This document shows, piece by piece, positions 1-49,582 of a DNA stretch of 49,582 bases (position 1 is the first letter of the stretch; each line of letters starts with the position of its first letter). Under the pieces are notes generated by a model. That model was not told the DNA's origin and ran no database searches. It saw only the letters and a list, made by a program, of their open reading frames with translations. Both the position numbers and the translations under genes were made by a program. This DNA comes from Asterionella formosa. Its lineage: Eukaryota. The stretch is from contig NKIB01013951.1 in the NCBI GenBank assembly GCA_002256025.1, forward strand, positions 1 through 49,582. The letters are read 5' to 3'.

Positions 1-364
1 GACAGCGAGCTTGTTGCCAGAGATACATGCCAGTAAAATACATAGATAAATCCATGCTGGTGTGAAATGTGCAAAGTACCCGGTGCCAGGTACCACAATT
101 GCACGAAGACAAAAACAGAAGTAGAACCCAGTCATAAAAAAAGAACAAGTGAAGACATTCGAAACGTATACCCGGTATCATATTAATCAACTCGGGCAAA
201 ATCTTCGTTTCCCACTTTCTCGACTTCTATTGATTTCTCGATCAACAATAAGAAAGAGCGTTTGAGTCAAACTCCGAACGAGGTTCTACACACAACAGCA
301 GGGTCGTTGAACCTGCACAATGGACGCTAGTTCTAGCGCTCCAGGAAAACGACGTCAAACACTC

Positions 365-2944
365 ATGACCTCGTCGTGTCAAAGGACCATTCTCCCTGTT
401 GTGCTTTTTCTATTTATTTCCAAGATGCCGCCATTACAAGCGTTTTCAAGCAATCGACTCCCTCTCACGACATTCAGTTTTAATCAGAAAGGATACTTGC
501 AACCCGTCACTGTATCGCTAGCTGCGTTCGTTGGCTACGATTCTCCCCCCGGTGGAAACACAAATTCTTCAGAACAAAATGCGAAACAGAATGACCGAAA
601 GATGAGGAAAATTCGACACCAATGGTTACAAAAAGTCAGCAAAGGGCTGCTGGAAACAACTCCAGGCACATTGAAAAAGGGCAAGTGGCATGAGATCATC
701 TCCATGCTGACCGCCTGGACCTCATTCGCCCAGGACGATTCGTCGGCTCCACTTGTCATGGAGTGTCTACTCAAGCGCCTCGTGGACGAACGGCGAGCGG
801 GGAATAAAGAAGTGTTTGTCACGACGGAATTGTACAACACCGTAATTGAAGCTTGGTACAAGCAGGCATCGCCTTCCAAGGAAGGAAAACTCTCAGCTCG
901 TCGAGCAAGAGATATTCTGTTGTCACTTCAGCGATCATACATAGAAACGCAAGATGAAACTACGATGCCAGACGCAAAATCATTTATTATTGTATTACAT
1001 GCTCTGTCCAAGGCCGAAGACGCGGCTGGGTCTAAGAATATGCTTAAATGGATGGAGAAGTTACACGAAAATGGGCTCAACAACGCGGCCAAGTTGACTC
1101 TGACTGTCTATGCCCATGCACTGAACGCGATTGCAAGCACTGGAAGCAAAGACGCTGGTATAGAAGCAGAACGACTATTAAAGGATATGAACGCTACTGG
1201 AGTCGAACCAACAACACTCTGCTACACGACTGTCATGAAGGCCTGGATCAAGGTAGGGCGACTGACAAGAAATGGACGACAGGCGGCAGAACATTCGGAA
1301 CGAATCATGGATGAAATGCATACCAAGCCAGATGCGTACGCATATACAACGGTTATAAATGCATGGGCTCAAAGTGGGCAAAAAGATTTTGCAGCAGAAC
1401 GAGCCCAAGAAATTCTGAATCGATTGGAAAATGACCCAAACGTCCAGTCGGACATACACGCATACACAGCATGTATGAGTGCTTGGGTCAAGAGTTACAA
1501 TCCAAAGGCTGTGGATCAAATAGAAGCGTTGATGGAGCGCATGGAATCACTAGATCATGTGGAAATCAATCTGATGGCTTACAATACATACATTCATGCG
1601 TTAGCTGTCCATGGATCAACTCGTGGAATGCCGAAGAAAGCAAATGACTTGCTGGATTCTTTGGAACAGCGCTTTCAAACTGGTCAAATCAATTTTGCTC
1701 CAAACATTTTCTCTTACAATCTTGTTCTCGAAGCATGGGCTCGGAGCAGTGAGGAAAGTGCGGCAGTAAGGGCAATGGAAGTATTCAGAAATTTGCTTAA
1801 GACTGAACGGGTGAGGCCAGATCGATTCTCATTCAACCAAGTGCTTGTATCGTTTTCCAGAAGTTCAATTGCGGGAAGCGCACGCCAGGCAGAGCAGATT
1901 CTCAAATACATGAAGGATGCCTTTGAAACAGGAATAATTAACGATCGTCCTGGATCGTTAGAATACTCCGCAGTGATCGCTTCTCATGCAAGAATCGGAG
2001 AGCCTGGATCAGCCCAGCGAGCGGAACAGCTGTTGGCGTACCTCGAAATGAAGACTGCTGCTGGAGACGACCATTTCAAACCAAATTTGGTAGCGTTCAA
2101 CGATGTTATTGATGCATGGGCACGAAGTGGAGAAGGAACGTTGGCTGCTCGCAAGGCTGAGGCTTTGCTAGCAAGACTCCGGTTTCTCGTTGAGGCAGGC
2201 GACGAAACAATGCAACCCAATATTGTTACGTACAATCGATTGCTGCAATGTTGGGCACATAGTGGTACAAGATGTTGCGCTATTAAGGCTGAAGAATATC
2301 TCAATCAAATGTGGAATTTGTATGAATCTGGGAATGAAAGGGTCCTGCCAGACGAGAAGTCATACAACACGGTGATAAAGGCAATCAGCAAGAGCCAGAA
2401 TAAGGGGAAGGCGCAGCAAGCTTTGCGTGTTCTTCGTAAGATGGACAAACTTTACCGAGCAGGTTACAAGACCAAACCAAGTCGAATCACCTACAATGCT
2501 GTCTTGCAAAGTTGCGCCCTCCCTGCTCAGCTGGACCAACGAGCAAAGCGAAAAGCGTTGGATACCGCCATCTTCACGTTTGAAGAGTTGAAAAACTCTG
2601 AATATGGAAAACCCACTCATGTGACTTATCGCATGTTCTTACAAGCAATCAACTCGCTTTTACCAAAAGGCGACGTCCTTCGACGGCAAGTTATTGCACC
2701 TGTCTTCTTGCAAGCCTGCAAGGATGGCCAAGTGGATAACATGGTGCTGGCGGAGCTACGTGACGCCGCACCTGGTGACCTCTATCGAGAGCTACTTGCG
2801 GGTGTGTCGTCATCTCGAGGCAACCAAATCACCAAACGAGATTTGCCACACGAATGGACATGCAATGTGGAAACAAGCAGGAAATTCCAGGCAAAAGACC
2901 ATCAACTACAAAAGGATGTAAATCGTGCTCGGCTTGCGCCGTGA
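365..2944 (+). CDS. Pentatricopeptide repeat (PPR) protein, probably plastid-targeted
   Basis: Many ~35-aa helical repeats (PDAYAYTTVINAWAQSG, PNIFSYNLVLEAWARS, PNLVAFNDVIDAWARSG, PNIVTYNRLLQCWAHSG). ORF is open from 320; ATG 365 gives a hydrophobic signal peptide ending LQA-FSS. Confidence 0.92.
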   Translation: MTSSCQRTILPVVLFLFISKMPPLQAFSSNRLPLTTFSFNQKGYLQPVTVSLAAFVGYDSPPGGNTNSSEQNAKQNDRKMRKIRHQWLQKVSKGLLETTPGTLKKGKWHEIISMLTAWTSFAQDDSSAPLVMECLLKRLVDERRAGNKEVFVTTELYNTVIEAWYKQASPSKEGKLSARRARDILLSLQRSYIETQDETTMPDAKSFIIVLHALSKAEDAAGSKNMLKWMEKLHENGLNNAAKLTLTVYAHALNAIASTGSKDAGIEAERLLKDMNATGVEPTTLCYTTVMKAWIKVGRLTRNGRQAAEHSERIMDEMHTKPDAYAYTTVINAWAQSGQKDFAAERAQEILNRLENDPNVQSDIHAYTACMSAWVKSYNPKAVDQIEALMERMESLDHVEINLMAYNTYIHALAVHGSTRGMPKKANDLLDSLEQRFQTGQINFAPNIFSYNLVLEAWARSSEESAAVRAMEVFRNLLKTERVRPDRFSFNQVLVSFSRSSIAGSARQAEQILKYMKDAFETGIINDRPGSLEYSAVIASHARIGEPGSAQRAEQLLAYLEMKTAAGDDHFKPNLVAFNDVIDAWARSGEGTLAARKAEALLARLRFLVEAGDETMQPNIVTYNRLLQCWAHSGTRCCAIKAEEYLNQMWNLYESGNERVLPDEKSYNTVIKAISKSQNKGKAQQALRVLRKMDKLYRAGYKTKPSRITYNAVLQSCALPAQLDQRAKRKALDTAIFTFEELKNSEYGKPTHVTYRMFLQAINSLLPKGDVLRRQVIAPVFLQACKDGQVDNMVLAELRDAAPGDLYRELLAGVSSSRGNQITKRDLPHEWTCNVETSRKFQAKDHQLQKDVNRARLAP

Positions 2945-3026
2945 GTGTTAATTATCAATTGTGATGATTTACTAGAAACCTTCAAAAATAGAGTCGTGTA
3001 ATTTAAAGCACCCATCCTGTCCTATA

Positions 3027-5012
3027 CTATAATTCCAAATCAAACTGATCCAACCCTTGGTTCGGCAAATCGCTATAGGCCATTTCGGAAATCATGTCAT
3101 TCAAAGCACTATCGCTCGACCCTTGCCGCTTATGCTTTACAGATTTCCGTGCGATTGGTTCCGTCGTATTCTTCTTCTTGCTGGTGGTATTGGCTGCCGG
3201 GAAATCCCGTGGAATCAAAGTCACAAATCGAGCCGGAATATGATATTTTGGCAGGTTCCCAGACTCATCTTGGTCGTCTCCATCAAATTCTACAACCACG
3301 ATATCGTCATCACCCCGACAGAATGAAGTCGAATCAATGGCAGTGGCAGAATACAAGGAAGTAGTCATGGGATACATGGCATAGACTCTCGAACCCTTTT
3401 TAATTCTGGTATTCCATTCAGCTGCTTCTCCATGGGATCGTGGTAGGGGTAATACCAAGTTCCGAGAAACATGTGAATTTATCCCACCTTCGCTTTCTTC
3501 CGCATCCTTAATAACAACCTTGTCTCGAAAGAGTGCATCGCGCCTTGCATCAGTCAAAGACAAGAATTCCTTCATGTCTAGCCCAGAGTCCGGGTAGGCA
3601 GTGACGACACGTGCCAAAATCCACAAATAGTCTCGGGAGGACACACGAGCTGCCACATAGTCCCCAGGGTTTAGCGCCCGAAAGCGAAGTACAGAAAACA
3701 ATCGCCATGCTTGTTCCTTTTTCGGTAGCTTGGCAAATTGATCTGGAAGTTTAATTACGGGGTCAATCGCCAATTTTTGCTTGCGCAGCTTGCGAAGGGA
3801 TGACCCATTGGGATCACCAGGGTTTGAGTTTGTTTGTGTGGACGGTGGTTGTTGGGCAGCAGTAGTGTTTTTAGCCAAAAGTCGTTTTGAAGGACTAGCC
3901 GCAGTTTGTGGTAGTGGAATGTTGAGGATGGGAACTTTGGTGTTTGCCAAAGTATGTGGCATGATACCTTTGCTGTCACTTGGTGAAGGCATAACAAATT
4001 TTTGGCCTTCCAGTGGTATCATAACATGACTTGGATCCATTTCTGCCAAGAGACCACGTAAAACACTATGCATCTGACGACAAAACGAGAGCCCTGACAT
4101 TAATTCCGTTTTTATCTTCTTGGCAGTTCTCGGGTTCATAATTTGAAGTTTCAAATCTTCTTCTTGCTGCTGTTCATCGTGATTGTCTTTTTTTGTCCAT
4201 TGAACCTGTCGGGCCCGTTGCTTCTTAATCCGTTGAGCCGTCGATGTGGCCCTTAAAAATCCATTAGTTTGGGGACCGCCAAGCAACCGGTGAGCTAACC
4301 AAACTGTGCGGTCTGTTGTGTTACATTGAGAGAGGAGATGAACTGTTTCTTCATGGGACATTTGATGTGGCGGTGGCTGGAGTGGATCTGCCGGTGTGGC
4401 TGTCGCGTTTTTTGCGATGTTTCCAGGAGGGTCATTTGGTGTTGTTAACTTGGTGGAATTGGTAAGTTCTGGTGGACGAAGGAGAAAATGTTGCGTGGGA
4501 GACGAGCGTGGGTGGTTGGGAGGTACGCTTGGTAGGCTAGGAATGGATGTCATGGGTGAAGTAACGGACTGCGGTAGCAATTGCCGTTGTTGTTGGTACT
4601 GCTGATTAAGTTGATGTTGTAAGAGTTGTTGTTGCTGCTGCCCTTGCAGTTGTTGCTGTTGATTGTGTTGCTGCATTTGCTGCTGTTTCTGCTCTTGTGA
4701 GCGCTGCTGCAGCTCTTGCTGTTGCCTCAGTAATTGTTGTTGCTGGTGCTGCTGTTGCTGTGTTTGAAGTCTTATGAGCTGCTGCTGCTGAAGTTGAAGT
4801 TGCAAGAGACGCTGCTGGGGTGTAGTGGGGCTGGTGGTTGTACCGGGAAAGGCTGCATTGGGATAAGACAATGCCTGCGGCTGCTGCTGCTGCTGCTGCA
4901 ATTGCTGTTGCTGATGAACGAGTTGTTGAGTAGTCGGTACAGGTAGACCAGTAAACGAGCTGTGTTGTTGCATTCCGTTCTTGACAAAGTCATTGTGATT
5001 GTGTTGCGACAT
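3027..5012 (-). CDS. SGF29: SGF29-like tandem Tudor protein (SAGA-associated factor 29 family) with N-terminal poly-Q region
   Basis: C-terminal GDYVAARV...WILARVV...VYAMYPMTTSLYSA...VEFDGDD...IPARFV matches the SGF29 Tudor pattern. Start at ATG 5012 is inferred (ORF open from 5096). Confidence 0.8.
   Translation of the reverse strand: MSQHNHNDFVKNGMQQHSSFTGLPVPTTQQLVHQQQQLQQQQQQPQALSYPNAAFPGTTTSPTTPQQRLLQLQLQQQQLIRLQTQQQQHQQQQLLRQQQELQQRSQEQKQQQMQQHNQQQQLQGQQQQQLLQHQLNQQYQQQRQLLPQSVTSPMTSIPSLPSVPPNHPRSSPTQHFLLRPPELTNSTKLTTPNDPPGNIAKNATATPADPLQPPPHQMSHEETVHLLSQCNTTDRTVWLAHRLLGGPQTNGFLRATSTAQRIKKQRARQVQWTKKDNHDEQQQEEDLKLQIMNPRTAKKIKTELMSGLSFCRQMHSVLRGLLAEMDPSHVMIPLEGQKFVMPSPSDSKGIMPHTLANTKVPILNIPLPQTAASPSKRLLAKNTTAAQQPPSTQTNSNPGDPNGSSLRKLRKQKLAIDPVIKLPDQFAKLPKKEQAWRLFSVLRFRALNPGDYVAARVSSRDYLWILARVVTAYPDSGLDMKEFLSLTDARRDALFRDKVVIKDAEESEGGINSHVSRNLVLPLPRSHGEAAEWNTRIKKGSRVYAMYPMTTSLYSATAIDSTSFCRGDDDIVVVEFDGDDQDESGNLPKYHIPARFVTLIPRDFPAANTTSKKKNTTEPIARKSVKHKRQGSSDSALNDMISEMAYSDLPNQGLDQFDLEL
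4590..4920 (-). repeat. CAG/CAA-rich poly-glutamine coding tract
   Basis: Runs of (CTG)n/(TTG)n on the + strand within the SGF29-like ORF. Confidence 0.9.
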
Positions 5013-5739
5013 GATGGTTCTTCGCTTCGTTTCAAGAACGCTTCGAAGAGTACTATTATGAGTCGACCTGGGATACCGGTAGTCCAGGTATGACACTGTC
5101 CAGGACTATTTACGGTGTAGTATACCGTATCTGTGATAGAAGCCGATGAGAGTGTCAAGGGACGGCATAAGATTCGTCGGTCTTTTCTTATTATATATAT
5201 AATGTAGCAGAATATAAATGTATATATACCCTGCGTTCATACATGCTATATCAAAAGACCATGTATACATTGCTTGCTTTGCATCTTGGCTGTTATTATC
5301 ATGCTCGGGTCGAATTTTGTTATACAGCCTCCGGGTTTTGTGTACCTGGTATCCTCGTTCGGGAGAAACACTTTGCTTTATTCGGATATGTGTATGTATC
5401 TGTGTCGTTTCCAGATACAGTTCATTAGTTTAACAATTAAGTTAATTTAGTGCATGTAATTATAGTTATCAAGAACAACACTTTTTCTATTCCAAACCAC
5501 AGACAAAACAGACAAGATTTCTTGGCAGGAGGAGGCATCCACGGGGACTATAATCCCAACAACTTGTGTTTGTTGTTGTTTTTCCTTCTCATCATGGCTT
5601 TGTATGATTCTACTGATAATGGTTGACTCTATCCATAAGCTCAATGATCTGTGGGTTGCAACAAACATTCCTGGAGATTTTTAAAAGAAAATGATGGTAA
5701 ACTAGCTGACCATGATAAGGGAAATTTAAATACACCCCC

Positions 5740-5888
5740 NNNNNNNNNNNNNNNNNNNNNNNNNNNNNNNNNNNNNNNNNNNNNNNNNNNNNNNNNNNNN
5801 NNNNNNNNNNNNNNNNNNNNNNNNNNNNNNNNNNNNNNNNNNNNNNNNNNNNNNNNNNNNNNNNNNNNNNNNNNNNNNNNNNNNNNNN
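5740..5888. other. Assembly gap (N run)
   Basis: Ns in sequence. Confidence 1.
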
Positions 5889-7607
5889 GCTCCAATGACT
5901 TTGGTGGCTTTCTGTTTTCTGCACTGTCTCTAGATACAGAAACAATTCCAAGGCTAGAGCCTGCACACTGATTGCAAATGAGCCTAAGACTGACGATCTT
6001 TGATTCATGATGGAGAAGCCAAAAAATCCTCTTGGCTCATCAAGATCAATAAGACAAGTTCTTGTAACTAAAGACCGTTGATAACAAATCTACTGATTCA
6101 GGAACACCTGAATTATCTTCTTCACAATCATCTGCTTCCAAGCCATCGACTTTGACTTCTCCTAATAAAGCTGTTGAACGCAGCCAGCAGTTTGAATGCC
6201 ATGGGATTGATGACTATCCAATCACATTTGATATATTGGATAGTGGACAATTGTTGGAAGTTAGGGCTTGTTTTCTAACTGTCCATTACAAGTTCTGTTA
6301 CAAAAATGAATAAATATCTTGTAAAAAAGGATAGATTTGGTGTCTCTTTTAAGATCTGCCTTTATTTGTCATCAGCCAATGCCAGGTACTCGAAAATAGA
6401 TATAAAGATATGCACAACAACATAATAATGCTTTTGTAATGAGTAAGAAGTTCAGGGGGGTAGTACTCTGGTAGCTTAGATGCAAAACTGGAAATATTAC
6501 TACTATGTAGTATGGCAAAAGAGCAACAAATCTGAAATCGAGATTTCAGAATTGGACTACATAACATGATGCTGGCAGTGGGGAGCATATCAATTTACTG
6601 CCTATTTGGGTAATTGCAACAATGATATTTATTCCATTACCTGTATATTACATAAAGATACCTACATACATCGCTATCTCTCGTCCTGTTTGCACATTGT
6701 CATTCAATTATTACCATTTACATCTAAGCCAAGTATTACATGAAGATCCTTTATGTAAATATGCATAGTTGATTTTGAGAGCAGGATCTTAGTTGGATTT
6801 TGAAATGAATTATTTAAACACCAACTAATTCAGCCTCAAGTTCAAAGTTCATCGTGAAAGCTTTACATGAAACCGTTAAAAGTAACCTTTTTTATGGGAA
6901 GTGTGGTATCATGAGGAAGTACCACATAATTATCAATCCTGCACTGATGAAATTTCGAAAAGTGGCGTGTTTCGCGGCTTAAATGTACTTCGCCTTTCGC
7001 TTTGATTGTTCCACCAAAACCTTGGAGATTTCAAGAGCAACAAAATGAACAATAGATCATGCTCGAGATTCCATATACCAATCATCACCTACTATTGCCT
7101 CCTTCAATTAGTTTATGTTAAATTTGTCCCACACAAACTTTCCATAAATTCAATGGTGTGGTATAGTGTGATTCACACCCTTGACTGGCGCATTCTTTGC
7201 GAGAGGATCCACCAAAAGAAGTTAATTGTCAAAATCAGACTTTTATAATTATCATCTTAGACAAAATATATATTTATAGTCTGTGTTTGACTACTACCAG
7301 GTACTGGTAGCTGGTACTCCAGGTAGTACAACAAGGTACCAGTACCTGGTAGCTGGTAAGTTGGTATTTACAATGATACATAATTGATTGTTGCGTTTTT
7401 GGTGATTCTATCAGCAACTAATATTTGCCAAGTCGCCGGGGGGTCATGTAACACATAATTGCTAATCGGGGGATGGAGGATGCAAAATTTAGTACATTTT
7501 GTAGCCCATTCGTAATCTTCTATTTCTATTGGCAAGTCACTAGTTTGTATGCACTTTTCGAACTAGTTGACACAAACCTGACCAAATTTTTTGTTTTCGA
7601 TTGAATG

Positions 7608-7741
7608 NNNNNNNNNNNNNNNNNNNNNNNNNNNNNNNNNNNNNNNNNNNNNNNNNNNNNNNNNNNNNNNNNNNNNNNNNNNNNNNNNNNNNNNNNNNNN
7701 NNNNNNNNNNNNNNNNNNNNNNNNNNNNNNNNNNNNNNNNN
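7608..7741. other. Assembly gap flanked by an identical 47-bp duplication (7561-7607 = 7742-7788)
   Basis: aactagttgacacaaacctgacc...ttgaatg lies on both sides of the Ns. Confidence 0.95.
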
Positions 7742-8531
7742 AACTAGTTGACACAAACCTGACCAAATTTTTTGTTTTCGATTGAATGCTCACTGGATCC
7801 AAATCGAGTTTCTCATTCCATGTGAATTCTTCTTCTTTCTCATGACAATACTTTGTTGAGCAAAACTCGACCAACATAAAAATGATTTTACATAATCTGT
7901 CAGCAAACCCCAAATCGATTATCGTTTTGCTTCCATGCATGTGAATTCTTCTTTTATTTTTATGGTAGATTTATTCAACAACTCAAAGCATGATGCTGGT
8001 CCTTGTTCATATAAGTCGATGCAAATCATAATATTTTTCTAGTTAATCTGTCAGCAGTCCTCTCAAACCAAATTTTACTTTCCATTTGAATTAGGTGTCT
8101 TCTTCATGATGATCGAATAACCTAATAGATCAAATCAGTATGTTTGTGCATTTGGACTATTTGGTGCCAATTAAATCTTAGCAGGCCCAAACCGCATTGT
8201 GATTTCGATCTGAATTGCCATTTGTTGTCATGATGCAAAATCATATCCAACAACACCTCGAAATAGCACCATATTGGTCCTGCTACTTCTTAGTCACAGG
8301 TGCATTGGGAACTATGTATAACCGGTCAACCGTACAAATTCATGTATGATTTCACACATTCATTTTTTGTAATGTGCTGACCCATTTCGACATCAAGTAT
8401 GGCATACGAACGGATTCTAGATTCCGTCCTGTGGTACTCTCGTGTGTAGAATTTATTGTATGTGATGCAGTCCCACTATCCCTACCTGTCAGATCAATCA
8501 AGCTATTACCGGTAGCTTTGTTTCTACATTG

Positions 8532-8870
8532 GTAACTAGACCTCGGAAAGTTACTCCCATGGGCCAACGCCCCGACGGGTAGGGCAGACCGCATACTGGT
8601 CAAGACTGGGGCTGCACACAGGTTTTTAGTGAGTAAAAGTCTCACACTACCTCGCCCAGGTAACGGCAGGGTGCCTCACCAGACACCAGGTCATTAATGG
8701 ATGACGGGGTGCCTCAAAAACATTCCTGAGTACGTGAACTGTTGGGAGGAGTTAGAATCCTCCCATTATGCCCCCCAAGCACCCCACATCGATGGGGCAG
8801 GCAGGCAAAGCGGCTGGATAGATCTTCTCCTGGCGCCTTGAAACAGCCAAAAAAACCCCTCGGAAACTGA
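8532..8870 (+). ncRNA. Candidate structured RNA / retroelement-derived structured repeat
   Basis: GC-richer island with about 9 consecutive stem-loops, e.g. TGGGAGGA/TCCTCCCA 8743-8765, GTGAG/CTCAC 8629-8645, GTAACT/AGTTAC 8532-8554, GGCTG/CAGCC 8812-8848. Strand is inferred. Confidence 0.55.
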
Positions 8871-9250
8871 CTTAACATTTGCTGTATTCGGTTGATTATT
8901 GCTATTTACATAGTCGTATGTATAGGCTACAGGGTACTCAATTACCATACCGGTAGGTCATCTAATATGTATGACAATCTTAGTGGACTATAGCAACTAG
9001 AAAATCATAAATATACCTGAACTCAGCTACAGTAGCTATCCAATCAGCAATTGTTGCCTATCATTGCAATTGTAACAGCAAAACCTCATCAACTTTTGCA
9101 CATCGTGACTGTATTTGCAATAGGCCACTTCTTCTGTACTGTAGTTGTTGTGTAAAATGACGCAAAAAATCCACTCTCGCACATTGTATCAACAGACTAC
9201 TACTTCTGTATTGTAGTAGGTTACAGTGCGCTGTACAAAATCTTGAAAAG

Positions 9251-10033
9251 CTAATCTACAGACCTTTTCCTGCGCTTTGGCTTTCGCCCTCGTCGTTTCA
9301 TTCTCTGATAGGTTGGCAAGGCATGAACAGCCTGGTCCAGCTCTTGAAAATATATGTTCAGCATCTTTTCAACTTCATCATCCCGTCCTTGTCGGTATCC
9401 CTTCATGAACTCACCCAAACAATCATTGGCAAGACGAAGCATGTCTTCCGCAAATATTTTGAGATCTTCTTTCGTACGAATGCCAGTATTCTCCTTGACC
9501 TTTTCCAGAGCCTTGGCTCCTTCCTTTTTGAGCAATTGTAGATTGTTGTCCACCTGCTGTGGCGCTTTTGCTTTCTTTTTCTCCCAAAATTCCAAAGCGT
9601 TTGCCAACTTGTTGTCGATTGGAAGGCCTTGCTCTTTCAGTTCCTTCTCCATCAAGCGTTCCAAAGTGCCCTTGTCTTCCCACCAAGGCATATACCCTTC
9701 ATAGGATGCCCAATATTGTGGTAACCGAATTCGTATTATCCCCTTCCATTCCTCAATCGTTCTGGGCCATCTCTTTTCGGGTTTAAACCCCTCCGGTTTC
9801 TTGGGTGGCTTGCCAAATATAATTTCTGACACTGTGTCTTCCCTCTCTGCATCCTCCGCGGCAAATTGTACTTTTGCTTTTTGGAGGCGGCGTTTTCGAG
9901 ATACGTACTTGTTTTTAAATAAAGTACTCCTGAAGCGTTGCTGCTGTTGTTGTTTTTGTTGTATTCTAGATAGATTCGTCGAAAATTGGGAGATGATGTG
10001 AGAGCGAGTAGACCGTAGAATAGAGACAAACAT
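9251..10033 (-). CDS. Hypothetical protein, probably mitochondrial
   Basis: 260-aa ORF with an Arg/Ser-rich, acid-free N-terminus (MFVSILRSTRSHIISQFSTNLSR) and a helical C-terminal block CLGEFMKGYRQGRDDE. Confidence 0.75.
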   Translation of the reverse strand: MFVSILRSTRSHIISQFSTNLSRIQQKQQQQQRFRSTLFKNKYVSRKRRLQKAKVQFAAEDAEREDTVSEIIFGKPPKKPEGFKPEKRWPRTIEEWKGIIRIRLPQYWASYEGYMPWWEDKGTLERLMEKELKEQGLPIDNKLANALEFWEKKKAKAPQQVDNNLQLLKKEGAKALEKVKENTGIRTKEDLKIFAEDMLRLANDCLGEFMKGYRQGRDDEVEKMLNIYFQELDQAVHALPTYQRMKRRGRKPKRRKRSVD

Positions 10034-10821
10034 GAGTTTGCTGTGCTTTTGATTTCATTGCTCATCAATACACACTACATGTTGGTCTTTGTTGATGCTT
10101 TCCTCGCTCGCCGCAGTTTTTAACAGCAAGAAGTACCGGGTAGAGCTACCAGATACCAGGTACCAGGTACCATGCAATTTTGGCACCATGGCTGATGTGG
10201 CTGACGAGATTCAGAGGTAAGCACATACCGGTAATCATACTAATGGTACCAGGTACCTAGTACCAGGTACCGGTAGGCACCTACGGGTCGTTAACTCCGG
10301 GTCCCTGATATGGTACTAACAGGTAGGAGTACCAGTTAGTACGTAGTTGGACCATCGACACAGGCCACTACCGGCATCCGTGTACAAACCTTAATCCAAA
10401 GACCACAGAGCATTCGAAAAAGGTTCCAAAGTGTACTACCGTACTAGTAGACACCTCAAATCCTTCGATTAGGGGCTAAATAAAATTATGGGTTGAGGGG
10501 CCATCATTGCTTTCATGATAAGTTGCCAGTATGAGAAATGAACCTAGTCTGTAGCTAGAATAGTGCAGGTGAATGCAAAGATGCAACTTTGAATTTGTCC
10601 TTGGTTCATCTTTTCCATGATGTCCAATCTGCACTGTATTTGGCAACTTGTTTGCACTTACAGAAGTAGTCTGAGATTTCCATAACTATGGAGCTCAATG
10701 AAATCAAGTCTGTACTAATAGGCTATGGTTGATTTGCTATGGAAGTGATAGATGTATAAATATAGGGTTCACAGCATGAGTTGAGAAAAACAAAATTAAT
10801 CTTTCTCAGTATATGTAATTA

Positions 10822-11955
10822 CTATATCCCCTCCAACTTAGCAAACACAAACAGTGGCTGATCTTGACCTTCAGATTTCAATAAATTGGCTAAATTGTGC
10901 AGATTATGGTCCACTTGCATCCAGTTTGCAGATATAAGGGGCCATCGGACTGCACCATAAATGCGATGTGCATTCATCACCACCCTGTCCCTTCCTGTTG
11001 GTATTCCTAACACAAGTGCTCCTCCAGGCTTTGTTACACACCAACTACGAGCAATTGCCAACAAGTCTCCCCACGGGTTCAATGCATCACCATAACGACC
11101 CAATCCAGAGTGCTCTACCGAAGAATACGAGACAATGGTGTCAAAGAGCCCCAATTTCCCATTCAAGTATTCCTCTCGGAACTCATGTGGTGTCAAAGTT
11201 TTGATCTTGGGGTGAGTGGACACAATTTTGCCATATTCTAATGTCACAACTTCCTTGGCTCCAAGCAGCAGACAGATGGCTTCAATCCAAGGCCTCTGCG
11301 AGCCTATGACAAGTACCCGACTACCCCGTATCTTCCCAGTAATTTTTAGATGCTTGAGGACTTTGTTGGTTGTAACAAAGCCATAGGACCCTTCATGTGT
11401 ACCATTTTCAAGTTCAAGCATAATTGTTTTGATTTTCTCTTCGTCCCAATGATTCTCAAGGGCATTTTGACCTAAATATATACTTTTAAATTGCTTCCAA
11501 TGAACAATTTCGACTGATCCATTCAAAGAATACAACGAGTGAAGTCGTTTGGGCAATGGGTACGGAACCGAATTCTCACTTGCATCAATATCTTCTGATG
11601 CCATGATTGCTTGGCAGTCCACGTGTGCTCTGACATGTGGAAGTATCAAAGAGTTTTTGCTGTTGCTCTTGATAGTGATGGCAGAAAGTTTTTCCATGGA
11701 ATCAACTTCGCACAGGGTTCCGCATATCTTTTTGATGCGCTCAAGACGAGGTAGGATCTCCTCGTTCAACAATATTTCCTGTTGATCTTCATCACGATGC
11801 TGATCAACGCCCCTCGTTTCGTCTAATGCTATGATTGTGGCATCCTTCTCGTTCTTTTTTTTTGGCTCTGTAGTAGTTGCAGATTGGTAACGGAGTGATA
11901 GATAGCCAAACAGTACGAGTACGAGCATGCAAAACAAATATTTGTCCTTCGTCAT
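10822..11955 (-). CDS. DUF268-family (methyltransferase-like) type II membrane protein
   Basis: VLVIGSQRPWIE...VVTLEY...SSVEHSGLGRYGDALNPWGD...KPGG...NAHRIYG is the DUF268 signature. N-terminal transmembrane anchor. Confidence 0.85.
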   Translation of the reverse strand: MTKDKYLFCMLVLVLFGYLSLRYQSATTTEPKKKNEKDATIIALDETRGVDQHRDEDQQEILLNEEILPRLERIKKICGTLCEVDSMEKLSAITIKSNSKNSLILPHVRAHVDCQAIMASEDIDASENSVPYPLPKRLHSLYSLNGSVEIVHWKQFKSIYLGQNALENHWDEEKIKTIMLELENGTHEGSYGFVTTNKVLKHLKITGKIRGSRVLVIGSQRPWIEAICLLLGAKEVVTLEYGKIVSTHPKIKTLTPHEFREEYLNGKLGLFDTIVSYSSVEHSGLGRYGDALNPWGDLLAIARSWCVTKPGGALVLGIPTGRDRVVMNAHRIYGAVRWPLISANWMQVDHNLHNLANLLKSEGQDQPLFVFAKLEGI

Positions 11956-12094
11956 TGTTGGATTTACTTTGTGTGATGGTTATTAGGGTCATTGCCATGT
12001 GGACTCGTACAACCAAGGTAGGTCCGTCCGGTAATCGAGATGTTTAGCTTAATCTTTTCGTAAGTTTAACCGTGTTTTACCGGACTTTCCAAGG

Positions 12095-12153
12095 TACCTG
12101 GTACCAGGTACCGTACCAGGTACCAGTCCGGAGGAACTACCTGGTACCGGTAC
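12095..12153. repeat. Chain of TA-delimited CC(N)GG units (representative of many upstream regions)
   Basis: TA-CCTGG-TA-CCAGG-TA-CCG-TA-CCAGG-TA at 12095-12122. Similar chains at 10154, 15177, 26409, 37537 and 37612. Confidence 0.9.
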
Positions 12154-12465
12154 AAGGTACTACTACCTAACCACTCGTCGTCCTGTCCTCGGTGAGAAAT
12201 CCCCTCGTCTCAAAGCAAGGCAGAACAGCGTCGAGATTTTTGCTTCACGCCAGGCGGACGAGCGTTTGGCTGATGATGCATCGATACCATTTCCACAAAT
12301 TAGCAACCGGTATTACCAGTATGTATTTGTACATGTATTATCCCTCTCACTTTTGCTTACCAGGTGGTACCTGGTACACCGCTAGTTGAACCATGGCATG
12401 TCATTGAATCCAATTCTAATCCGCCCACTTCAACCTTGGTGTTATTGTCAACCGCCAAGATCATT

Positions 12466-13551
12466 ATGCATCAAGGCAAGCATGCTCCACTACCATCTCA
12501 CTTTGTAGATTCGCATCATCACTTCTTGGATACGAAAAATAACACCTTTCAGACGTTCCTTGCCAAGTGTTGCCCTGACGAAATATATCTCCCTTCCAAC
12601 TACGAATCAGATGTTACACATGTCTTGAAACATAATGGCATTACCCTTATTGGTACAGTCCATGTAGAGTGTATGCCAGATGAGGGTGCATTGGAAGTGG
12701 CATGGGTGGAGTCACAGCAACAGGATACCATGGTTCGTGCCGTTGTGGGGTCGTGTGATTTGGCATCGTCTAGTGTTGAGAAAAGTCTGAACGAACTGAT
12801 TCAAGCATCTCCACGAGTCAAGGGAGTTCGATGGATCCTTGACTGTGGTGGTGATGGAACATCAGCTTTTGAACCCAATACAGCAACTCATGTTGCTACA
12901 ACTCGTCATGGTGGAATTGATTATCTTCGAGGTGGTGGTGGTGGTAGTTGCAACAATAACAACACTGACATTGCGGTTTTAGACTTTGAACGGGGTTATG
13001 CATTACTGGAAAAGTTTCAGTTGTCATTTGATTTACAATGTGCTCCAATACAATTTCAAGCAGCTGCTAAATTGTGTGCCAAGTATCCCAATATCCCAGT
13101 ATGTATCAATCATTTGGGAAAGCCAAGGCAGTTGTTAGGACCCGACGTAGTCCCAATGATAACAAGCAACAACAAAACAACAATCACCATGAATCAAAAC
13201 GAACTCAGAACATGGCGAGATGGAATGACTGCCTTGGCAGCCCTACCGCACGTTTATGTAAAGATCTCTATGATAGGGTATGCCATTCCAGGATGGATTC
13301 GTACTCCGGAACGTACAAAAGTGGCGAAAGATTTATGTCGAGAGGTGGTGGAACTCTTTGGACCACAAAGATGTATGGTAGGGTTGAATTGGTGGAAAGA
13401 CAGTGCATGTTCCGATTCGGATGGTGCAAGCAATGTAGGTCCAGATCCAGTGGAATTGTTGCAATGCATATCTGATTGGTTTTCTGACTACAGTCAAGAG
13501 GATAGGGATTCTCTGTTTTACAAGACAGCAAGCAAGTTTTATAGATTTTAA
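12466..13551 (+). CDS. Amidohydrolase_2 family protein (sugar-lactonase-like)
   Basis: VDSHHH metal motif, VHVEC, VKGVRWIL, LSFDLQ, INHLGKP, VYVKISM, FGPQRCM, TASKFYR. First true ATG is at 12466. Confidence 0.85.
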   Translation: MHQGKHAPLPSHFVDSHHHFLDTKNNTFQTFLAKCCPDEIYLPSNYESDVTHVLKHNGITLIGTVHVECMPDEGALEVAWVESQQQDTMVRAVVGSCDLASSSVEKSLNELIQASPRVKGVRWILDCGGDGTSAFEPNTATHVATTRHGGIDYLRGGGGGSCNNNNTDIAVLDFERGYALLEKFQLSFDLQCAPIQFQAAAKLCAKYPNIPVCINHLGKPRQLLGPDVVPMITSNNKTTITMNQNELRTWRDGMTALAALPHVYVKISMIGYAIPGWIRTPERTKVAKDLCREVVELFGPQRCMVGLNWWKDSACSDSDGASNVGPDPVELLQCISDWFSDYSQEDRDSLFYKTASKFYRF

Positions 13552-13593
13552 AATGAAGGAATGTATTATCGAATATGGTTTTCCTTTTTCTCA

Positions 13594-14450
13594 TCATAGT
13601 GGCAACATCTCTGCTTCACCATATTTGAACCCATTTTTCTTTGCGCTCCCGTACACCAACTTCAACCCAACTTGAATCAATCCAAACGTCAACCCTAATA
13701 CATTGGGTACATAAATATTGACATCATTCATGTCTAAAATCCCCACCACGGTCCATAGGAAGCAATTGAGTACCGATGCCAGTGTAAAGGGTAGTGGGAT
13801 GGATTCTGCAGACTTTGTCGAAACAACAGTTTTAAGGGCAGCCAGAGGTGACCCAAACATGGCCACACACAAAACGACACCCAAATTTCCCACCAACGGT
13901 GCTGGTTTGGACAAGGTTAGGGCCATCCCAACAGTCAACAACACAAACGCGACGCAGCCTTGAATATGTCCCATTACAGAACCGGGAAATGTGGGAGATT
14001 GTTTTGGAGCATATTTTGTAAATTGCAACATGTAATATAAACCCAGCACCAGTCCAACGAAGTTGGTGGCCCATATTTTGGGCTCTTGTTTGAGAATTCC
14101 TGAATCAAGTCAACAAGTCATGTGGTGGTAAGTTGTTGAGTTTGTTTTCAAATGACGAAGGCACGATTGCTGCGCTTGTCATTCGATTAACACGTACCGT
14201 ATGTTACCCACACAAAAGCACTCGATACCATGCTCGAGTAAGGAAGAAGTGGTAAGGAGCCCACGGATTTATCTTTGGATACCTGCTGTAACGTTGGAAG
14301 TGGAGCGAGAAACACCGCGATGGCAGCGAATGGAGCGACTTGGCCGCATCCCTGTACCCAAAGTGGGACAGTAGCAGAAGACATTGACATTGCTAGTGAT
14401 GTAGTACCGGAAGTAGGAACAGCAGTGATAGCGATAGCGCCTGGCAGCAT
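13594..14450 (-). CDS. SWEET: SWEET/MtN3 sugar transporter, 2 exons (14450-14198, 14099-13594)
   Basis: FLAPLPT...SVGSLPLLPY...WVTYG|ILK...N and MFGSPL...KSAESIPLPF...W..G...YVPN.LG repeats. GT-AG intron 14197-14100 restores the frame. Confidence 0.92.
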
Positions 14451-15545
14451 ATCTTTTTGTGATGTGTGCGTTTTTGTGATTTATTTTAGCTATGTTTGCA
14501 TACAGGTATTTATACTACCGGTATGTACACCGGTTTGCTTTTGTTGTCATAAATATTCTTTACGCACAAATAAAAATGTATCGTTATGCGACGTCCATAG
14601 CTAAGGATATACCAGGTGCAGTAGTAATGTAGTACATGTGGTTGGGGAGTACCTGGTATATATCTGGAACCTGGAGAACGAGGACCTCGTACCTTGTTAC
14701 CGTGAGTATTTACCTGGAATTTCCAGTAAAACATGAAGTTAAATATCTCGATTACAGGACCTTCCTGGTGGGCTACGATACGGTACCAGGTAGCAAGTAA
14801 CAGGTACTCCCCATACTGTAGTCTACCCGTACTCCTGCCGTCTATGAATCTGTTACCTGGACTAGAAACCACCAACGGTACCCTGGTACCTTTTTTCGTA
14901 CCGTACTTGCCATACTTTCAGGAGATATCTCGAAGACGGATCTTACTACAGTACAGGTACATTTTCACTACTGTATATAAATAGAAAGAAAATAGGTTCA
15001 TCCACAATACATATACCGGTACATGTGCTTCTCATTTCCGACAACTTGCCTGATACCGGTACCTGATACTGGTACTTTACTAACGGTACTCCTGGATTTG
15101 TTACTCCGTTCCTACAGGTACGACGGCAGTATATGTACAGATACATACGATATGATATCCCGATCGATACATATGGTACCTGGTACCAGGTACTCCACCT
15201 CGTTGGATGGACGACTGTGCTGTGGACTTTTCAGTACCAGGTACCCGATACATTCGCTGTGGTTGCCACAGAAAATACAAACCATAGCTACGACCGGTAA
15301 GCATCATGTGCGTATGTATACAGTTACCGGTACCTGGTAGTCTAAAGCTCTACCGGTATATCGTATGTACATACGAGCATTATTTTTCATTTGTTGTGAA
15401 GGGACCACTGTCATATGCTCTATCTGTGGGTAGTCCAATAATAATGAATGAAAACCCAGGAGGACAATGACCCAGACGGTGACGACGAGCAATCAACAAC
15501 AACAACAACCACCACCACTCCATTCGAAAGAAATACTGCCAAACA

Positions 15546-17114
15546 ATGGCAAAACACAGCGATGAGAGCATCGACAATGATGAGCTCAGGAAGCGCTCAA
15601 AACGATCACACAAGCTCAAGTCCAAAAGGACGAAGGAGAAGAAGAAGCGAAAGAGGCGACGCAGCAGCAGTGATGAGGAAAATGACGAGGAGAAGCGACG
15701 CGAACGAAAAAAAATGAAGAAAAGATCCAGAACAAATCATGATGATGATCATCAGAACAAGAAAACAAGACAAGCAGACGAGGAACGTCATTATCAATTT
15801 GCCAATGCCCTTGTGAACTTGTTTGATGACCACCCCGCCTTGTCGACAGAACTACCATTCATGTTGATTCGTCTGGCATCGGGGAATTCTTTAGATTTAT
15901 CGCAAATGTCAGACGCAACTGCACCCAGTGGATTGGAGCAAGTTTTTCAGACCATGACACGATTTGGGCTCGTTCACCAGAACAAGTCGTGGACTTGGAA
16001 CTCGCCTAGTACTCCTGCTGGCAGCAATACAAAGTCCGAACTATTGTTATTGAGGATTGCTAGAACACTACTAAATCAAGTGGGAGTAACCATGGAAGCA
16101 GTGGAAAATTTTGGAAAGAAAAAGAAGAAAGATTTTTCCGAACACTTTTCTGAGGATCCGGTCACGAAGGGAACCCCAGTCACCAAGGTAATTCAAACGG
16201 AAACGATAGAGCTCCTGGAACACTTTGGCAAAAAACGGAGTGATGTTGTACCATCACTGGCCGATCAACTGGGTGGCCTCTGTCAAATGGTTATAAAAGG
16301 GGAACCCATTCATATTGACGGGATTCAGGACGAACAACTGAGACTGGCACTAGAGAAAGTTTTCCTTGTCGCTGGCTTGATGGACTGCGAAGGCGACCGC
16401 AACGTAACGGGATATTGTCTACCATCAGATACTAAGCATTATGAGATTGCTCGCTCAAATATAGAGACTGTCCTGTATACCTGCCGACAATCACAAATCC
16501 GAGGTCCTCTCCCTGCGTCCATGTCAACAACAATACCATCAAGTGCCTTTTTTGGTGGCGACGACAGCGATGTTGATGAAGGTCCTGTACCAGCGGATAG
16601 TCAATCTCGACGCACTGCTACTATGCCTCGTGAAACTATACAGGCCATGGCAGTCAAACGAAAGGACGATCTGGATAGACTCAACCCAAATTATGCCCAA
16701 GAACAAGAATCCGGCGATCGAGACGAGTGGATGTTACATCCAGGAGAGCATGATTTCTTGCAAGGAATCATCTCAACCAAAGCGCGTAGTTTTCAAAATA
16801 AAAAAGTACGAGAACCACAAATGATGGATGCTGCTCCAGAAATTATGGACCCAAAGGTTCAAGCAGAGGTGGATGCTATTTATGCTGCGCATAAGGAAGC
16901 AAGAGGTCCTTCACTCATGGATCAGCATCGAGCGAAAGTGCTGGAAGAAGCTTCCAAGAAAGCAGCCAAACAAAACAAGGGCGCGTACGGATGGAACCGC
17001 GATAAGGATCTCGATGCTGGTCGCCGTGTGGACAAAGATGCATTGAAAGTCATTCTAGGTGGCGGGGGAAATGAATTGAAAGACAAGTTTCAGGGCGGGT
17101 ATGGACGTTCTTAA
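15546..17114 (+). CDS. DUF3752 / GPALPP1-like nuclear protein
   Basis: Lys/Arg-rich N-terminus; C-terminal RDEWML...RGPSLMDQH...WNRDKDL...LKDKFQGG. Confidence 0.75.
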   Translation: MAKHSDESIDNDELRKRSKRSHKLKSKRTKEKKKRKRRRSSSDEENDEEKRRERKKMKKRSRTNHDDDHQNKKTRQADEERHYQFANALVNLFDDHPALSTELPFMLIRLASGNSLDLSQMSDATAPSGLEQVFQTMTRFGLVHQNKSWTWNSPSTPAGSNTKSELLLLRIARTLLNQVGVTMEAVENFGKKKKKDFSEHFSEDPVTKGTPVTKVIQTETIELLEHFGKKRSDVVPSLADQLGGLCQMVIKGEPIHIDGIQDEQLRLALEKVFLVAGLMDCEGDRNVTGYCLPSDTKHYEIARSNIETVLYTCRQSQIRGPLPASMSTTIPSSAFFGGDDSDVDEGPVPADSQSRRTATMPRETIQAMAVKRKDDLDRLNPNYAQEQESGDRDEWMLHPGEHDFLQGIISTKARSFQNKKVREPQMMDAAPEIMDPKVQAEVDAIYAAHKEARGPSLMDQHRAKVLEEASKKAAKQNKGAYGWNRDKDLDAGRRVDKDALKVILGGGGNELKDKFQGGYGRS

Positions 17115-17170
17115 CTAGAAGATTGTAAAAGTGGGACTGTCTCTGCCTTTTAGACTATAGCATTGTTTAG

Positions 17171-18367
17171 CTATGGTGTAATATAATTGAAAAACAAGAG
17201 CGTCAAGGCCATGGCAAATACGACCGTTGCCATGCGGTGCTTGGACTGTTTTGTCCGCTGCGCCGCATCTACCAAACTCTCCTGACCTTTTTGTACATTT
17301 TCTTTACTTTGGACTGTCGTTTCATAAACGACTTCAATGTCCTGCTGCTGTTCAGAAACGAGCGCACTGAATTGAGAGAGCAATGTTGTAATTTCCGTCA
17401 TTCGCGCTTCTACTTGTTGAACCGTATCAAGATCATTGGTTAAATTGACCTGAAGTATCAAGGCTTCCTGAATCATGGACTCTTGATAACGCGACGGAGA
17501 TACGTCCGGTTGTCGTTGATACGGGAGAGGTTCTGATTTAGGTTGCTTTTGTTTCGTTGAGATGGGATTTGTTTCCAGCTGAGGTGACTTTGTCGAGGAG
17601 CGTGTGTTGTCAAGTCTACTTTTGGGTCTAACCAGATCAGAGGTTTCGAATTGGTCCTTATCGTCATACAAACTCATGAATGATCCGCTTGAAATTTTAA
17701 TATCGTGCTCTGGAATCATTCTAATATCCCTTCCCTCCAGATGTTCTAGCAGGATGCGACACTGCAGAGGGCACTGATATAGAGTCAGTGCTGCTCTACT
17801 TCGTAGTTTCTGCATCGTCCCAAATGGTTCGGCAATATCATGACGCAATGTCAACAACAAACACGCTACAATACCACTACAGTGTTGAACGTAATCGTGA
17901 TTTTTGACTGTCGATATTGTCTTGCGCAGAAATTCCAATTGATTCGCCGTGGTGGCCACAAACGAAAGTATGGTAGACTCTAGCAAGGAAGCGTCTGTGT
18001 CGTCCGAATTGGAAGCCGATAGATAGGATGATTTCTTTCGTTGCAGCAGGGAAATGATTTGATCCATTCCATTGTCAATTAGTATGGCGTTTCCTATCCA
18101 AGGATCAAAGGAAGCTTCGTCGTGATTGCTAATATCCTCCGCATGGTCGTCGTAGTCGTCGTCCCCCTCTTCCAAGAGGTTCAAAATAATGGTATCACTG
18201 GAAGCTGAAGCAGTCATCAATCCTGGCACTTTCGCTTCGGCCACTGAAGCACTCTCGTATCCCATGACCTTTTGACAGGACTCTGTCCATTCAAGCTGGA
18301 GCGAACAGGACCCGTAAAATGGTGCCGTTACCGCCGTCATTGTCAACTGATGACTGAGATCGCTCAT
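17171..18367 (-). CDS. Qa-SNARE, syntaxin-18/SYP8/Ufe1-like
   Basis: SNARE motif VEARMTEITTLLSQFSALVSEQQQDIE...NVQKGQESL followed by a C-terminal TM anchor. Start at ATG 18367 (MSDLS) is inferred. Confidence 0.8.
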   Translation of the reverse strand: MSDLSHQLTMTAVTAPFYGSCSLQLEWTESCQKVMGYESASVAEAKVPGLMTASASSDTIILNLLEEGDDDYDDHAEDISNHDEASFDPWIGNAILIDNGMDQIISLLQRKKSSYLSASNSDDTDASLLESTILSFVATTANQLEFLRKTISTVKNHDYVQHCSGIVACLLLTLRHDIAEPFGTMQKLRSRAALTLYQCPLQCRILLEHLEGRDIRMIPEHDIKISSGSFMSLYDDKDQFETSDLVRPKSRLDNTRSSTKSPQLETNPISTKQKQPKSEPLPYQRQPDVSPSRYQESMIQEALILQVNLTNDLDTVQQVEARMTEITTLLSQFSALVSEQQQDIEVVYETTVQSKENVQKGQESLVDAAQRTKQSKHRMATVVFAMALTLLFFNYITP

Positions 18368-18676
18368 GAAAATGAAAATGAAAAAGTATGTACAAATGAA
18401 AGGACCGGTAACAGTAACATACCCGTACAAAAGTACATGGATCAAAATCATTACTGGCGTTATGTATGTAGAAAAATACACATGCATTCCGCTAAAGAAA
18501 CATGGTACTGTTTATACCTTTCAAAAAAATTACATGATTGTTCTTACTTACCGGTACCAGCAGGTAGTCTTGTGATGAGTACCGTAGAGCATCAGCTCTG
18601 TTCTTGGTTTCCCAGGTCATTCGCATGTTTTGATGTTGACTACCAGGTAGTTACTGGTAGTAAGTACCGGTCGACC

Positions 18677-20317
18677 ATGACGAAGGATACGTCGAAACGA
18701 TCGCCAACGGCAGTCGCTACCGTCATCAAGGGCTGTCTCTTTGTGGCTGTCCTTGGATTATCCCTTCGAACCTTCGGGGTACCATTCTGCTCGTTCATGA
18801 TTGGAGGATTAAAGCCAATCCCCTCCAGAATTACACTGGACTATTTGGCTCTCATTCTGCTGGCGATATCAACGTTCCTTCCCAGGTCAAAAGCAAAGGC
18901 TTTCTTCCTCACTATCACGCTTGCCTTTAGCGTAATAACAGCTGGAAGCCCCACCAATCGATGGACTCTGACCATTCCCGTTGCCATTTCCTTGGCTCTT
19001 CAAGCCCTGCGGCGATTGCCTCCATTTCAAGCAGACTTGCCGAAACGATTCTTGAGCGCATTGACTATCCTTTGCTGCTTGACTTCTGCGTCCCTTTGTA
19101 TTTTGTTCCCGGCGACTCAAATTCCTAATCCTACTGGCAAGTACAATGTTGGCCTTATGGATTTGCATCTGCCAGTCAACTTGGCAGCTGCGTACACGGG
19201 GGAGAATTTTTCCTGCTCGGACACGACTGACGGGTTTGTGTCAATTCGTATCATGTACCCAACCAAGGAAGATCCCGTACGAGTGCCATACGTCAAGCCA
19301 GATATTGCTCTGCAATATTTGAAGGTGAGCATGCAGTTTGGTGCGCCGCCTCCTCTCAACAAATTGAGCTGGTTCCTTGACAACTGGCGCTTGGCGGAAA
19401 TTTCAGCCAAACCTTATGCTAAGCCCATTCAAGTTGACGGTGGAATTCCTATCGTGGTATATTCTCACGGGATGGGCGGTCACAGTACAGTGTACACGTA
19501 CCAGAGTATGATGTTGGCATCCAACGGGAATGTTGTCCTCCAAATTAACCATGCCGATGGAAGTGCGCCCGTCGTGGAACGAAAAGATGGAGATTTGCTC
19601 CATCTAGACTTTTCCCTGCACGACGTTTGGGCTGCTGGAGAAGAAGAAGAATACACAAATCGACGTCGTGATCAAACGGATCACCGTGTTGTCGAAATGT
19701 TGGCATCCGTGTTTGCACTTCAAAACTTGAATCACAGGGACATTCCTGAGACGAAGGGCGTCTCGTTTGTCAACAAATTGAAAATATCAGAAATTCATCT
19801 CATGGGGCACTCCTTTGGTGGAGCAACTGCTCTTACTGCTGCCTTCCGAAGGCCAGAATTGGCCTTTTCGGTCATTGCGCACGAGCCAGTATCTGACTGG
19901 ATGCCTGACGATGCTCGACGAGCCTTGTTTCCTGTCGATATCATGGCAAATTGTCCTTTTCACTATGAAGGTGGAACTGGTGGTCTACCTTTGGATGCAA
20001 AACAAACGCAAGCAACAATTAAAGACATTGATATTATGTTCTTGTTTTCGTCGGAGTGGTACTACAAAAATTGGGGTCGCTGTGATATCATTGAGTGGAT
20101 GCACGACCACGGTAAGCTATGCCAGGCCTGCACCACTAGTTTCGATATGATATGGAATGCCCATCACAACGAGTTTTCGGACAGTTGTATGATGACACCA
20201 GTATGGCTAGCGAGAGCCGTCGGCTTGACTGGAAAACGAAATCCTATTGAGACATCAGAAGAGATCAGTCAACGTACTTTGAAGTTTTTGGAACAAGTAA
20301 GATTAAGGAAGAGTTGA
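18677..20317 (+). CDS. PAF-acetylhydrolase-like alpha/beta hydrolase with N-terminal membrane helices
   Basis: PTGKYNVG, VVYSHGMGG, LASNG..V..INHADGSA, catalytic GHSFGG, AHHNEFSD. Start at ATG 18677 is inferred. Confidence 0.88.
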   Translation: MTKDTSKRSPTAVATVIKGCLFVAVLGLSLRTFGVPFCSFMIGGLKPIPSRITLDYLALILLAISTFLPRSKAKAFFLTITLAFSVITAGSPTNRWTLTIPVAISLALQALRRLPPFQADLPKRFLSALTILCCLTSASLCILFPATQIPNPTGKYNVGLMDLHLPVNLAAAYTGENFSCSDTTDGFVSIRIMYPTKEDPVRVPYVKPDIALQYLKVSMQFGAPPPLNKLSWFLDNWRLAEISAKPYAKPIQVDGGIPIVVYSHGMGGHSTVYTYQSMMLASNGNVVLQINHADGSAPVVERKDGDLLHLDFSLHDVWAAGEEEEYTNRRRDQTDHRVVEMLASVFALQNLNHRDIPETKGVSFVNKLKISEIHLMGHSFGGATALTAAFRRPELAFSVIAHEPVSDWMPDDARRALFPVDIMANCPFHYEGGTGGLPLDAKQTQATIKDIDIMFLFSSEWYYKNWGRCDIIEWMHDHGKLCQACTTSFDMIWNAHHNEFSDSCMMTPVWLARAVGLTGKRNPIETSEEISQRTLKFLEQVRLRKS

Positions 20318-20416
20318 AGGGAAATTACTTTGTTTGCTCAGCAATCAACCAGGAGAGTACACGTAGATTGTTTGAATAGAGCTTGCTTGTAACTATAATT
20401 TTCTCTACTGCTATTT

Positions 20417-22822
20417 TTATTCGTCTCCATCACTGTCACTCCAGTCAACACCTTCCTTTACCTCATCCTGCATCGCCATGGCCTTCTCTTTCGATATAGT
20501 AGGCTTGGATTCTACCTTCTTTGGTTCCTTCTTGGCCTTCTTCTTTGGAGTCGCCTCTACTGCCTTCTTCTCGCCTTCTTGCTGCTTGCTTGCTGGTCGA
20601 GAAGTAGACTCCAATCTATTCTCTCTGGCGATCTCCTTGTCATATCGTTCTCCCATGCTAAGTTCGCCGCCTCCTTTCAAGCACTCGAGACGCTTAACAT
20701 CTTTTGGCGCGTCTTGGAGAGTTGCTCTTGCCTTGACACAAAAGACAGCGTTTCGTTCGCACAGATCCACGCACCCTTTGCTATACGCCCGCCATCGATT
20801 GTTTTGGGTATCCTTAGAAAACTTTCGCAACCGTTGGCATATACGAACGGAAAACTCAGGAAAGCCAGCAGAGTAGCGGTAGAGGTCAACTTCTCTGTTA
20901 AGGAGGAGAAAGACTTCACTCACGCAAGCTTCGAGCTGCTCAGCAGTTCGTAAGGTGTCTTCCTTGGGCAACTTCAAAATAAGTGGCAGCTGAATGCTTT
21001 TAACAGCAGCTCGTCCTTGCACTCGCTTCGGCTTCAAGCCGATTTCCTTCAGGTCCAAGACTTCCAATAAGATAGATGTAGTAGGAATGAACATTTCGGC
21101 AGTAGCAGCTAGTTGTTGAAGAAAACGGACAAGATGAAGTCGAAGGGGCAAATGCCGTGTCGTTGGAATGAGCTTTGCAACACCTAGAATGACTTCCGTA
21201 AGAGGAAAAATGAGCGATCGAAGAAGCTGTACTTCCTGCTCTTCCTTGCCTTGCTTACATGCAGAAGACAAAACTGCAACCCAAAGCTTGAGGCAATGCA
21301 CATACTGCCAACAGTAAACGACTTGGAAGGCTTCTGGGGTCTTTTTATGCATCGCAGTTCGAAGATGTAATGCCAGCTGTCGAATGTAGACGAAAGCATG
21401 CTGATAGGCGGAGTGATAGTCGAGACTGTATAGTTCTACAATGCAGTTTCCCATAAAGGTCAATGTGGGGAGGATAGAGGTCAGCGATGAGGATGTCCCA
21501 AATTTGGCACGTTTGGCATAGGCTAAGTAGGTCTTTTTCAAACAGTCCTCAATAAAAGGAAATGGTTGTGTCAATGCCAGCTGTCTAATTCTCATAAATG
21601 CATTCAAACGGACAACTTGGTAATCCTCCGACGAGTCCAACGGAGCAGACCATAAGCCGACCAACGTTTTGAGCAAGTTTTGGGCGATCCGAGGAAAGGG
21701 AGTAAGGAACGGAACATACTTGGCAAGAGACTTCAAGATGAAAGTCAACAACTCGGGTTCCTTGGCACCATTGATGACATGCAAGGTTGACTTGAAGAAT
21801 GTTTGCATGACTGGTTTGATTTCTGTCCATCTGTAGGCCCGAGCGAGCACTTTCGGATTCATTGGCTTCTCATCCCCAGTAACCTCACCCTCGTCGTCAT
21901 TATCTTCCTCCATGACGTCATCGTCATGATTAATTTCCTTTTTTTCATCCTTGGGATTCACAGATCCTTTTCCAATCAAATGGTAAGTGAACTCTTCGTG
22001 ACAACGGTCAAGTGACAAGACCATTAACCTGTCGAACACTGCCGTTGACTCAATATGATATTTGGTTCCTGAGCGCTTCTGTTGGTCCTCATCATTTCCA
22101 TCTGCATCGGCCATATGACAAGCAGTCTTGTAGGCTGCTACAAGTTTTTTGAGTGACTTCAGTCCATGCGACTTGAATGCTCCTTGTTCAAGTGACTTTA
22201 GGAGAGGGTAGTCGACAACAGTGGCGTTGACATCTGGAACTTTCTTTTCTGGTTCTAGAACATCATCGCTGTCTTCATCCTCGTCAGCTTGTTCGTCGAA
22301 ATCTAATAAAGATTTTTCATTTTCTTTCAGGAACTTGTGAAAGTCAGGGTCAGATTTTTGAAGTCTCTCCATTTCGTCCTTCATTTTCGCAGCTGCAACT
22401 TCGATATCTTCCTCTATATCGCTATCTTCAGATCCCGAGCTATCGCCGCTTTCATCGTCAACTTCCACATCTAGTTCCTCTTCTTCGTCATCACTCTCGT
22501 CGTCTGCAACATTAGGTGCCTCAATCTCACCGCCCCCCTCAATCCTGTCGGCCATTTTCTCAAAAAAAGCGTCAACATCTAGACCTCCAAGATTCTCTTG
22601 TCCGAGGAAATCATTTTCATCACGTTTTCTAAGTTGTTCAGACTGCTGATGAGACATGACCGATTCGAGTTGTGCCTTTTTCTTTAGATCTACAGGAGCA
22701 ACGACTGTCTTGCGTTTTCTCTTGAGCTTTCCTTTGCTGGTAATCGTTCCCTTCTCAAGGGCTTTCTTCACTCCACCCTTGGATTGGAACTTGCGCTCCC
22801 TTTTGGTTTGTTTCTTTGCCAT
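20417..22822 (-). CDS. NOC2: Nucleolar complex protein 2
   Basis: LQKSDPDFHKFLKENEKSLLDF, AYQHAFVYIRQLALHLR, VYCWQYVHCLKLW, LRSLIFPL, AGFPE. Confidence 0.93.
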   Translation of the reverse strand: MAKKQTKRERKFQSKGGVKKALEKGTITSKGKLKRKRKTVVAPVDLKKKAQLESVMSHQQSEQLRKRDENDFLGQENLGGLDVDAFFEKMADRIEGGGEIEAPNVADDESDDEEEELDVEVDDESGDSSGSEDSDIEEDIEVAAAKMKDEMERLQKSDPDFHKFLKENEKSLLDFDEQADEDEDSDDVLEPEKKVPDVNATVVDYPLLKSLEQGAFKSHGLKSLKKLVAAYKTACHMADADGNDEDQQKRSGTKYHIESTAVFDRLMVLSLDRCHEEFTYHLIGKGSVNPKDEKKEINHDDDVMEEDNDDEGEVTGDEKPMNPKVLARAYRWTEIKPVMQTFFKSTLHVINGAKEPELLTFILKSLAKYVPFLTPFPRIAQNLLKTLVGLWSAPLDSSEDYQVVRLNAFMRIRQLALTQPFPFIEDCLKKTYLAYAKRAKFGTSSSLTSILPTLTFMGNCIVELYSLDYHSAYQHAFVYIRQLALHLRTAMHKKTPEAFQVVYCWQYVHCLKLWVAVLSSACKQGKEEQEVQLLRSLIFPLTEVILGVAKLIPTTRHLPLRLHLVRFLQQLAATAEMFIPTTSILLEVLDLKEIGLKPKRVQGRAAVKSIQLPLILKLPKEDTLRTAEQLEACVSEVFLLLNREVDLYRYSAGFPEFSVRICQRLRKFSKDTQNNRWRAYSKGCVDLCERNAVFCVKARATLQDAPKDVKRLECLKGGGELSMGERYDKEIARENRLESTSRPASKQQEGEKKAVEATPKKKAKKEPKKVESKPTISKEKAMAMQDEVKEGVDWSDSDGDE

Positions 22823-23299
22823 GCTTAATGATATACTGGTAGATGTTGTTGTTATTGACAGTCTCTATAAATATAAACTATACAATATCAAGGTACTGGC
22901 TGATGGTGACAGGTACCAGTAGCTATACTTCTGATATTTCTTTCCGAAAAGTGGACGAGGGGTAAAAATGCGGCACACTTGACATCCTCTGCCTCCGAGA
23001 AAATCACTGGTTCCGAGGAGAGAAGGAAAGAACCAATGCACGCCCCCATGTGATGATGAAATACTGACACCTACCGGTATTCTATGTAGTTCAAGGGTAC
23101 CGGGTACCCGGAGGTCCAGATATGCATACCCTACCGGGTATCACGCATCATATTTATGTCAAGAATATACCGGTATGTCGAAGCAAGTGATGAGCTCATC
23201 ATAATAATTATGAGTCGCAGTCGAGTGAGTCAACTTTGGGTGTACCAAGCACCCATTAACTATCACAAGATCTTATTCTGGGCATAATGAGCCTGAGGA

Positions 23300-24450
23300 T
23301 ATAAACTACTGGCTGGTATTCAGAAGACCAATAGTTTGAATGTAATGCTTATCAATGCTGATAAACCTATGATCAGTGAGTTTGAGGTAGACATGGGTCT
23401 AACTATAAATGTATGACCTGACAAAGAATGAAAACAGCATTGGAGAATAGTTCATTTGATTGCTTATTCAAATCTAATAACCAACTAAGCAACTAATAAA
23501 AGTAATAATTTAGCAACACAAGAGAAATGAATGTCTCTGGTTTGTATAACCTTCTTTGTCTAAGAACGATAGATCTACCTAGAAAGGCAAACCTGCCTTA
23601 ACAAGAATATAGTATCAATGTATCAGCCGACAATGGCAATAACGATTCACAAGGATTGTGGAATCGACTATTTGGTCCAATGAATCAATGGTGCGTTTCC
23701 ATGTCAACAATAGGCTTCTTACTTACAGGATTGATGTTTCAGATCAATCAGAATAAGGCTTGCTTGCATTGACAAAAAGGGATCAGCAGAGAATATTTTC
23801 TGAAATTGTGATGAATGGGATTGAAACAAAGTTTTGCTTAGTTTAAGCTTATAATTTAAGAAATTGACAGAGTAAGGTAAATAGCGAAAACTAGCAAGAA
23901 TCATAGGAGCAGAAGATACACAACAGTACTAGTACTAGCTACAACAGCTAAGTTCTACGTAAGGAGATTCGCCTGCAGGAAGGAGTGTGAAGCTTTTAAC
24001 AAAAACACACACCGAGTTGTATTTATATATTAACCAGGTACTCCTGGTAATAGTGTGAGTACTTGGGAGTACCTGCTGGTCCTCAGGAGTACCACGTAAC
24101 ACTCCTACATAATCATGATACCAAGTCCTGTTCTACATGTAGGTATGTTCTTGGAACTTGATGTTTGCCAGTACTGTTAGTAATGACAACATCATGACAA
24201 CTAACAATGATGATACGCCTATTGTAAGCAGATTAATCACGAATTATAAATCAATTGTTGTTTTTAGCTACTGATGTTTTAGTTTATATCTACGTGATGT
24301 ATGAAGATTATGTACAAACAATTTGGGTTGTGATCCCCGGCAAGGAATCTTATAGATATTGTCGCTGCGGTTGGGCACTACTTTGCTTCTGCCGATTTTC
24401 TATTTTAGCTATTTTTTATTGAAGAATATCAAAGTTACGTGAACATTTGT
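23300..24450 (+). mobile_element. Highly decayed Copia 3' end (RNase H remnant, polypurine tract, LTR-like sequence)
   Basis: Broken reading DMGLTINVxP...W...AYS and FHVNN resembles Copia LGLKIxP...W...YSDSD and VDN. Purine tract AGGAAGGAG 23977-23985 is directly followed by TGT at 23986. Boundaries are approximate. Confidence 0.45.
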
Positions 24451-24641
24451 TTCACTACTTGCTAGCAATACTTGTGTTCTATATAAGGAACTAATAAAAG
24501 TATAAAGCAGTTGTACAAAATTAAAAATTAAAAATCATTTTGTTTATTATGGTCTGTTAAATGGTAATGGGAAATTTCTCATGTTCCATTCATGATTGTA
24601 TAAATTTGTATACATGCATACATATATAGAACAAGCATGCA

Positions 24642-24810
24642 AGAAGGAATCGCTAACTAGATGGTTAGCTCACCTTCCGAGGTGGCGGGTTCAATTCCCG
24701 CATTCTCCACCTGCTTTGTTTGTGGTGAGGCAGACAATAAGCAGGTGTAAAGCCCTCCGGGGGGGGGGGCAAGTGCGACTTCACAACCTTCTCAATTGAC
24801 GAGTTTTTTT
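24642..24810 (+). ncRNA. tRNA-headed Pol III-type structured RNA or tRNA-derived SINE
   Basis: A-box-like TAACTAGATGG (24654-24664) and B-box GGTTCAATTCC (24688-24698) within a perfect T-arm GCGGG/CCCGC. Further hairpins follow, then a T7 terminator at 24804-24810. Confidence 0.65.
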
Positions 24811-24959
24811 AACAATAGGGTACTATAAAATTTACTCCCTTACTAAAATTTTTATAGAACATATATGTTGTGTATGTTCATATGTGTTAAATTGTCTAGC
24901 TTTATTCGTTACGAATATCACAGATCTTTCTTTTAAGATCACTAAAGCTGAAAACGTAT

Positions 24960-26180
24960 TTTCACCTAATACTTTGAAATATTTTGAGCTATCTGTAAAT
25001 ATTCTGCATATCTAGTCTTGTTCTTGCCTGATTACTCAAATAATCCTGAACAAGATATCTTACACTTTCCTTGATCACGACGTCAATATGATCTTGCTTG
25101 TTTTGAAAAGAAGTAGTCATCGCAATTCATTTATCAATAAGTGAGCATCAAAATTCATTTGAAAATAATTATCATCTTTTTGCTTGTAGAAGTTGTTGAT
25201 TTCATTGTTAATAGCAACGCTCCATTGCTTGCTCTCATCTCCTTTCAAATCCTCCTTGTAATGCTTTGGCTCCCAGCAAGAGCAGTAGAATACGCATGGA
25301 ACCTCTAAATTCCTTCTTCACTTTGAAACTGTTCACCATTTTCTTGAATGTCCAATTATGAAGTCTATCTGTTCAATTGATTTTTTTCCTTCTCATGATG
25401 TTTTAAGATGCGCCAAGCACTATGTTTGCATGTGGCTTCTTTCCAACCTTCTGGTAGTTTCGATTCTTGTTCAATTTTTTCTTTGATGCATCATTTTTGA
25501 TCTTATCATCTGATTTCCCATTGCTTCAGAAAGCTGAAATCAAGTTTTTTCACAACTGGAACAGGTGTTTACAAAACGTTATTCTGAACAGGTGGCACAA
25601 CCACAGCAGGAGCAACATGTTCATCCTGCTTGTCATCCTCCATTGGAACATCAAATATTTCTGTGCCCCCTTCCACATTGAAATCCTTTAAACCTGCAAT
25701 TTCATCTGATCCTGCCAAATTGCATTAGATGATCGTAAATTATTGGAACCTTATTACAGAACCTCTCATCTGCACCTTTTACATCATTAGATGTGGCCAC
25801 AATGTTGGTGATTCTTGTTTTGGTGTTGATTGCCTCAGCCCAAAGTAAACCTTGGAATTAATCATTGAATTTTGCAGCAAACATTGCTGCACATGCTCAT
25901 TGATGAATGTTTACAAACTTTTCCTCAACAATTTCATTCTGTTGCTGTGTGTAGGATACCGTAAATTCAATTTGAAATTTGATTTTTCACACAGTTTTGT
26001 TAAACATGATACATTTTCGCCCACATCATTGTCACAACGGATATACTTAGTAGTGTACTTAGCCGTTTTCAATTTAGTCAACAAATCTTCAATCTTTGAA
26101 GCAAGTTGTGACTTCTTCTTGACAAAGAAACTACAAGATTGAAAGTGCATTCTAGAAATGTAGTGGTGGTATGCGTACAC
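24960..26180 (-). mobile_element. Decayed Ty1/Copia pol fragment (integrase core and start of RT)
   Basis: FFVKKKSQL...KYIRCDNDVGEN (IRCDNAGEN-type), LWAEAINT, EPKHYKE...KQWSVAINNEINNF, with stops and frameshifts. Confidence 0.8.
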
Positions 26181-26588
26181 TACTAGTATGACCGACATTG
26201 AAAAGTACGTGCTTGATTAGTCTGACTCAATATTTTTTTAACCCTACCTCGAGCTAGGGGTTCAAAGTATATCACACACCGGGTACCTGTACCCGGTATC
26301 AGGAAAATGACTGACCTCATTTTCCTTTTCTCGTCGCTCTCGAGACGATGCATAATTGAGTGCAACGCCAAGAGAAAGAATTACGGTACCTGGTACCCCC
26401 ACTGTATGTACCAGGGTACCTGGTACCTGGTACCGGTAGAGGGAAAATTACCTCTTCGTGTTTTGTGGACAGGTCGATCTATTATTGGCTCGGCGTTGCG
26501 TATCTGGGAGTGATTCGTTTCCTCAGTGGTAAACCTTTAGATTGTCCTCAAGGTTGCTTGAATTGAGTGTTATGTGCAGGCCCAAAGT

Positions 26589-27755
26589 ATGAATACGAAG
26601 ATATGTCTCCCCTTGATCCTCTCGTACGTGAGCGCAACGGCATTCGCTGCCCTAGCCATTCCTGTATTATTTGATGCCAGTAATAATTTGCATCGGGATC
26701 TCAGATATCACCCCGAGCAACCCGCGAGAATACAAAACTGTGTGGATGCCATACGCACATACATGGGAAGCACATGTGATATTCCTCCTATTGCTTTGAT
26801 GGATGTCTCAGATTCGTCGGAGAACCGATTCACGGAGGAAGAATTAGCCCATGCTAGAGCATGTCTTGTACTGGCCCATTCGGAAGATCTTGTCAGTGGC
26901 ATTGAACAACGCTGCATGAACTCTCGACAGAAACGCATCAATGACGGGAAGGAACCTCTTGGGTTTATAGGAAACGTCGATGATGATACGTTCCTGACAA
27001 CGGAAACGTACAATGTCTGCCTCCGAGCCACGGCGGCGTGGATACGATGCGTCGATCTTGCCATGAGTACACGTGGGTCTGCCATGGCACTGACGCGGCC
27101 TCCAGGACATCATGCTACATCCACTTTGATAAATGGTTTCTGCATCTTCAATTTTGCAGCCGCGGCTGTCATTCATGCTTTGCAAGGGGGTTCTGACATA
27201 AAAGTTTCGGTTCTGGATTGGGATGTTCATTATGGGCAAGGTGTTGTTGATATTCTCAAAAAGTACGATCGAGCTCGATACGTGTCCATTCATCAAACTC
27301 CAGCCTTTCCGTTCATGGGAGAATATCGCAAGGTGGATGGAGCATTCAAGAATATTCTCTCAATACCTATTCCACCTGAAACAACATGGACATGTGGATA
27401 TTCTAAAATGTTTCGGGAGCATGCTCTTCCCTTTGTCCGATTGACAAGTGGGGATGACCCCTGGGAGCCCGATCTGGTAATTGTGTGCTCTGGATATGAT
27501 GCGTTGGACAGTGATGAATTGGCGAGTGTCAGTTTGCAAGCTATAGATTATGGCCTCCTTACGTCAGAACTACTGTCGCACTTGTCGGTAGGAATCAACA
27601 AGCGTCCTGCATTGATGCTAGGTCTGGAGGGTGGTTATCAATTGAGCCCTATGGCAGTTGGAGGCAATCTGGGAGATGCCGTCGTTGAGACAATCAAGGC
27701 GCTGGTAAGGGAAGAAGCAGGTAGGGCTATACATTCACGCAAGAATGAGAAGTAG
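26589..27755 (+). CDS. Zn-dependent histone deacetylase family protein with signal peptide
   Basis: HPEQPARI, RPPGHHA, GFCIFN, DWDVHYGQG, SIHQ, SGYDA, LEGGY are all intact. N-terminus MNTKICLPLILSYVSATA-FAA. Confidence 0.92.
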   Translation: MNTKICLPLILSYVSATAFAALAIPVLFDASNNLHRDLRYHPEQPARIQNCVDAIRTYMGSTCDIPPIALMDVSDSSENRFTEEELAHARACLVLAHSEDLVSGIEQRCMNSRQKRINDGKEPLGFIGNVDDDTFLTTETYNVCLRATAAWIRCVDLAMSTRGSAMALTRPPGHHATSTLINGFCIFNFAAAAVIHALQGGSDIKVSVLDWDVHYGQGVVDILKKYDRARYVSIHQTPAFPFMGEYRKVDGAFKNILSIPIPPETTWTCGYSKMFREHALPFVRLTSGDDPWEPDLVIVCSGYDALDSDELASVSLQAIDYGLLTSELLSHLSVGINKRPALMLGLEGGYQLSPMAVGGNLGDAVVETIKALVREEAGRAIHSRKNEK

Positions 27756-28514
27756 GCTTATCATAATTGTGGGACCTTCATCAAGCAGCAAATGCGATGC
27801 ATCTTTATACATAGACACTGCACTACTTTGTCGCAATTTACATCAGGCCAGTTATCAATGCTGACTAGGTTATAGAATACTATGTTGATATTCTTCATCA
27901 ACTGGAATCAGCAGGAATCTACGCACTAGACAGCATGTTGACTTGATTCAATGAAACTTGAAAGTCCATCTGAGAAAAATATTATGATTCCATGTGCAAT
28001 CTGTAGCAGGTTATAGGTTTACTACTGTCAGAATATGATTGTTAGGCTGTTGCTGTTGACAAGTGCCTGAAGGCCAGATGAAGTCTGAGGAATGTCAGAA
28101 TGTAAATAAACACTGCATTGAAAAAACCCAAGCCAAATACAGTTGCAGGTTGCATTACACATCATGGTGTGTCACATTGGGAGAAAAAGCAAAAAATATT
28201 GTAGCCAGTGCATCCACCAAGACCAAATTGCTTTGGTCTTGGTAAACTATGACCTCCCAATTAACTTAAGCAATATCAGGTATTTGGTCTATCAGGCTCC
28301 AACCGTAGTCTAATAAAAGAAGCATTTCTATTGGTCTAGGTTATGGCTTCCATCAGAAACATATTTAATCTATGGTTTAATTAGGAGTGTACACATAATT
28401 AGAAAACATAAACAGTACTATCTTCATGTAGACAAATATGATCATCAGTAGACACAGTACATCAGTTTGATTTCGACACATACATACAGACATTATTTAT
28501 TCAACATCGTCAGG

Positions 28515-29170
28515 ATGGGTTCAGGTGTTACATGGGATAAGGACGAGGATAAGGCGGCGCTCTCTTGGTCCTGGGATGCAGCCAGTGATGACTCAATCAC
28601 TGGGATTGGTCAGTAAGCAAGAAGTTTTGGGGTCAGGTGTTTGAGATCTATGTAGGTGTCATCCCAGATGGCAAGAAACAGACGTCAACAGGGTGCGCAG
28701 CTCGATGAACAACAATAATAAAGACGTCACAAAGTTCTCCAGCGCAAGTAACAAGTATTCCAAAATCAGGATGGACAGAGGAGAAATACAATGAAGCAGC
28801 CAGCTATGGAGCATGCTATTTAAACTGGAAGGAAAAGGTCAAGAGCAGGGTAGAGAGTGCATTTTCAATTGGTGCTGGCGAATTTGAAGGAAGCCCCGAA
28901 GTGAAAGTTGTGTTGCAGTTATGTTTGGGTTCAACCAAAATCCAAGGTTGAGGATCTAAAGGATGGCCTGTTGTGTCCCATGGGGCAAAGGTCGCTAAGA
29001 ATGAAAAGCACATTGAAAATACTCAGCTTGCCAATGAGCAAAATCATGCAATGATGCTTGAAAGAAAGGTGAAAACTCAACATGATGAGTTCCTATTCCA
29101 ATCATCAAAGCAAAACGTTATTCGCCAGTATCTGATGGAGTTGATTTTTTTCGCATTCTTGCATTTTAGT
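28515..29170 (+). pseudogene. Decayed Myb/SANT (NAM-associated type) Harbinger accessory gene
   Basis: MGSGVTWDKDEDKAALSWSWDAASDDSITGIGQ*, then KDVTKF and HGAKVAK in other frames. Fits the W..ED..L..AW..S.D...G..Q pattern. Confidence 0.6.
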
Positions 29171-29177
29171 ACCTGGT

Positions 29178-31384
29178 GAGCAATCCCGCATATCAATATA
29201 GATGCATATAGGGCTACAGTTATATCATATATATCAGAACTCAATAATGAGAGAACTCGACTAACACCAATTGTATATTTTGGTGTCAACTAGGAGAACA
29301 AGTTGCATATCAAGATTAAATAATAAACTCATTTATTCAACAAATACTACTACTTCTAGTTAGATAGCTACTTCACTTTTGATTCAAAAAGAGTCCAATT
29401 AGAACAGGACAAACATGGCAAGAATTTATTCAAGGGGTTCCTCTCAATCCTTTGCTTGATCAAAGATTACAATGTATTGACTATTAAAACTAAAACTTTT
29501 CAAGTTTCTGAATCGCTCAACCAAGATGTGATTGATGGAAGCTCTGTGGGAGTGTTGTTAATCAGAGTGAGTCAATTTTGTGATGCGGCTAACACATGTG
29601 CTTTTAGACCTGCAGATAACTTTTCCCATTTCAGAAGGTGTTAGACCGACATTGCTTTATCGGATTGGTCAAATGTTGAAGTTCAACCAGAAGATCAATC
29701 CTATGATAGTTTCGATGAAGAAATGATTTTGTGGCTTGATGATTGTCTTCCAATCAATAGTTTTCAACGTCAATGTCAGTGGATGCTTCGCTATCTATAT
29801 AAGCCCTTTTCTATGTTGGTGATGGATTTCGCTGCTCGTTTTAAAATTAATCAGGCTACTCCAAATAATGCCTCATCCAGAAGATCAAAAGTGATTGTCG
29901 AAAGAAGACATGCACATCATCATTATCCGATTGATGCCCGATGAGTGGCAACAAGAATTTGAATTGAATCATGCCAATACTTTGGACCAAACAATTTGCT
30001 CGGTTCTTAATTACTTAGAGAATCAACATTCCTTTAAGGATCGAAACAAGCACCTTCCCAAGAACACTTTTCAGACTAGCGCATAAAATCGTCTTCGTAT
30101 TGCTGAAAGCAATCGTGTGATGCATCAAGAAACGAGGGCGTCAGTCGTCAGTTTTACCAAAATAATTGCAATCCAAGTGGTTGTGGATGGGCGCGTGCTA
30201 TTGTGAATGCGGCTGGTTGTGCATGGGATCGACAAGCGACCATCCATCATCAAGCTCTACAAGCCAGTGGTATCTACCACGATTATTGTGGCCCTTGCCC
30301 GGTACACCCTAAGTGTGCCAGTACTTGGGGCAATTGCTTCCAGAACCCTTGTTGTCTTACTCAAGGCGGTCGAGGAGGTTGTATGGCTGCTTGTCATAAT
30401 GGCCATGGACATTTCGGTTTTGGTGGTTATGGCAGTGGAGCACACAGTAACCCTACAGAAAGCTATCATACTGACACTGCTAAACCTGTGCCTGTTCCAC
30501 TTACTCATATGTTAAATGCATGGGGTTGTAATGATCACCCATCCGGCTGGGGTAACATGTCACATGCCGATCTTAACGAGACAATGTCTATCCAAGAAAT
30601 TTCAGTGGTCACAAACCCTCCTCCTGATCAGTTAGTGGCTTTTGTCTCTACTATACAACAGCAGAATGCTGATCACCATCACAGAGGTATGTGCGATAAT
30701 AGCAATGCTATTTATAATGACTCATTGAGCATGTCTCACGTCAGTCATCACCTGGATAATATTGTTTATTTACAGGTTGAATATACAATGGATACCGCTG
30801 TTGCTGTAACACGAGACATATATAAATGTATAGATGGACATGATGTTCCATATTTATACCAGGGTCTGATTCCAGTGTATTGATTTGATTCTGATGTCTC
30901 TATTAGCGCCACGATTGGTGGATGCTATCCTTATGCATAAAATTTGACAAGTACTATTTGATAGTGGAGGATCCCTTTAGTAATTTCCAGAGCATATTAG
31001 GATTCGATAAAAATAGGTACATCAAAATATAATAATAAAACATCATGTAAACCTTCTCAATCATCAAAAAATGTGAGAGGATGTATAGGAACAAGTTATC
31101 CATACAAGTCATGGTGCTATTTCCAAAATCAATGGTTAAACCAACTTGACGAAAGAAGTCACGTCCTAAAATTACATCAAATGTACATTGCTTGGCCATT
31201 GAAAACTTGGGGCATTTTGGTGGTAAAATACGAGCAGATCAATTAAATTCAGGGAATATTAGATCATATAAAATAACACTGGCATGAGATGAATAAGTAC
31301 CAGCTATGGTATTTATTAATTGGTATGTCTTGTTAGATAAAGAAATACCTTGAGGCATAACCTGTTCCTGTATTAAAGATGGAT
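29178..31384 (+). mobile_element. Decayed Ty3/Gypsy element: partial 5' LTR (29178-29375), gag, and protease with an inverted segment
   Basis: QCQWMLRYLYKPFSM...FAARF, MPDEWQQEF, CPVHPKCASTWGNCFQNP (gag); VLFDSGGS 30951-30974 on +; FDVILGRDF..VGLTIDF on the - strand. Confidence 0.8.
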
Positions 31385-31389
31385 AAAGT

Positions 31390-33050
31390 GGCAGGAGATT
31401 AGGAAAAAGCTTCGCAACAGTATCATTTGTACTAGTTCAAACATCGCCCAGGATTTGCATAAACTTCCAAGTGGACAAGGTTTGAAGGATGCATATTTCA
31501 AATTAGTCTGGAATATTTTCAAGCGAAGTTTCCAAAAGAAGAATCCAGTTTGTCAAATCATGACTTATGGAGTAGATCTACCTGGTCAATCAGCCAACAG
31601 ACTCGAAATCATGGTTGTTCTAAGCCCGCCCAATCATTGAGAATATAGGGACCCAACCTTGTGCTATTTGCTTACTTTAATGATTTTTCGGAATATACAA
31701 TTGGTTCCAGATGTGAAAGACAGTGATGTTGTAAATATTATAAGTCGACGAGAGATGCTGCAGGCAGATCGCAAAGAGAAGATGCATAGTAAGGAGCATG
31801 GAAGGAGCAGCAAACCAAAGCATCATCATGATAATGACTATTCATCACCAAGCAAACAGAAAACCCAACAATGATGGATATGTCAATGCTCAATTTTCAA
31901 GCAGCGCAAACTCGGAAGGGAAAAACTGATGAGATTTTTGCTTATCTTGATCTATACAGGAGATTCAAGCACATACTCCCTGAAGACAGATATCATGCAG
32001 ATGTTTTGAATTGTTTCGATAATCTACCTTCCCTACAAACTTATGATGTTGAGAGAAGAAGTGTTATTACTGGCAAAAGTGTTGTCAGCGCAACAAGTGT
32101 CTTTGGAAATGAACTCACTCCAACAAATACTACACCAATTCCCTCTTTTGTTTGTAATGATGAGCAAGAAAAAGATCAAGGTGCAGGACTTGGAGGGATT
32201 TGCATTGACTGCCAAGTCATCATAAACAGTGAACATCTTTGCATTGATTGCAACAAATTTGTCGGCTCCATTTGCTGTGATGGTTTTTGACATCACTCTC
32301 CAGAACATTTGTTGTTGTGGTACATACTTTTCTATGCACAGCTCCAATGTTCAGGAACAAATTGGGCTACATAAATACACATGAATATAGTTTACCATAT
32401 AGTGACATAATATATGTTAAGCTATCTTGCTAACTTACATCTTTTACTAACTTACTGCTTTTACAAAATTCTTCATAATGATCAACAAGTAGTTCAACTC
32501 TATTCCACTATTGGCTTTGTTTACCAGCAGCTTTTTCATTCAATTTGCTGTGTGAAGTAACATTCAATTCCATGCAGTCACCTCGCTAAGTATTGGCAGC
32601 ATCCTGTATGTAAGAACTTTCACAGTCAAGGTAACCATTGCTTTCTAATAGAATGTTATGGAGCATACAGCAGGACTTGAATACATTTTTGATATGCTTG
32701 GGTCAAGACAAGTTGTTCCAGTTCTTAAGAAATAACCATCAACTTTTCAATTTACCAAAAGTACATTAAAAATCTTTTCGAACAGACTCCACCATCATAA
32801 CCCATGCCCTTCCTTTTCCATGTTCATTCCACCAACATGTTGACTCCTGCCTTGACACCAGAGGTTGTTTCATTCCTTCATTTTGGAGTGAAAAGTCGCT
32901 CTTGGAGAGCAATACCTCGTTGTGAGAGTTCTGTTGGCCTGATTTGACAATCAAAGGCTTGCTTCTTGAGAAAAGCTGAAATTTCTATGTCTCTATCTCA
33001 TGTTTTAAAGTTTGCTCATGGCATCATCCATGTCATCAGGAGATGAGGAG
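31390..33050. mobile_element. Decayed PIF/Harbinger element: accessory ORF remnant (+, ~31390-32290) convergent with a DDE transposase remnant (-, ~33050-32470)
   Basis: The - strand reads ESVRKDF*CTFGKLKS*WLFLKN...NVFKSCCMLHNILLESNG, the Harbinger transposase C-terminal signature. Assignment of the + ORF is by position only. Confidence 0.75.
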
Positions 33051-33364
33051 CAAGAGGTAAGTCGACATGCTGGTCAGTGACTCACACTGGTGAAATTATG
33101 GAACTCATGTGGACAATGAACAAGAGGCTGTGTAACACACAAGAGGATGCATCGCTATGAAACTATAACTGTTATAAATTAAAGTTAAATTTATACAAAA
33201 TGTCAGATGACTAATCTATAATATCTTGATTATCAGAGCGCAATGACGTTATTATGTATCAAATCACCAATATAATTTGTATTATAATACACACATGATA
33301 TAATAGTTTTTTAATATCAGAGCGCCACTGATAGAAGTATCGACTACTATATCATCAGTAAATG

Positions 33365-33929
33365 TGATGATGATTACCTATATATTTTTCCGCTATTCTG
33401 ATTGGTGGAGACAACCTGAAGATTAATCTTCGGGAAGAAACGAAGATTGTTCAAGAAAATACGAAACAATAGGGTCAGGTTGTCGGGGATGACCCCCGAA
33501 ATATTCGGGCGAAGCAACGAATGCAGATTGATCTTCGTAATCGGGGGGGGGGATTTGCGAGTTATTTAGCCCGTAAGGGACGGAAATACGAAGATTAATT
33601 AAACGCCCAACACAGGTAGGGGCGACTCAATCTCCGTAATTCGGGCACCGTAAGACGGGGCTATAAAAGTGTGGCAGAGTGGTCGATCCCGCCCATCAAC
33701 ACAGCTGTAAATAGGGTTAGAGTTATATCATACATATCAGAACTTAATTAGAATAATGAGAGAACTCGACGAACACCTCTATTGTATACTTCGGTGTCAA
33801 CTACCGGTACGGTAAATAAACCAGTTGCACATCAAGATACCGGTAAAATAATAAACTCATATACCGGTATACCGTTTTATAGCTATGTTCAACAAATTGT
33901 ACTACCGGTAATTCTAGTAAGATACTTCA
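33365..33929 (+). mobile_element. Solo LTR related to the Gypsy LTR at 29178-29375
   Basis: 33680-33929 aligns with 29178-29375 and both end in CTTCA. TATAAAA at 33662. The TG start near 33363-33365 is inferred; no clear TSD. Confidence 0.7.
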
Positions 33930-34932
33930 CCTGGTACTAGGTACCATAGTCTTCTCCACCGTATGTTCGTCACGAAGGACAAAATACAAGAGAGTCAGTT
34001 AAATGTCGCGACCGTCCGCCAGGTTACTTGTTCCGCTTCTCTTGTTCGACTCCCAACCAGCCCTGTGCATTACTAACTATCCTGGATGGTCGTCATCTTT
34101 GCTATGTACTCCCTCCTTCGTATCACCCAAACAAGTTCCTTGATAGAGTCGGATGGTTTTCCAATTTATATCTACGTACGTACTACGTGTTCTCATCTTT
34201 GTATGTGTTGATCATGTACACAGGCACTCAGGTAGACCTCGTGCAGGTACCTGGTAGGGTTAGTTATCAGGTCCTGGTACCAGCTGCCAGATATCCTTGA
34301 ACGCACGGTGGTGAATACATTGACGACAAAGTAGTTACAGGTAATACCGGTAAAAATATAAACAGCAAGTTGCTGTAATTTTGTCGAACTAAGGAGTTAG
34401 CTATCTTTATCCCAGATTAAATTGTTTATTTAAGCAAAATGACGCAACTTGCAGGTGCCAGGGTACCAGATACCAGTTACCAGTACCTGGTACCATTGGT
34501 TAGATGAGGAGTAGGACAGGAGTACCGGTACCTGTGCTGGAGCTTCGTACCCGTACCTGATTCACTCAGCCAGCGTTACCTGTCACATTTGTCTCAAGAC
34601 CATTAGAAAACATCAACTGGTGGTGGGACAGTGTCCCCTGGTTGCCCAAAAATTTGCAAATTGCTCACTTCCCAGTTCTTTTCGGAGGTTTGTCCATAAC
34701 TTCCTACCGACAACTGGGAACATGCTTGGGTTGTTCGTTTGTTGCGATCTTTTGTTTGCTTTTATGTGTGTATCAATTACTCAACCTACATAAGAAAAAG
34801 AATGCTGGGGGAAATGTGAATATTTCCTGAAAGCATGCATAAATTATCCATCTGAATACCGTACTGATTAAATCTTTCCTAATAGGTTTTCAAGCTCTTT
34901 GCTGTTTTCCCTATCGATAGAATCTGGTCATC

Positions 34933-36752
34933 ATGTCAAACCCGACCAGCTTTGAAACTTGCTCCGCCTTGTATAATGTCCAGAGCGATCAGGCAGGGTT
35001 CCTCAACTGTAGTGCGGTCGCTGCGCAGGCAGTAAGTGAAAACAATCGAGTGTGTTTCAGCCGTTGAAGTGACTGTACAATCTGACAGTTCCTTGATGCT
35101 TCGCTCCCTTTCAATTTAGGCTGTTATCGCTGCAAATGAAGATCTTTCCGGTGGTCTTAACCAATTCTTTTTGATCTTTGGGGTAAGTCAATTGAGATGC
35201 TTATCTTGAAACCCGCTGGGGCACTGACAGTCGACGCTAACCGTCTAGTCCGTTTCAGGGAGCTCTCGTCTTTTTCATGCAAATTGGCTTTGCCATGTTG
35301 TGTGCTGGATCGATCCGGGCCAAGAACGTCAGGAATGTGATGTTGTGGAACCTTTTGGATTCCGCTGGTGGTGGAATCTCCTATTACTGTGTTGGTTATG
35401 CTTTTGCCTATGGCAGTGATGGCAATGATACCGTGAAGACTTTTGTCGGAACATCCCAATTCTTTCTCGCTGGAAGCGATATCAACTACTCGTTTTTCTT
35501 CTTTCAATGGGCCTTTGCAAGTGCTCTATCTTCGATAGTGGCTGGAACAATCGCAGAGAGGACTAAGATGATCGCCTATCTGGGATACTCCACATTTTTG
35601 GTTGGATTCGTCTATCCGGTGGTAAGCCTACTTATTATAGTGTCATGACTTGAGTGACCAGGTAACTCGACTAATTTTACCATTCCTCTTTCTTTCAATG
35701 TGCAGGTTTCCCATGCATTCTGGTCGACCCAGGGATTTCTAGGCATTTTTGCTGCGGAACCGCTATGGGGTGCGGGTGCTATTGACCTTGCCGGATCTGG
35801 TCCAGTTCACTTGACTGGTGGAGTCGCCGCCCTTGCTGCAGCCCTTATTCTAGGTCCCCGTTTGGGACGCTTCTATGATCGCGATGGAAATGTATTGGAT
35901 CCACCTGCTGAAATTCCACCACATTCCGTCGCTCTCCAATTCCTCGGAACGTTTGCCCTCTGGTTCGGCTGGTATGGATTCAACCCCGCTTCCGTCCTTG
36001 CGACTAACACCACCGAGCTTGGTACTGTTGTATCTCTTGTCGCTGTAAATACGACTCTTTCCGCATGCGCTGGGGCACTGTCTGCCCTGTTCACCTCTAC
36101 ACTCTTTGATTACTGGTCTACTGGTATTCACACCTACGACGCAGTCTATACCATGAATGGTTGCCTCACCGGTTTGGTCGCCATCACTGGTGGATGCGCT
36201 TCCGTCCAACCCTGGGCTGCTATTATCATTGGAGTGATTGCCGGATGGGGCTACTTGGGAATGAGTAAGCTCTTGATCAAGTGGAAGATTGATGATGCTG
36301 TGGATGCCATTCCTGTCCACATGATTGGTGGAACTTGGGGAGTTCTTGCAACCGGACTTTTTTCTGCCCCTACTCTCTTGAAGAGTGCCTACGGCATTGA
36401 CACACATGTTGGTTGGTTCTATTCGTTTGCTCGAGGCAGTGGTGACTTCACGTTGCTTGGCTGTCAGTTGGTGAGCATCGTTTTTATCTATGCATGGACA
36501 TTTTCCACCATGGGAGCGTTTTTCTTGGGTATGAAATACATGGGTCAACTCCGAGTTGATGAATTGGAGGAGGAGGTTGGTATGGATATCAGTCGCCACA
36601 AGGGATCTGCCTACGAGGTCGGTGACAGCAGTGCTGCCCACAGCGACGCTGTTGACAGGCTTAACATGAGCCGCAGTGGCCGAGTGGTCAAGATTGACGG
36701 ACCCAGTAAGGAGGAAGAGGCCGTTTTGTCGGTTGAGGAAGTTACTGCCTAG
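34933..36752 (+). CDS. AMT1: Ammonium transporter, AMT1 type, 4 exons (34933-35031, 35120-35182, 35259-35621, 35706-36752)
   Basis: LVFFMQIGFAMLCAGSIRAKN, FFFQWAFA...GTIAER, DLAGSGPVH, LWFGWYGFN, IDDAVDAIPVH. Three phase-0 GT-AG introns keep the frame. Confidence 0.95.
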
Positions 36753-36907
36753 CTCTCGAGCGAAAAGTACTATGTGTGTCTCGTGAGTGAGGTCTGTGAC
36801 GCTTTGGTGTCGTGTGCGGCTTAGATATGTTGATAAAGCATTTTTTTAATTCATGCTATTTAAAGTTATCAAACTACATTTGCTTTCGTTGTACTAGTAC
36901 GTCACTG

Positions 36908-37330
36908 TTACCTGGCCCCCTGAACTTCTGCTGCTGTCGCTCTCGCTGCCTCCACTGCTGCCTGTTGCAAAGCTCCGTTCATTTTCTGGACTGCCACTGC
37001 AATTTCATTCGCCGTTGACTCCTTGGTTGCCAGAGTCACTTCAGCTTTACTTCGCTCGCTCGCAATGAATTCCAATCGCTTGTTTACCGTCGATTTGGCT
37101 TCGTCCAAATCCTGTTTCAACAGAACAGGTCCCACCATTTTGTATACATCGTCGTCGTTGTTGAGTAGAGCAAGCTCTTGCTTGACCATTTCATTTTCGT
37201 TTTGTTGTGCTGCCAAGAGTTGAACGTCATTGCGGAGCTTGGCAATTTCCTCACGAAGTACATGGAATTTCGCAGTTTCGTCGGTGATGCTTTGCTGAAT
37301 CGCAGCCGCTGGGTTCTGAGATGCTGACAT
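36908..37330 (-). CDS. PFDN6: Prefoldin subunit 6
   Basis: QQNENEMVKQEL...VYKMVGPVLLKQDLDEAKSTVNKRLEFI. Confidence 0.92.
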   Translation of the reverse strand: MSASQNPAAAIQQSITDETAKFHVLREEIAKLRNDVQLLAAQQNENEMVKQELALLNNDDDVYKMVGPVLLKQDLDEAKSTVNKRLEFIASERSKAEVTLATKESTANEIAVAVQKMNGALQQAAVEAARATAAEVQGAR

Positions 37331-37967
37331 GATGGTGTCGTATACCTGTATCTACTATGTAGAAGTACTCGTTGCTCAATATTTTTGTCAGTGTGCCTAT
37401 TTTAGATAAGCTATGAGCGAAATAGCAAGCAGTGCCAGTTGCTCGTCTTTGTTATTCGTGTTCCGTATGAAAAGTGTGATTATTGTACCGGTCGCACAAG
37501 GCATGGTACCAGTACTACCTGTTACGGTGGTTGAAATACCCGGTACCTGGTACCAGGTACTCCTTCCTGCCTGGTGGTAAGCACGTTGATGGTCAATGTC
37601 CACTGCCTTGGTACCAGGGTACCCGTACCAGGTACCTGGTATCAGTAAAATGATGGGAGTACATACCGGTATGAATCCTTTTCGTAATCATCATGTGGCT
37701 ACATACTGCTGGTATCATCGTAACCGGTACTTCAATGTGTCACTACAGTACTTGGATCTCGACTTCGTTTGCCCTCATCCGCCCAATCGAAAGAGTCTTC
37801 TCCTTTTGCGTTGTTGCAATACGGATAGTCTTCACTAGCTACTCAAGTCTGATATAGAGGGAAACCATGAACGTTTAGTGAAGGGAAACGTAAAACTTCC
37901 ATCTTGATTACCTGGTACTCTACTACCACTCAAGTAAAAGTAACTCTGTCCCAACAATACATTGAAC

Positions 37968-38702
37968 ATGGCATTTGAAAACGCAACCCCACCAGAAACC
38001 TTTCTTCGCCATGACATGGATGGCAATCCATTCTATTGCACATGTCCACATGTTGAGCTACCAGGTTTGAGGTATATATCCAACTTTGTCACCAAGGAAG
38101 AGGAAGAAGCCTTGTTACACTTGATTGAATGTCGTCGATGGTTCACAGCATTGAAAGGTCGCAGACAACAACACTACGGGATTGTATATTATCATACAAG
38201 ACACAATCTTGCCGAACTGCAACCAACCAATCATGAACAGGAGCTACTCAGTGGTACGATGCAAGATTTTGATGTCTTGTTGGAACGAATGAAGCCGTTT
38301 TTTCCTGAATGTCATCCACCAACGCAATGCTTGGTGAATGAATATGTTGGAACACAAGCCATTCGGAGACATGTGGATAGTGCCGAATGCTTTGGCGATG
38401 TTGTTTGTGGTATATCATTGAACGAGCCAGTGTGGATGATTCTAAGGAGCGTCAAGGATCCAGATGTATCTGTGAGTTTTCTCTGTGAGCGAAGGTCTAT
38501 GTATGTTTGGACAGACGAAGTTAGGTTTGAATGGCGTCACGGTATTACACCACACAAACAGGTGTATTTGCCAGAAACCAACGAGGTCATCCGACGAGAT
38601 GAGACGTATAGAAGAATTAGTTTGACCTTTAGAGAAATCAAGGTGGATGGGACTAAGAAAGTTGGATCCAACGACCCTCAGCCAGACCACGTTGTGTACT
38701 AA
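37968..38702 (+). CDS. AlkB-family 2OG-Fe(II) dioxygenase
   Basis: PGLRYISNFVTKEEE, RRQQHYG, QCLVNEY, HVD...WRHGI...RISLTFR. Confidence 0.9.
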   Translation: MAFENATPPETFLRHDMDGNPFYCTCPHVELPGLRYISNFVTKEEEEALLHLIECRRWFTALKGRRQQHYGIVYYHTRHNLAELQPTNHEQELLSGTMQDFDVLLERMKPFFPECHPPTQCLVNEYVGTQAIRRHVDSAECFGDVVCGISLNEPVWMILRSVKDPDVSVSFLCERRSMYVWTDEVRFEWRHGITPHKQVYLPETNEVIRRDETYRRISLTFREIKVDGTKKVGSNDPQPDHVVY

Positions 38703-39527
38703 CTAATTATTAGAGGGCATTTGTGGGGAGGAATTGTTCCCAATTATAAATTAGAAAGACCATGAAGCAATGTAATTTCATGAGAAAGGAAGCCCCACAG
38801 GAAAATTTCGATTTTCCTAGTAGACCATCATGATGTGCAATTTTCATGGTCAATCGTAATTTTGGTTGAGGGCAGGCTATCATTGCAAAGAGGTAGTGCA
38901 TTGCCTCTAATTTTGAAAATGAGTGTCATTTGATTTGTTTTGTTGCTCAATTCTCCATCAATCCTGTTCTTCTCCCCAATGTATATCTTCTTGTATCAAG
39001 TTCTCCCTTCTTACCTTGCCATTTGTTGGTGGTGGTCATCTGGTATCTCAACCCCAATTTGAGAAGGTATTACCACCTAGACTACCGGTATTATGTTAGC
39101 TATTATATATACCGGTCCATGTATGTATAGGAAATTATACTTTGGTGATGGGTACCGGTACCCGGCACCGGAGTACCTGGTACCTGGTATGTAGTTTACT
39201 TGTGACGAGGAGGAATGAAACATACCGGTAATCGGTTTCTGCAGACATACCAGAAAGGTCGTGCGAAGAGATCTAATAGTGTAAACATCCCCTGATGAAC
39301 ATTTGGCCAATCATATGAAAATATAAATAGAAATGGCAAGCAATGAAGTCATAGATTTCCTCCCCCCCCCCCATCATCGTCACTTGCCCCCACAAAAACT
39401 GTATAAACAATCTAGTAGTAGCTAAAATATACTTCCCATCAAGAGGCAAGCTTATTGTTCCAACCGACACGCTGACCCATTGAGAATATCTGTTGATCTC
39501 GATCCTTGCTGTCTCTCTCCTTCACGC

Positions 39528-40349
39528 ATGATGATGCTAGCAACTCAACTCTTGCACCAACGAAGTTCACATGGGCTACTCCTTGCAAGGTCCATAATCA
39601 CTCGAACCGCCCCAAAGATTATTACCGGTAGAATTGCTGATAATGTTTCAGCAACTGTTCGGACATTTGCGAGTGGGCCTCCAAAACGAGCCTTTCCTCA
39701 GTATATGATGCATGCCCCTAATTGTGTGCTCGTCATGAAATGCATTCCTCCCGTCTTCAAGTATGGCACGAGTGCCTCTGGAGATTTCCTTACGGCAGAT
39801 TCAAAACTTGTGGGCAAGATGTTCTTCGAATTCACCCCCCGTGGCAATAAGGGGTATGTCTGGGCCAACACGACAAAGTTTGCGTTGACGGTGGAAGAAG
39901 TAGGCTTGCTTTGCCACCAATTGCCGCAGTCGCCAGTGACTATCGCGCGGGCCACTGGCAATCCCGCTATCGCTAATCACGACGTTATCAAGAAGTTGTC
40001 CTTTAAACCGACTGAAGTAACAGGAACATTGATTGTTACTGTGGATGGTACAAGAGATGGTGTTGGCGGATTTTCCCCTAATCCCCCTTATAATGAAGAT
40101 CTGGTAAGTACTGTTATATTTGATGAGGACGCAAATTCATTTTTTCTAACATCAGCCACATCTATACCGGTATAGGCATTTCCAATGTCAATGACTATTC
40201 AAGCGGGGGAGTTCAAGGTCCTGCATTCGCTCATGGAGACATCCATTCCTTACCTCACTGGATGGACTACAATGCTGGACATCAACATGGATGCTGCTAT
40301 CAATGCAGCACAGTCTCCTATGGAAGAAACTAACCCGTTTCCCTTTTAA
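39528..40349 (+). CDS. Whirly-like ssDNA-binding protein, probably mitochondrial, 2 exons (39528-40103, 40176-40349)
   Basis: FPQY...PPVF...GKMFFEFTP...YVWANTTKFALTVEEVGLL, and after the GT-AG intron 40104-40175, AGEFKVLHSLMETSIPYLTGW. Arg-rich presequence ending VRTFAS. Confidence 0.8.
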
Positions 40350-40882
40350 TGCAGTATAGGTACTCACTCTTATTCTCTCGTCATAATTCGTTCATCATGA
40401 CTCGTGGAGAAGTCACAGAATGAGACAGTGTTTTTACATTGGAAGAACGTGTGTAAGTACCGGAATTCATATTGGAGCTGTTTTCAAACAAGAATTCTAT
40501 TTTATAGTCTCCTAAAGTGAATGATACATATGGTTTCTTGAAACTTATTAGATTTTCCATTTCATGTGTCTTGAATATCATATAATGTGTAGATGAGAAG
40601 ATTCTTGAGTTTGTTCACAACTCCTTAATATGTGTATTGTCTGGTGATGCTCTGTGTGATTGAAACGTGTGGTAGTACCGGAGGTGGTGTTCCTCGTTTC
40701 TGGACACATCACGGGGCGGAACTGATGATTTATTGTTTTTCTACTTTTTCTGTTACAGTGTACTCGCAGAAAGTGCGCTGCATTAGATGCATGGTGGACT
40801 CATTCTATTACATATCATCATAGCTTTCTAGTTTCTTTTTAGCTATATTGATTGCTATACTTAAGCAATTGGAGGATACTTG

Positions 40883-41518
40883 TTAGTCATGAACCTCCAA
40901 GCCGATGAATCCAACAATTCCCTTCTTCTTCATTTTAGCGAAACCACCAACAGAATTGTCAATCAATGATTCTGTATTTTTCATGTAAAATCCAGATGGA
41001 TCCGGAAGACCGACAAAGCCAATATTCTTTTCAATGTCGTCAGGCATGTCGACTTTTCCGGCCACAACCACCACTTCGTCTCCTTTCATATAGGCCCACT
41101 CTAGAGTATCCTTGGCAAATATCTGTAGAGGAAATAGCCGTCGAGCGTGCTCTGAAATCAGGAGACGCTGCCGAATGACAGCAGCCTCCGTGTAGGCGTT
41201 ATCCTTGGTTCGAACCGTTCCCACCTGCAACCACTCATCAGCCGGAGGATCACTAACCACTCGCACGGCCACGACGAAGGTCTCCGCAGTCTTGAGGTCT
41301 AGATAACGATCCCATTGTTGTTTCGGCTTTAACTTGCTATCGCTCTTTTTCTTGTCGTTCTTGGCAGCGCCAAAGCCAGACATGAAAAGACGAGACGACG
41401 AGGAAGCAAATGTTGCATGTCGCTGCACGAGGTTGGCGCCTCCAACGAGTGGTGGCGCTGTCAAGAACGCTTCCGCTGATGCTGCGACCAAAAGTAACAG
41501 ACATGTAATTCGCTGCAT
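40883..41518 (-). CDS. Hypothetical plastid-targeted protein
   Basis: Signal peptide MQRITCLLLLVAASAEA-FLT followed by a Ser/Arg-rich transit peptide (SSSSRLFMSGFG). Confidence 0.8.
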   Translation of the reverse strand: MQRITCLLLLVAASAEAFLTAPPLVGGANLVQRHATFASSSSRLFMSGFGAAKNDKKKSDSKLKPKQQWDRYLDLKTAETFVVAVRVVSDPPADEWLQVGTVRTKDNAYTEAAVIRQRLLISEHARRLFPLQIFAKDTLEWAYMKGDEVVVVAGKVDMPDDIEKNIGFVGLPDPSGFYMKNTESLIDNSVGGFAKMKKKGIVGFIGLEVHD

Positions 41519-41728
41519 CGTTGTATATACGAACTAACAGGGTGGGATGATGGATGTAGTTTGCTGAGCGAGGAGGGTAAGCTTATCAGTGTGAGACTAA
41601 ATTGAAATTTTACAGTTCCTGGTACTTGGTACTGGTGGACCAAGTAACGAAAGTATGAGTGGTGTACATATGATTATTATTTCATTGCCGGTCATAGAAC
41701 CGTTACCATGGAATATATCATACGATGA

Positions 41729-44700
41729 TGTCAGAATTGGATATTTGGTTTTGAATCAAATATACCGCCATCATTACCTGTACCACCATCACTTCCAGTC
41801 TATAATATATAGCTCACAATTTCTAATAAATACTTTAGGAATTAGTCGTCATTACAAACCTTCCGCTTCTACAAGTTAGAACAACCTCAAGAGTCTACTT
41901 CATCCAGCCTCATTGCAAGAGCTGTTGACAGTAATATTCATCTATAACAAGTGGTTATGAGCCTAACATTATAAGAAAATAAATAAAGCTTCCATTAGAT
42001 TACAAGATCAATGACCATGTCTAATCCAGTAAATCTTCCAAACGTTCCCCCACAGAGAGGAGGTATTCATACCACATATGGCATCTTCATTGGAGGTGCT
42101 CAACTTGATGACACTTACCACCTTCTACCAAACCGAAGCACTTATAGATTCTCAATGCAACATTGTCAAGAAAAAACGATTGCTTCCATTGAACAGAAGC
42201 TCAGAGATGCACGCGATTCTGTAACCACTGTCAAGTTCAATGGACAACTTGAAGCAACTGCTGGACTGTCTACTGAGATAGGAAAAGGAAAATTCATCAG
42301 TATGTTGAAAGAAAAGGTGAAAGAGCATGCCCAACAAACCTTCTATGCATTCAAGGACAATGATGGAACAGTCGTTGACCTATTCAAACACTCTCATCCT
42401 TAAAATTTGTCACTGTTGTGGATGAGTTTGCTCGTCGCGCAGATACAACCAATATTGACTTCCAAGCCTTTGATCAGTATGAGTTAGAACATGTTGAATT
42501 GTCACACATGCTCGTGTTTTCTCAAGGAATTACCTTGACCTTGTTCTGTGAGAAAATGGAAATCAGATTTGACCATCGAGTCGATTTTGAGTACCTCTCC
42601 GGTGCTTTTCTATTCATGATGGCCTTAGAAACCTGCAATGCATCCATCTCCCATGATGTCGAAGGGGCACGCAACCAACTTGATGGCCTCACTCTTGACT
42701 CCTATCCGGGTGAAAATGTGACGGATTTTACCACTGAAGCACATCGTCTTATCAAAATCATGCAAGGTGACTACGCATTGCCTGTCAATACTGGTTCCAA
42801 ATTGATTCAGAAGGTCACAAAAACTTCGTGTGAGTACTTCAATCGTAAAATGTACACCCTCCTTGATGAAGTCAAAACACTTGAGCATGAGTACAACCTG
42901 TCCGATCCTAAGACACTCACCAAGGACCCCAAAAAAAGTTTGGCCCACTGGGAGTCATTGCAATTTTGCAAGCAGCTCATGGAGCTCTTCTATCTGAACT
43001 TGATTGGCCTGCTCTGGCAACCAAACTCCCAGAAGCCAATCTCTCGATGAACACCAGTGCAAACACCCGCACTTGCTATCGCTGTGGAAGTGGTGATCAT
43101 CTCTCTCGCGACTGTCCCCAACCTCCTGCTTGCATATCCAACACTTGTAAACATTCTGCTGCTCTGGCTGATTGGAAATACATCAAGCCAGATAACCTTA
43201 CTACAACCAAAACTGATGACCTTGGACGAGTTTGGAAATTCTGCACAAAGTAAAAGTATCGGGCCTCCAACAAGATTGGATTTTATCAGCTTAGTCACTT
43301 GGACTTGGCTCACCTTGATAACTATCGTGCCGGTCAGCGAGCTGCCACAACCAAACAACCTGCCAGCTCCCTTTTGGACACCACCAATGGTCCCACATCG
43401 CACAAAACTGCTCCACTCCACCAGACACTCCACAGAGTAATATTTCAGCAGTTGCCAACCCTAACCCCATTCCTGCCGGTCCTCCTGATATCACTACCCC
43501 TACTCCTTCCACAACTACCACTGAACCACTGGACGATATGACCTTTACTAGGGCATGGTGTGCTCCTGTTATCCATCCACTTGATGTCGACCTGTCAGTT
43601 TGCGGATACACTCCTACTCCAGCTAGTACCTTCAGTGAGAGCGAAACAAACGTGAACACTTCTGTCATTGAGAGGGAGAATAAAAATAACATGATTGTGT
43701 GTGAGACACATACAAATCTGGAGTGCAACAACAACAATGACATTGCTGGGGAGGACCTGAAACTGCCAAGTGACTCGATCCAGTCAACATACCTTATCAT
43801 GAAAATCCTATTTTGGTTTAGTGCAATATTCTGGGATACAGTGGCATACTTTATCCTTTCTTCCCCATCTGATAATCCTGCGTGCACACTGCGCCGATTC
43901 AAACAGAAGAATATTCCTGTACCTTTCATTTTTGCACCAGCGTCATGGATGCTATTGACACATTCCATTCTACTTTTGCCTGGGATATTTTATGGTCACA
44001 AGAATCTTCCAACCTTCCACACTGTCAAGGATCTTGTCAACACTCAATCGGCTGCTATGTATGACAGAATCACACAACTTGAAATGATGATTGACCTTGA
44101 TTGGACGGCTCTTTGGAACTTCAACCACATAAAATGGAAAAGTATTCACAATGATCTCAACCCATGTGTTCTTGAATCCACATCTGTGAAAGCCTCAACA
44201 CCCAAGACACCATATGATCCATTTCACTTTCACGACCTCTGTGCTACCCGCCACTGTGTTGACTGCATACATGACTCAAATGCAACTGTGTTAGCAAATA
44301 CCAAGGAGGATCCAACATGCAACCAATCAACAACTCAAGTTATGGATGTTCTTACCGATATCGATATCTTAGCACATGACCCGTACTCTTTGTTCACAAT
44401 GGCAAACACAACGTCCGCAGTAATCTTCGATACAGGAGCATCATTGGGAATTACACATGACATACAAGACTTTGATGGGCCACTTACGATTCCAGACTGT
44501 GATCTTCGACTTGGGGGTATGGCCAACGGATTGAAAATAGAGGGAGTTGGACCAGTTACATGGACATTCAGCAACAAAGGCGGCACAGAAGTGCAGATTC
44601 GCAACCAATGATACTATGTCCCTCAATCCAAAATGAGACTGATTAGTCCACAACGTCTGTTCAATAAAGAAAAAGGAGTAAGTGGATGGTACAAGGGTGA

Positions 44701-47700
44701 TGAAAGAATCATTCAGGCTTCAATTCGATGTGTGTCCTTGTCTGATTGCTTGTTGAGTATGAACCCAGAAATCACCTCCCAATTGGGCAAGCCAGGATTG
44801 GATCGGGACTGTTCTGCAGGTGAACTTTGCCTTAACCAACGAGGGTAATCAAAACATTAGTTCTGGTCAAAAACTTCTTTTAAACTGGCATTTTCGTTTT
44901 GGACACTTAAAATTACCAGCAGTTCAACGAATACTGCGTGCATTCCCATTCACCGCCAATCGATTCGCCTCAGCATCCAAATGCAATGCATTTGACCTAA
45001 AATGCGAGATCTGTCAATACTCTAAAGGACACCGTCGTCCAACACATTCTTCCACAATCATCGCAAATCCTGAACGAACTGGCGCACTGAAGGCTGAAAA
45101 TCTTGGACCTGGTGTTAGAGTTTCCGTTGATCACTTCGAATCTCGTCTTTTAGGACGCACCTTTGACTCCTTTGGAAAACCATCAGCAGACACCTACAAA
45201 GGGGGCTGCATATTTGTGGATCATGGCACCGGATACATTCAGGTGGAGCACCAATTGGGATTCTCTGCTGTTGAAACCATCAGAGCAAAACAAAACTATG
45301 AGCAACAGGCAATGGACAATGGTGTCATTTTACAATCCTACCTCACTGACAGTGGAGCATTCAAGGCAAACTCTTTTGTTCAACACATTCGAGAACATAC
45401 TCAGCGTCTTCAATACTGTGGAACAAATGCACACCATCAAAATGGTGTAGCAGAATGGGCTATTAGAACAGTATCTGACATGGCACGCTCAATGATTCTC
45501 CATGCTTCCAGTCATTGGAAAGGAGGGATCGACAGCACACTTTGGCCTATGGCAGTTACTTACGCTGTGCACCTTTACAACAATCATACACCAAATAATC
45601 AATTCCTTTGCCCAGCTGATCTCTACCCTGGAAGCACAATTCCCAGACATCGACTGTGAGATCTTCACACTTGGGGGTGTCCAGTGTATGCTCTTGACCC
45701 AACTCTTCAGTCTGGGAAGAAATTGCCTAGGTGGCAACCACAATCACGACGATTTGTGTTCCTTGGATTGAGATCCATTCACTCCAGCGAAGTCCCCGTC
45801 TGCCAATAAAAACCATCATAATTCCATGATGCATCATGGGATTATGATCATCTGATCATAATTTTTCGTTATATCATCTAATAATTTTGATAAATGCCCT
45901 CGTAATTTATATAGTAACCCTTTTGACTATGGAAATTTGATTATTATATGTATTGTTTCTTTTAGTTTCCTTTATTTAAATTTCTTGGTAGGATGATGTA
46001 CCAGTTAGAGTAATGTGGTTTGGCTCATCAGCCCCTTGGTCCTTAATTTGCAAACTGGGAGTATTACCACTCAATATCATGTGGTTTTTGACGACGGTTT
46101 CTCCATGGTGGCGTCAATTGGAAAAGATGAAGACCCTCCTGAATACTGGGACGATTTGTGTCTGGAAAATACAACCTACATACCGAACGATTCAAACACT
46201 GAAACACCAATGCATCTTCAAGACGACTGGCTCACTTCAGATGAACAAGCACAAAAGCGGAGGGAGCTGCATCGACAACAGTGGATTCGTACCACATTTT
46301 CCCCCACACACTCCATTACGGCAGCTTCACCACCTGAAGGACCATCAACACCAGCAGAACAAAATATCGGCATGTTAGAGGGAGCATCTGCTCCAATACC
46401 TCCTCCTAAAACACCTGTTCCACTCAGCACTGATAGTGCCCTCACAAAACACATACCAGATTCTATTGCAATTAATCCTATTGCAAGTTCACCCCACTCT
46501 TCACCACCAGTGCCAGCAGTTCGACGATCTGAAAGAACAAATAAGGGTCAGTATAATCGTACAAAATATATTGACGAAGTATATTTGACCATGCTGGATC
46601 AAACCAAGCATGACAATTTCAACAAGAAGCAACTGGCATATTCAGCAGAATTACTTACCTGTTTTGACACAGGTGTTCACAACAATACTGACCCTAAACA
46701 CGCCGCAAAGATGACCCTGATTCTCTAACGTTTCATCAGGCTATTCATGGCAAAAATTGAGAAGAGTACATTAAAGCCATGCAAATAGAGATTGCAACAC
46801 TCATTCTTCAATGTACCTGGGAATCTGTGCCAAGAACTGCAAACCTCAATGTATTAAAAGGTACATGGGTATTCAAACTGAAACGGCTCCCAGACGGCAC
46901 ACCTTATCGCTTCAAAGCACGCTATTGTGCAAGGGGAGATCTCCAAAAGGAGGGCATTGACTTCTTCGAGACCTATTCACCTGATGTTCTTTGGTCTACC
47001 ATCCGCTTGCTATTATTAACTGTTCTCACTGAGGGCTAGTCAACCGTCAAATCGACTACACCAACGCATTTGCTCAAGCCGATCTCAAAGAAGAAGTATA
47101 TCTGGAATACCCTCGCATGTTTGGACCCAAGTCCGGCACCAATAAAGTGTTGCGACTGGTAACAAGGCTATATGAACTTCGTCAAGCTCCTCGCACCTTC
47201 TTTGAGAAGATTCGGGAGGGAATTTTGGAACGTGGGTACACTCAATCTCAAATTGATCCATGCTTGTTCATGAAACAAGGAATTATTTGTGTCTGCTATG
47301 TCGATGACACCATATTTGCTGGAGCGGAATCATTTGTTCTTGAAGCTGAAATCCAAAGCCTTGGCGTCCATGAAAAGTAACAGAGTCAAACTTTTGCACT
47401 TAGAAATGAAGGGGAAGTTGGTGCCTTTCTTGGAATTCAAATTTTAAATACTGGACTGCAGGAATATAATCTCACTCAAACCGGACTAATTGACAAAGTC
47501 CTTGCAGCAACTGGCATGTCTGATTGTAATGGAGTGGATACACCATCGACTACTACTCCATCAGGAATCGATTTCGATGGAGATCCGTTCACTGAAACCT
47601 GGCAATACAATTCAATCATTGGCATGCTGATGTTCCTGTCTGCGAATACCCGCCCAGATATTGCTTATGCTGTTCATCAAGCCGCTAGATTCTCCCATGC

Positions 47701-48357
47701 CCCACGTCATTCTCACACTATTGCCGGTTGCCGCATTCTTCGCTATTTGCAGCAAACAAAAACCATGGGGCTTCTGTTGAAGCCAACAAATACACAAAGG
47801 GTGGATTGTTATGTCGATGCCGATTTTGCAGGTCTTTTTGCTGTTGAAAATAATCAAGATCCCATTTCAGTCAAGTCCCGCACTGGCTATGTTGTGCTGT
47901 ACAAAGGGAGCCCTCTCCTCTGGGTATCCAAGGTGCAGACTCAGATTGTTGCCTTGAGTACCATGGAGGCCGAATATGTGGCTCTTTCTCAGGCGATGCG
48001 CGACCTCATTCCAATTCGTGAAATACTCAAAGAATTTATGGCCGTTGTATTCGAAATTCAACCAAGTATTGCATATCATGCGCATTTCAAATCGTTCACA
48101 GATGTTGCGGAGGGTACTGTTCCTTATCATGCCATCGATCAATCAATTCTCTATGAGGATAACCATTCTTGTCTAAAATTTGCATGCATGGCACAACTAT
48201 CTCCTCACACCAAACACATCGGCATTCCATATCACTGGCTTCGCACGAATTGTCAACCTTGATATCCATATCGAACCTATTAACACCAAAGACCAGCTTG
48301 CCGATCAGTTCACCAAAGGTCTTTGCACTGTCAAATTTCAGGCTGCTTGGCTGCTTC
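41729..48357 (+). mobile_element. Near full-length but inactivated Ty1/Copia (CoDi-like) retrotransposon, 3' LTR missing
   Basis: LTR-like sequence ends ...ATAACA at 41949, then PBS-like GGTTATGAGCC 41953-41963. gag from 42011; CCHC CYRCGSGDHLSRDC; protease VIFDTGAS; integrase WHFRFGH..CEIC, VSVDH, TDSGAF, HHQNGVAE; RT YVDD; RNase H YVDADFAG, QLADQFTKGL. Many stops and frameshifts. The 5' boundary is approximate. Confidence 0.93.
45798..46031. mobile_element. 234-bp AT-rich insertion in the Copia integrase region, flanked by a CCCC duplication
   Basis: Removing 45798-46035 restores GAA GTC CCC TTG GTC CTT AAT (SEVP-LVLNL). CCCC occurs at 45794-45797 and 46032-46035. Confidence 0.8.
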
Positions 48358-48414
48358 ATCTAAGACGCCATTTACGGCAGGCACTTTTTCGAATTTATGT
48401 CTAAAGTGATGTAT

Positions 48415-48495
48415 TTATGCTACTTTTTTAAAATATTATGTTACTTTTCTAAAATATTATGTTACCTTTTTTGAAATATTATGTTACTTTTTCCC
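48415..48495. repeat. Four tandem 21-23 bp units (TTATGTTACTTTT..AAATA)
   Basis: Directly visible. Confidence 0.85.
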
Positions 48496-48886
48496 TAATT
48501 TATTCGGGTTAAACAAAAATTTATTTCCTTAATCGAATAATTATGTGTGTTCGTGACAATATATGTTGACCAACTAGCCATCGCGACAGTAAAAAAGCGA
48601 AATTATGCTGCTCCGCCACAATATTATGCTGCTTTCACCATATAATGAACGAAAGAGTCGCCAATTCCGATTCACTATTATTTTTTCCGCTCCGACATAT
48701 TTCTTTGATCTGAACTGGCAAAGAATAACACATGCAAGAGGAAGATTCACACAGTAGAATTCAGCACACGTAGTAGTGGTTGATGTTGTAGACACATTGT
48801 TTAGTCATTGTTGATTGTAGAGATTACAATAGCCTGCCAGATTAGAAATAAAGCACCGTTGGTACTTGTTGAGCATCGTTGAGCAT

Positions 48887-49432
48887 TGCATGTCTCCGTA
48901 GTGAGTCGAAATTGAGATGTGCCACAATGGCCTTCTCTGTTTCAGAGCAGTTACAATAGTCTACAGCGATAACTCTAACAAGTACAACATAGAAAAATAA
49001 TTAAAGGATGAGTAGCTGCCTGTCAACGATTGACTTTGTAAATTCGTTAAGAAACAGCTGTTGCATATTACAACATTCAATGCGTGTCGCTGTAGTGAGT
49101 AAAAATTGAGATGTGCCGCAATGGCCTTCTCCTATTCGGAGCATCTACAAAAAGTCTACAGCGATAACTCTAGCAAGTACAATATAGAAAAGAAAGCAAA
49201 GGATGAGTAGCTGTCAACGATTGAATTCGTAAATTCGTTTAGAAACAGCTGTTGCATATTTTAACATTTAATGCATGTTGCCGTATTGCTTCGAAATTGA
49301 GATTTGCCGCAATGGCATCCTTCTTTTTGGAGCAGCTACAAATACTCGAAAGAGCGATAACTCTAGCAAGTACAATATAGAAAAAGAAGGAAAGAATGAG
49401 TTGCTGTCAACAATTGAATTAGTAAATCAGTA
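48887..49432. repeat. About three tandem diverged ~192-bp units
   Basis: Units start at 48887, 49081 and 49272; shared AAATTGAGAT.TGCC.CAATGGC...AGCGATAACTCTA.CAAGTACAA.ATAGAAAA...CTGTCAAC.ATTGA. Confidence 0.92.
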
Positions 49433-49582
49433 ATATTAGTAATAATTTTGGTTCCTAGTTCATTTGCCCTTTGACAATAGTCAATTCGTCAAAATTGAAA
49501 TTCATTTTCACTGAACTGGAGTGAAGTTCAATTGTCTTGCAACTTCTTTCATTGACCGTTTGAAATACTCATATTCACTCCT

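Follow-up and report, generated by a model that had tools for sequence, protein, structure and literature searches.

Poly(A)-tailed, L1-like LINEs (non-LTR retrotransposons) are generally thought to be recognized through their tail and not through a structure in the 3′UTR. The eel element UnaL2 is an example of a "stringent" LINE, with a 3′ stem-loop that is recognized by its reverse transcriptase (RT). Recognition of 3′ stem-loops by the cognate RT of stringent LINEs is mentioned in PMC5135761. The 3′UTR of R2 is likewise described as an RNA that is recognized by the R2 protein, providing template recognition for target-primed reverse transcription, and this signal is now used for RNA-templated gene insertion (both in PMC12203849). 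ENEs, as defined in PMC7583470, are stem-loops with a U-rich internal loop beside G-C pairs, situated near a poly(A) tail; they are also known in other transposons (PMC12501189). We here compare with these systems a short GC-rich island, which very probably represents the broken-off 3′ end of a LINE bearing the worn relics of a conserved 3′ fold, itself a putative RT signal.

The window (the whole 49,582-nt stretch of DNA analyzed here) derives from a compact eukaryotic genome in which genes are mostly intron-free; its genes include those for a PPR protein, SGF29, Noc2, a histone deacetylase, and an ammonium transporter. Public sequencing runs containing the stretch are labelled as algal and freshwater samples. 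The island sits in a 4-kb AT-rich, repeat-rich spacer (37% GC) whose neighbors are two minus-strand genes (Table 1); the spacer also contains two runs of N and other repeated pieces, and TRF identified no tandem array within it. A first-pass annotation of the letters alone had described a GC-richer, non-coding island in AT-rich DNA, and this description is borne out by a GC fraction of 0.565 in 8557–8848 versus 0.368 in both 5100–8530 and 8871–9250, and by the lack of any long ORF or Pfam-bearing frame over the island. A small coding exon at this position was considered and dropped, six-frame translation being empty. The inventory of that annotation was likewise accurate: its ten arm pairs all fall where they had been placed and are exact reverse complements (10/10), CCTCGGAAA occurs at 8541 and 8858, GGGTGCCTCA occurs at 8669 and 8707, and the 28-nt core begins at 8621. 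There is no second copy of the island within the window, the LINE fragment identified below is the sole piece of its element there, and tblastn recovered no RT-like frame anywhere in the window.

Contigs of four public runs were compared with positions 7900–9800, with the proviso that word depth does not equal copy number. Word depth over 8540–8859 is approximately 125–160 in run X11 and 300–500 in run X6, as compared with approximately 0–5 in both flanks in X6 and in the downstream flank in X11; some upstream bins in X11, which hold other repeats, reach a depth of about 11. Depth over 8557–8855 is roughly 40–100 times that of the flanks, indicating a multi-copy LINE. The other copies differ from the window at about 40 common positions. 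A 3,288-nt contig from X11 ends on 8557–8855 followed by poly(A), and loose contig ends that pass beyond the island in X11 and X6 carry A11 and A15.

A 24-nt word from the island led to seven metagenome contigs. By blastn, six of these loci are 91.1%–91.7% identical to the window over 8557–8855; the remaining locus (L003) is 90% identical over 8557–8744 and then diverges, before reaching the tail. The island sequence lies directly 3′ of a long ORF with APE and RT domains in all seven, so that longer copies do adjoin RT ORFs, as the first-pass annotation had anticipated in proposing the tail of a non-LTR element as one of its readings. In the three complete loci (L001, L005, and L006), the ORF comprises 1,498–1,500 aa within a full element of about 5 kb; it is a single long sense ORF, with no separate ORF1 seen. 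An Exo_endo_phos domain (E 5.4e-11 to 1.9e-12; residues 250–456) is located N-terminal to an RVT_1 domain (E 2.5e-27 to 3.3e-27) in each of the three. The closest solved relative in the PDB is human LINE-1 ORF2p (E 8.6e-25), with R2 at E 3.7e-14; the relatives that can be named are unnamed brown-algal proteins, at 36%–38% identity, and at least 150 ORFs are related to it in all. Read-through of the ORF's stop codon was considered and dropped, as the next stops are not conserved. Six of the seven loci end in CAGCC (GAGCC in L002) and an A-run of 7 to >20, followed by unrelated DNA or by another copy. The points of 5′ truncation vary: the window copy retains the last 26 nt of the ORF, while L002 begins at the equivalent of L005 position 4257 (a TSD is not clear at L002, amounting to 4 nt only). 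An RT, an AP endonuclease-like domain, a variable A-tail, a TSD, and many truncated copies together identify the element as a LINE of the APE type. Dead-on-arrival insertions of the L1 type have the same make-up, namely an ORF with EN (Exo_endo_phos) and RT, variable poly(A), a TSD, random 5′ truncation, and many copies; the present element differs in that one ORF of about 1,500 aa makes up its coding part, no distinct ORF1 being apparent, and its likeness to L1 is one of PDB score.

Positions 8557–8855 are a dead, 5′-truncated copy of this APE-type, poly(A)-tailed non-LTR retrotransposon, on the plus strand and about 9% diverged from the multi-copy LINE. The GC-rich look of the island is due to the LINE's own composition. 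Alignments to all other copies begin at 8557; farther upstream the window departs from those copies, which have …GGGGTCCCACA(A/C)ACCT there. The first stem of the first-pass list (8532–8554) lies outside the repeated element, being built of flank, TSD, and junction filler. The end repeat CCTCGGAAA is read as the TSD because it adjoins the A7 tail and precedes the start of homology; among approximately 20,000 random pairs of 30-mers drawn from the spacer, 107 share at least 9 nt (p ~0.005). The 5′ truncation, the poly(A) tail, and the TSD are together the hallmark of target-primed reverse transcription that halted early. The feature in the window is ordinary transposon debris.

Table 1. Positions in the window of the truncated LINE insertion, its parts, and the genes on either side of the spacer.
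Feature	Positions	Strand	Remarks
Genes flanking the spacer	3027–5096 and 9251–10033	−	
TSD, 5′ copy, 9 bp, CCTCGGAAA	8541–8549	+	exact repeat of 8858–8866; just outside the repeated element
Junction filler GTTACTC	8550–8556	+	separates the TSD from the LINE homology
Last 8 codons and TAG stop (8580–8582) of the LINE EN-RT ORF	8557–8582	+	aligns to the ORF ends of L001, L005, and L006
LINE 3′UTR, 266 nt	8583–8848	+	~91% identical to master copies
Hairpin hp0, GACC/GGTC, 7-nt loop	8587–8601	+	five bases past the stop; also in L008 and L009
Purine-rich arm CAGG and U-tract UUUUUA	8619–8628	+	5′ side of the junction
Core hairpin hp1, GTGAG/CTCAC, loop TAAAAGT	8629–8645	+	in 5 LINE families
Decayed hairpin P3, UACCUCGCCC … GGCAGGGUG	8648–8673	+	10-bp helix in master copies
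Hairpin TGGGAGGA/TCCTCCCA, loop GTTAGAA	8743–8765	+	in all close copies; master loop GTTCGAA
Remnant of 3′ U-tract and pyrimidine arm, GGATAGATCTTCT CCTG	8816–8835	+	master copies: GGATAGGTTTTCT CCTG
A7 tail of the insertion	8849–8855	+	6/7 metagenome loci end in an A-run
TSD, 3′ copy, CCTCGGAAA	8858–8866	+	two bases past the A7 tail

The stop codon of the fragmentary ORF falls within a conserved block, GGGTAGGGCAG, at 8577–8587. Further downstream, the second U-tract is gone from the window copy (GGTTTTCT to GATCTTCT), as are several pairs of P3, which contains a C·A mismatch and a deletion, and the copy has no ORF; the loss of the U-tract and of the P3 pairs is as expected of a dead copy. 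For positions 8822 (A>G) and 8824 (C>T), the other letter accounts for all, or nearly all, depth contributed by other copies. The window copy now performs no role as an RT signal, and the RNA-library contigs over the island derive from other copies, possibly through carry-over of DNA; as these contigs may be DNA, no expression of the island is claimed. We interpret the contig ends at 8846 and 8948, beside the neighboring gene, as places where assembly broke at a repeat. Annotation of this genome gains a routine result, in that the island calls for masking as a truncated LINE copy and does not belong among the RNA genes.

A GC-rich, ORF-free stretch of about 300 nt with many small stems, the sequence of which is present in RNA libraries, could be taken for an independent structured ncRNA gene (a Pol III transcript, RNase P/MRP, SRP, or telomerase RNA, or a ribozyme), and an undescribed structured RNA was among the proposals of the first-pass annotation. 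Every other copy of the sequence, however, runs upstream into the EN-RT ORF and ends in poly(A), and it is this attachment to an ORF that refutes the ncRNA-gene reading, to which we assign almost no probability. It is further contradicted by a fold no better than that of shuffled sequences (below), by changes private to the window copy that break pairs, and by the lack of any tRNA or Rfam match: nothing reached a gathering score in the window, and the island and the master-copy tail were both without matches at E ≤ 10. Telomerase, SRP, and RNase P/MRP RNA were dropped for want of Rfam support. The possibility of a catalytic fold, which the annotation also raised, has no sign of a ribozyme in its favor: ribozyme families gave no match to the island (E ≤ 10) and none to five LINE loci (E ≤ 1). 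The short length, the poly(A) end, the TSD, a T-arm-like hairpin, and a box-B-like word (GTTCGAATCC) in the master copies would all be consistent with a SINE-like, non-autonomous element that had borrowed a LINE tail, as opposed to a truncated LINE. Such an origin is nevertheless very improbable. Homology begins inside the last codons of the LINE with no separate head, and no run contig shows a distinct common 5′ head before 8557; ARAGORN predicts no tRNA in the window or in six LINE loci; and other short copies break at other points of the ORF, such as that of L002 given above, a scatter that fits random 5′ truncation.

In the window copy, the stems as a set are not more than would be expected by chance. 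The MFE of 8532–8870 is −108.8 kcal/mol, whereas dinucleotide shuffles average −108.0 (z −0.13), and 54 of 100 of them do equally well. Similar pictures are given by the island's minus strand (z −0.93), the 3′UTR alone (8583–8848; z −0.48), and the master copy (z −0.51). The close-copy alignment sets the window copy beside seven master copies (some of them partial) that are nearly identical, and beside one divergent subfamily, L006b (L006:5095–5339, minus strand). Among these close copies, 32 of the 47 listed pairs inside the element are invariant, and three are private to the window copy, one each in the stems at 8684–8711, 8713–8730, and 8812–8848. Changes on both sides of a pair are seen in just two pairs, both of them in TGGGAGGA/TCCTCCCA and both contributed by L006b, which also breaks two pairs of the same hairpin. 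The fold would not stand on the evidence of the close copies alone.

More distant relatives were recovered by a protein-pattern scan of prokaryote genome bins, which returned four contigs of about 5 kb with EN-RT ORFs (L008, L009, L010, and L011). These are evidently eukaryotic LINEs that have been mis-binned into bacterial MAGs; their ORFs are 27%–31% identical to the master ORF, and all carriers have APE domains. Their 3′ regions are not alignable as a whole. Each tail nonetheless contains, in order, GG-U(4–6)-A, a 5-bp stem, a 7-nt loop of the form U..RA.U, the other arm of the stem, and A (mostly ACUACC). The stem of this hairpin, hp1, reads GUGAG/CUCAC in the window family, GUGGG/CCCAC in L008 and L009, CUGGG/CCCAG in L010, and GUCGG/CCGAC in L011, and the upstream GG-U(4–6)-A is present in all seven aligned rows. 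Across seven distinct rows from five families, which constitute the whole basis of the covariation, 35 of 35 cells of hp1 are paired and three of the five pairs have changed on both sides, with the proviso that hp1 of L011 was located using a pattern that itself required pairing. The covariation score of hp1 was reached by 1 of 500 shuffles, and slid registers are 23%–69% paired. A regular expression for the hairpin (UUUUA + 5 bp + U.....U + 5 bp + A), which by our estimate would be expected about 0.03 times in all sequence scanned, matches every LINE tail exactly once and nothing else across the window and the loci.

A second hairpin, hp0, has counterparts in the same place in L008 (GCUC/GAGC) and L009 (GGAC/GUCC), and is absent from L010 and L011. 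All 20 of its cells are paired, two of its four pairs have changed on both sides to give three forms, and its score was reached by none of 500 shuffles; as hp0 and the junction described below were first spotted by eye, the pairing percentages are partly built in. At the place matching the 8743–8765 hairpin, L009 has CUGGA-GUUUGAA-UCCAG. Additionally, the block CGGGCCAAMGCC…GGGUAGGGCAG around the stop codon is shared, and the frame in which L008 reads it is not that of L005 and L009, a hint that RNA and not protein is under constraint here; as a counterpoint, the proteins of many relatives end in …[QR][RS]P[ND]G. These comparisons, though drawn from few sequences, show that the 3′ region of intact elements is a structured RNA, of which several hairpins of the island are relics, and that at least hp0 and hp1 have been kept with compensatory changes among LINE families with 27%–31% protein identity. 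The first-pass proposal of a deeply conserved fold survives in part, and the stem changes of hp1 are swaps of the type that it had invoked in likening the core to a dispersed moth repeat. It is upheld, in a small sample, by covariation of hp1 and hp0 among distant homologs, and it fails for the window copy itself; folding energies are divided in the same way, the window and master copies being indistinguishable from dinucleotide shuffles and L009, L006b, and L008 lying below them.

Other searches for further members of the family yielded little. Three hairpin patterns run against viral contigs found either nothing or only T-arms in phage tRNA-gene clusters, and a stop-block pattern matched unrelated bacterial-type DNA. 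No family members were recovered by a protein-pattern scan of viral contigs or by a DNA pattern in genome contigs, and a search with model R1 matched only its own training rows. The four MAGs with LINE contigs contain one more LINE only, and its contig stops before the 3′UTR. The fold of this LINE 3′UTR is apparently undescribed so far, as we found no description in the literature of the motif, of ENEs in LINEs, or of T-loop hairpins in LINEs.

Separate MFE folds of L009 (z −2.55) and L006b (z −2.68) predict the same junction, in which the parts follow one another as P1, U-tract and A, hp1, P3, P4, second U-tract, and the return arm of P1. The fold of L008 has z −5.05, and that of L010 is weak (z −1.51). 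The closing stem P1 is AGGCAG/CUGCCU or ACAAGG/CCUUGU, with its return arm 20–30 nt before the poly(A); in the master copy, the CAGG arm before hp1 is complementary to CCUG behind the 3′ U-tract. The base of P3 is UACC/GGUG in both L009 and the master copy, and P4 is CCU/AGG. The motifs conserved across families (GG-U4–6-A, ACUACC, GGUGCCU, and AGG-U5-C) are all located around the core of this junction. The energy cost of enforcing P1 together with hp1 is 0 kcal/mol for L009 and for L006b; it rises to +2.4 for the L005 master copy, +6.0 for L010, 6.3 for the window copy, and +8.5 for L008. When arms were swapped as a control, those of L009 alone proved specific to their own partner; the remainder are unspecific because all are AAGG/CCUU-like. 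A local alternative closure, GGT/ACC (AGGU/ACCU in the master copy), is possible in every family, and is the MFE choice for L010 and L008. We regard the multi-helix junction as a reasonable model, though not a settled one. In an intact element, such a junction would be a cis signal through which the element's own RT picks and positions its template RNA for priming at the poly(A) close by, in parallel with the R2 3′UTR and the stem-loops of stringent LINEs. We think that the intact fold most likely serves in recognition of the template by this RT, judging from the analogy with R2 and from one sub-threshold Rfam match in a relative (L011); the recognition through the tail that is usually assumed for L1-like LINEs speaks against it. 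Less likely, the fold would hold or protect the poly(A) tail.

It could be argued that the hairpins are products of chance in a GC-rich LINE, and that the likeness across families reflects descent or recombination of tails without selection on the fold. The near-zero z values of the window and master copies point this way, as do the three pairs found in the window alone, and the 32 invariant pairs of 47 are uninformative in either direction; additionally, the families are few and were partly chosen by eye or by a regular expression that demands pairing. Against this, both arms of the hp1 and hp0 stems have changed and their loops and flanks have stayed, and this in elements whose proteins are just 27%–31% identical, such that neutral UTR sequence should be unalignable. 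The P3 and P1 helices also stay in place with unrelated sequences, and three relatives (L009, L006b, and L008) fold well below their shuffles. On balance, we consider chance an improbable explanation of the conserved hairpins. A different function for the fold is suggested by the U-tracts, which might form an ENE-like triple-helix clamp on the element's own poly(A), with stability of the RNA and not recognition by RT as its main job. U4–6 tracts lie on both sides of a G-C-ended stem near the poly(A) in L005, L006b, L009, and L010, an arrangement that fits elements of the ENE definition in PMC7583470, and ENEs have transposon precedents in PMC12501189. U-rich strands flanked by G-C pairs near poly(A) in a transposon RNA are features in common with ENEs. 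The two tracts flank the stem at 19–30 nt from the poly(A) in four of five tails; they are, however, separated by 120–245 nt with several helices between them in place of the simple, short upper stem of an ENE, and L008 has only AAAUUU on its 3′ side. No Rfam ENE family matches, and the look-alike junction of R2 also has U-rich strands, in an RNA that is not known to be polyadenylated. A clamp as the main function is accordingly unlikely, and recognition by RT remains the function that we favor for the intact fold.

The hp1 hairpin resembles a tRNA T-arm in its 5-bp stem and its 7-nt loop, where position 1 is U, position 4 a purine, and position 5 A; it differs in that no cloverleaf surrounds it and loop positions 2–3 are not UC. 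The hp1 pattern retrieves T-arms in phage tRNA-gene clusters, where one of six matches lies inside a called tRNA, and for L008, cmscan aligned hp1 with the tRNA-Sec T-arm (E 1.1). With the stem-loops of stringent LINEs, the present elements share a conserved 3′UTR hairpin, compensatory change, and a presumed binding site for RT. The hairpins of stringent LINEs adjoin 3′ terminal repeats and have no poly(A), whereas those described here are 120–245 nt upstream of a true poly(A).

A further parallel is with R2. The 3′ end of L011 matches RF00524 (the R2 RNA element) with a sub-threshold score, 25.7 bits where gathering requires 38; E is 0.14 when 26.7 kb are searched and 0.0015 for the 282-nt tail by itself. 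L011 is the only one of six tails to give a match, no match to this family being found at E ≤ 10 in the window or in the tails of L005, L008, L009, and L010. The L011 tail aligns to model positions 69–211, which places hp1 on the R2 helix that follows single-stranded UUUUAG, places the loop UAGGAAU on UAGG…AAU of R2, and places a U-rich strand before the closing arm. The R2 3′UTR and the junction modeled here have in common a purine-rich closing arm, single-stranded UUUUA, a 5-bp helix, A, a second hairpin, a U-rich strand, and a closing arm; hp1 is without the 32-nt insert of the R2 helix. R2 elements possess a restriction-like endonuclease and reside in 28S rDNA, whereas the carriers of the present fold are APE-type, poly(A)-tailed, and dispersed, and are therefore not R2 elements; the window copy itself lies between protein-coding genes and not in 28S rDNA.

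These data suggest that a poly(A)-tailed LINE family keeps a multi-hairpin 3′ junction down to 27% protein identity, and that one of its members resembles the 3′UTR of R2, the best understood RNA signal for target-primed reverse transcription. If so, the split of LINEs into those recognized by a 3′ structure and those recognized by poly(A) would be less clean than it is usually drawn, and these small elements would offer a compact new module for template recognition. More tentatively, the core of the island may be the worn remnant of an ancient RT-recognition junction (a T-loop hairpin, two U-rich strands, and a closing stem) common to animal R2 and to an undescribed, large clade of LINEs in algae and other protists that are APE-type and poly(A)-tailed. 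We think this broader proposal possible but doubtful. Were it true, the U-tracts of poly(A)-tailed elements might also hold the tail for priming, and the recognition module that the R2 3′UTR would share with these elements would either predate the split between LINEs with restriction-like and APE endonucleases, or have moved between them.

The gene adjoining the island, a 5'-truncated LINE copy on the plus strand, contains a 260-aa ORF on the minus strand for which a Pfam search returned no match. Contigs of two RNA libraries nevertheless cover this ORF with 0 differences. Since these contigs extend to window positions 8948 and 8846, the LINE tail may sit at the end of the ORF's 3'UTR, or just past it, on the opposite strand.

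The AT-rich spacer around the island is itself repetitive. An exact 47-nt direct repeat (7561–7607 and 7742–7788) brackets the second of its N-runs (see table), which suggests a repeat of ~181-nt period that has been collapsed or masked. Word depth among the sequencing runs compared also marks further multi-copy segments at 7993–8016, 8160–8268, and 8384–8463; depth is up to ~150–210 over 8348–8475, and one spacer repeat has a sharp end at 8463, with differing flanks. None of these three segments matched the LINE loci, and they are therefore part of another element.

Coordinates of repeats, N-runs, and the adjoining ORF in the window
Feature	Window positions	Strand	Remarks
260-aa ORF	9251–10033	minus	adjoins island
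N-run 1	5740–5888		
N-run 2	7608–7741		between exact 47-nt direct repeats
Tandem units (families D4–D6)	48884–49427		~3 units, each roughly 191–195 nt, 73–91% alike; window's end
Direct-repeat pair (D7, D12)	29176–29268; 33679–33777		~100 nt each, 80–96% alike; 4.5 kb apart
GGTACC-like clusters	62–93; 10139–10272; 12089–12113; 14776–14807; 15162–15195	both	intergenic
GGTACC-like clusters, further sites	26411–26439; 34456–34487; 37529–37654; 39168–39192	both	intergenic

Elsewhere in the window, tandem units and a direct-repeat pair were identified; the D7/D12 pair could represent two LTRs or, alternatively, mark where a duplication ends on either side.

Among the metagenome contigs carrying the island's LINE family, head-to-tail copies were observed in four (L005:1–570; L006:1–60 and 5095–5340; L004:995–1190; L001:1–210). 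Here a copy ends with its tail and A-run, and within 0–300 nt another copy begins, represented either by its 5' region or by a 3' fragment that is truncated. This layout could have arisen because copies inserted in tandem or because the element contains a preferred target, or it could be an effect of assembly. In a further locus (L003:1288–2292), the LINE copy leaves the family sequence beyond the point equivalent to window position 8744, and a second, 91%-identical ORF piece follows further on in unchanged orientation; given this departure and the second piece, the copy is rearranged or nested. More distant relatives (L008, L009, L010, and L011) occupy contigs of 4.7–5.4 kb, each made up essentially of one eukaryotic EN-RT LINE with its poly(A) tail. 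The bins that hold them are bacterial MAGs (Gemmatimonadaceae, a gammaproteobacterium, Polynucleobacter, and Burkholderiaceae), and their presence in these four MAGs is bin contamination.

A separate set of GGTACC-like words (GGTACCWGGTACC) is repeated across the intergenic DNA of the window, with 2–3 words per cluster. Words resembling these were also observed in other samples, in the flanks of one copy of the island's LINE family (L002) and of one distant relative (L010). The GGTACC-like words may represent a promoter, a terminator, or another regulatory word in this algal group.

Follow-up and report, generated by a model that had tools for sequence, protein, structure and literature searches.

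A 49.6-kb window of diatom nuclear DNA, which is the whole stretch analysed here, was annotated with provisional gene models built from ORFs, Pfam and RNA contigs. Short units of the form TA-CC(N)GG-TA occur in this window in clusters. The clusters (unstranded) and one pair of repeat copies are as follows.

5074-5351: unit cluster of CCGG, CCG and CCTGG, 62-340 nt upstream of an SGF29-like gene (3027-5012, minus strand)
7294-7352: imperfect palindrome of about 59 nt made of units, some of them degenerate, in DNA low in GC and poor in genes
10134-10275: cluster of 7 units, 101-242 nt upstream of ORF 9251-10033 (minus strand)
12093-12152: six units in chains of 4 and 2, between divergent DUF268 and amidohydrolase genes
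14516-15358: broad cluster of 13 units, between divergent SWEET-like and DUF3752 genes
18549-18649: three units, between divergent genes 17171-18487 (minus strand) and 18678-20317 (plus strand)
22912-23175: cluster, 90-353 nt upstream of a Noc2 gene (minus strand)
26282-26438: cluster, 151-307 nt upstream of the ATG of a histone deacetylase
29170-29376, plus strand: repeat copy B, the unit-free paralogue of copy A, in unit-poor, repeat-rich DNA
33679-33936, plus strand: repeat copy A, with TACCGGTA-type units in 5-16 nt insertions relative to copy B
33802-34530: cluster, 750-1,475 nt upstream of the ammonium-transporter ATG (35277)
37505-37671: cluster, between divergent prefoldin and 2OG-oxygenase genes
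39083-39230: cluster, 298-445 nt upstream of a Whirly-like gene
41617-41640: degenerate chain with no strict unit, about 100-120 nt upstream of an HHL1-like gene

The original prediction described such clusters between 10135 and 41640; those at 5074-5351 and 7294-7352 lie outside that range. No RNA gene was detected by Rfam or tRNA scans, either in the clusters or in the multi-copy DNA near 26231.

A total of 75 TA-CC(N)GG-TA units, that is, short inserts with TA on both sides as expected of footprints, were identified against 2.41 ± 1.60 expected (maximum 8) from 200 dinucleotide-preserving shuffles, and the excess is real. Over the whole window the units form 58 maximal chains (45 single, 10 double, 2 triple and 1 quadruple), with 17 double units sharing a TA compared with 0 in the shuffles. 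The quadruple chain TA-CCTGG-TA-CCAGG-TA-CCG-TA-CCAGG-TA is present at 12095-12122 as predicted, and the other chains cited were also found, with strict spans of 26417-26438, 37537-37559 and 37626-37641. GGTACC is the top-enriched 6-mer of the window (47 observed against 5.6 ± 2.4 expected, maximum 12, in 200 dinucleotide-preserving shuffles). On both strands together, TA provides the next two bases after TACCWGG in 62 of 86 occurrences and after TACCGG in 54 of 75. CCGG is represented by 27 units, CCWGG by 31, CCSGG by 6 and CCG/CGG by 11; CGG, which had been counted as a separate type, is merely the reverse complement of CCG. The TAs are 3, 4 or 5 nt apart, and the three spacings are intermixed.

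Comparison of sequence classes revealed that the motif is confined to promoters. The class within 600 nt 5' of start codons contains 36 GGTACC in 6,937 nt (5.19 per kb) against 1 in 20,147 nt of coding DNA (0.05 per kb), which is the enrichment by position relative to gene starts expected of site clusters and makes the claimed positional bias strong within the window. Distal intergenic DNA contains 10 in 12,585 nt, Copia-like DNA none in 7,583 nt and the downstream class, all five convergent gaps included, none in 2,047 nt. The convergent 3' gaps are thus free of GGTACC, as had been stated, but each is only 42-155 nt long, and the long unit-poor intergenic and transposon stretches are the stronger negative controls. 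Clusters 5' of nearly every gene were likewise borne out, since the core motif lies within 600 nt of the ATG in 14 of 16 genes (within 1,500 nt in 15 of 16). Two of the proposed gene-5' clusters need qualification: units are present at 33800-34530, but at the distance from the ammonium-transporter ATG given above, and the chain near 41620 exists only in degenerate form. At five promoter sides the units lie 43-192 nt upstream of the 5' limits of RNA contigs. Those at 12093-12152 are 135 and 192 nt beyond the limits of two such contigs, the last unit of 14516-15358 ends 43 nt before a contig starting at 15401, and the cluster at 26282-26438, which adjoins multi-copy DNA (about 26100-26285), ends 59 nt before another; the units at 18549-18649 are covered by an RNA contig.

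In other diatoms and algae, 55 loci (295 kb) of relatives at ≤54% protein identity had 49 GGTACC against 61.6 expected, 0.11 units per kb and no double unit. Use of the motif common to these related species was not found, and on this comparison of sequences the units are lineage-specific. Literature searches on GGTACC, promoter and diatom-palindrome topics and on exact chain words found no published description of such diatom promoter units; the matches consisted of cloning primers and unrelated work, and no genome-scale precedent for footprints at this density was found among the matches listed. The chain pattern had 0 matches in viral contigs (viral_contigs).

Unit types are mixed at random. 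Heterogeneity of types across clusters is not significant (permutation p = 0.24), and of 17 pairs of adjacent units 3 are identical, where 4.0 would be expected. The units are packed tightly into zones of 60-300 nt. The 17 neighbours that share a TA agree with the 18.3 expected from random re-hits of TAs within cluster spans (8.8 when the zones are widened by 100 nt on each side). All-against-all BLAST of 14 non-coding regions found similarity only within chains (≤34 nt), the exception being the self-palindrome at 7294-7352; the units therefore sit in otherwise unique DNA, the promoters having nothing but chains in common.

The manner in which units arise was addressed with copies A and B, the only dispersed repeat pair in the window, which have long exact flanks and a mean column identity of 79% (MAFFT). 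All eight alignment gaps are extra DNA in A, and all TACCGGTA-type units of A sit in insertions absent from B; no unit of A was made by substitution of a near-match. The first insertion starts directly after a TA that is kept in B (CAAC-TA-GG in B, CAAC-TA-CCGG-TA-CGG in A). Since every unit of A lies in an insertion, such insertions, at or beside TA, seem to be how units arise. Contigs of high depth from other members of the family agree with B through 29320-29366; among the matches listed they showed no insertions of the A type, which suggests that A gained them. An ORF of 258 aa next to copy B matches no Pfam family and has no longer homologue. The predicted insertion at TA is partly supported in this one pair as far as units occupy insertions at or beside TA rather than substitutions, but not as precise additions of CCGGTA: the indel borders need extra bases or substitutions, and none is demonstrably a precise unit plus TA. 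This comparison of filled and empty sites rests on one pair, about 79% identical, in which one unit starts right after the TA of B.

The original interpretation of the units as transposon footprints is partly supported, and we tentatively regard transposon excision scars as the best single model of their origin. We infer from the above a transposon, its termini, its targeting of promoters and the route of repair. The units would be short insertions, each bringing a near-palindromic core, CC(N)GG, with TA on both sides into the nucleosome-free zone of one diatom lineage, about 40-450 nt 5' of start codons and between genes that diverge. Their likeliest writer would be a TA-targeting cut-and-paste transposon that repeatedly inserts and excises, with end-joining after excision leaving 1-3 terminal nt of each transposon end between the duplicated TAs, and chains may have been built by re-hits of newly made TAs. 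Elements with CC..GG ends had been proposed as the source of the unit set. The random mixing of 3-, 4- and 5-nt units does resemble repair junctions, but no TA-flanked element with such ends was found in the 49.6-kb window, where a TIR hunt (16-nt arm, ≤4 mismatches, TA flanks) returned chain-against-chain pairs only. Furthermore, no Pfam match to a DD(E/D) transposase was obtained among 66 ORF translations scanned, from 191 ORFs of ≥70 aa. These absences are weak evidence against scars because the window is only 49.6 kb. Single-end 3-nt scars are typical of mariner elements and such scars are missing here (upstream counts: CCA 0, CCT 0, TGG 2, AGG 0), as are the untrimmed joins CCATGG, CCTAGG and CCGCGG (0). 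CCTG/CAGG (9) is about as common as CCAG/CTGG (10); this parity is not predicted by a single fixed end sequence and counts against scars.

Alternatively, the units may be bound by a lineage-specific protein, either a dimeric transcription factor or a general promoter factor, that recognizes the half-site TACC/GGTA at flexible spacing; selection would then keep homotypic clusters in the nucleosome-free region, and the mode of origin would be secondary. Selected factor sites are a strong rival, which could coexist with a scar origin, although as an explanation in themselves we consider them possible rather than probable. They would account for palindromic words of 8-9 bp in the 600 nt 5' of 14 of 16 genes, at about 100-fold the density in coding DNA and absent from 3' regions and the Copia-like element, for units 43-192 nt upstream of RNA contig limits, and for an abundance of perfect copies close to that of copies with one mismatch (17 against 22, and 26 against 18). 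Other copies of the 29170 repeat family, moreover, carry a chain-like segment at one fixed place (loose ends at 29366), as expected if the repeat carries a promoter. However, three spacings are unusual for one dimer, and overlapping sites with a common TA cannot all be occupied together. The enrichment is lacking in the 55 loci of other diatoms and algae, in 28 of which the DNA 5' of the orthologue lacks it too (3 units in 21.7 kb), and the origin of all units of copy A by insertion is not predicted by selection on point mutation. A factor motif with a GTAC, GGTA or TACC core has 0 occurrences in the main text, as available, of a binding survey of the stramenopile P. infestans (PMC11267843).

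Short insertions clustered in zones of 60-300 nt, in a window that yielded no transposon, would also follow if the units were written by other promoter-confined break repair. Templated insertion is one such mechanism: polymerase-theta-type end joining could copy neighbouring units through TA microhomology, with no transposon involved. This is unlikely, as the first unit of each promoter needs a source when chance gives about one TACCGGTA per 65 kb (our estimate, with equal base frequencies assumed), and unit types are not locally homogeneous, contrary to copying of neighbours. Growth of heptamer (GGTACCW) microsatellites by replication slippage is very improbable. Tandem Repeats Finder does detect arrays with a period of 7 at eight clusters (2.9-5.6 copies), and many prokaryote genomes contain homogeneous (GGTACCW)n arrays (at least 110 loci with three or more copies), with the same period of 7 nt and the same letters as the diatom chains. 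Those arrays are direct repeats of one unit type in the 14 loci inspected of 110, whereas head-to-tail copies of one unit were not found here: 45 of 58 chains are single units, identical neighbours are no more frequent than by chance, repeat units of three lengths (5, 6 and 7 nt) occur together, and the isolated units of copy A have no local template. Equally hard to credit are decayed copies or termini of a promoter-inserting dispersed repeat (MITE, SINE or LTR). Chain-bearing bins have 10- to 60-fold extra contig depth, and three boundaries of repeated DNA read TA then CCNGGTG (29170; 33936 and 26285, both minus strand), but sequence common beyond the motif, with defined ends, was not found in the BLAST comparison, and A and B are the sole dispersed pair. 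As transposon ends these boundaries are only a lead, one of them being internal to its family. A terminus reading CTTCACCWGG before TA was rejected: the family continues past it in 13 contigs, so this supposed right end is internal.

Among known systems, mariner/Tc1 elements duplicate TA, and cleavage by Mos1 is staggered by 3 bases (PMC4505599, in the text available); the canonical footprints of Sleeping Beauty are likewise given as 'cag' or 'ctg' between the TA duplication (PMC5224488, in the text available). As far as those texts describe them, Tc1/mariner footprints resemble the diatom units in having a few end nucleotides, with an ambiguous centre (W or S), between two TAs. Unlike such footprints, the diatom units number about 75 per 50 kb, are confined to promoters and are chained, and their cores are CCGG, CCWGG and CCG instead of one fixed 3-nt scar, with no donor element found in the window. 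The P element and mPing are promoter-targeting DNA transposons, seen as resident insertions and not as accumulated scars, and mPing excises precisely; their preference for gene 5' ends would explain the placement of the diatom units. Housekeeping promoters of Drosophila carry the 8-bp DRE/DREF element and clusters of BEAF-32 sites, and apicomplexans have an 8-bp palindrome upstream of many genes. These are likewise short palindromes, often clustered, 5' of many genes in compact genomes. However, they have one fixed length and known binding proteins, whereas the diatom units vary in spacing, overlap by sharing TA and appear as insertions, and no factor is known for them.

If the units are excision scars, nucleosome-free promoter regions might be continuously rewritten by a TA-specific cut-and-paste element, with scars making up several per cent of the DNA of promoters and almost the whole of certain 60-nt cores, and the palindromes perhaps recruited as regulatory sites; this extended version is possible rather than probable. 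We know of no precedent for about five scars per promoter genome-wide, nor of any other case of transposon excision as a major genome-wide author of promoter sequence, so that scars would constitute the first known case in which excision rather than insertion has this role, as well as a time-stamped record of the landing places of the element. If the units are factor sites, they would amount to a promoter code, near-universal and lineage-specific, that could serve annotation and the construction of expression tools in this bloom-forming freshwater diatom. Under either reading the motif is a sharp enough promoter marker to assist the calling of gene starts in this genome.

Of the strain indels, only one is placed within a unit, at 18645; it changes CCAGG to CCG by 2 nt, with no unit gained or lost, which counts against scars but says little, because two of the four possible 2-nt core deletions give another listed unit. 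Record lengths, which were not used as evidence, point to other indels, of +13, +6 and -7 nt, within or close to clusters.

GGTACC was found to be the most enriched hexamer, with 47 occurrences against 8.5 expected from base composition and 5.6 +/- 2.4 in 200 dinucleotide-preserving shuffles. A total of 75 strict units, defined as CCNGG, CCGG, CCG or CGG between TAs, were identified over the whole window (2.41 +/- 1.60 in shuffles), together with 17 shared-TA double units where the shuffles gave 0. The TA-delimited chaining described in the original prediction is present: the units fall into 58 chains, of which 45 consist of a single unit, 10 are double, 2 triple and 1 quadruple. The palindrome is reliably closed by TA, which directly follows 62 of 86 TACCWGG words and 54 of 75 TACCGG words. 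Chain-bearing bins attracted 10- to 60-fold extra contig depth and contained numerous chimeric joints from chain to chain, so these words must be present at a very large number of other sites in the samples. An imperfect palindrome of units and degenerate units (7294-7352; 82.5% over a 63-column alignment) has no annotated gene near it.

Commonest non-trivial X in upstream TA-X-TA words, with number of occurrences.
CCGG: 17
CCTGG: 15
CCAGG: 11
CCG: 6
CCCGG: 3
CCGGG: 3
CCAG, CTGG, CCTG and CAGG (one base shorter): 3 each

Comparison of the regions revealed strong confinement of the motif to upstream DNA. The core motif lies within 600 nt of the ATG in 14 of 16 genes, in agreement with the 5' clustering originally proposed, and within 1,500 nt in 15 of 16; the sixteenth gene has a degenerate chain only. 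As four unit clusters are common to divergent gene pairs, the 16 genes are not independent counts. The proposed near-absence from convergent 3' gaps was borne out by the downstream DNA.

Occurrence of GGTACC and TACCWGGTA by region.
600 nt upstream of start codons: 6,937 nt; GGTACC 36 (5.19/kb); TACCWGGTA 26
Coding: 20,147 nt; GGTACC 1 (0.05/kb); TACCWGGTA 0
300 nt downstream, all five convergent gaps included: 2,047 nt; GGTACC 0; TACCWGGTA 0
Distal intergenic: 12,585 nt; GGTACC 10 (0.79/kb); TACCWGGTA 5
Copia-like region: 7,583 nt; GGTACC 0; TACCWGGTA 0

On five promoter sides (DUF268, amidohydrolase, DUF3752, Noc2 and HDAC), the ends of run X8 poly(A) RNA contigs lie 43-192 nt downstream from the nearest unit, and the cluster at 18549-18649 is traversed by one poly(A) RNA contig. 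Since RNA contigs are unable to fix transcription start, their ends give only a hint that units lie inside the promoter proper.

All results derive from one 49.6-kb window, the contig entries listed and one paralogue pair of diverged copies, the window's sole dispersed repeat pair:
33679-33936: copy A, at the border of a unit cluster
29170-29376: copy B, in a unit-poor, repeat-rich setting

Copies A and B share 79% mean identity, with long exact flanks in the alignment. All eight MAFFT gaps represent extra DNA in A, and the TACCGGTA-type units of copy A all lie inside insertions relative to B; in this one pair no unit of A came from substitution of a near-match.

Sites of insertion in copy A relative to copy B.
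Site 1: B CAAC-TA-GGAG; A CAAC-TA-CCGG-TA-CGG-TA
Site 2: B AAGATTAAAT; A AAGA-TA-CCGG-TA-AAAT
Site 3: B CTCATTTATTCAAC; A with 24 additional nt, starting TA-TA-CCGG-TA-TA-CCG
Site 4: B TACTACTACTTCTAG; A TACTA-CCGG-TA-ATTCTAG

Affine-gap realignment gave the same picture with shifted borders (insertions of 7+5, 5+1, 16+8 and 3+3 nt), so that no insertion in A is callable as a precise unit+TA duplication. Of the original proposal that units arise by TA-duplicating insertion rather than substitution, insertion fits this pair, and the precise unit+TA step is demonstrable at no border. Other family members, represented by contigs whose summed depth is very high, match B through 29320-29366; among the contig entries listed, none carried an insertion there and loose-end consensuses at ~29288-29314 were without units. 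As the other members listed resemble B, the units were probably gained in A rather than lost from B. This pair offers the strongest evidence in our analysis that the units may be insertional in origin. Multi-copy DNA was observed at 29320-29366, 23340-25340, 26008-26674 and 28676-29999, with summed contig depth of ~10,000-20,000 at 29333-29344 against ~6 in single-copy parts. The 13-nt word ATTTATTCAACAA occurs at 7969, 28495 and 29331; position 26072 has a one-mismatch copy.

Tc1/mariner-group cut-and-paste elements are described as duplicating TA, and Mos1 cleavage as having a 3-base stagger (PMC4505599); the Sleeping Beauty scar between TAs is given as 'cag' or 'ctg' (PMC5224488). The diatom units, as CC(A/T)GG or C(C/G)G, resemble the latter in their short core and ambiguous centre. 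Element ends beginning CCW, if trimmed and joined, would yield CCWGG, CCGG, CCWG/CWGG and CCG/CGG, and the classes so predicted are the main classes observed. Clusters were also collapsed to the presumed ancestral sequence and an equal number of units re-inserted at random TAs: the 17 shared-TA neighbours observed compare with 18.3 simulated within cluster spans and 8.8 when 100 nt were added to both sides of each zone. In this simulation chains would need no special mechanism, provided that hits were limited to narrow zones. That the units are transposon scars by origin is a tentative reading, to which we give somewhat less than an even chance. The lack of single-end 3-nt scars and of untrimmed joins counts against the scar model, under which CCSGG (n=6) would call for variant ends or mutation at a later stage. 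TA-flanked TIR elements and matching transposases were an original check for the genome; in the 49.6-kb window no TIR element was found, and the 66 translations scanned, out of 191 ORFs of at least 70 aa, contained no transposase domain. We know of no precedent for the footprint density that the scar model requires, and none at genome scale was among the papers listed by our literature search.

Selected factor sites, with no special insertion process, are the main alternative and somewhat less probable, in the form of a putative lineage-specific dimeric factor binding TACC/GGTA half-sites. Such a factor would account for the palindromy and the promoter confinement, and perfect copies are common, as it predicts (perfect versus one-mismatch upstream, 17 vs 22 and 26 vs 18); however, it is strained by the three spacings, by overlapping sites and by the insertion-only origin in the A/B pair. 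Another break-repair insertion process is improbable as the source of the units. Replication slippage is very improbable: of 17 pairs of neighbouring units 3 are identical, where unit frequencies predict 4.0, and clusters show random mixing of unit types (p = 0.24). Equally little weight goes to dispersed-repeat debris, similarity in all-against-all BLAST of 14 non-coding regions being confined to the chains (at most 34 nt). Known RNA was rejected as the identity of the chains, and the remaining probability falls to something else. Origin and present function of the units are separate questions, and scars could have been co-opted as factor sites, a candidate function.

TA followed by CCNGGTG occurs at repeat boundaries 29170, 33936 (minus strand) and 26285 (minus strand), and again at 14610. 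These boundaries look like the outermost part of a mariner inverted repeat; one is internal to its repeat family, and identical letters would result if an ordinary unit underwent a T-to-C mutation. Such sites may be transposon termini or no more than mutated units, and are a lead, not evidence.

Comparative analysis used 55 loci (295,362 nt) from other diatoms and algae, obtained by amidohydrolase profile search (protein identity at most 54%). GGTACC occurred 49 times against 61.6 expected, unit density was 0.11/kb versus 1.5/kb over the whole window, and neither double units nor any other comparably enriched TA-X-TA word was found in these loci. Upstream of the amidohydrolase orthologue, 28 loci (21.7 kb) gave 3 units, against 7 in the window's own 510-nt amidohydrolase promoter. 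Given this scarcity, the units are not a pan-diatom promoter element. No description of the motif was found in the main text of open-access literature. In bacterial genomes and MAGs (Acidimicrobiia, Gemmatimonadaceae, Planctomycetota, Rhizobium, Streptomyces and others), homogeneous (GGTACCW)n heptamer tandem arrays were counted at 110 loci or more; ~2 chance matches to the pattern are estimated in 596 Gb.

Gene models are provisional, built from ORFs together with Pfam hits and RNA contigs. The long ORFs, poor in introns, encode proteins of the following kinds: PPR, SGF29-tudor, DUF268, amidohydrolase, SWEET, Noc2, histone deacetylase, ammonium transporter, prefoldin, 2OG-oxygenase and Whirly-like. 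The amidohydrolase has its best named relatives in the diatoms Seminavis, Pseudo-nitzschia, Nitzschia and Ditylum (49-55% identity), with other relatives reaching 61-67%. Public runs containing the locus, listed as 20 entries from 13 studies, carry the labels algae, freshwater or lake metagenomes and metatranscriptomes. Single-copy-depth DNA contigs from 3 other runs span several unit clusters, and by these contigs the loci are real.

A degenerate Copia-like retroelement (~42.0-48.3 kb) comprises gag-pre-integrase and three RVT_2 fragments in separate frames; GGTACC and strict units are both 0 within it (42000-48300). A 191-bp tandem repeat (48887-49427; 2.8 copies, ~83% identity) lies beside a 21-bp AT-rich tandem repeat (48415-48492). 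N runs occur at 5740-5888 and 7608-7741; the latter, between identical 47-nt direct repeats (7561-7607 = 7742-7788), resembles an assembly gap or masked sequence. A single poly(A) RNA contig (17186-22348) covers three genes of alternating orientation, where neighbouring transcripts probably overlap across intergenic gaps of 56-190 nt. The ammonium transporter (35241-36749) is divided between two ORFs (35241-35645 and 35658-36749) matching successive parts of the Pfam model, which suggests a short intron or frameshift.

Follow-up and report, generated by a model that had tools for sequence, protein, structure and literature searches.

A decayed copy of a multi-copy, anticodon-less tRNA-like element in an intergenic spacer of the diatom Asterionella formosa

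Genomic setting of the element

The window, that is, the whole stretch of 49,582 nucleotides that was analysed, was found to be gene-dense eukaryotic nuclear DNA harboring PPR, Noc2, histone deacetylase, ammonium transporter and HHL1-like genes. Protein relatives carrying an organism name or tag (13 rows, two of whose tags we take to be those of diatoms) all read as diatoms and displayed 47-55% identity, with further relatives reaching 78-80%. The HHL1-like protein (40883-41518, minus strand) and the product of 26589-27755 (plus strand) begin with signal-peptide-like N-termini ending in ASAEA↓F and SATA↓F, respectively, a pattern known from diatom plastid-targeting presequences. Elsewhere in the window, an exact 47-nt direct repeat lies at 7561-7607 and 7742-7788, 181 bp apart in an AT-rich spacer, and a tandem array of units of about 191-195 bp that are 73-91% alike occupies the window end (48884-49427).

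The tRNA-like element described herein resides in the 3.7-kb spacer between the Noc2 gene (to 22822) and the deacetylase gene (from 26589), of which positions 23117-26574 proved, upon contig comparison, to be a patchwork of repeats in which breakpoints and back-joints are numerous. About 350-450 bp from the element lies a decayed Ty1/copia fragment (25156-26162, minus strand) running from the integrase core to the start of the reverse transcriptase (RT). This fragment, whose short open reading frames (ORFs) alone yielded no Pfam match, was recognised by a representative search and by tblastn of residues 615-1003 of P0034, a 1509-aa polyprotein from a public assembly, together with other copia polyproteins; rve, SH3_retrovirus or copia-gag Pfam domains were present in eight of the 10 copia-fragment hits scanned. 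It consists of blocks 73-84% identical to P0034, is interrupted by in-frame stops and a frameshift, and is truncated on both sides. Insertion of the element into a copia RT gene was considered and rejected, since the homology to P0034 does not extend beyond residue 1003 (about 25156) and the element is not flanked by any RT remains. Between 23100 and 25160, none of 24 ORFs had a credible Pfam match, and no transposase remains were seen. At about 42000-48262 on the plus strand, remnants of gag_pre-integrase and RVT_2, spread over several ORFs, mark a second copia-type element that is longer; tblastx of the spacer against it returned no detectable similarity. The RT and integrase remains of the window are all of copia type, and no LINE or other partner RT was found in it.

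Several other features of the spacer were recorded. Its most abundant piece, 26199-26266, carries the palindrome AACCCTACCTCGAGCTAGGGGTT after the word TTTTTTTAAC, reached a summed bin depth of 444,226 in the DNA run X1 (see below) and had loose ends in 82 X1 contigs at 26231 and in 69 at 26266; the word TTTTTTTAAC recurs after the body of the tRNA-like element, at 24804-24813. One X1 contig of about single-copy depth (839) and one contig of a second DNA run, X6, join 23893 to 26415, thereby skipping 2521 bp including the whole repeat block with the element, and may represent an allele or strain devoid of this block; the joint has only 20 matching letters on one side. Clusters of a GGTACC-type palindromic word (GGTACCNGGTACC and variants) occur in spacers beside gene starts, at 26408-26439, 10146-10276, 12089-12113, 37540-37641, 23090-23130 and 26270-26300. 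These words are the sole similarities of the 23.1-26.6-kb spacer to other parts of the window and could correspond to a promoter or boundary motif or to a repeat terminus.

Structure of the tRNA-like head and comparison with known RNA families

The head of the element occupies 24643-24711 on the plus strand, as read from the sequence, from its minimum free energy (MFE) fold and from an end-to-end alignment to an Rfam model. From 5′ to 3′, it is made up of a 5′ acceptor strand, a D-like arm, a mini-hairpin, a T-arm, the 3′ acceptor strand ATTCTCC, a discriminator A and an encoded CC. The D-like arm pairs GCTAAC (24652-24657) with GTTAGC (24664-24669), carries GG in its loop and overlaps an A-box-like region starting at T24650. 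The anticodon and variable arms are absent and, in their place, stands the mini-hairpin CACCT-TCCG-AGGTG (24671-24684), a 5-bp stem capped with a UCCG tetraloop. The T-arm GCGGG-TTCAATT-CCCGC (24685-24701), which also gave a local match of 13.9-16.7 bits to the T-arm of tmRNA models in Rfam, is canonical and perfect, and contains the B-box-like word GGTTCAATTCC (24688-24698). Internal Pol III promoters consist of an A box and a B box; compared to their consensus, the B-box word is exact, and the A-box-like word TCGCTAACTAGATGG, which starts at 24650, at a tRNA-like spacing of 38 nt 5′ of the B box, has one deviating position in the window copy. The acceptor pairs GGAAT (24646-24650) with ATTCT (24702-24706) and is followed by CCA (24707-24709); it holds one A:C and one A:A mismatch. 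An alignment to a permuted tmRNA reads the 3′ end of the head as ..UCUCCA-CC, the standard register being acceptor strand, discriminator A and encoded CC.

Past the head, a long hairpin pairs CACCTGCTT (24708-24716) with AAGCAGGTG (24739-24747). It is followed by a GC hairpin, GCCCTCC-G11-C (24752-24770), whose G11 run (24759-24769) is length-variable, one X1 contig of about single-copy depth having four bases fewer at 24761. A possible end-to-end pairing brings together AGAAGG (24642-24647) and CCTTCT (24787-24792). The first run of at least four Ts met 3′ of the head is a T7 run (24804-24810) resembling a Pol III terminator. Upstream, TATATAGA is found at 24623-24630.

The stems, the CCA and the T7 run were thus confirmed at the positions where the sequence-only reading had placed them, and every listed helix was present in the MFE fold of the 171-nt segment 24642-24812 (plus strand). 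This fold reached -69.7 kcal/mol compared to an average of -51.8 for shuffled sequences (z = -3.98), a stability that not one of the 200 shuffles attained. The 66-nt head alone folded to -25.3 kcal/mol (z = -3.31; one of 200 shuffles as good). Because the minus strand of the same stretch folded well too (-58.3 kcal/mol, z = -3.74), the strand is left unfixed by folding alone. When up to three mismatches were allowed, the 18-nt T-arm word occurred once in the window compared to 0.03 occurrences expected, and no second copy of the element was found within the 49,582 nt.

That the element fails as a canonical tRNA, as had been predicted, was borne out. ARAGORN called no tRNA gene in the whole window and made no call at the element under any of six settings, which included thresholds lowered to 60%, intron mode, metazoan-mitochondrial mode (which covers tmRNA genes too) and tmRNA mode. 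Rfam returned no match at gathering score over the whole window, so that no known family accounts for the element at that score, and no tRNA (RF00005) row at E up to 10. The best Rfam match at this threshold, on the opposite strand, was to a tRNA-shaped plastid model of 75 nt, scoring 24.1 bits compared to a gathering score of 65.7. It aligned end to end over 24643-24710 with deletions of 2 nt and 5 nt, i.e., with 7 nt missing at the anticodon/variable region and, judging from its printed consensus, the model looks like an antisense plastid tRNA. The tmRNA models of Rfam matched the T-arm and 3′ end only, at 13.9-17.3 bits versus a gathering score of 47, and the ARAGORN tmRNA search at the element was negative; mascRNA-type Rfam models did not match it. 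With canonical nuclear tRNAs (RF00005), the element shares a cloverleaf-like order of arms, the T-loop TTCAATT and a GG in the D loop; unlike them, it has a 4-nt instead of a 7-nt anticodon loop, is devoid of a variable loop and goes uncalled by detectors. Together, these features support the tRNA-derived origin that the sequence-only reading had proposed.

A family of diverged copies and the state of the window copy

The region 20400-27800 was compared, at a likeness of at least 85%, with the contigs of four public runs, namely DNA runs X1 and X6 and RNA runs X14 and X24. The runs holding this stretch are labelled as algal and freshwater metagenomes, X1 being a metagenome-type sample, X24 a poly(A) RNA run from the same sample and X14 a metatranscriptome. 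X1 depth over the whole 23117-26574 spacer was far above that of the flanking genes and, in the bin 24599-24845, amounted to 123,725 compared to 720-1200 in flanking single-copy genes, these figures being summed contig depths and not copy numbers. Twenty-nine X1 contigs matched the window from 24658 and 29 matched it up to 24721, with loose ends at both places followed by divergence; 13 X6 contigs parted from the window sequence at 24713. The shared core thereby delineated, about 24658-24721 (~64 nt), has its start inside the D arm and reaches 4-12 nt further than the 3′ end of the tRNA-like part. Given this overhang, the copies are not ordinary tRNA genes. From the diverging flanks, we infer that they are dispersed.

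Two X24 contigs (records 20 and 21) span 24662-24713 and 24665-24721 with seven differences over 52 positions and five over 57, respectively, and no gaps. Because both align gap-free through the anticodon-less hairpin with its 4-nt loop, this hairpin is a trait of the family and not a deletion private to the window copy. Copies, as expected of the repeat that the sequence had suggested, were thus found for the head (at least 29 X1 contigs and 13 X6 contigs), and the anticodon-less hairpin is common to them. Beyond 24721, the relatives agree among themselves (0.81) in displaying a T-rich spacer and then a CCC..GGG/G-run motif, which resembles the GC hairpin of the window without being identical in sequence. 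Upstream of 24658, they are less uniform (agreement 0.53), with a G-rich 5′ acceptor strand and a shorter D stem. This difference in agreement would fit a 5′ boundary of the element near the tRNA start. In the consensus of the X6 relatives, a T4 run directly follows the head and conserved sequence continues downstream of it. In one poly(A)-RNA contig, the core (to 24721) continues into 24808 onward with 29 matching letters; similarity to the window therefore resumes after the T run, and 24811-24852, ending in AAAATTTT, is a possible 3′ part of the element. Other collections yielded no further relatives: a scan of metagenome contigs with a 20-nt core word returned seven loci, all unrelated (GC 0.49-0.69); public genome contigs gave no match to the element and viral contigs three unrelated high-GC loci and otherwise none; and a protein collection searched with the open plus-strand frame across the element produced no candidate.

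Compared to the contig consensus, the window copy is both altered and decayed. Upstream of 24658, it carries 3 extra nt that make its D stem unusually long and, because the consensus is without these 3 nt, such a long and perfect stem is peculiar to this copy or to a subfamily. G-to-A changes relative to the consensus account for the A:C mismatch in its acceptor, the 5′ strand of which is degraded. The body, 24722-24807, is of low copy, at about 6-10 single-copy equivalents (summed X1 depth of 5332 at 24755 and 7877 at 24806 versus about 720-1200 for single copy), and its extra hairpins are therefore not hallmarks of the family; of the long hairpin 24708-24747, the 5′ half (to 24721) belongs to the conserved core and the 3′ half to the low-copy body. 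Position 24806 is a C in 21 X1 contigs that make up 75% of the depth (5903 of 7877), so that the T7 run is interrupted there and reads TTCTTTT. In these points, the sequence-only reading was accordingly not supported. The element had been called young, at odds with the 5/57 and 7/52 differences from the two RNA-contig copies and with the degraded 5′ acceptor strand; the T7 run had been presented as a terminator, and is interrupted in most of the depth at 24806; and the extra hairpins, listed with the element, belong to its low-copy body. Its remark that the flanking transposon DNA is decayed, on the other hand, holds for the copia fragment with its stops and frameshift.

The ends of the window copy were sought in its flanks. 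A 9-bp direct repeat, TATAGAACA, is a candidate target-site duplication with copies at 24625-24633 and 24853-24861 (plus strand, direct repeat search) that bracket 24634-24852 inside one TA/CA-rich low-complexity tract. A shared word of at least 9 nt was met in the flanks of 184 of 3000 dinucleotide shuffles (P = 0.061), making this a weak repeat. A 3′ end at 24852 is suggested by this candidate repeat only, and would place 42 nt of the element beyond its own T7 run. In one X1 contig, which may represent an empty paralogous site, 24541 is joined to 24866 and the core piece is missing, the joint comprising 20 letters with unknown letters in between. No terminal inverted repeats were detected around the element beyond AT words of 7-8 nt (no inverted pair of at least 40 nt), and an A-rich, simple-repeat or LINE-like tail is absent, the candidate end reading AAAATTTT. 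Most likely, the window holds an old, inactive copy of the family extending over about 24634-24852.

Origin of the family

We see about an even chance that the element belongs, as an old and dead copy, to a tRNA-derived SINE-like family, i.e., that it is a non-autonomous retroposon of the SINE type. In the family, the anticodon and variable arms have given way to the 5-bp stem with the UCCG tetraloop. Active members would be transcribed by Pol III with TFIIIC from the A-box-like and B-box sequences within the head, through the variable body and up to a T run, and the RNA would then be turned back into DNA by a reverse transcriptase acting in trans. In favor of this scenario are the tRNA-type promoter words, the many diverged copies with a common head, bodies that differ between subfamilies and a host diatom that is rich in retroelements. 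The encoded CC following the discriminator suggests descent from a mature, CCA-tailed tRNA and, thus, an RNA intermediate; this CC, the 24541-24866 joint and the 9-bp repeat each lend weak support. Against it stand the T4 run right after the head of X6 relatives, the absence of an A-rich tail and the lack of a LINE partner in the window. The element resembles tRNA-derived SINEs, which are class I retroposons, in its short length, its tRNA-like head with A/B-box-type words, its diverged copies, its T run and a possible 9-bp duplication; it differs from them by the tight 5-bp/UCCG hairpin, the encoded CC and the absence of an A-rich or LINE-like tail or of an identified partner. The RNA evidence comprises other copies of the family inside longer poly(A) and metatranscriptome contigs, and assembled contigs show neither transcript ends, strand nor small RNAs. 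The summed X14 depth of 270 in the element bin, compared to 3-7 in the flanking genes, is thus no proof of transcription, nor is the finding that no X24 contig covers 24643-24810 at an identity of at least 99% evidence of silence.

The main alternative, unlikely in our estimate, is a reading in which the minus strand is the functional one, with an LTR ending in ...GCA at 24712-24714, followed by GG and then by a primer-binding site (PBS), TGGAGAATGCGGG, and a long stretch antisense to the primer tRNA that encompasses acceptor, T and D parts without an anticodon loop; the locus would then be a truncated LTR retrotransposon or TRIM within copia debris. The minus strand does present CA, 2 nt and TGG, complementary to a CCA-ended tRNA, and the encoded CC, which fits pairing to a mature tRNA, agrees with this reading equally well as with a SINE. 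Conservation in the family extends 12 nt past the CCA and is stronger there (0.81 compared to 0.53 upstream); a 2023-nt poly(A) contig carries the core 138 nt from one end, as in the R-U5-PBS region of a retrotransposon mRNA; and the nearby copia fragment has the same orientation. The extra pairing boxes of Ty1 are separate, short boxes. The element is a contiguous 62-68-nt antisense tRNA including the 5′ acceptor strand. In register 1, moreover, the position that would pair with A76 is mismatched. In the portion of the published account available (PMC3592414), known PBSs measure 10-18 nt and Ty1 is described as pairing with its primer tRNA beyond a 10-nt PBS via Box 0, 1 and 2.1, antisense, as in our element, to the acceptor 3′ end, T and D regions and not to the anticodon loop. 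The likeness further includes an adjoining CA dinucleotide and a copia-rich setting; the element departs from the Ty1 PBS by its contiguous full length and by the lack of a paired LTR or of gag/pol in the window. Indeed, no second LTR copy (a repeat of 24712-25150) was found anywhere in the window, and no gag/pol remains were found on the minus strand at 23100-24643 (no credible Pfam match in 24 ORFs; no P0034 match past residue 1003), so that a truncated LTR copy is what may possibly be left. Because boundaries of other repeats fall at about 24885-24914, 24712-25150 does not behave as one LTR, and the low copy number of 24722-24807 also argues against it. If this reading were true, the locus would feature an unusually long primer-tRNA pairing region.

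Quite unlikely, too, is the carriage of the tRNA-like module at the DNA level by another repeat, such as a DNA transposon, a Helitron, a MITE or a segmentally duplicated cluster of tRNA pseudogenes, the module then lacking a Pol III/RT cycle of its own. The mosaic structure of the 23117-26574 spacer with its breakpoints and back-joints, the conservation of sequence downstream of the T4 run in X6 relatives and the missing A-rich tail are all compatible with such carriage. The conserved unit, in contrast, is very short (about 64 nt) with diverging flanks, terminal inverted repeats and transposase remains are wanting as described above, and the encoded CC points to an RNA intermediate.

We consider it very unlikely that the copies are expressed Pol III genes for anticodon-less tRNA mimics, of which the window would hold one gene or pseudogene. 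Their product would be a minihelix-type RNA processed by RNases P and Z, like mascRNA or organellar t-elements, and possibly CCA-tailed or aminoacylated. The intact T-arm and the conserved tetraloop-capped hairpin would suit such RNAs, as would the TATA-like and CAA motifs upstream (24623-24641) with a T run downstream, the T-rich trailer directly after the head in X6 relatives, like that of tRNA genes, and the raised X14 depth. G3:U70 and a discriminator A are alanine identity elements, and the 5′ strand GGGGGAA of the contig consensus (agreement only 0.53) would give precisely this combination. The narrower proposal that the family consists of diatom Pol III genes for UNCG-capped minihelix RNAs with an alanine-type acceptor end appears more doubtful still. 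The core differs by about 9-13% between copies, far above what is usual for functional gene families of the tRNA type; the acceptor of the window copy holds A:C and A:A mismatches; DNA may be present in RNA libraries, and a small RNA cannot be recognised from contigs; and the locus sits within transposon debris with no Rfam match, mascRNA-type models included. The element shares with the mascRNA of MALAT1 the retention of acceptor and T-arm, a layout recognised by RNase P, RNase Z and the CCA-adding enzyme, and a reduced anticodon domain. Unlike mascRNA, which is a single, position-conserved signal at a transcript end, it is a dispersed nuclear repeat, and this multi-copy status argues against a single-locus processing signal of the mascRNA type. 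Were the mimics real, they would undergo RNase P/Z processing and perhaps CCA-tailing or charging, and could serve, for example, as decoys for tRNA-binding enzymes; alternatively, TFIIIC-bound DNA might act as a chromatin boundary between transposon debris and genes.

Finally, it is scarcely credible that the element is a lone decayed tRNA pseudogene or that its hairpins came together by chance: ARAGORN and Rfam were silent over this AT-rich, repeat-laden region, as such an origin would have it, yet the multi-copy core with the same gap-free, anticodon-less layout contradicts it, as do the 0.03 chance occurrences expected of the T-arm word and fold z-scores of -3.3 to -4.0.

Whether the element is a SINE or part of an LTR retrotransposon, the copy at this locus is dead, and no role for the neighboring Noc2 and deacetylase genes is evident. 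Diatom SINEs appear in the searchable literature as "putative" pipeline categories only, as far as the accessible portions of the two reports go: a "Putative SINE" category of 13 copies and 1,454 bp in Phaeodactylum, given as the first in a diatom (PMC5859163), and SINEs reported by a repeat pipeline in Cyclotella cryptica (PMC7466962). Our literature search met no paper describing the structure or Pol III promoter of a diatom SINE, and the CoDi paper (PMC2806351) has no text on PBS, tRNA or SINE. Should the SINE-type origin hold, Pol III-driven retroposition in diatoms would become accessible through a defined tRNA-derived family that can be recognised by its head. Such a family would bear on the question of which reverse transcriptase serves such a family in copia-dominated genomes, and would supply insertion markers for freshwater diatom populations.

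Follow-up and report, generated by a model that had tools for sequence, protein, structure and literature searches.

Four copies of the palindrome TACCGGTA lie in one of the two long terminal repeats (LTRs) of a degraded, putative Ty3/gypsy element, and sequence comparison with the partner LTR and with other copies of the family indicates that they are very probably derived insertions, made in place. The same palindrome and a relative with one additional central base recur upstream of genes throughout the 49,582 nt of DNA that we analysed (the window).

The window is gene-dense nuclear DNA with long open reading frames (ORFs). The products predicted from Pfam and ORF analysis include PPR, SGF29, Noc2, histone deacetylase, ammonium transporter, Whirly and HHL1-like proteins. 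For Noc2, a 99% match is known from assemblies only, and the closest named relatives are from diatoms, at about 50-54% identity. Positions 26600-36500 are present in 20 public sequencing runs from 15 studies, and the labels of these runs are mostly freshwater or lake metagenome. We take the source to be a freshwater diatom. The end of the window contains a degenerate Copia-type element (42379-48300) with zf-CCHC, gag_pre-integrs and RVT_2 domains, the RVT_2 domain being spread over three frames. This element has zero motif units and is followed at 48884-49427 by about 2.8 tandem copies of a ~194-bp unit. Runs of N occur at 5740-5888 and 7608-7741, and the second run is flanked by an identical 47-bp repeat (7561-7607 and 7742-7788) that looks like an assembly gap artefact.

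An LTR pair and the insertions in its 3' copy

The putative element, the insertions found in its 3' LTR and the ammonium transporter gene are arranged as follows.

29172..29176, + strand: left target-site duplication CCTGG, with TA before it (29170-29171); the pentamer is repeated after the 3' LTR
29177..29375, + strand: copy A, the 5' LTR, 199 bp, with TG..CA ends and no TACCGGTA unit
29376..33679, + strand: degraded element interior; family interiors match 29376-31380 only, with 30981-31380 inverted; no Pfam domain
33680..33929, + strand: copy B, the 3' LTR, 250 bp, with the purine-rich tract of the family (gtgtggcagag) just before it
33802..33812, + strand: B-only insertion 1, 11 nt, one TACCGGTA with part of another unit (CGG+TA); A and 14 of 14 other copies lack it
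33838..33843, + strand: B-only insertion 2, 6 nt, yielding the TACCGGTA at 33838-33845
33864..33887, + strand: B-only insertion 3, 24 nt in which CCGGTA is joined by a partial TACCG and by 13 nt of filler, yielding the TACCGGTA at 33862-33869
33906..33911, + strand: B-only insertion 4, 6 nt, yielding the TACCGGTA at 33903-33910
33930..33934, + strand: target-site duplication CCTGG on the right, with TA after it; the empty site is reconstructed as TACCTGGTA
35241..36752, + strand: ammonium transporter gene, in two ORFs; Pfam Ammonium_transp, positions 7-399

Copies A and B are alignable, and they are the only LTR copies found within the window. Identity is 80% over the first 70 nt (29176-29245 against 33679-33748), 74% over the 178 columns of the BLAST match with gaps counted, and 85% across ungapped LTR columns. 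The initial annotation had described B as aligning with a paralogue that lacks its four TACCGGTA octamers. The alignment was reproduced and the octamers were confirmed in B only, at the positions given, but the start assigned to the other copy (29178) has to be moved to 29177. The two copies are better described as the 5' LTR (A) and the 3' LTR (B) of a single degraded Ty3/gypsy element. We assign them to a single insertion because they share the CCTGG duplication and group as sisters in a FastTree tree (support 0.92). The LTRs of one element are identical at integration, and therefore every difference between A and B arose later. For this reason, the LTR pair is a cleaner and stricter natural experiment than a pair of paralogues. 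Since that time, B has accumulated more change than A, with branch lengths of 0.131 and 0.079 substitutions per site, respectively.

Several features are consistent with this assignment. The LTR family repeat starts with TG and ends with CA, and the window element has the direct repeats, TG..CA ends and 4-6 bp target-site duplication of a Ty3/gypsy element. Family 3' LTRs are preceded by internal sequence ending in the purine tract GGGAGAG, and the corresponding tract in the window is GGCAGAG. Copy A is taken to be the 5' LTR because its upstream flank is unrelated to the family interior. One family member (L001:198-3782, reverse strand) contains a single 1194-aa ORF with RVP, RVT_1, RT_RNaseH and Integrase_H2C2 domains, which is the Ty3/gypsy order. 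The window interior itself is degraded: none of its 17 ORFs has a relevant Pfam match, its 3' half (31381-33666) matches none of the family interiors retrieved, and metagenome contigs show a joint between 30974 and 31380 on opposite strands. The reconstructed empty site, ..tagTACCTGGTActagGTACC.., is itself a motif site, and no empty-site joint for the element was present among the best 15 of 207 joints listed for the metagenome contigs. The DNA to the left of the element (28084-29171) is moderately repeated, at 9-30x single-copy depth in run X1, and so the TACCTGGTA site may have received more than one mobile element.

The octamers of B (33802-33809, 33838-33845, 33862-33869 and 33903-33910) all fall within 109 bp, with CGGTA after the first and TACCG after the third. 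Copy A reads caac/TAgg, aaga/TTAaat, cattTA/ttc and acTAc/ttc at the four points, the slash marking the position of each insertion. Altogether, B has six private insertions. Four bear the motif (11, 6, 24 and 6 nt), two of them exceeding one clean unit, and the remaining two are motif-free (AATTAG at 33746-33751 and CT at 33777-33778). A metagenome collection was scanned with a 19-base word common to A and B, which identified 23 loci, and 15 of these are family members, including two from one contig. The resulting alignment contains A, B and 17 pieces. Fourteen distinct records span all four sites, with ten in one subfamily (five of them identical) and four in a second. All four inserted segments are missing from each of these 14 copies and from A, which argues that the units are derived in B and were gained there. 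The initial annotation had proposed just such a multi-copy alignment to establish polarity, and the result upholds its view that the units were gained after insertion and in B: the family, in either subfamily, does not already carry CCGGTA units.

Sequencing depth also bears on where the gain took place. In run X1, the likely source, one contig covers 33812-34425 with 0 differences at a depth of 877. Single-copy bins in this run have depths of ~840-1000 and TE bins range from 7.6x10^3 to 6.8x10^5, and the rest of the LTR family is ~100-800x deeper than the unit-bearing contig. The unit-bearing part of B thus has single-copy depth and is continuous with unique DNA, which argues that the gain happened in place and that the units are not a trait of a multi-copy LTR variant. 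In two other studies, too, contigs run through B and on into unique sequence: the X6 contig (33635-34429) shows 20 other letters plus 20 gap letters, and for the X8 contig (33748-34273) the respective counts are 14 and 20. B is therefore no assembly artefact. It is very unlikely that B descended from, or was converted by, a unit-bearing LTR variant, or that the other copies lost their units. Such a history would be in keeping with the A/B identity of just 85%, with the unmatched 3' half of the interior and with the preference of the family for CCWGG targets, which makes an identical duplication less improbable than 1 in 1024. However, A and all 14 copies from two subfamilies lack the units, so loss would need several independent exact deletions per lineage, and the single-copy state of the unit-bearing part of B and the sister grouping of A and B both argue against this account.

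The net gain per unit is 6 nt, CCGG and one TA, beside an ancestral TA, and hence one TA of each octamer must be ancestral. Insertions 1 and 3 are reproduced exactly if an ancestral TA is duplicated around CCGG; insertions 2 and 4 each call for an additional substitution. The claim that the units were gained at TA sites therefore holds exactly for two of the four and with an extra substitution for the others. Because TA makes up 14% of the junctions in A, the alignment alone lends modest support to TA sites, and the stronger argument comes from the genome-wide TA flanks of CCGG and CCWGG sites described below.

No unit was gained in the 5' LTR or in the other 4.5 kb of the element. If unit-bearing insertions were uniform on the 4753-bp element, the probability of all four landing in the 250 bp of B would be 8x10^-6, and 1.5x10^-4 once the first is placed there. 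This improbable clustering, in what is a single case, suggests that something local favours B, either open DNA near the upstream region or hopping from a neighbour. B was initially annotated as promoter-proximal. It does abut the upstream region of the transporter gene, but the term is loose, as the end of B is at least 1.3 kb before the Pfam domain of the transporter, which begins at ~35259. All four octamers are perfect on a branch of 0.131 (P = 0.043 for 24 unchanged inserted bases), indicating that they arrived late or were kept by selection.

Head-to-tail slippage, as in micro- and minisatellites, does not describe the B units, which are solitary and 24-41 bp apart. Slippage expansion is also disfavoured by the lack of any unit at the B sites in A and the 14 copies, and by chains elsewhere that mix CCGG, CCAGG and CCTGG. 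The TACCAGGTA found in one family interior (L002:922) was discarded as evidence of insertion; other copies read GCATCAGGTA at this point, so the sequence arose there by substitution and is uninformative on insertion.

TA-flanked palindromes across the window

The octamer TACCGGTA occurs 27 times in the window compared to 0.26 expected. Chance can be discounted: 0 of 100 dinucleotide shuffles gave as many as 27, and the expectation from a second-order Markov model is 0.45. The 9-base word TACCWGGTA is found 31 times, and the two words are about 60-100x above expectation. Spacing between the half-sites TACC and GGTA is 0 nt at 27 sites and 1 nt at 37 sites (T 18, A 13, C 3, G 3), and spacers of 2-6 nt account for 11 sites in all. 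TA is present on both sides of 27 of the 95 CCGG sites and 31 of the 106 CCWGG sites, and the next flank pair reaches only 3. TACGGTA and TACCGTA were seen 11 times versus 3.9 expected. Variants of TACCGGTA with one mismatch number 37 versus 12.3 expected; this excess is about equal to the 27 perfect sites and fits continuing birth and neutral decay.

The 64 units are grouped into ~24 clusters, and in about ten chains the neighbouring units share a TA exactly (TA-X-TA-X-TA), with W being A or T in either order. Examples of such chains are TACCTGGTACCAGGTA and TACCTGGTACCTGGTACCGGTA. The 27 TACCGGTA sites have nearly random flanking bases. An apparent bias (G at +4 in 21/54 and T at +3 in 22/54), which we take to resemble the Tc1 target consensus, was not significant when 40 tests were allowed for and was set aside. 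The half-sites of TACCWGGTA have C as the next base in 48 of 62 cases and a second C in 39 of 62. The 9-base form is therefore really GGTACCWGGTACC, mostly in arrays, and these non-random flanks indicate that at least this variant is more than a scar at an arbitrary TA.

Most units (56/64) are in non-coding DNA outside TEs, at a density of 3.34 per kb versus 0.21 in coding and 0.31 in TE DNA. The only TE-located units are the four in B; elsewhere in the window, 13 kb of TE DNA has 0. Units are present in all nine of the tabulated gene-upstream spacers and in none of the four convergent 3'-3' spacers, with a median distance of 310 bp to the next start codon. This is the upstream enrichment expected of a cis-regulatory site. 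One exception is the gene at 40883-41518, which has no unit in its upstream region. The motif is also found in host flanks from related species, with four sites in locus L005, three in L020 and two in L023. We found no literature report of this motif in diatoms, as judged from titles and abstracts, and a 'palindromic motif' from T. oceanica proved to be ACACGTGC, which is unrelated.

Other short sequences are associated with the units. At 18549-18566, TACCGGTA is directly followed by CCAGCAGGTA. The sequence TAC-CAG-CAG-GTA, a single case, has the form expected if a TACCWGGTA site had kept a CWG duplication. Unrelated stretches of 15-139 bp are bracketed by inverted repeats that bear the motif (14643-14658/14798-14813, 37536-37553/37625-37642, 15227-15245/15329-15347 and 7294-7352). 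In one pair, TGGGGAGTACCTGGTA / TAACAGGTACTCCCCA, the repeat reaches past the motif. These inverted repeats may be remnants or ends of small mobile elements. In addition, GGAGTAC/GTACTCC occurs 18 times, often next to units.

One motif array differs in length between populations.

37619..37624, + strand: six letters, one TA+CCCG unit in the motif array; missing from contigs of all four runs compared

This one-unit difference was seen among the best 12 of 379 indel entries. The X3 contig that lacks the unit has a depth of 31.7, equal to that of the orthologous 5169-nt contig, and the two are presumably the same. Between 26200 and 40300, gap letters between populations concentrate at motif clusters. 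Among the contigs listed, with TE paralogue contigs left out, 5-24 gap letters were counted in six of the seven non-source contigs that cover clusters and 0-2 in the ten without clusters. General intergenic variability may explain part of this concentration. The active insertional process invoked in the initial annotation is thus borne out as to insertion; for ongoing activity, the evidence is the one 6-nt difference at 37619.

Mobile elements were also found at the motif. The Ty3/gypsy family provided five independent host junctions: TA-CCTGG in the window (29170-29178 and 33928-33936), gtaCCAGG (L019:~170-182), TACCTGGTA-CAAGG (L020:~893-912), CCAGG-TACCAGGTA (L023, reverse strand, at the 3' junction of the LTR) and caaCTTGG (L005, reverse strand), the last being inside a Copia RT with no motif. 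Three of the five junctions are in TA-flanked CCWGG and a fourth adjoins a motif. In X1, the consensus just past the LTR terminus is CCTGG (121 contig ends), and one contig each in X1 and X3 joins the LTR end to an array via CCCGG. These sequences suggest a Ty3/gypsy integrase, or a tether, with specificity for the motif centre. A short repeat at 34362-34455, present at ~300x single-copy depth, has terminal inverted repeats of ~20 nt (C[A/T]GCAAGTTGC.GT.ATTTTG) and CAG on both sides. Its other copies end ..GCAACTTGC-(A/T)GG-TA-(C/T) (211, 69, 112 and 105 contig ends in four runs) and share TATAAA upstream of the inverted repeat, which makes the left limit at 34362 provisional. This repeat is either a MITE with a CWG duplication in TACCWGGTA or else a TA-duplicating element whose tips are CCWG.

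Possible origins of the units

We tentatively favour the possibility, which we rate a little short of probable, that a TA-targeting, cut-and-paste transposon like Tc1/mariner left the units behind as footprints of its excision. A Tc1/mariner-like element would duplicate TA upon insertion, and end-joining after excision would leave the two TAs separated by a short stretch of the transposon's terminal bases. Tips of CCGG would produce self-complementary overhangs and a uniform TA-CCGG-TA scar, and CCWGG tips would pair except at the centre to give TA-CC(A/T)GG-TA. Resolution of the CCWGG tips to A or T would account for the preference for W over S, which is 31 to 6. If open promoter DNA were preferred and the element hopped locally, then clusters, partial units and filler would result, as well as the TA-sharing chains, which would form by reinsertion into a scar's own TA. 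The partial units (CGGTA and TACCG) and the 13 nt of filler in B look like the products of imprecise joining. The near-random flanks of TACCGGTA are those expected for insertion at an arbitrary TA. Moreover, a duplicated TA around fixed bases with a net gain is found exactly at two of the four B insertions, and 27 of the 95 CCGG sites have TA on either side.

Some observations argue against footprints. Four or five cycles of insertion and excision in 110 bp is a high local rate, and only two of the four B insertions fit TA duplication without an extra substitution. No DNA transposase was detected by Pfam in 64 window ORFs, with the low-GC and TE parts included. The window and 14 related loci contained no TA-flanked elements with CC..GG tips and 12/14 matching terminal bases, and the scan for such tips returned motif arrays that match each other only. 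Pairs of half-sites (TACCGG ... CCGGTA) were also inspected by eye as element ends and had no terminal inverted repeats. Because these searches covered only ~50 kb of the genome, the missing donor is weak evidence. The even spread of units over gene-upstream spacers could equally mean that they are a selected promoter element.

The last possibility is one that we take seriously while judging it improbable. The palindromes would be a putative functional promoter element for a dimeric factor, with half-sites TACC/GGTA at a spacing of 0 or 1. They would have been written at TA (6-7 nt) by another process, or co-opted from footprints, and then selected, and B would have acquired its units on becoming part of the transporter's upstream region. 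The restriction of units to upstream rather than 3'-3' spacers and their closeness to start codons support this idea, as do the motifs in the host flanks of related species and the perfect octamers on the long B branch. The Ty3/gypsy family also hits the motif centre or its neighbourhood at four of five junctions, as if these sites were marked. However, selection accounts for the retention of units and not for their birth as 6-nt insertions instead of point changes. The one-mismatch excess, at about the number of perfect sites, looks like neutral decay, and the gene at 40883-41518 has its upstream region free of units.

The birth of units by insertion could also be ascribed to templated insertions during double-strand-break repair (polymerase-theta-type end joining) or to slippage, with nearby units copied via TA microhomology and no transposon. 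The clusters and TA-sharing chains are in line with copying of this type, and so are the partial units and filler in B, the one-unit length difference within the array at 37619 and the gap letters in cluster-covering contigs. We nevertheless regard templated copying as rather unlikely. Beyond B, one has to go ~440 bp, to 34345, to reach another TACCGGTA, and the motif next to B is a CCTGG one, so the first unit in B was without a close template. The 13-nt filler of insertion 3 likewise has no convincing local template: its matches are one 9-mer on the opposite strand ~200 bp away, for which we estimate a chance expectation of ~0.2, and a 10-mer at 14487, and neither is beyond chance. Solitary TACCGGTA sites with random flanks dominate in the window, and slippage cannot make a unit where none existed.

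Significance and relation to known systems

Diatom promoters are poorly understood. The LTR pair provides a dated before-and-after comparison, in which a genome-wide, promoter-associated palindrome of a diatom arises through 6-nt insertions rather than through substitution or inheritance. Should the units prove to be transposon scars, they would be an unusually clear example of cut-and-paste transposition remodelling almost all promoters of a genome, and scar counts in LTR pairs of known age versus gene distance would offer a ready assay. If the units are bound by a factor, they would represent a new general diatom promoter element and a candidate landing pad for targeted integration. It is unlikely, though conceivable, that these properties combine and that the TA-flanked palindromes are a self-spreading minimal promoter element. 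In such a scheme, 4-5 bases and a duplicated TA would be written into open DNA by a transposase-like activity or as scars, and the general promoter factor that binds them would also guide the Ty3/gypsy integrase and the MITE. Transposon scars would then be the main promoter vocabulary of a diatom lineage, and regulatory sites would be born by insertion, not point mutation.

Transposon scars are already known, and so are over-represented palindromes and promoter-targeted LTR integration. In titles and abstracts, we found no diatom genome whose dominant upstream word is a TA-flanked CCGG/CCWGG palindrome, no dated LTR pair showing such a motif born by insertion and no Ty3/gypsy family landing in the centre of such a motif.

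The closest parallels are with Tc1/mariner scars. The Minos scar is 6 bp, consisting of four terminal bases and TA. Sleeping Beauty excision leaves TA-C(A/T)G-TA (PMC2874221), and Stowaway MITEs and mariner elements leave a small duplication plus a short end sequence (PMC4561436). Like the scars of Sleeping Beauty, Tc1, Tc3 and Stowaway, the diatom units have a duplicated TA around a few fixed palindromic bases with an A/T centre; a handful of bases is gained at a former TA, and imprecise variants occur. Unlike Tc1/mariner, there is no donor or transposase in the DNA searched, the units are promoter-confined and also present in related species, and the 9-base variant has non-random flanks. Moreover, we know of no genome with scars as dense as 3.3 per kb of upstream DNA.

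HIP1 (GCGATCGC) is an 8-base palindrome of cyanobacteria. Its core is methyltransferase-like, and its genome-wide excess is one to two orders of magnitude. Its copies are mostly genic, and substitution bias is their proposed origin. The diatom octamer resembles HIP1 as an 8-base palindrome in genome-wide excess of this order, and its core is likewise methyltransferase-like. In contrast to the bacterial, largely genic HIP1, the diatom units are promoter-bound and arise by insertion.

The target of Harbinger3_DR is palindromic and centred on CCWGG. NuwaI of the PIF/Harbinger superfamily has CWG duplications and a CWG target inside a palindrome (PMC4482050). The repeat at 34362-34455 is similar, being CAG-bounded and having other copies that end in ..GCAACTTGC-WGG-TA. 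This likeness concerns a neighbouring repeat and not the B units, however, and it leaves CCGG arising de novo at TA unexplained.

LTR integration is targeted at promoter-bound factors by Tf1, with Sap1, in fission yeast and by Ty3 at Pol III starts. The present case differs in that the 5-bp duplication is the palindrome centre itself. As with Tf1 and Ty3, the putative Ty3/gypsy-type element described here lands at a specific promoter-associated sequence.
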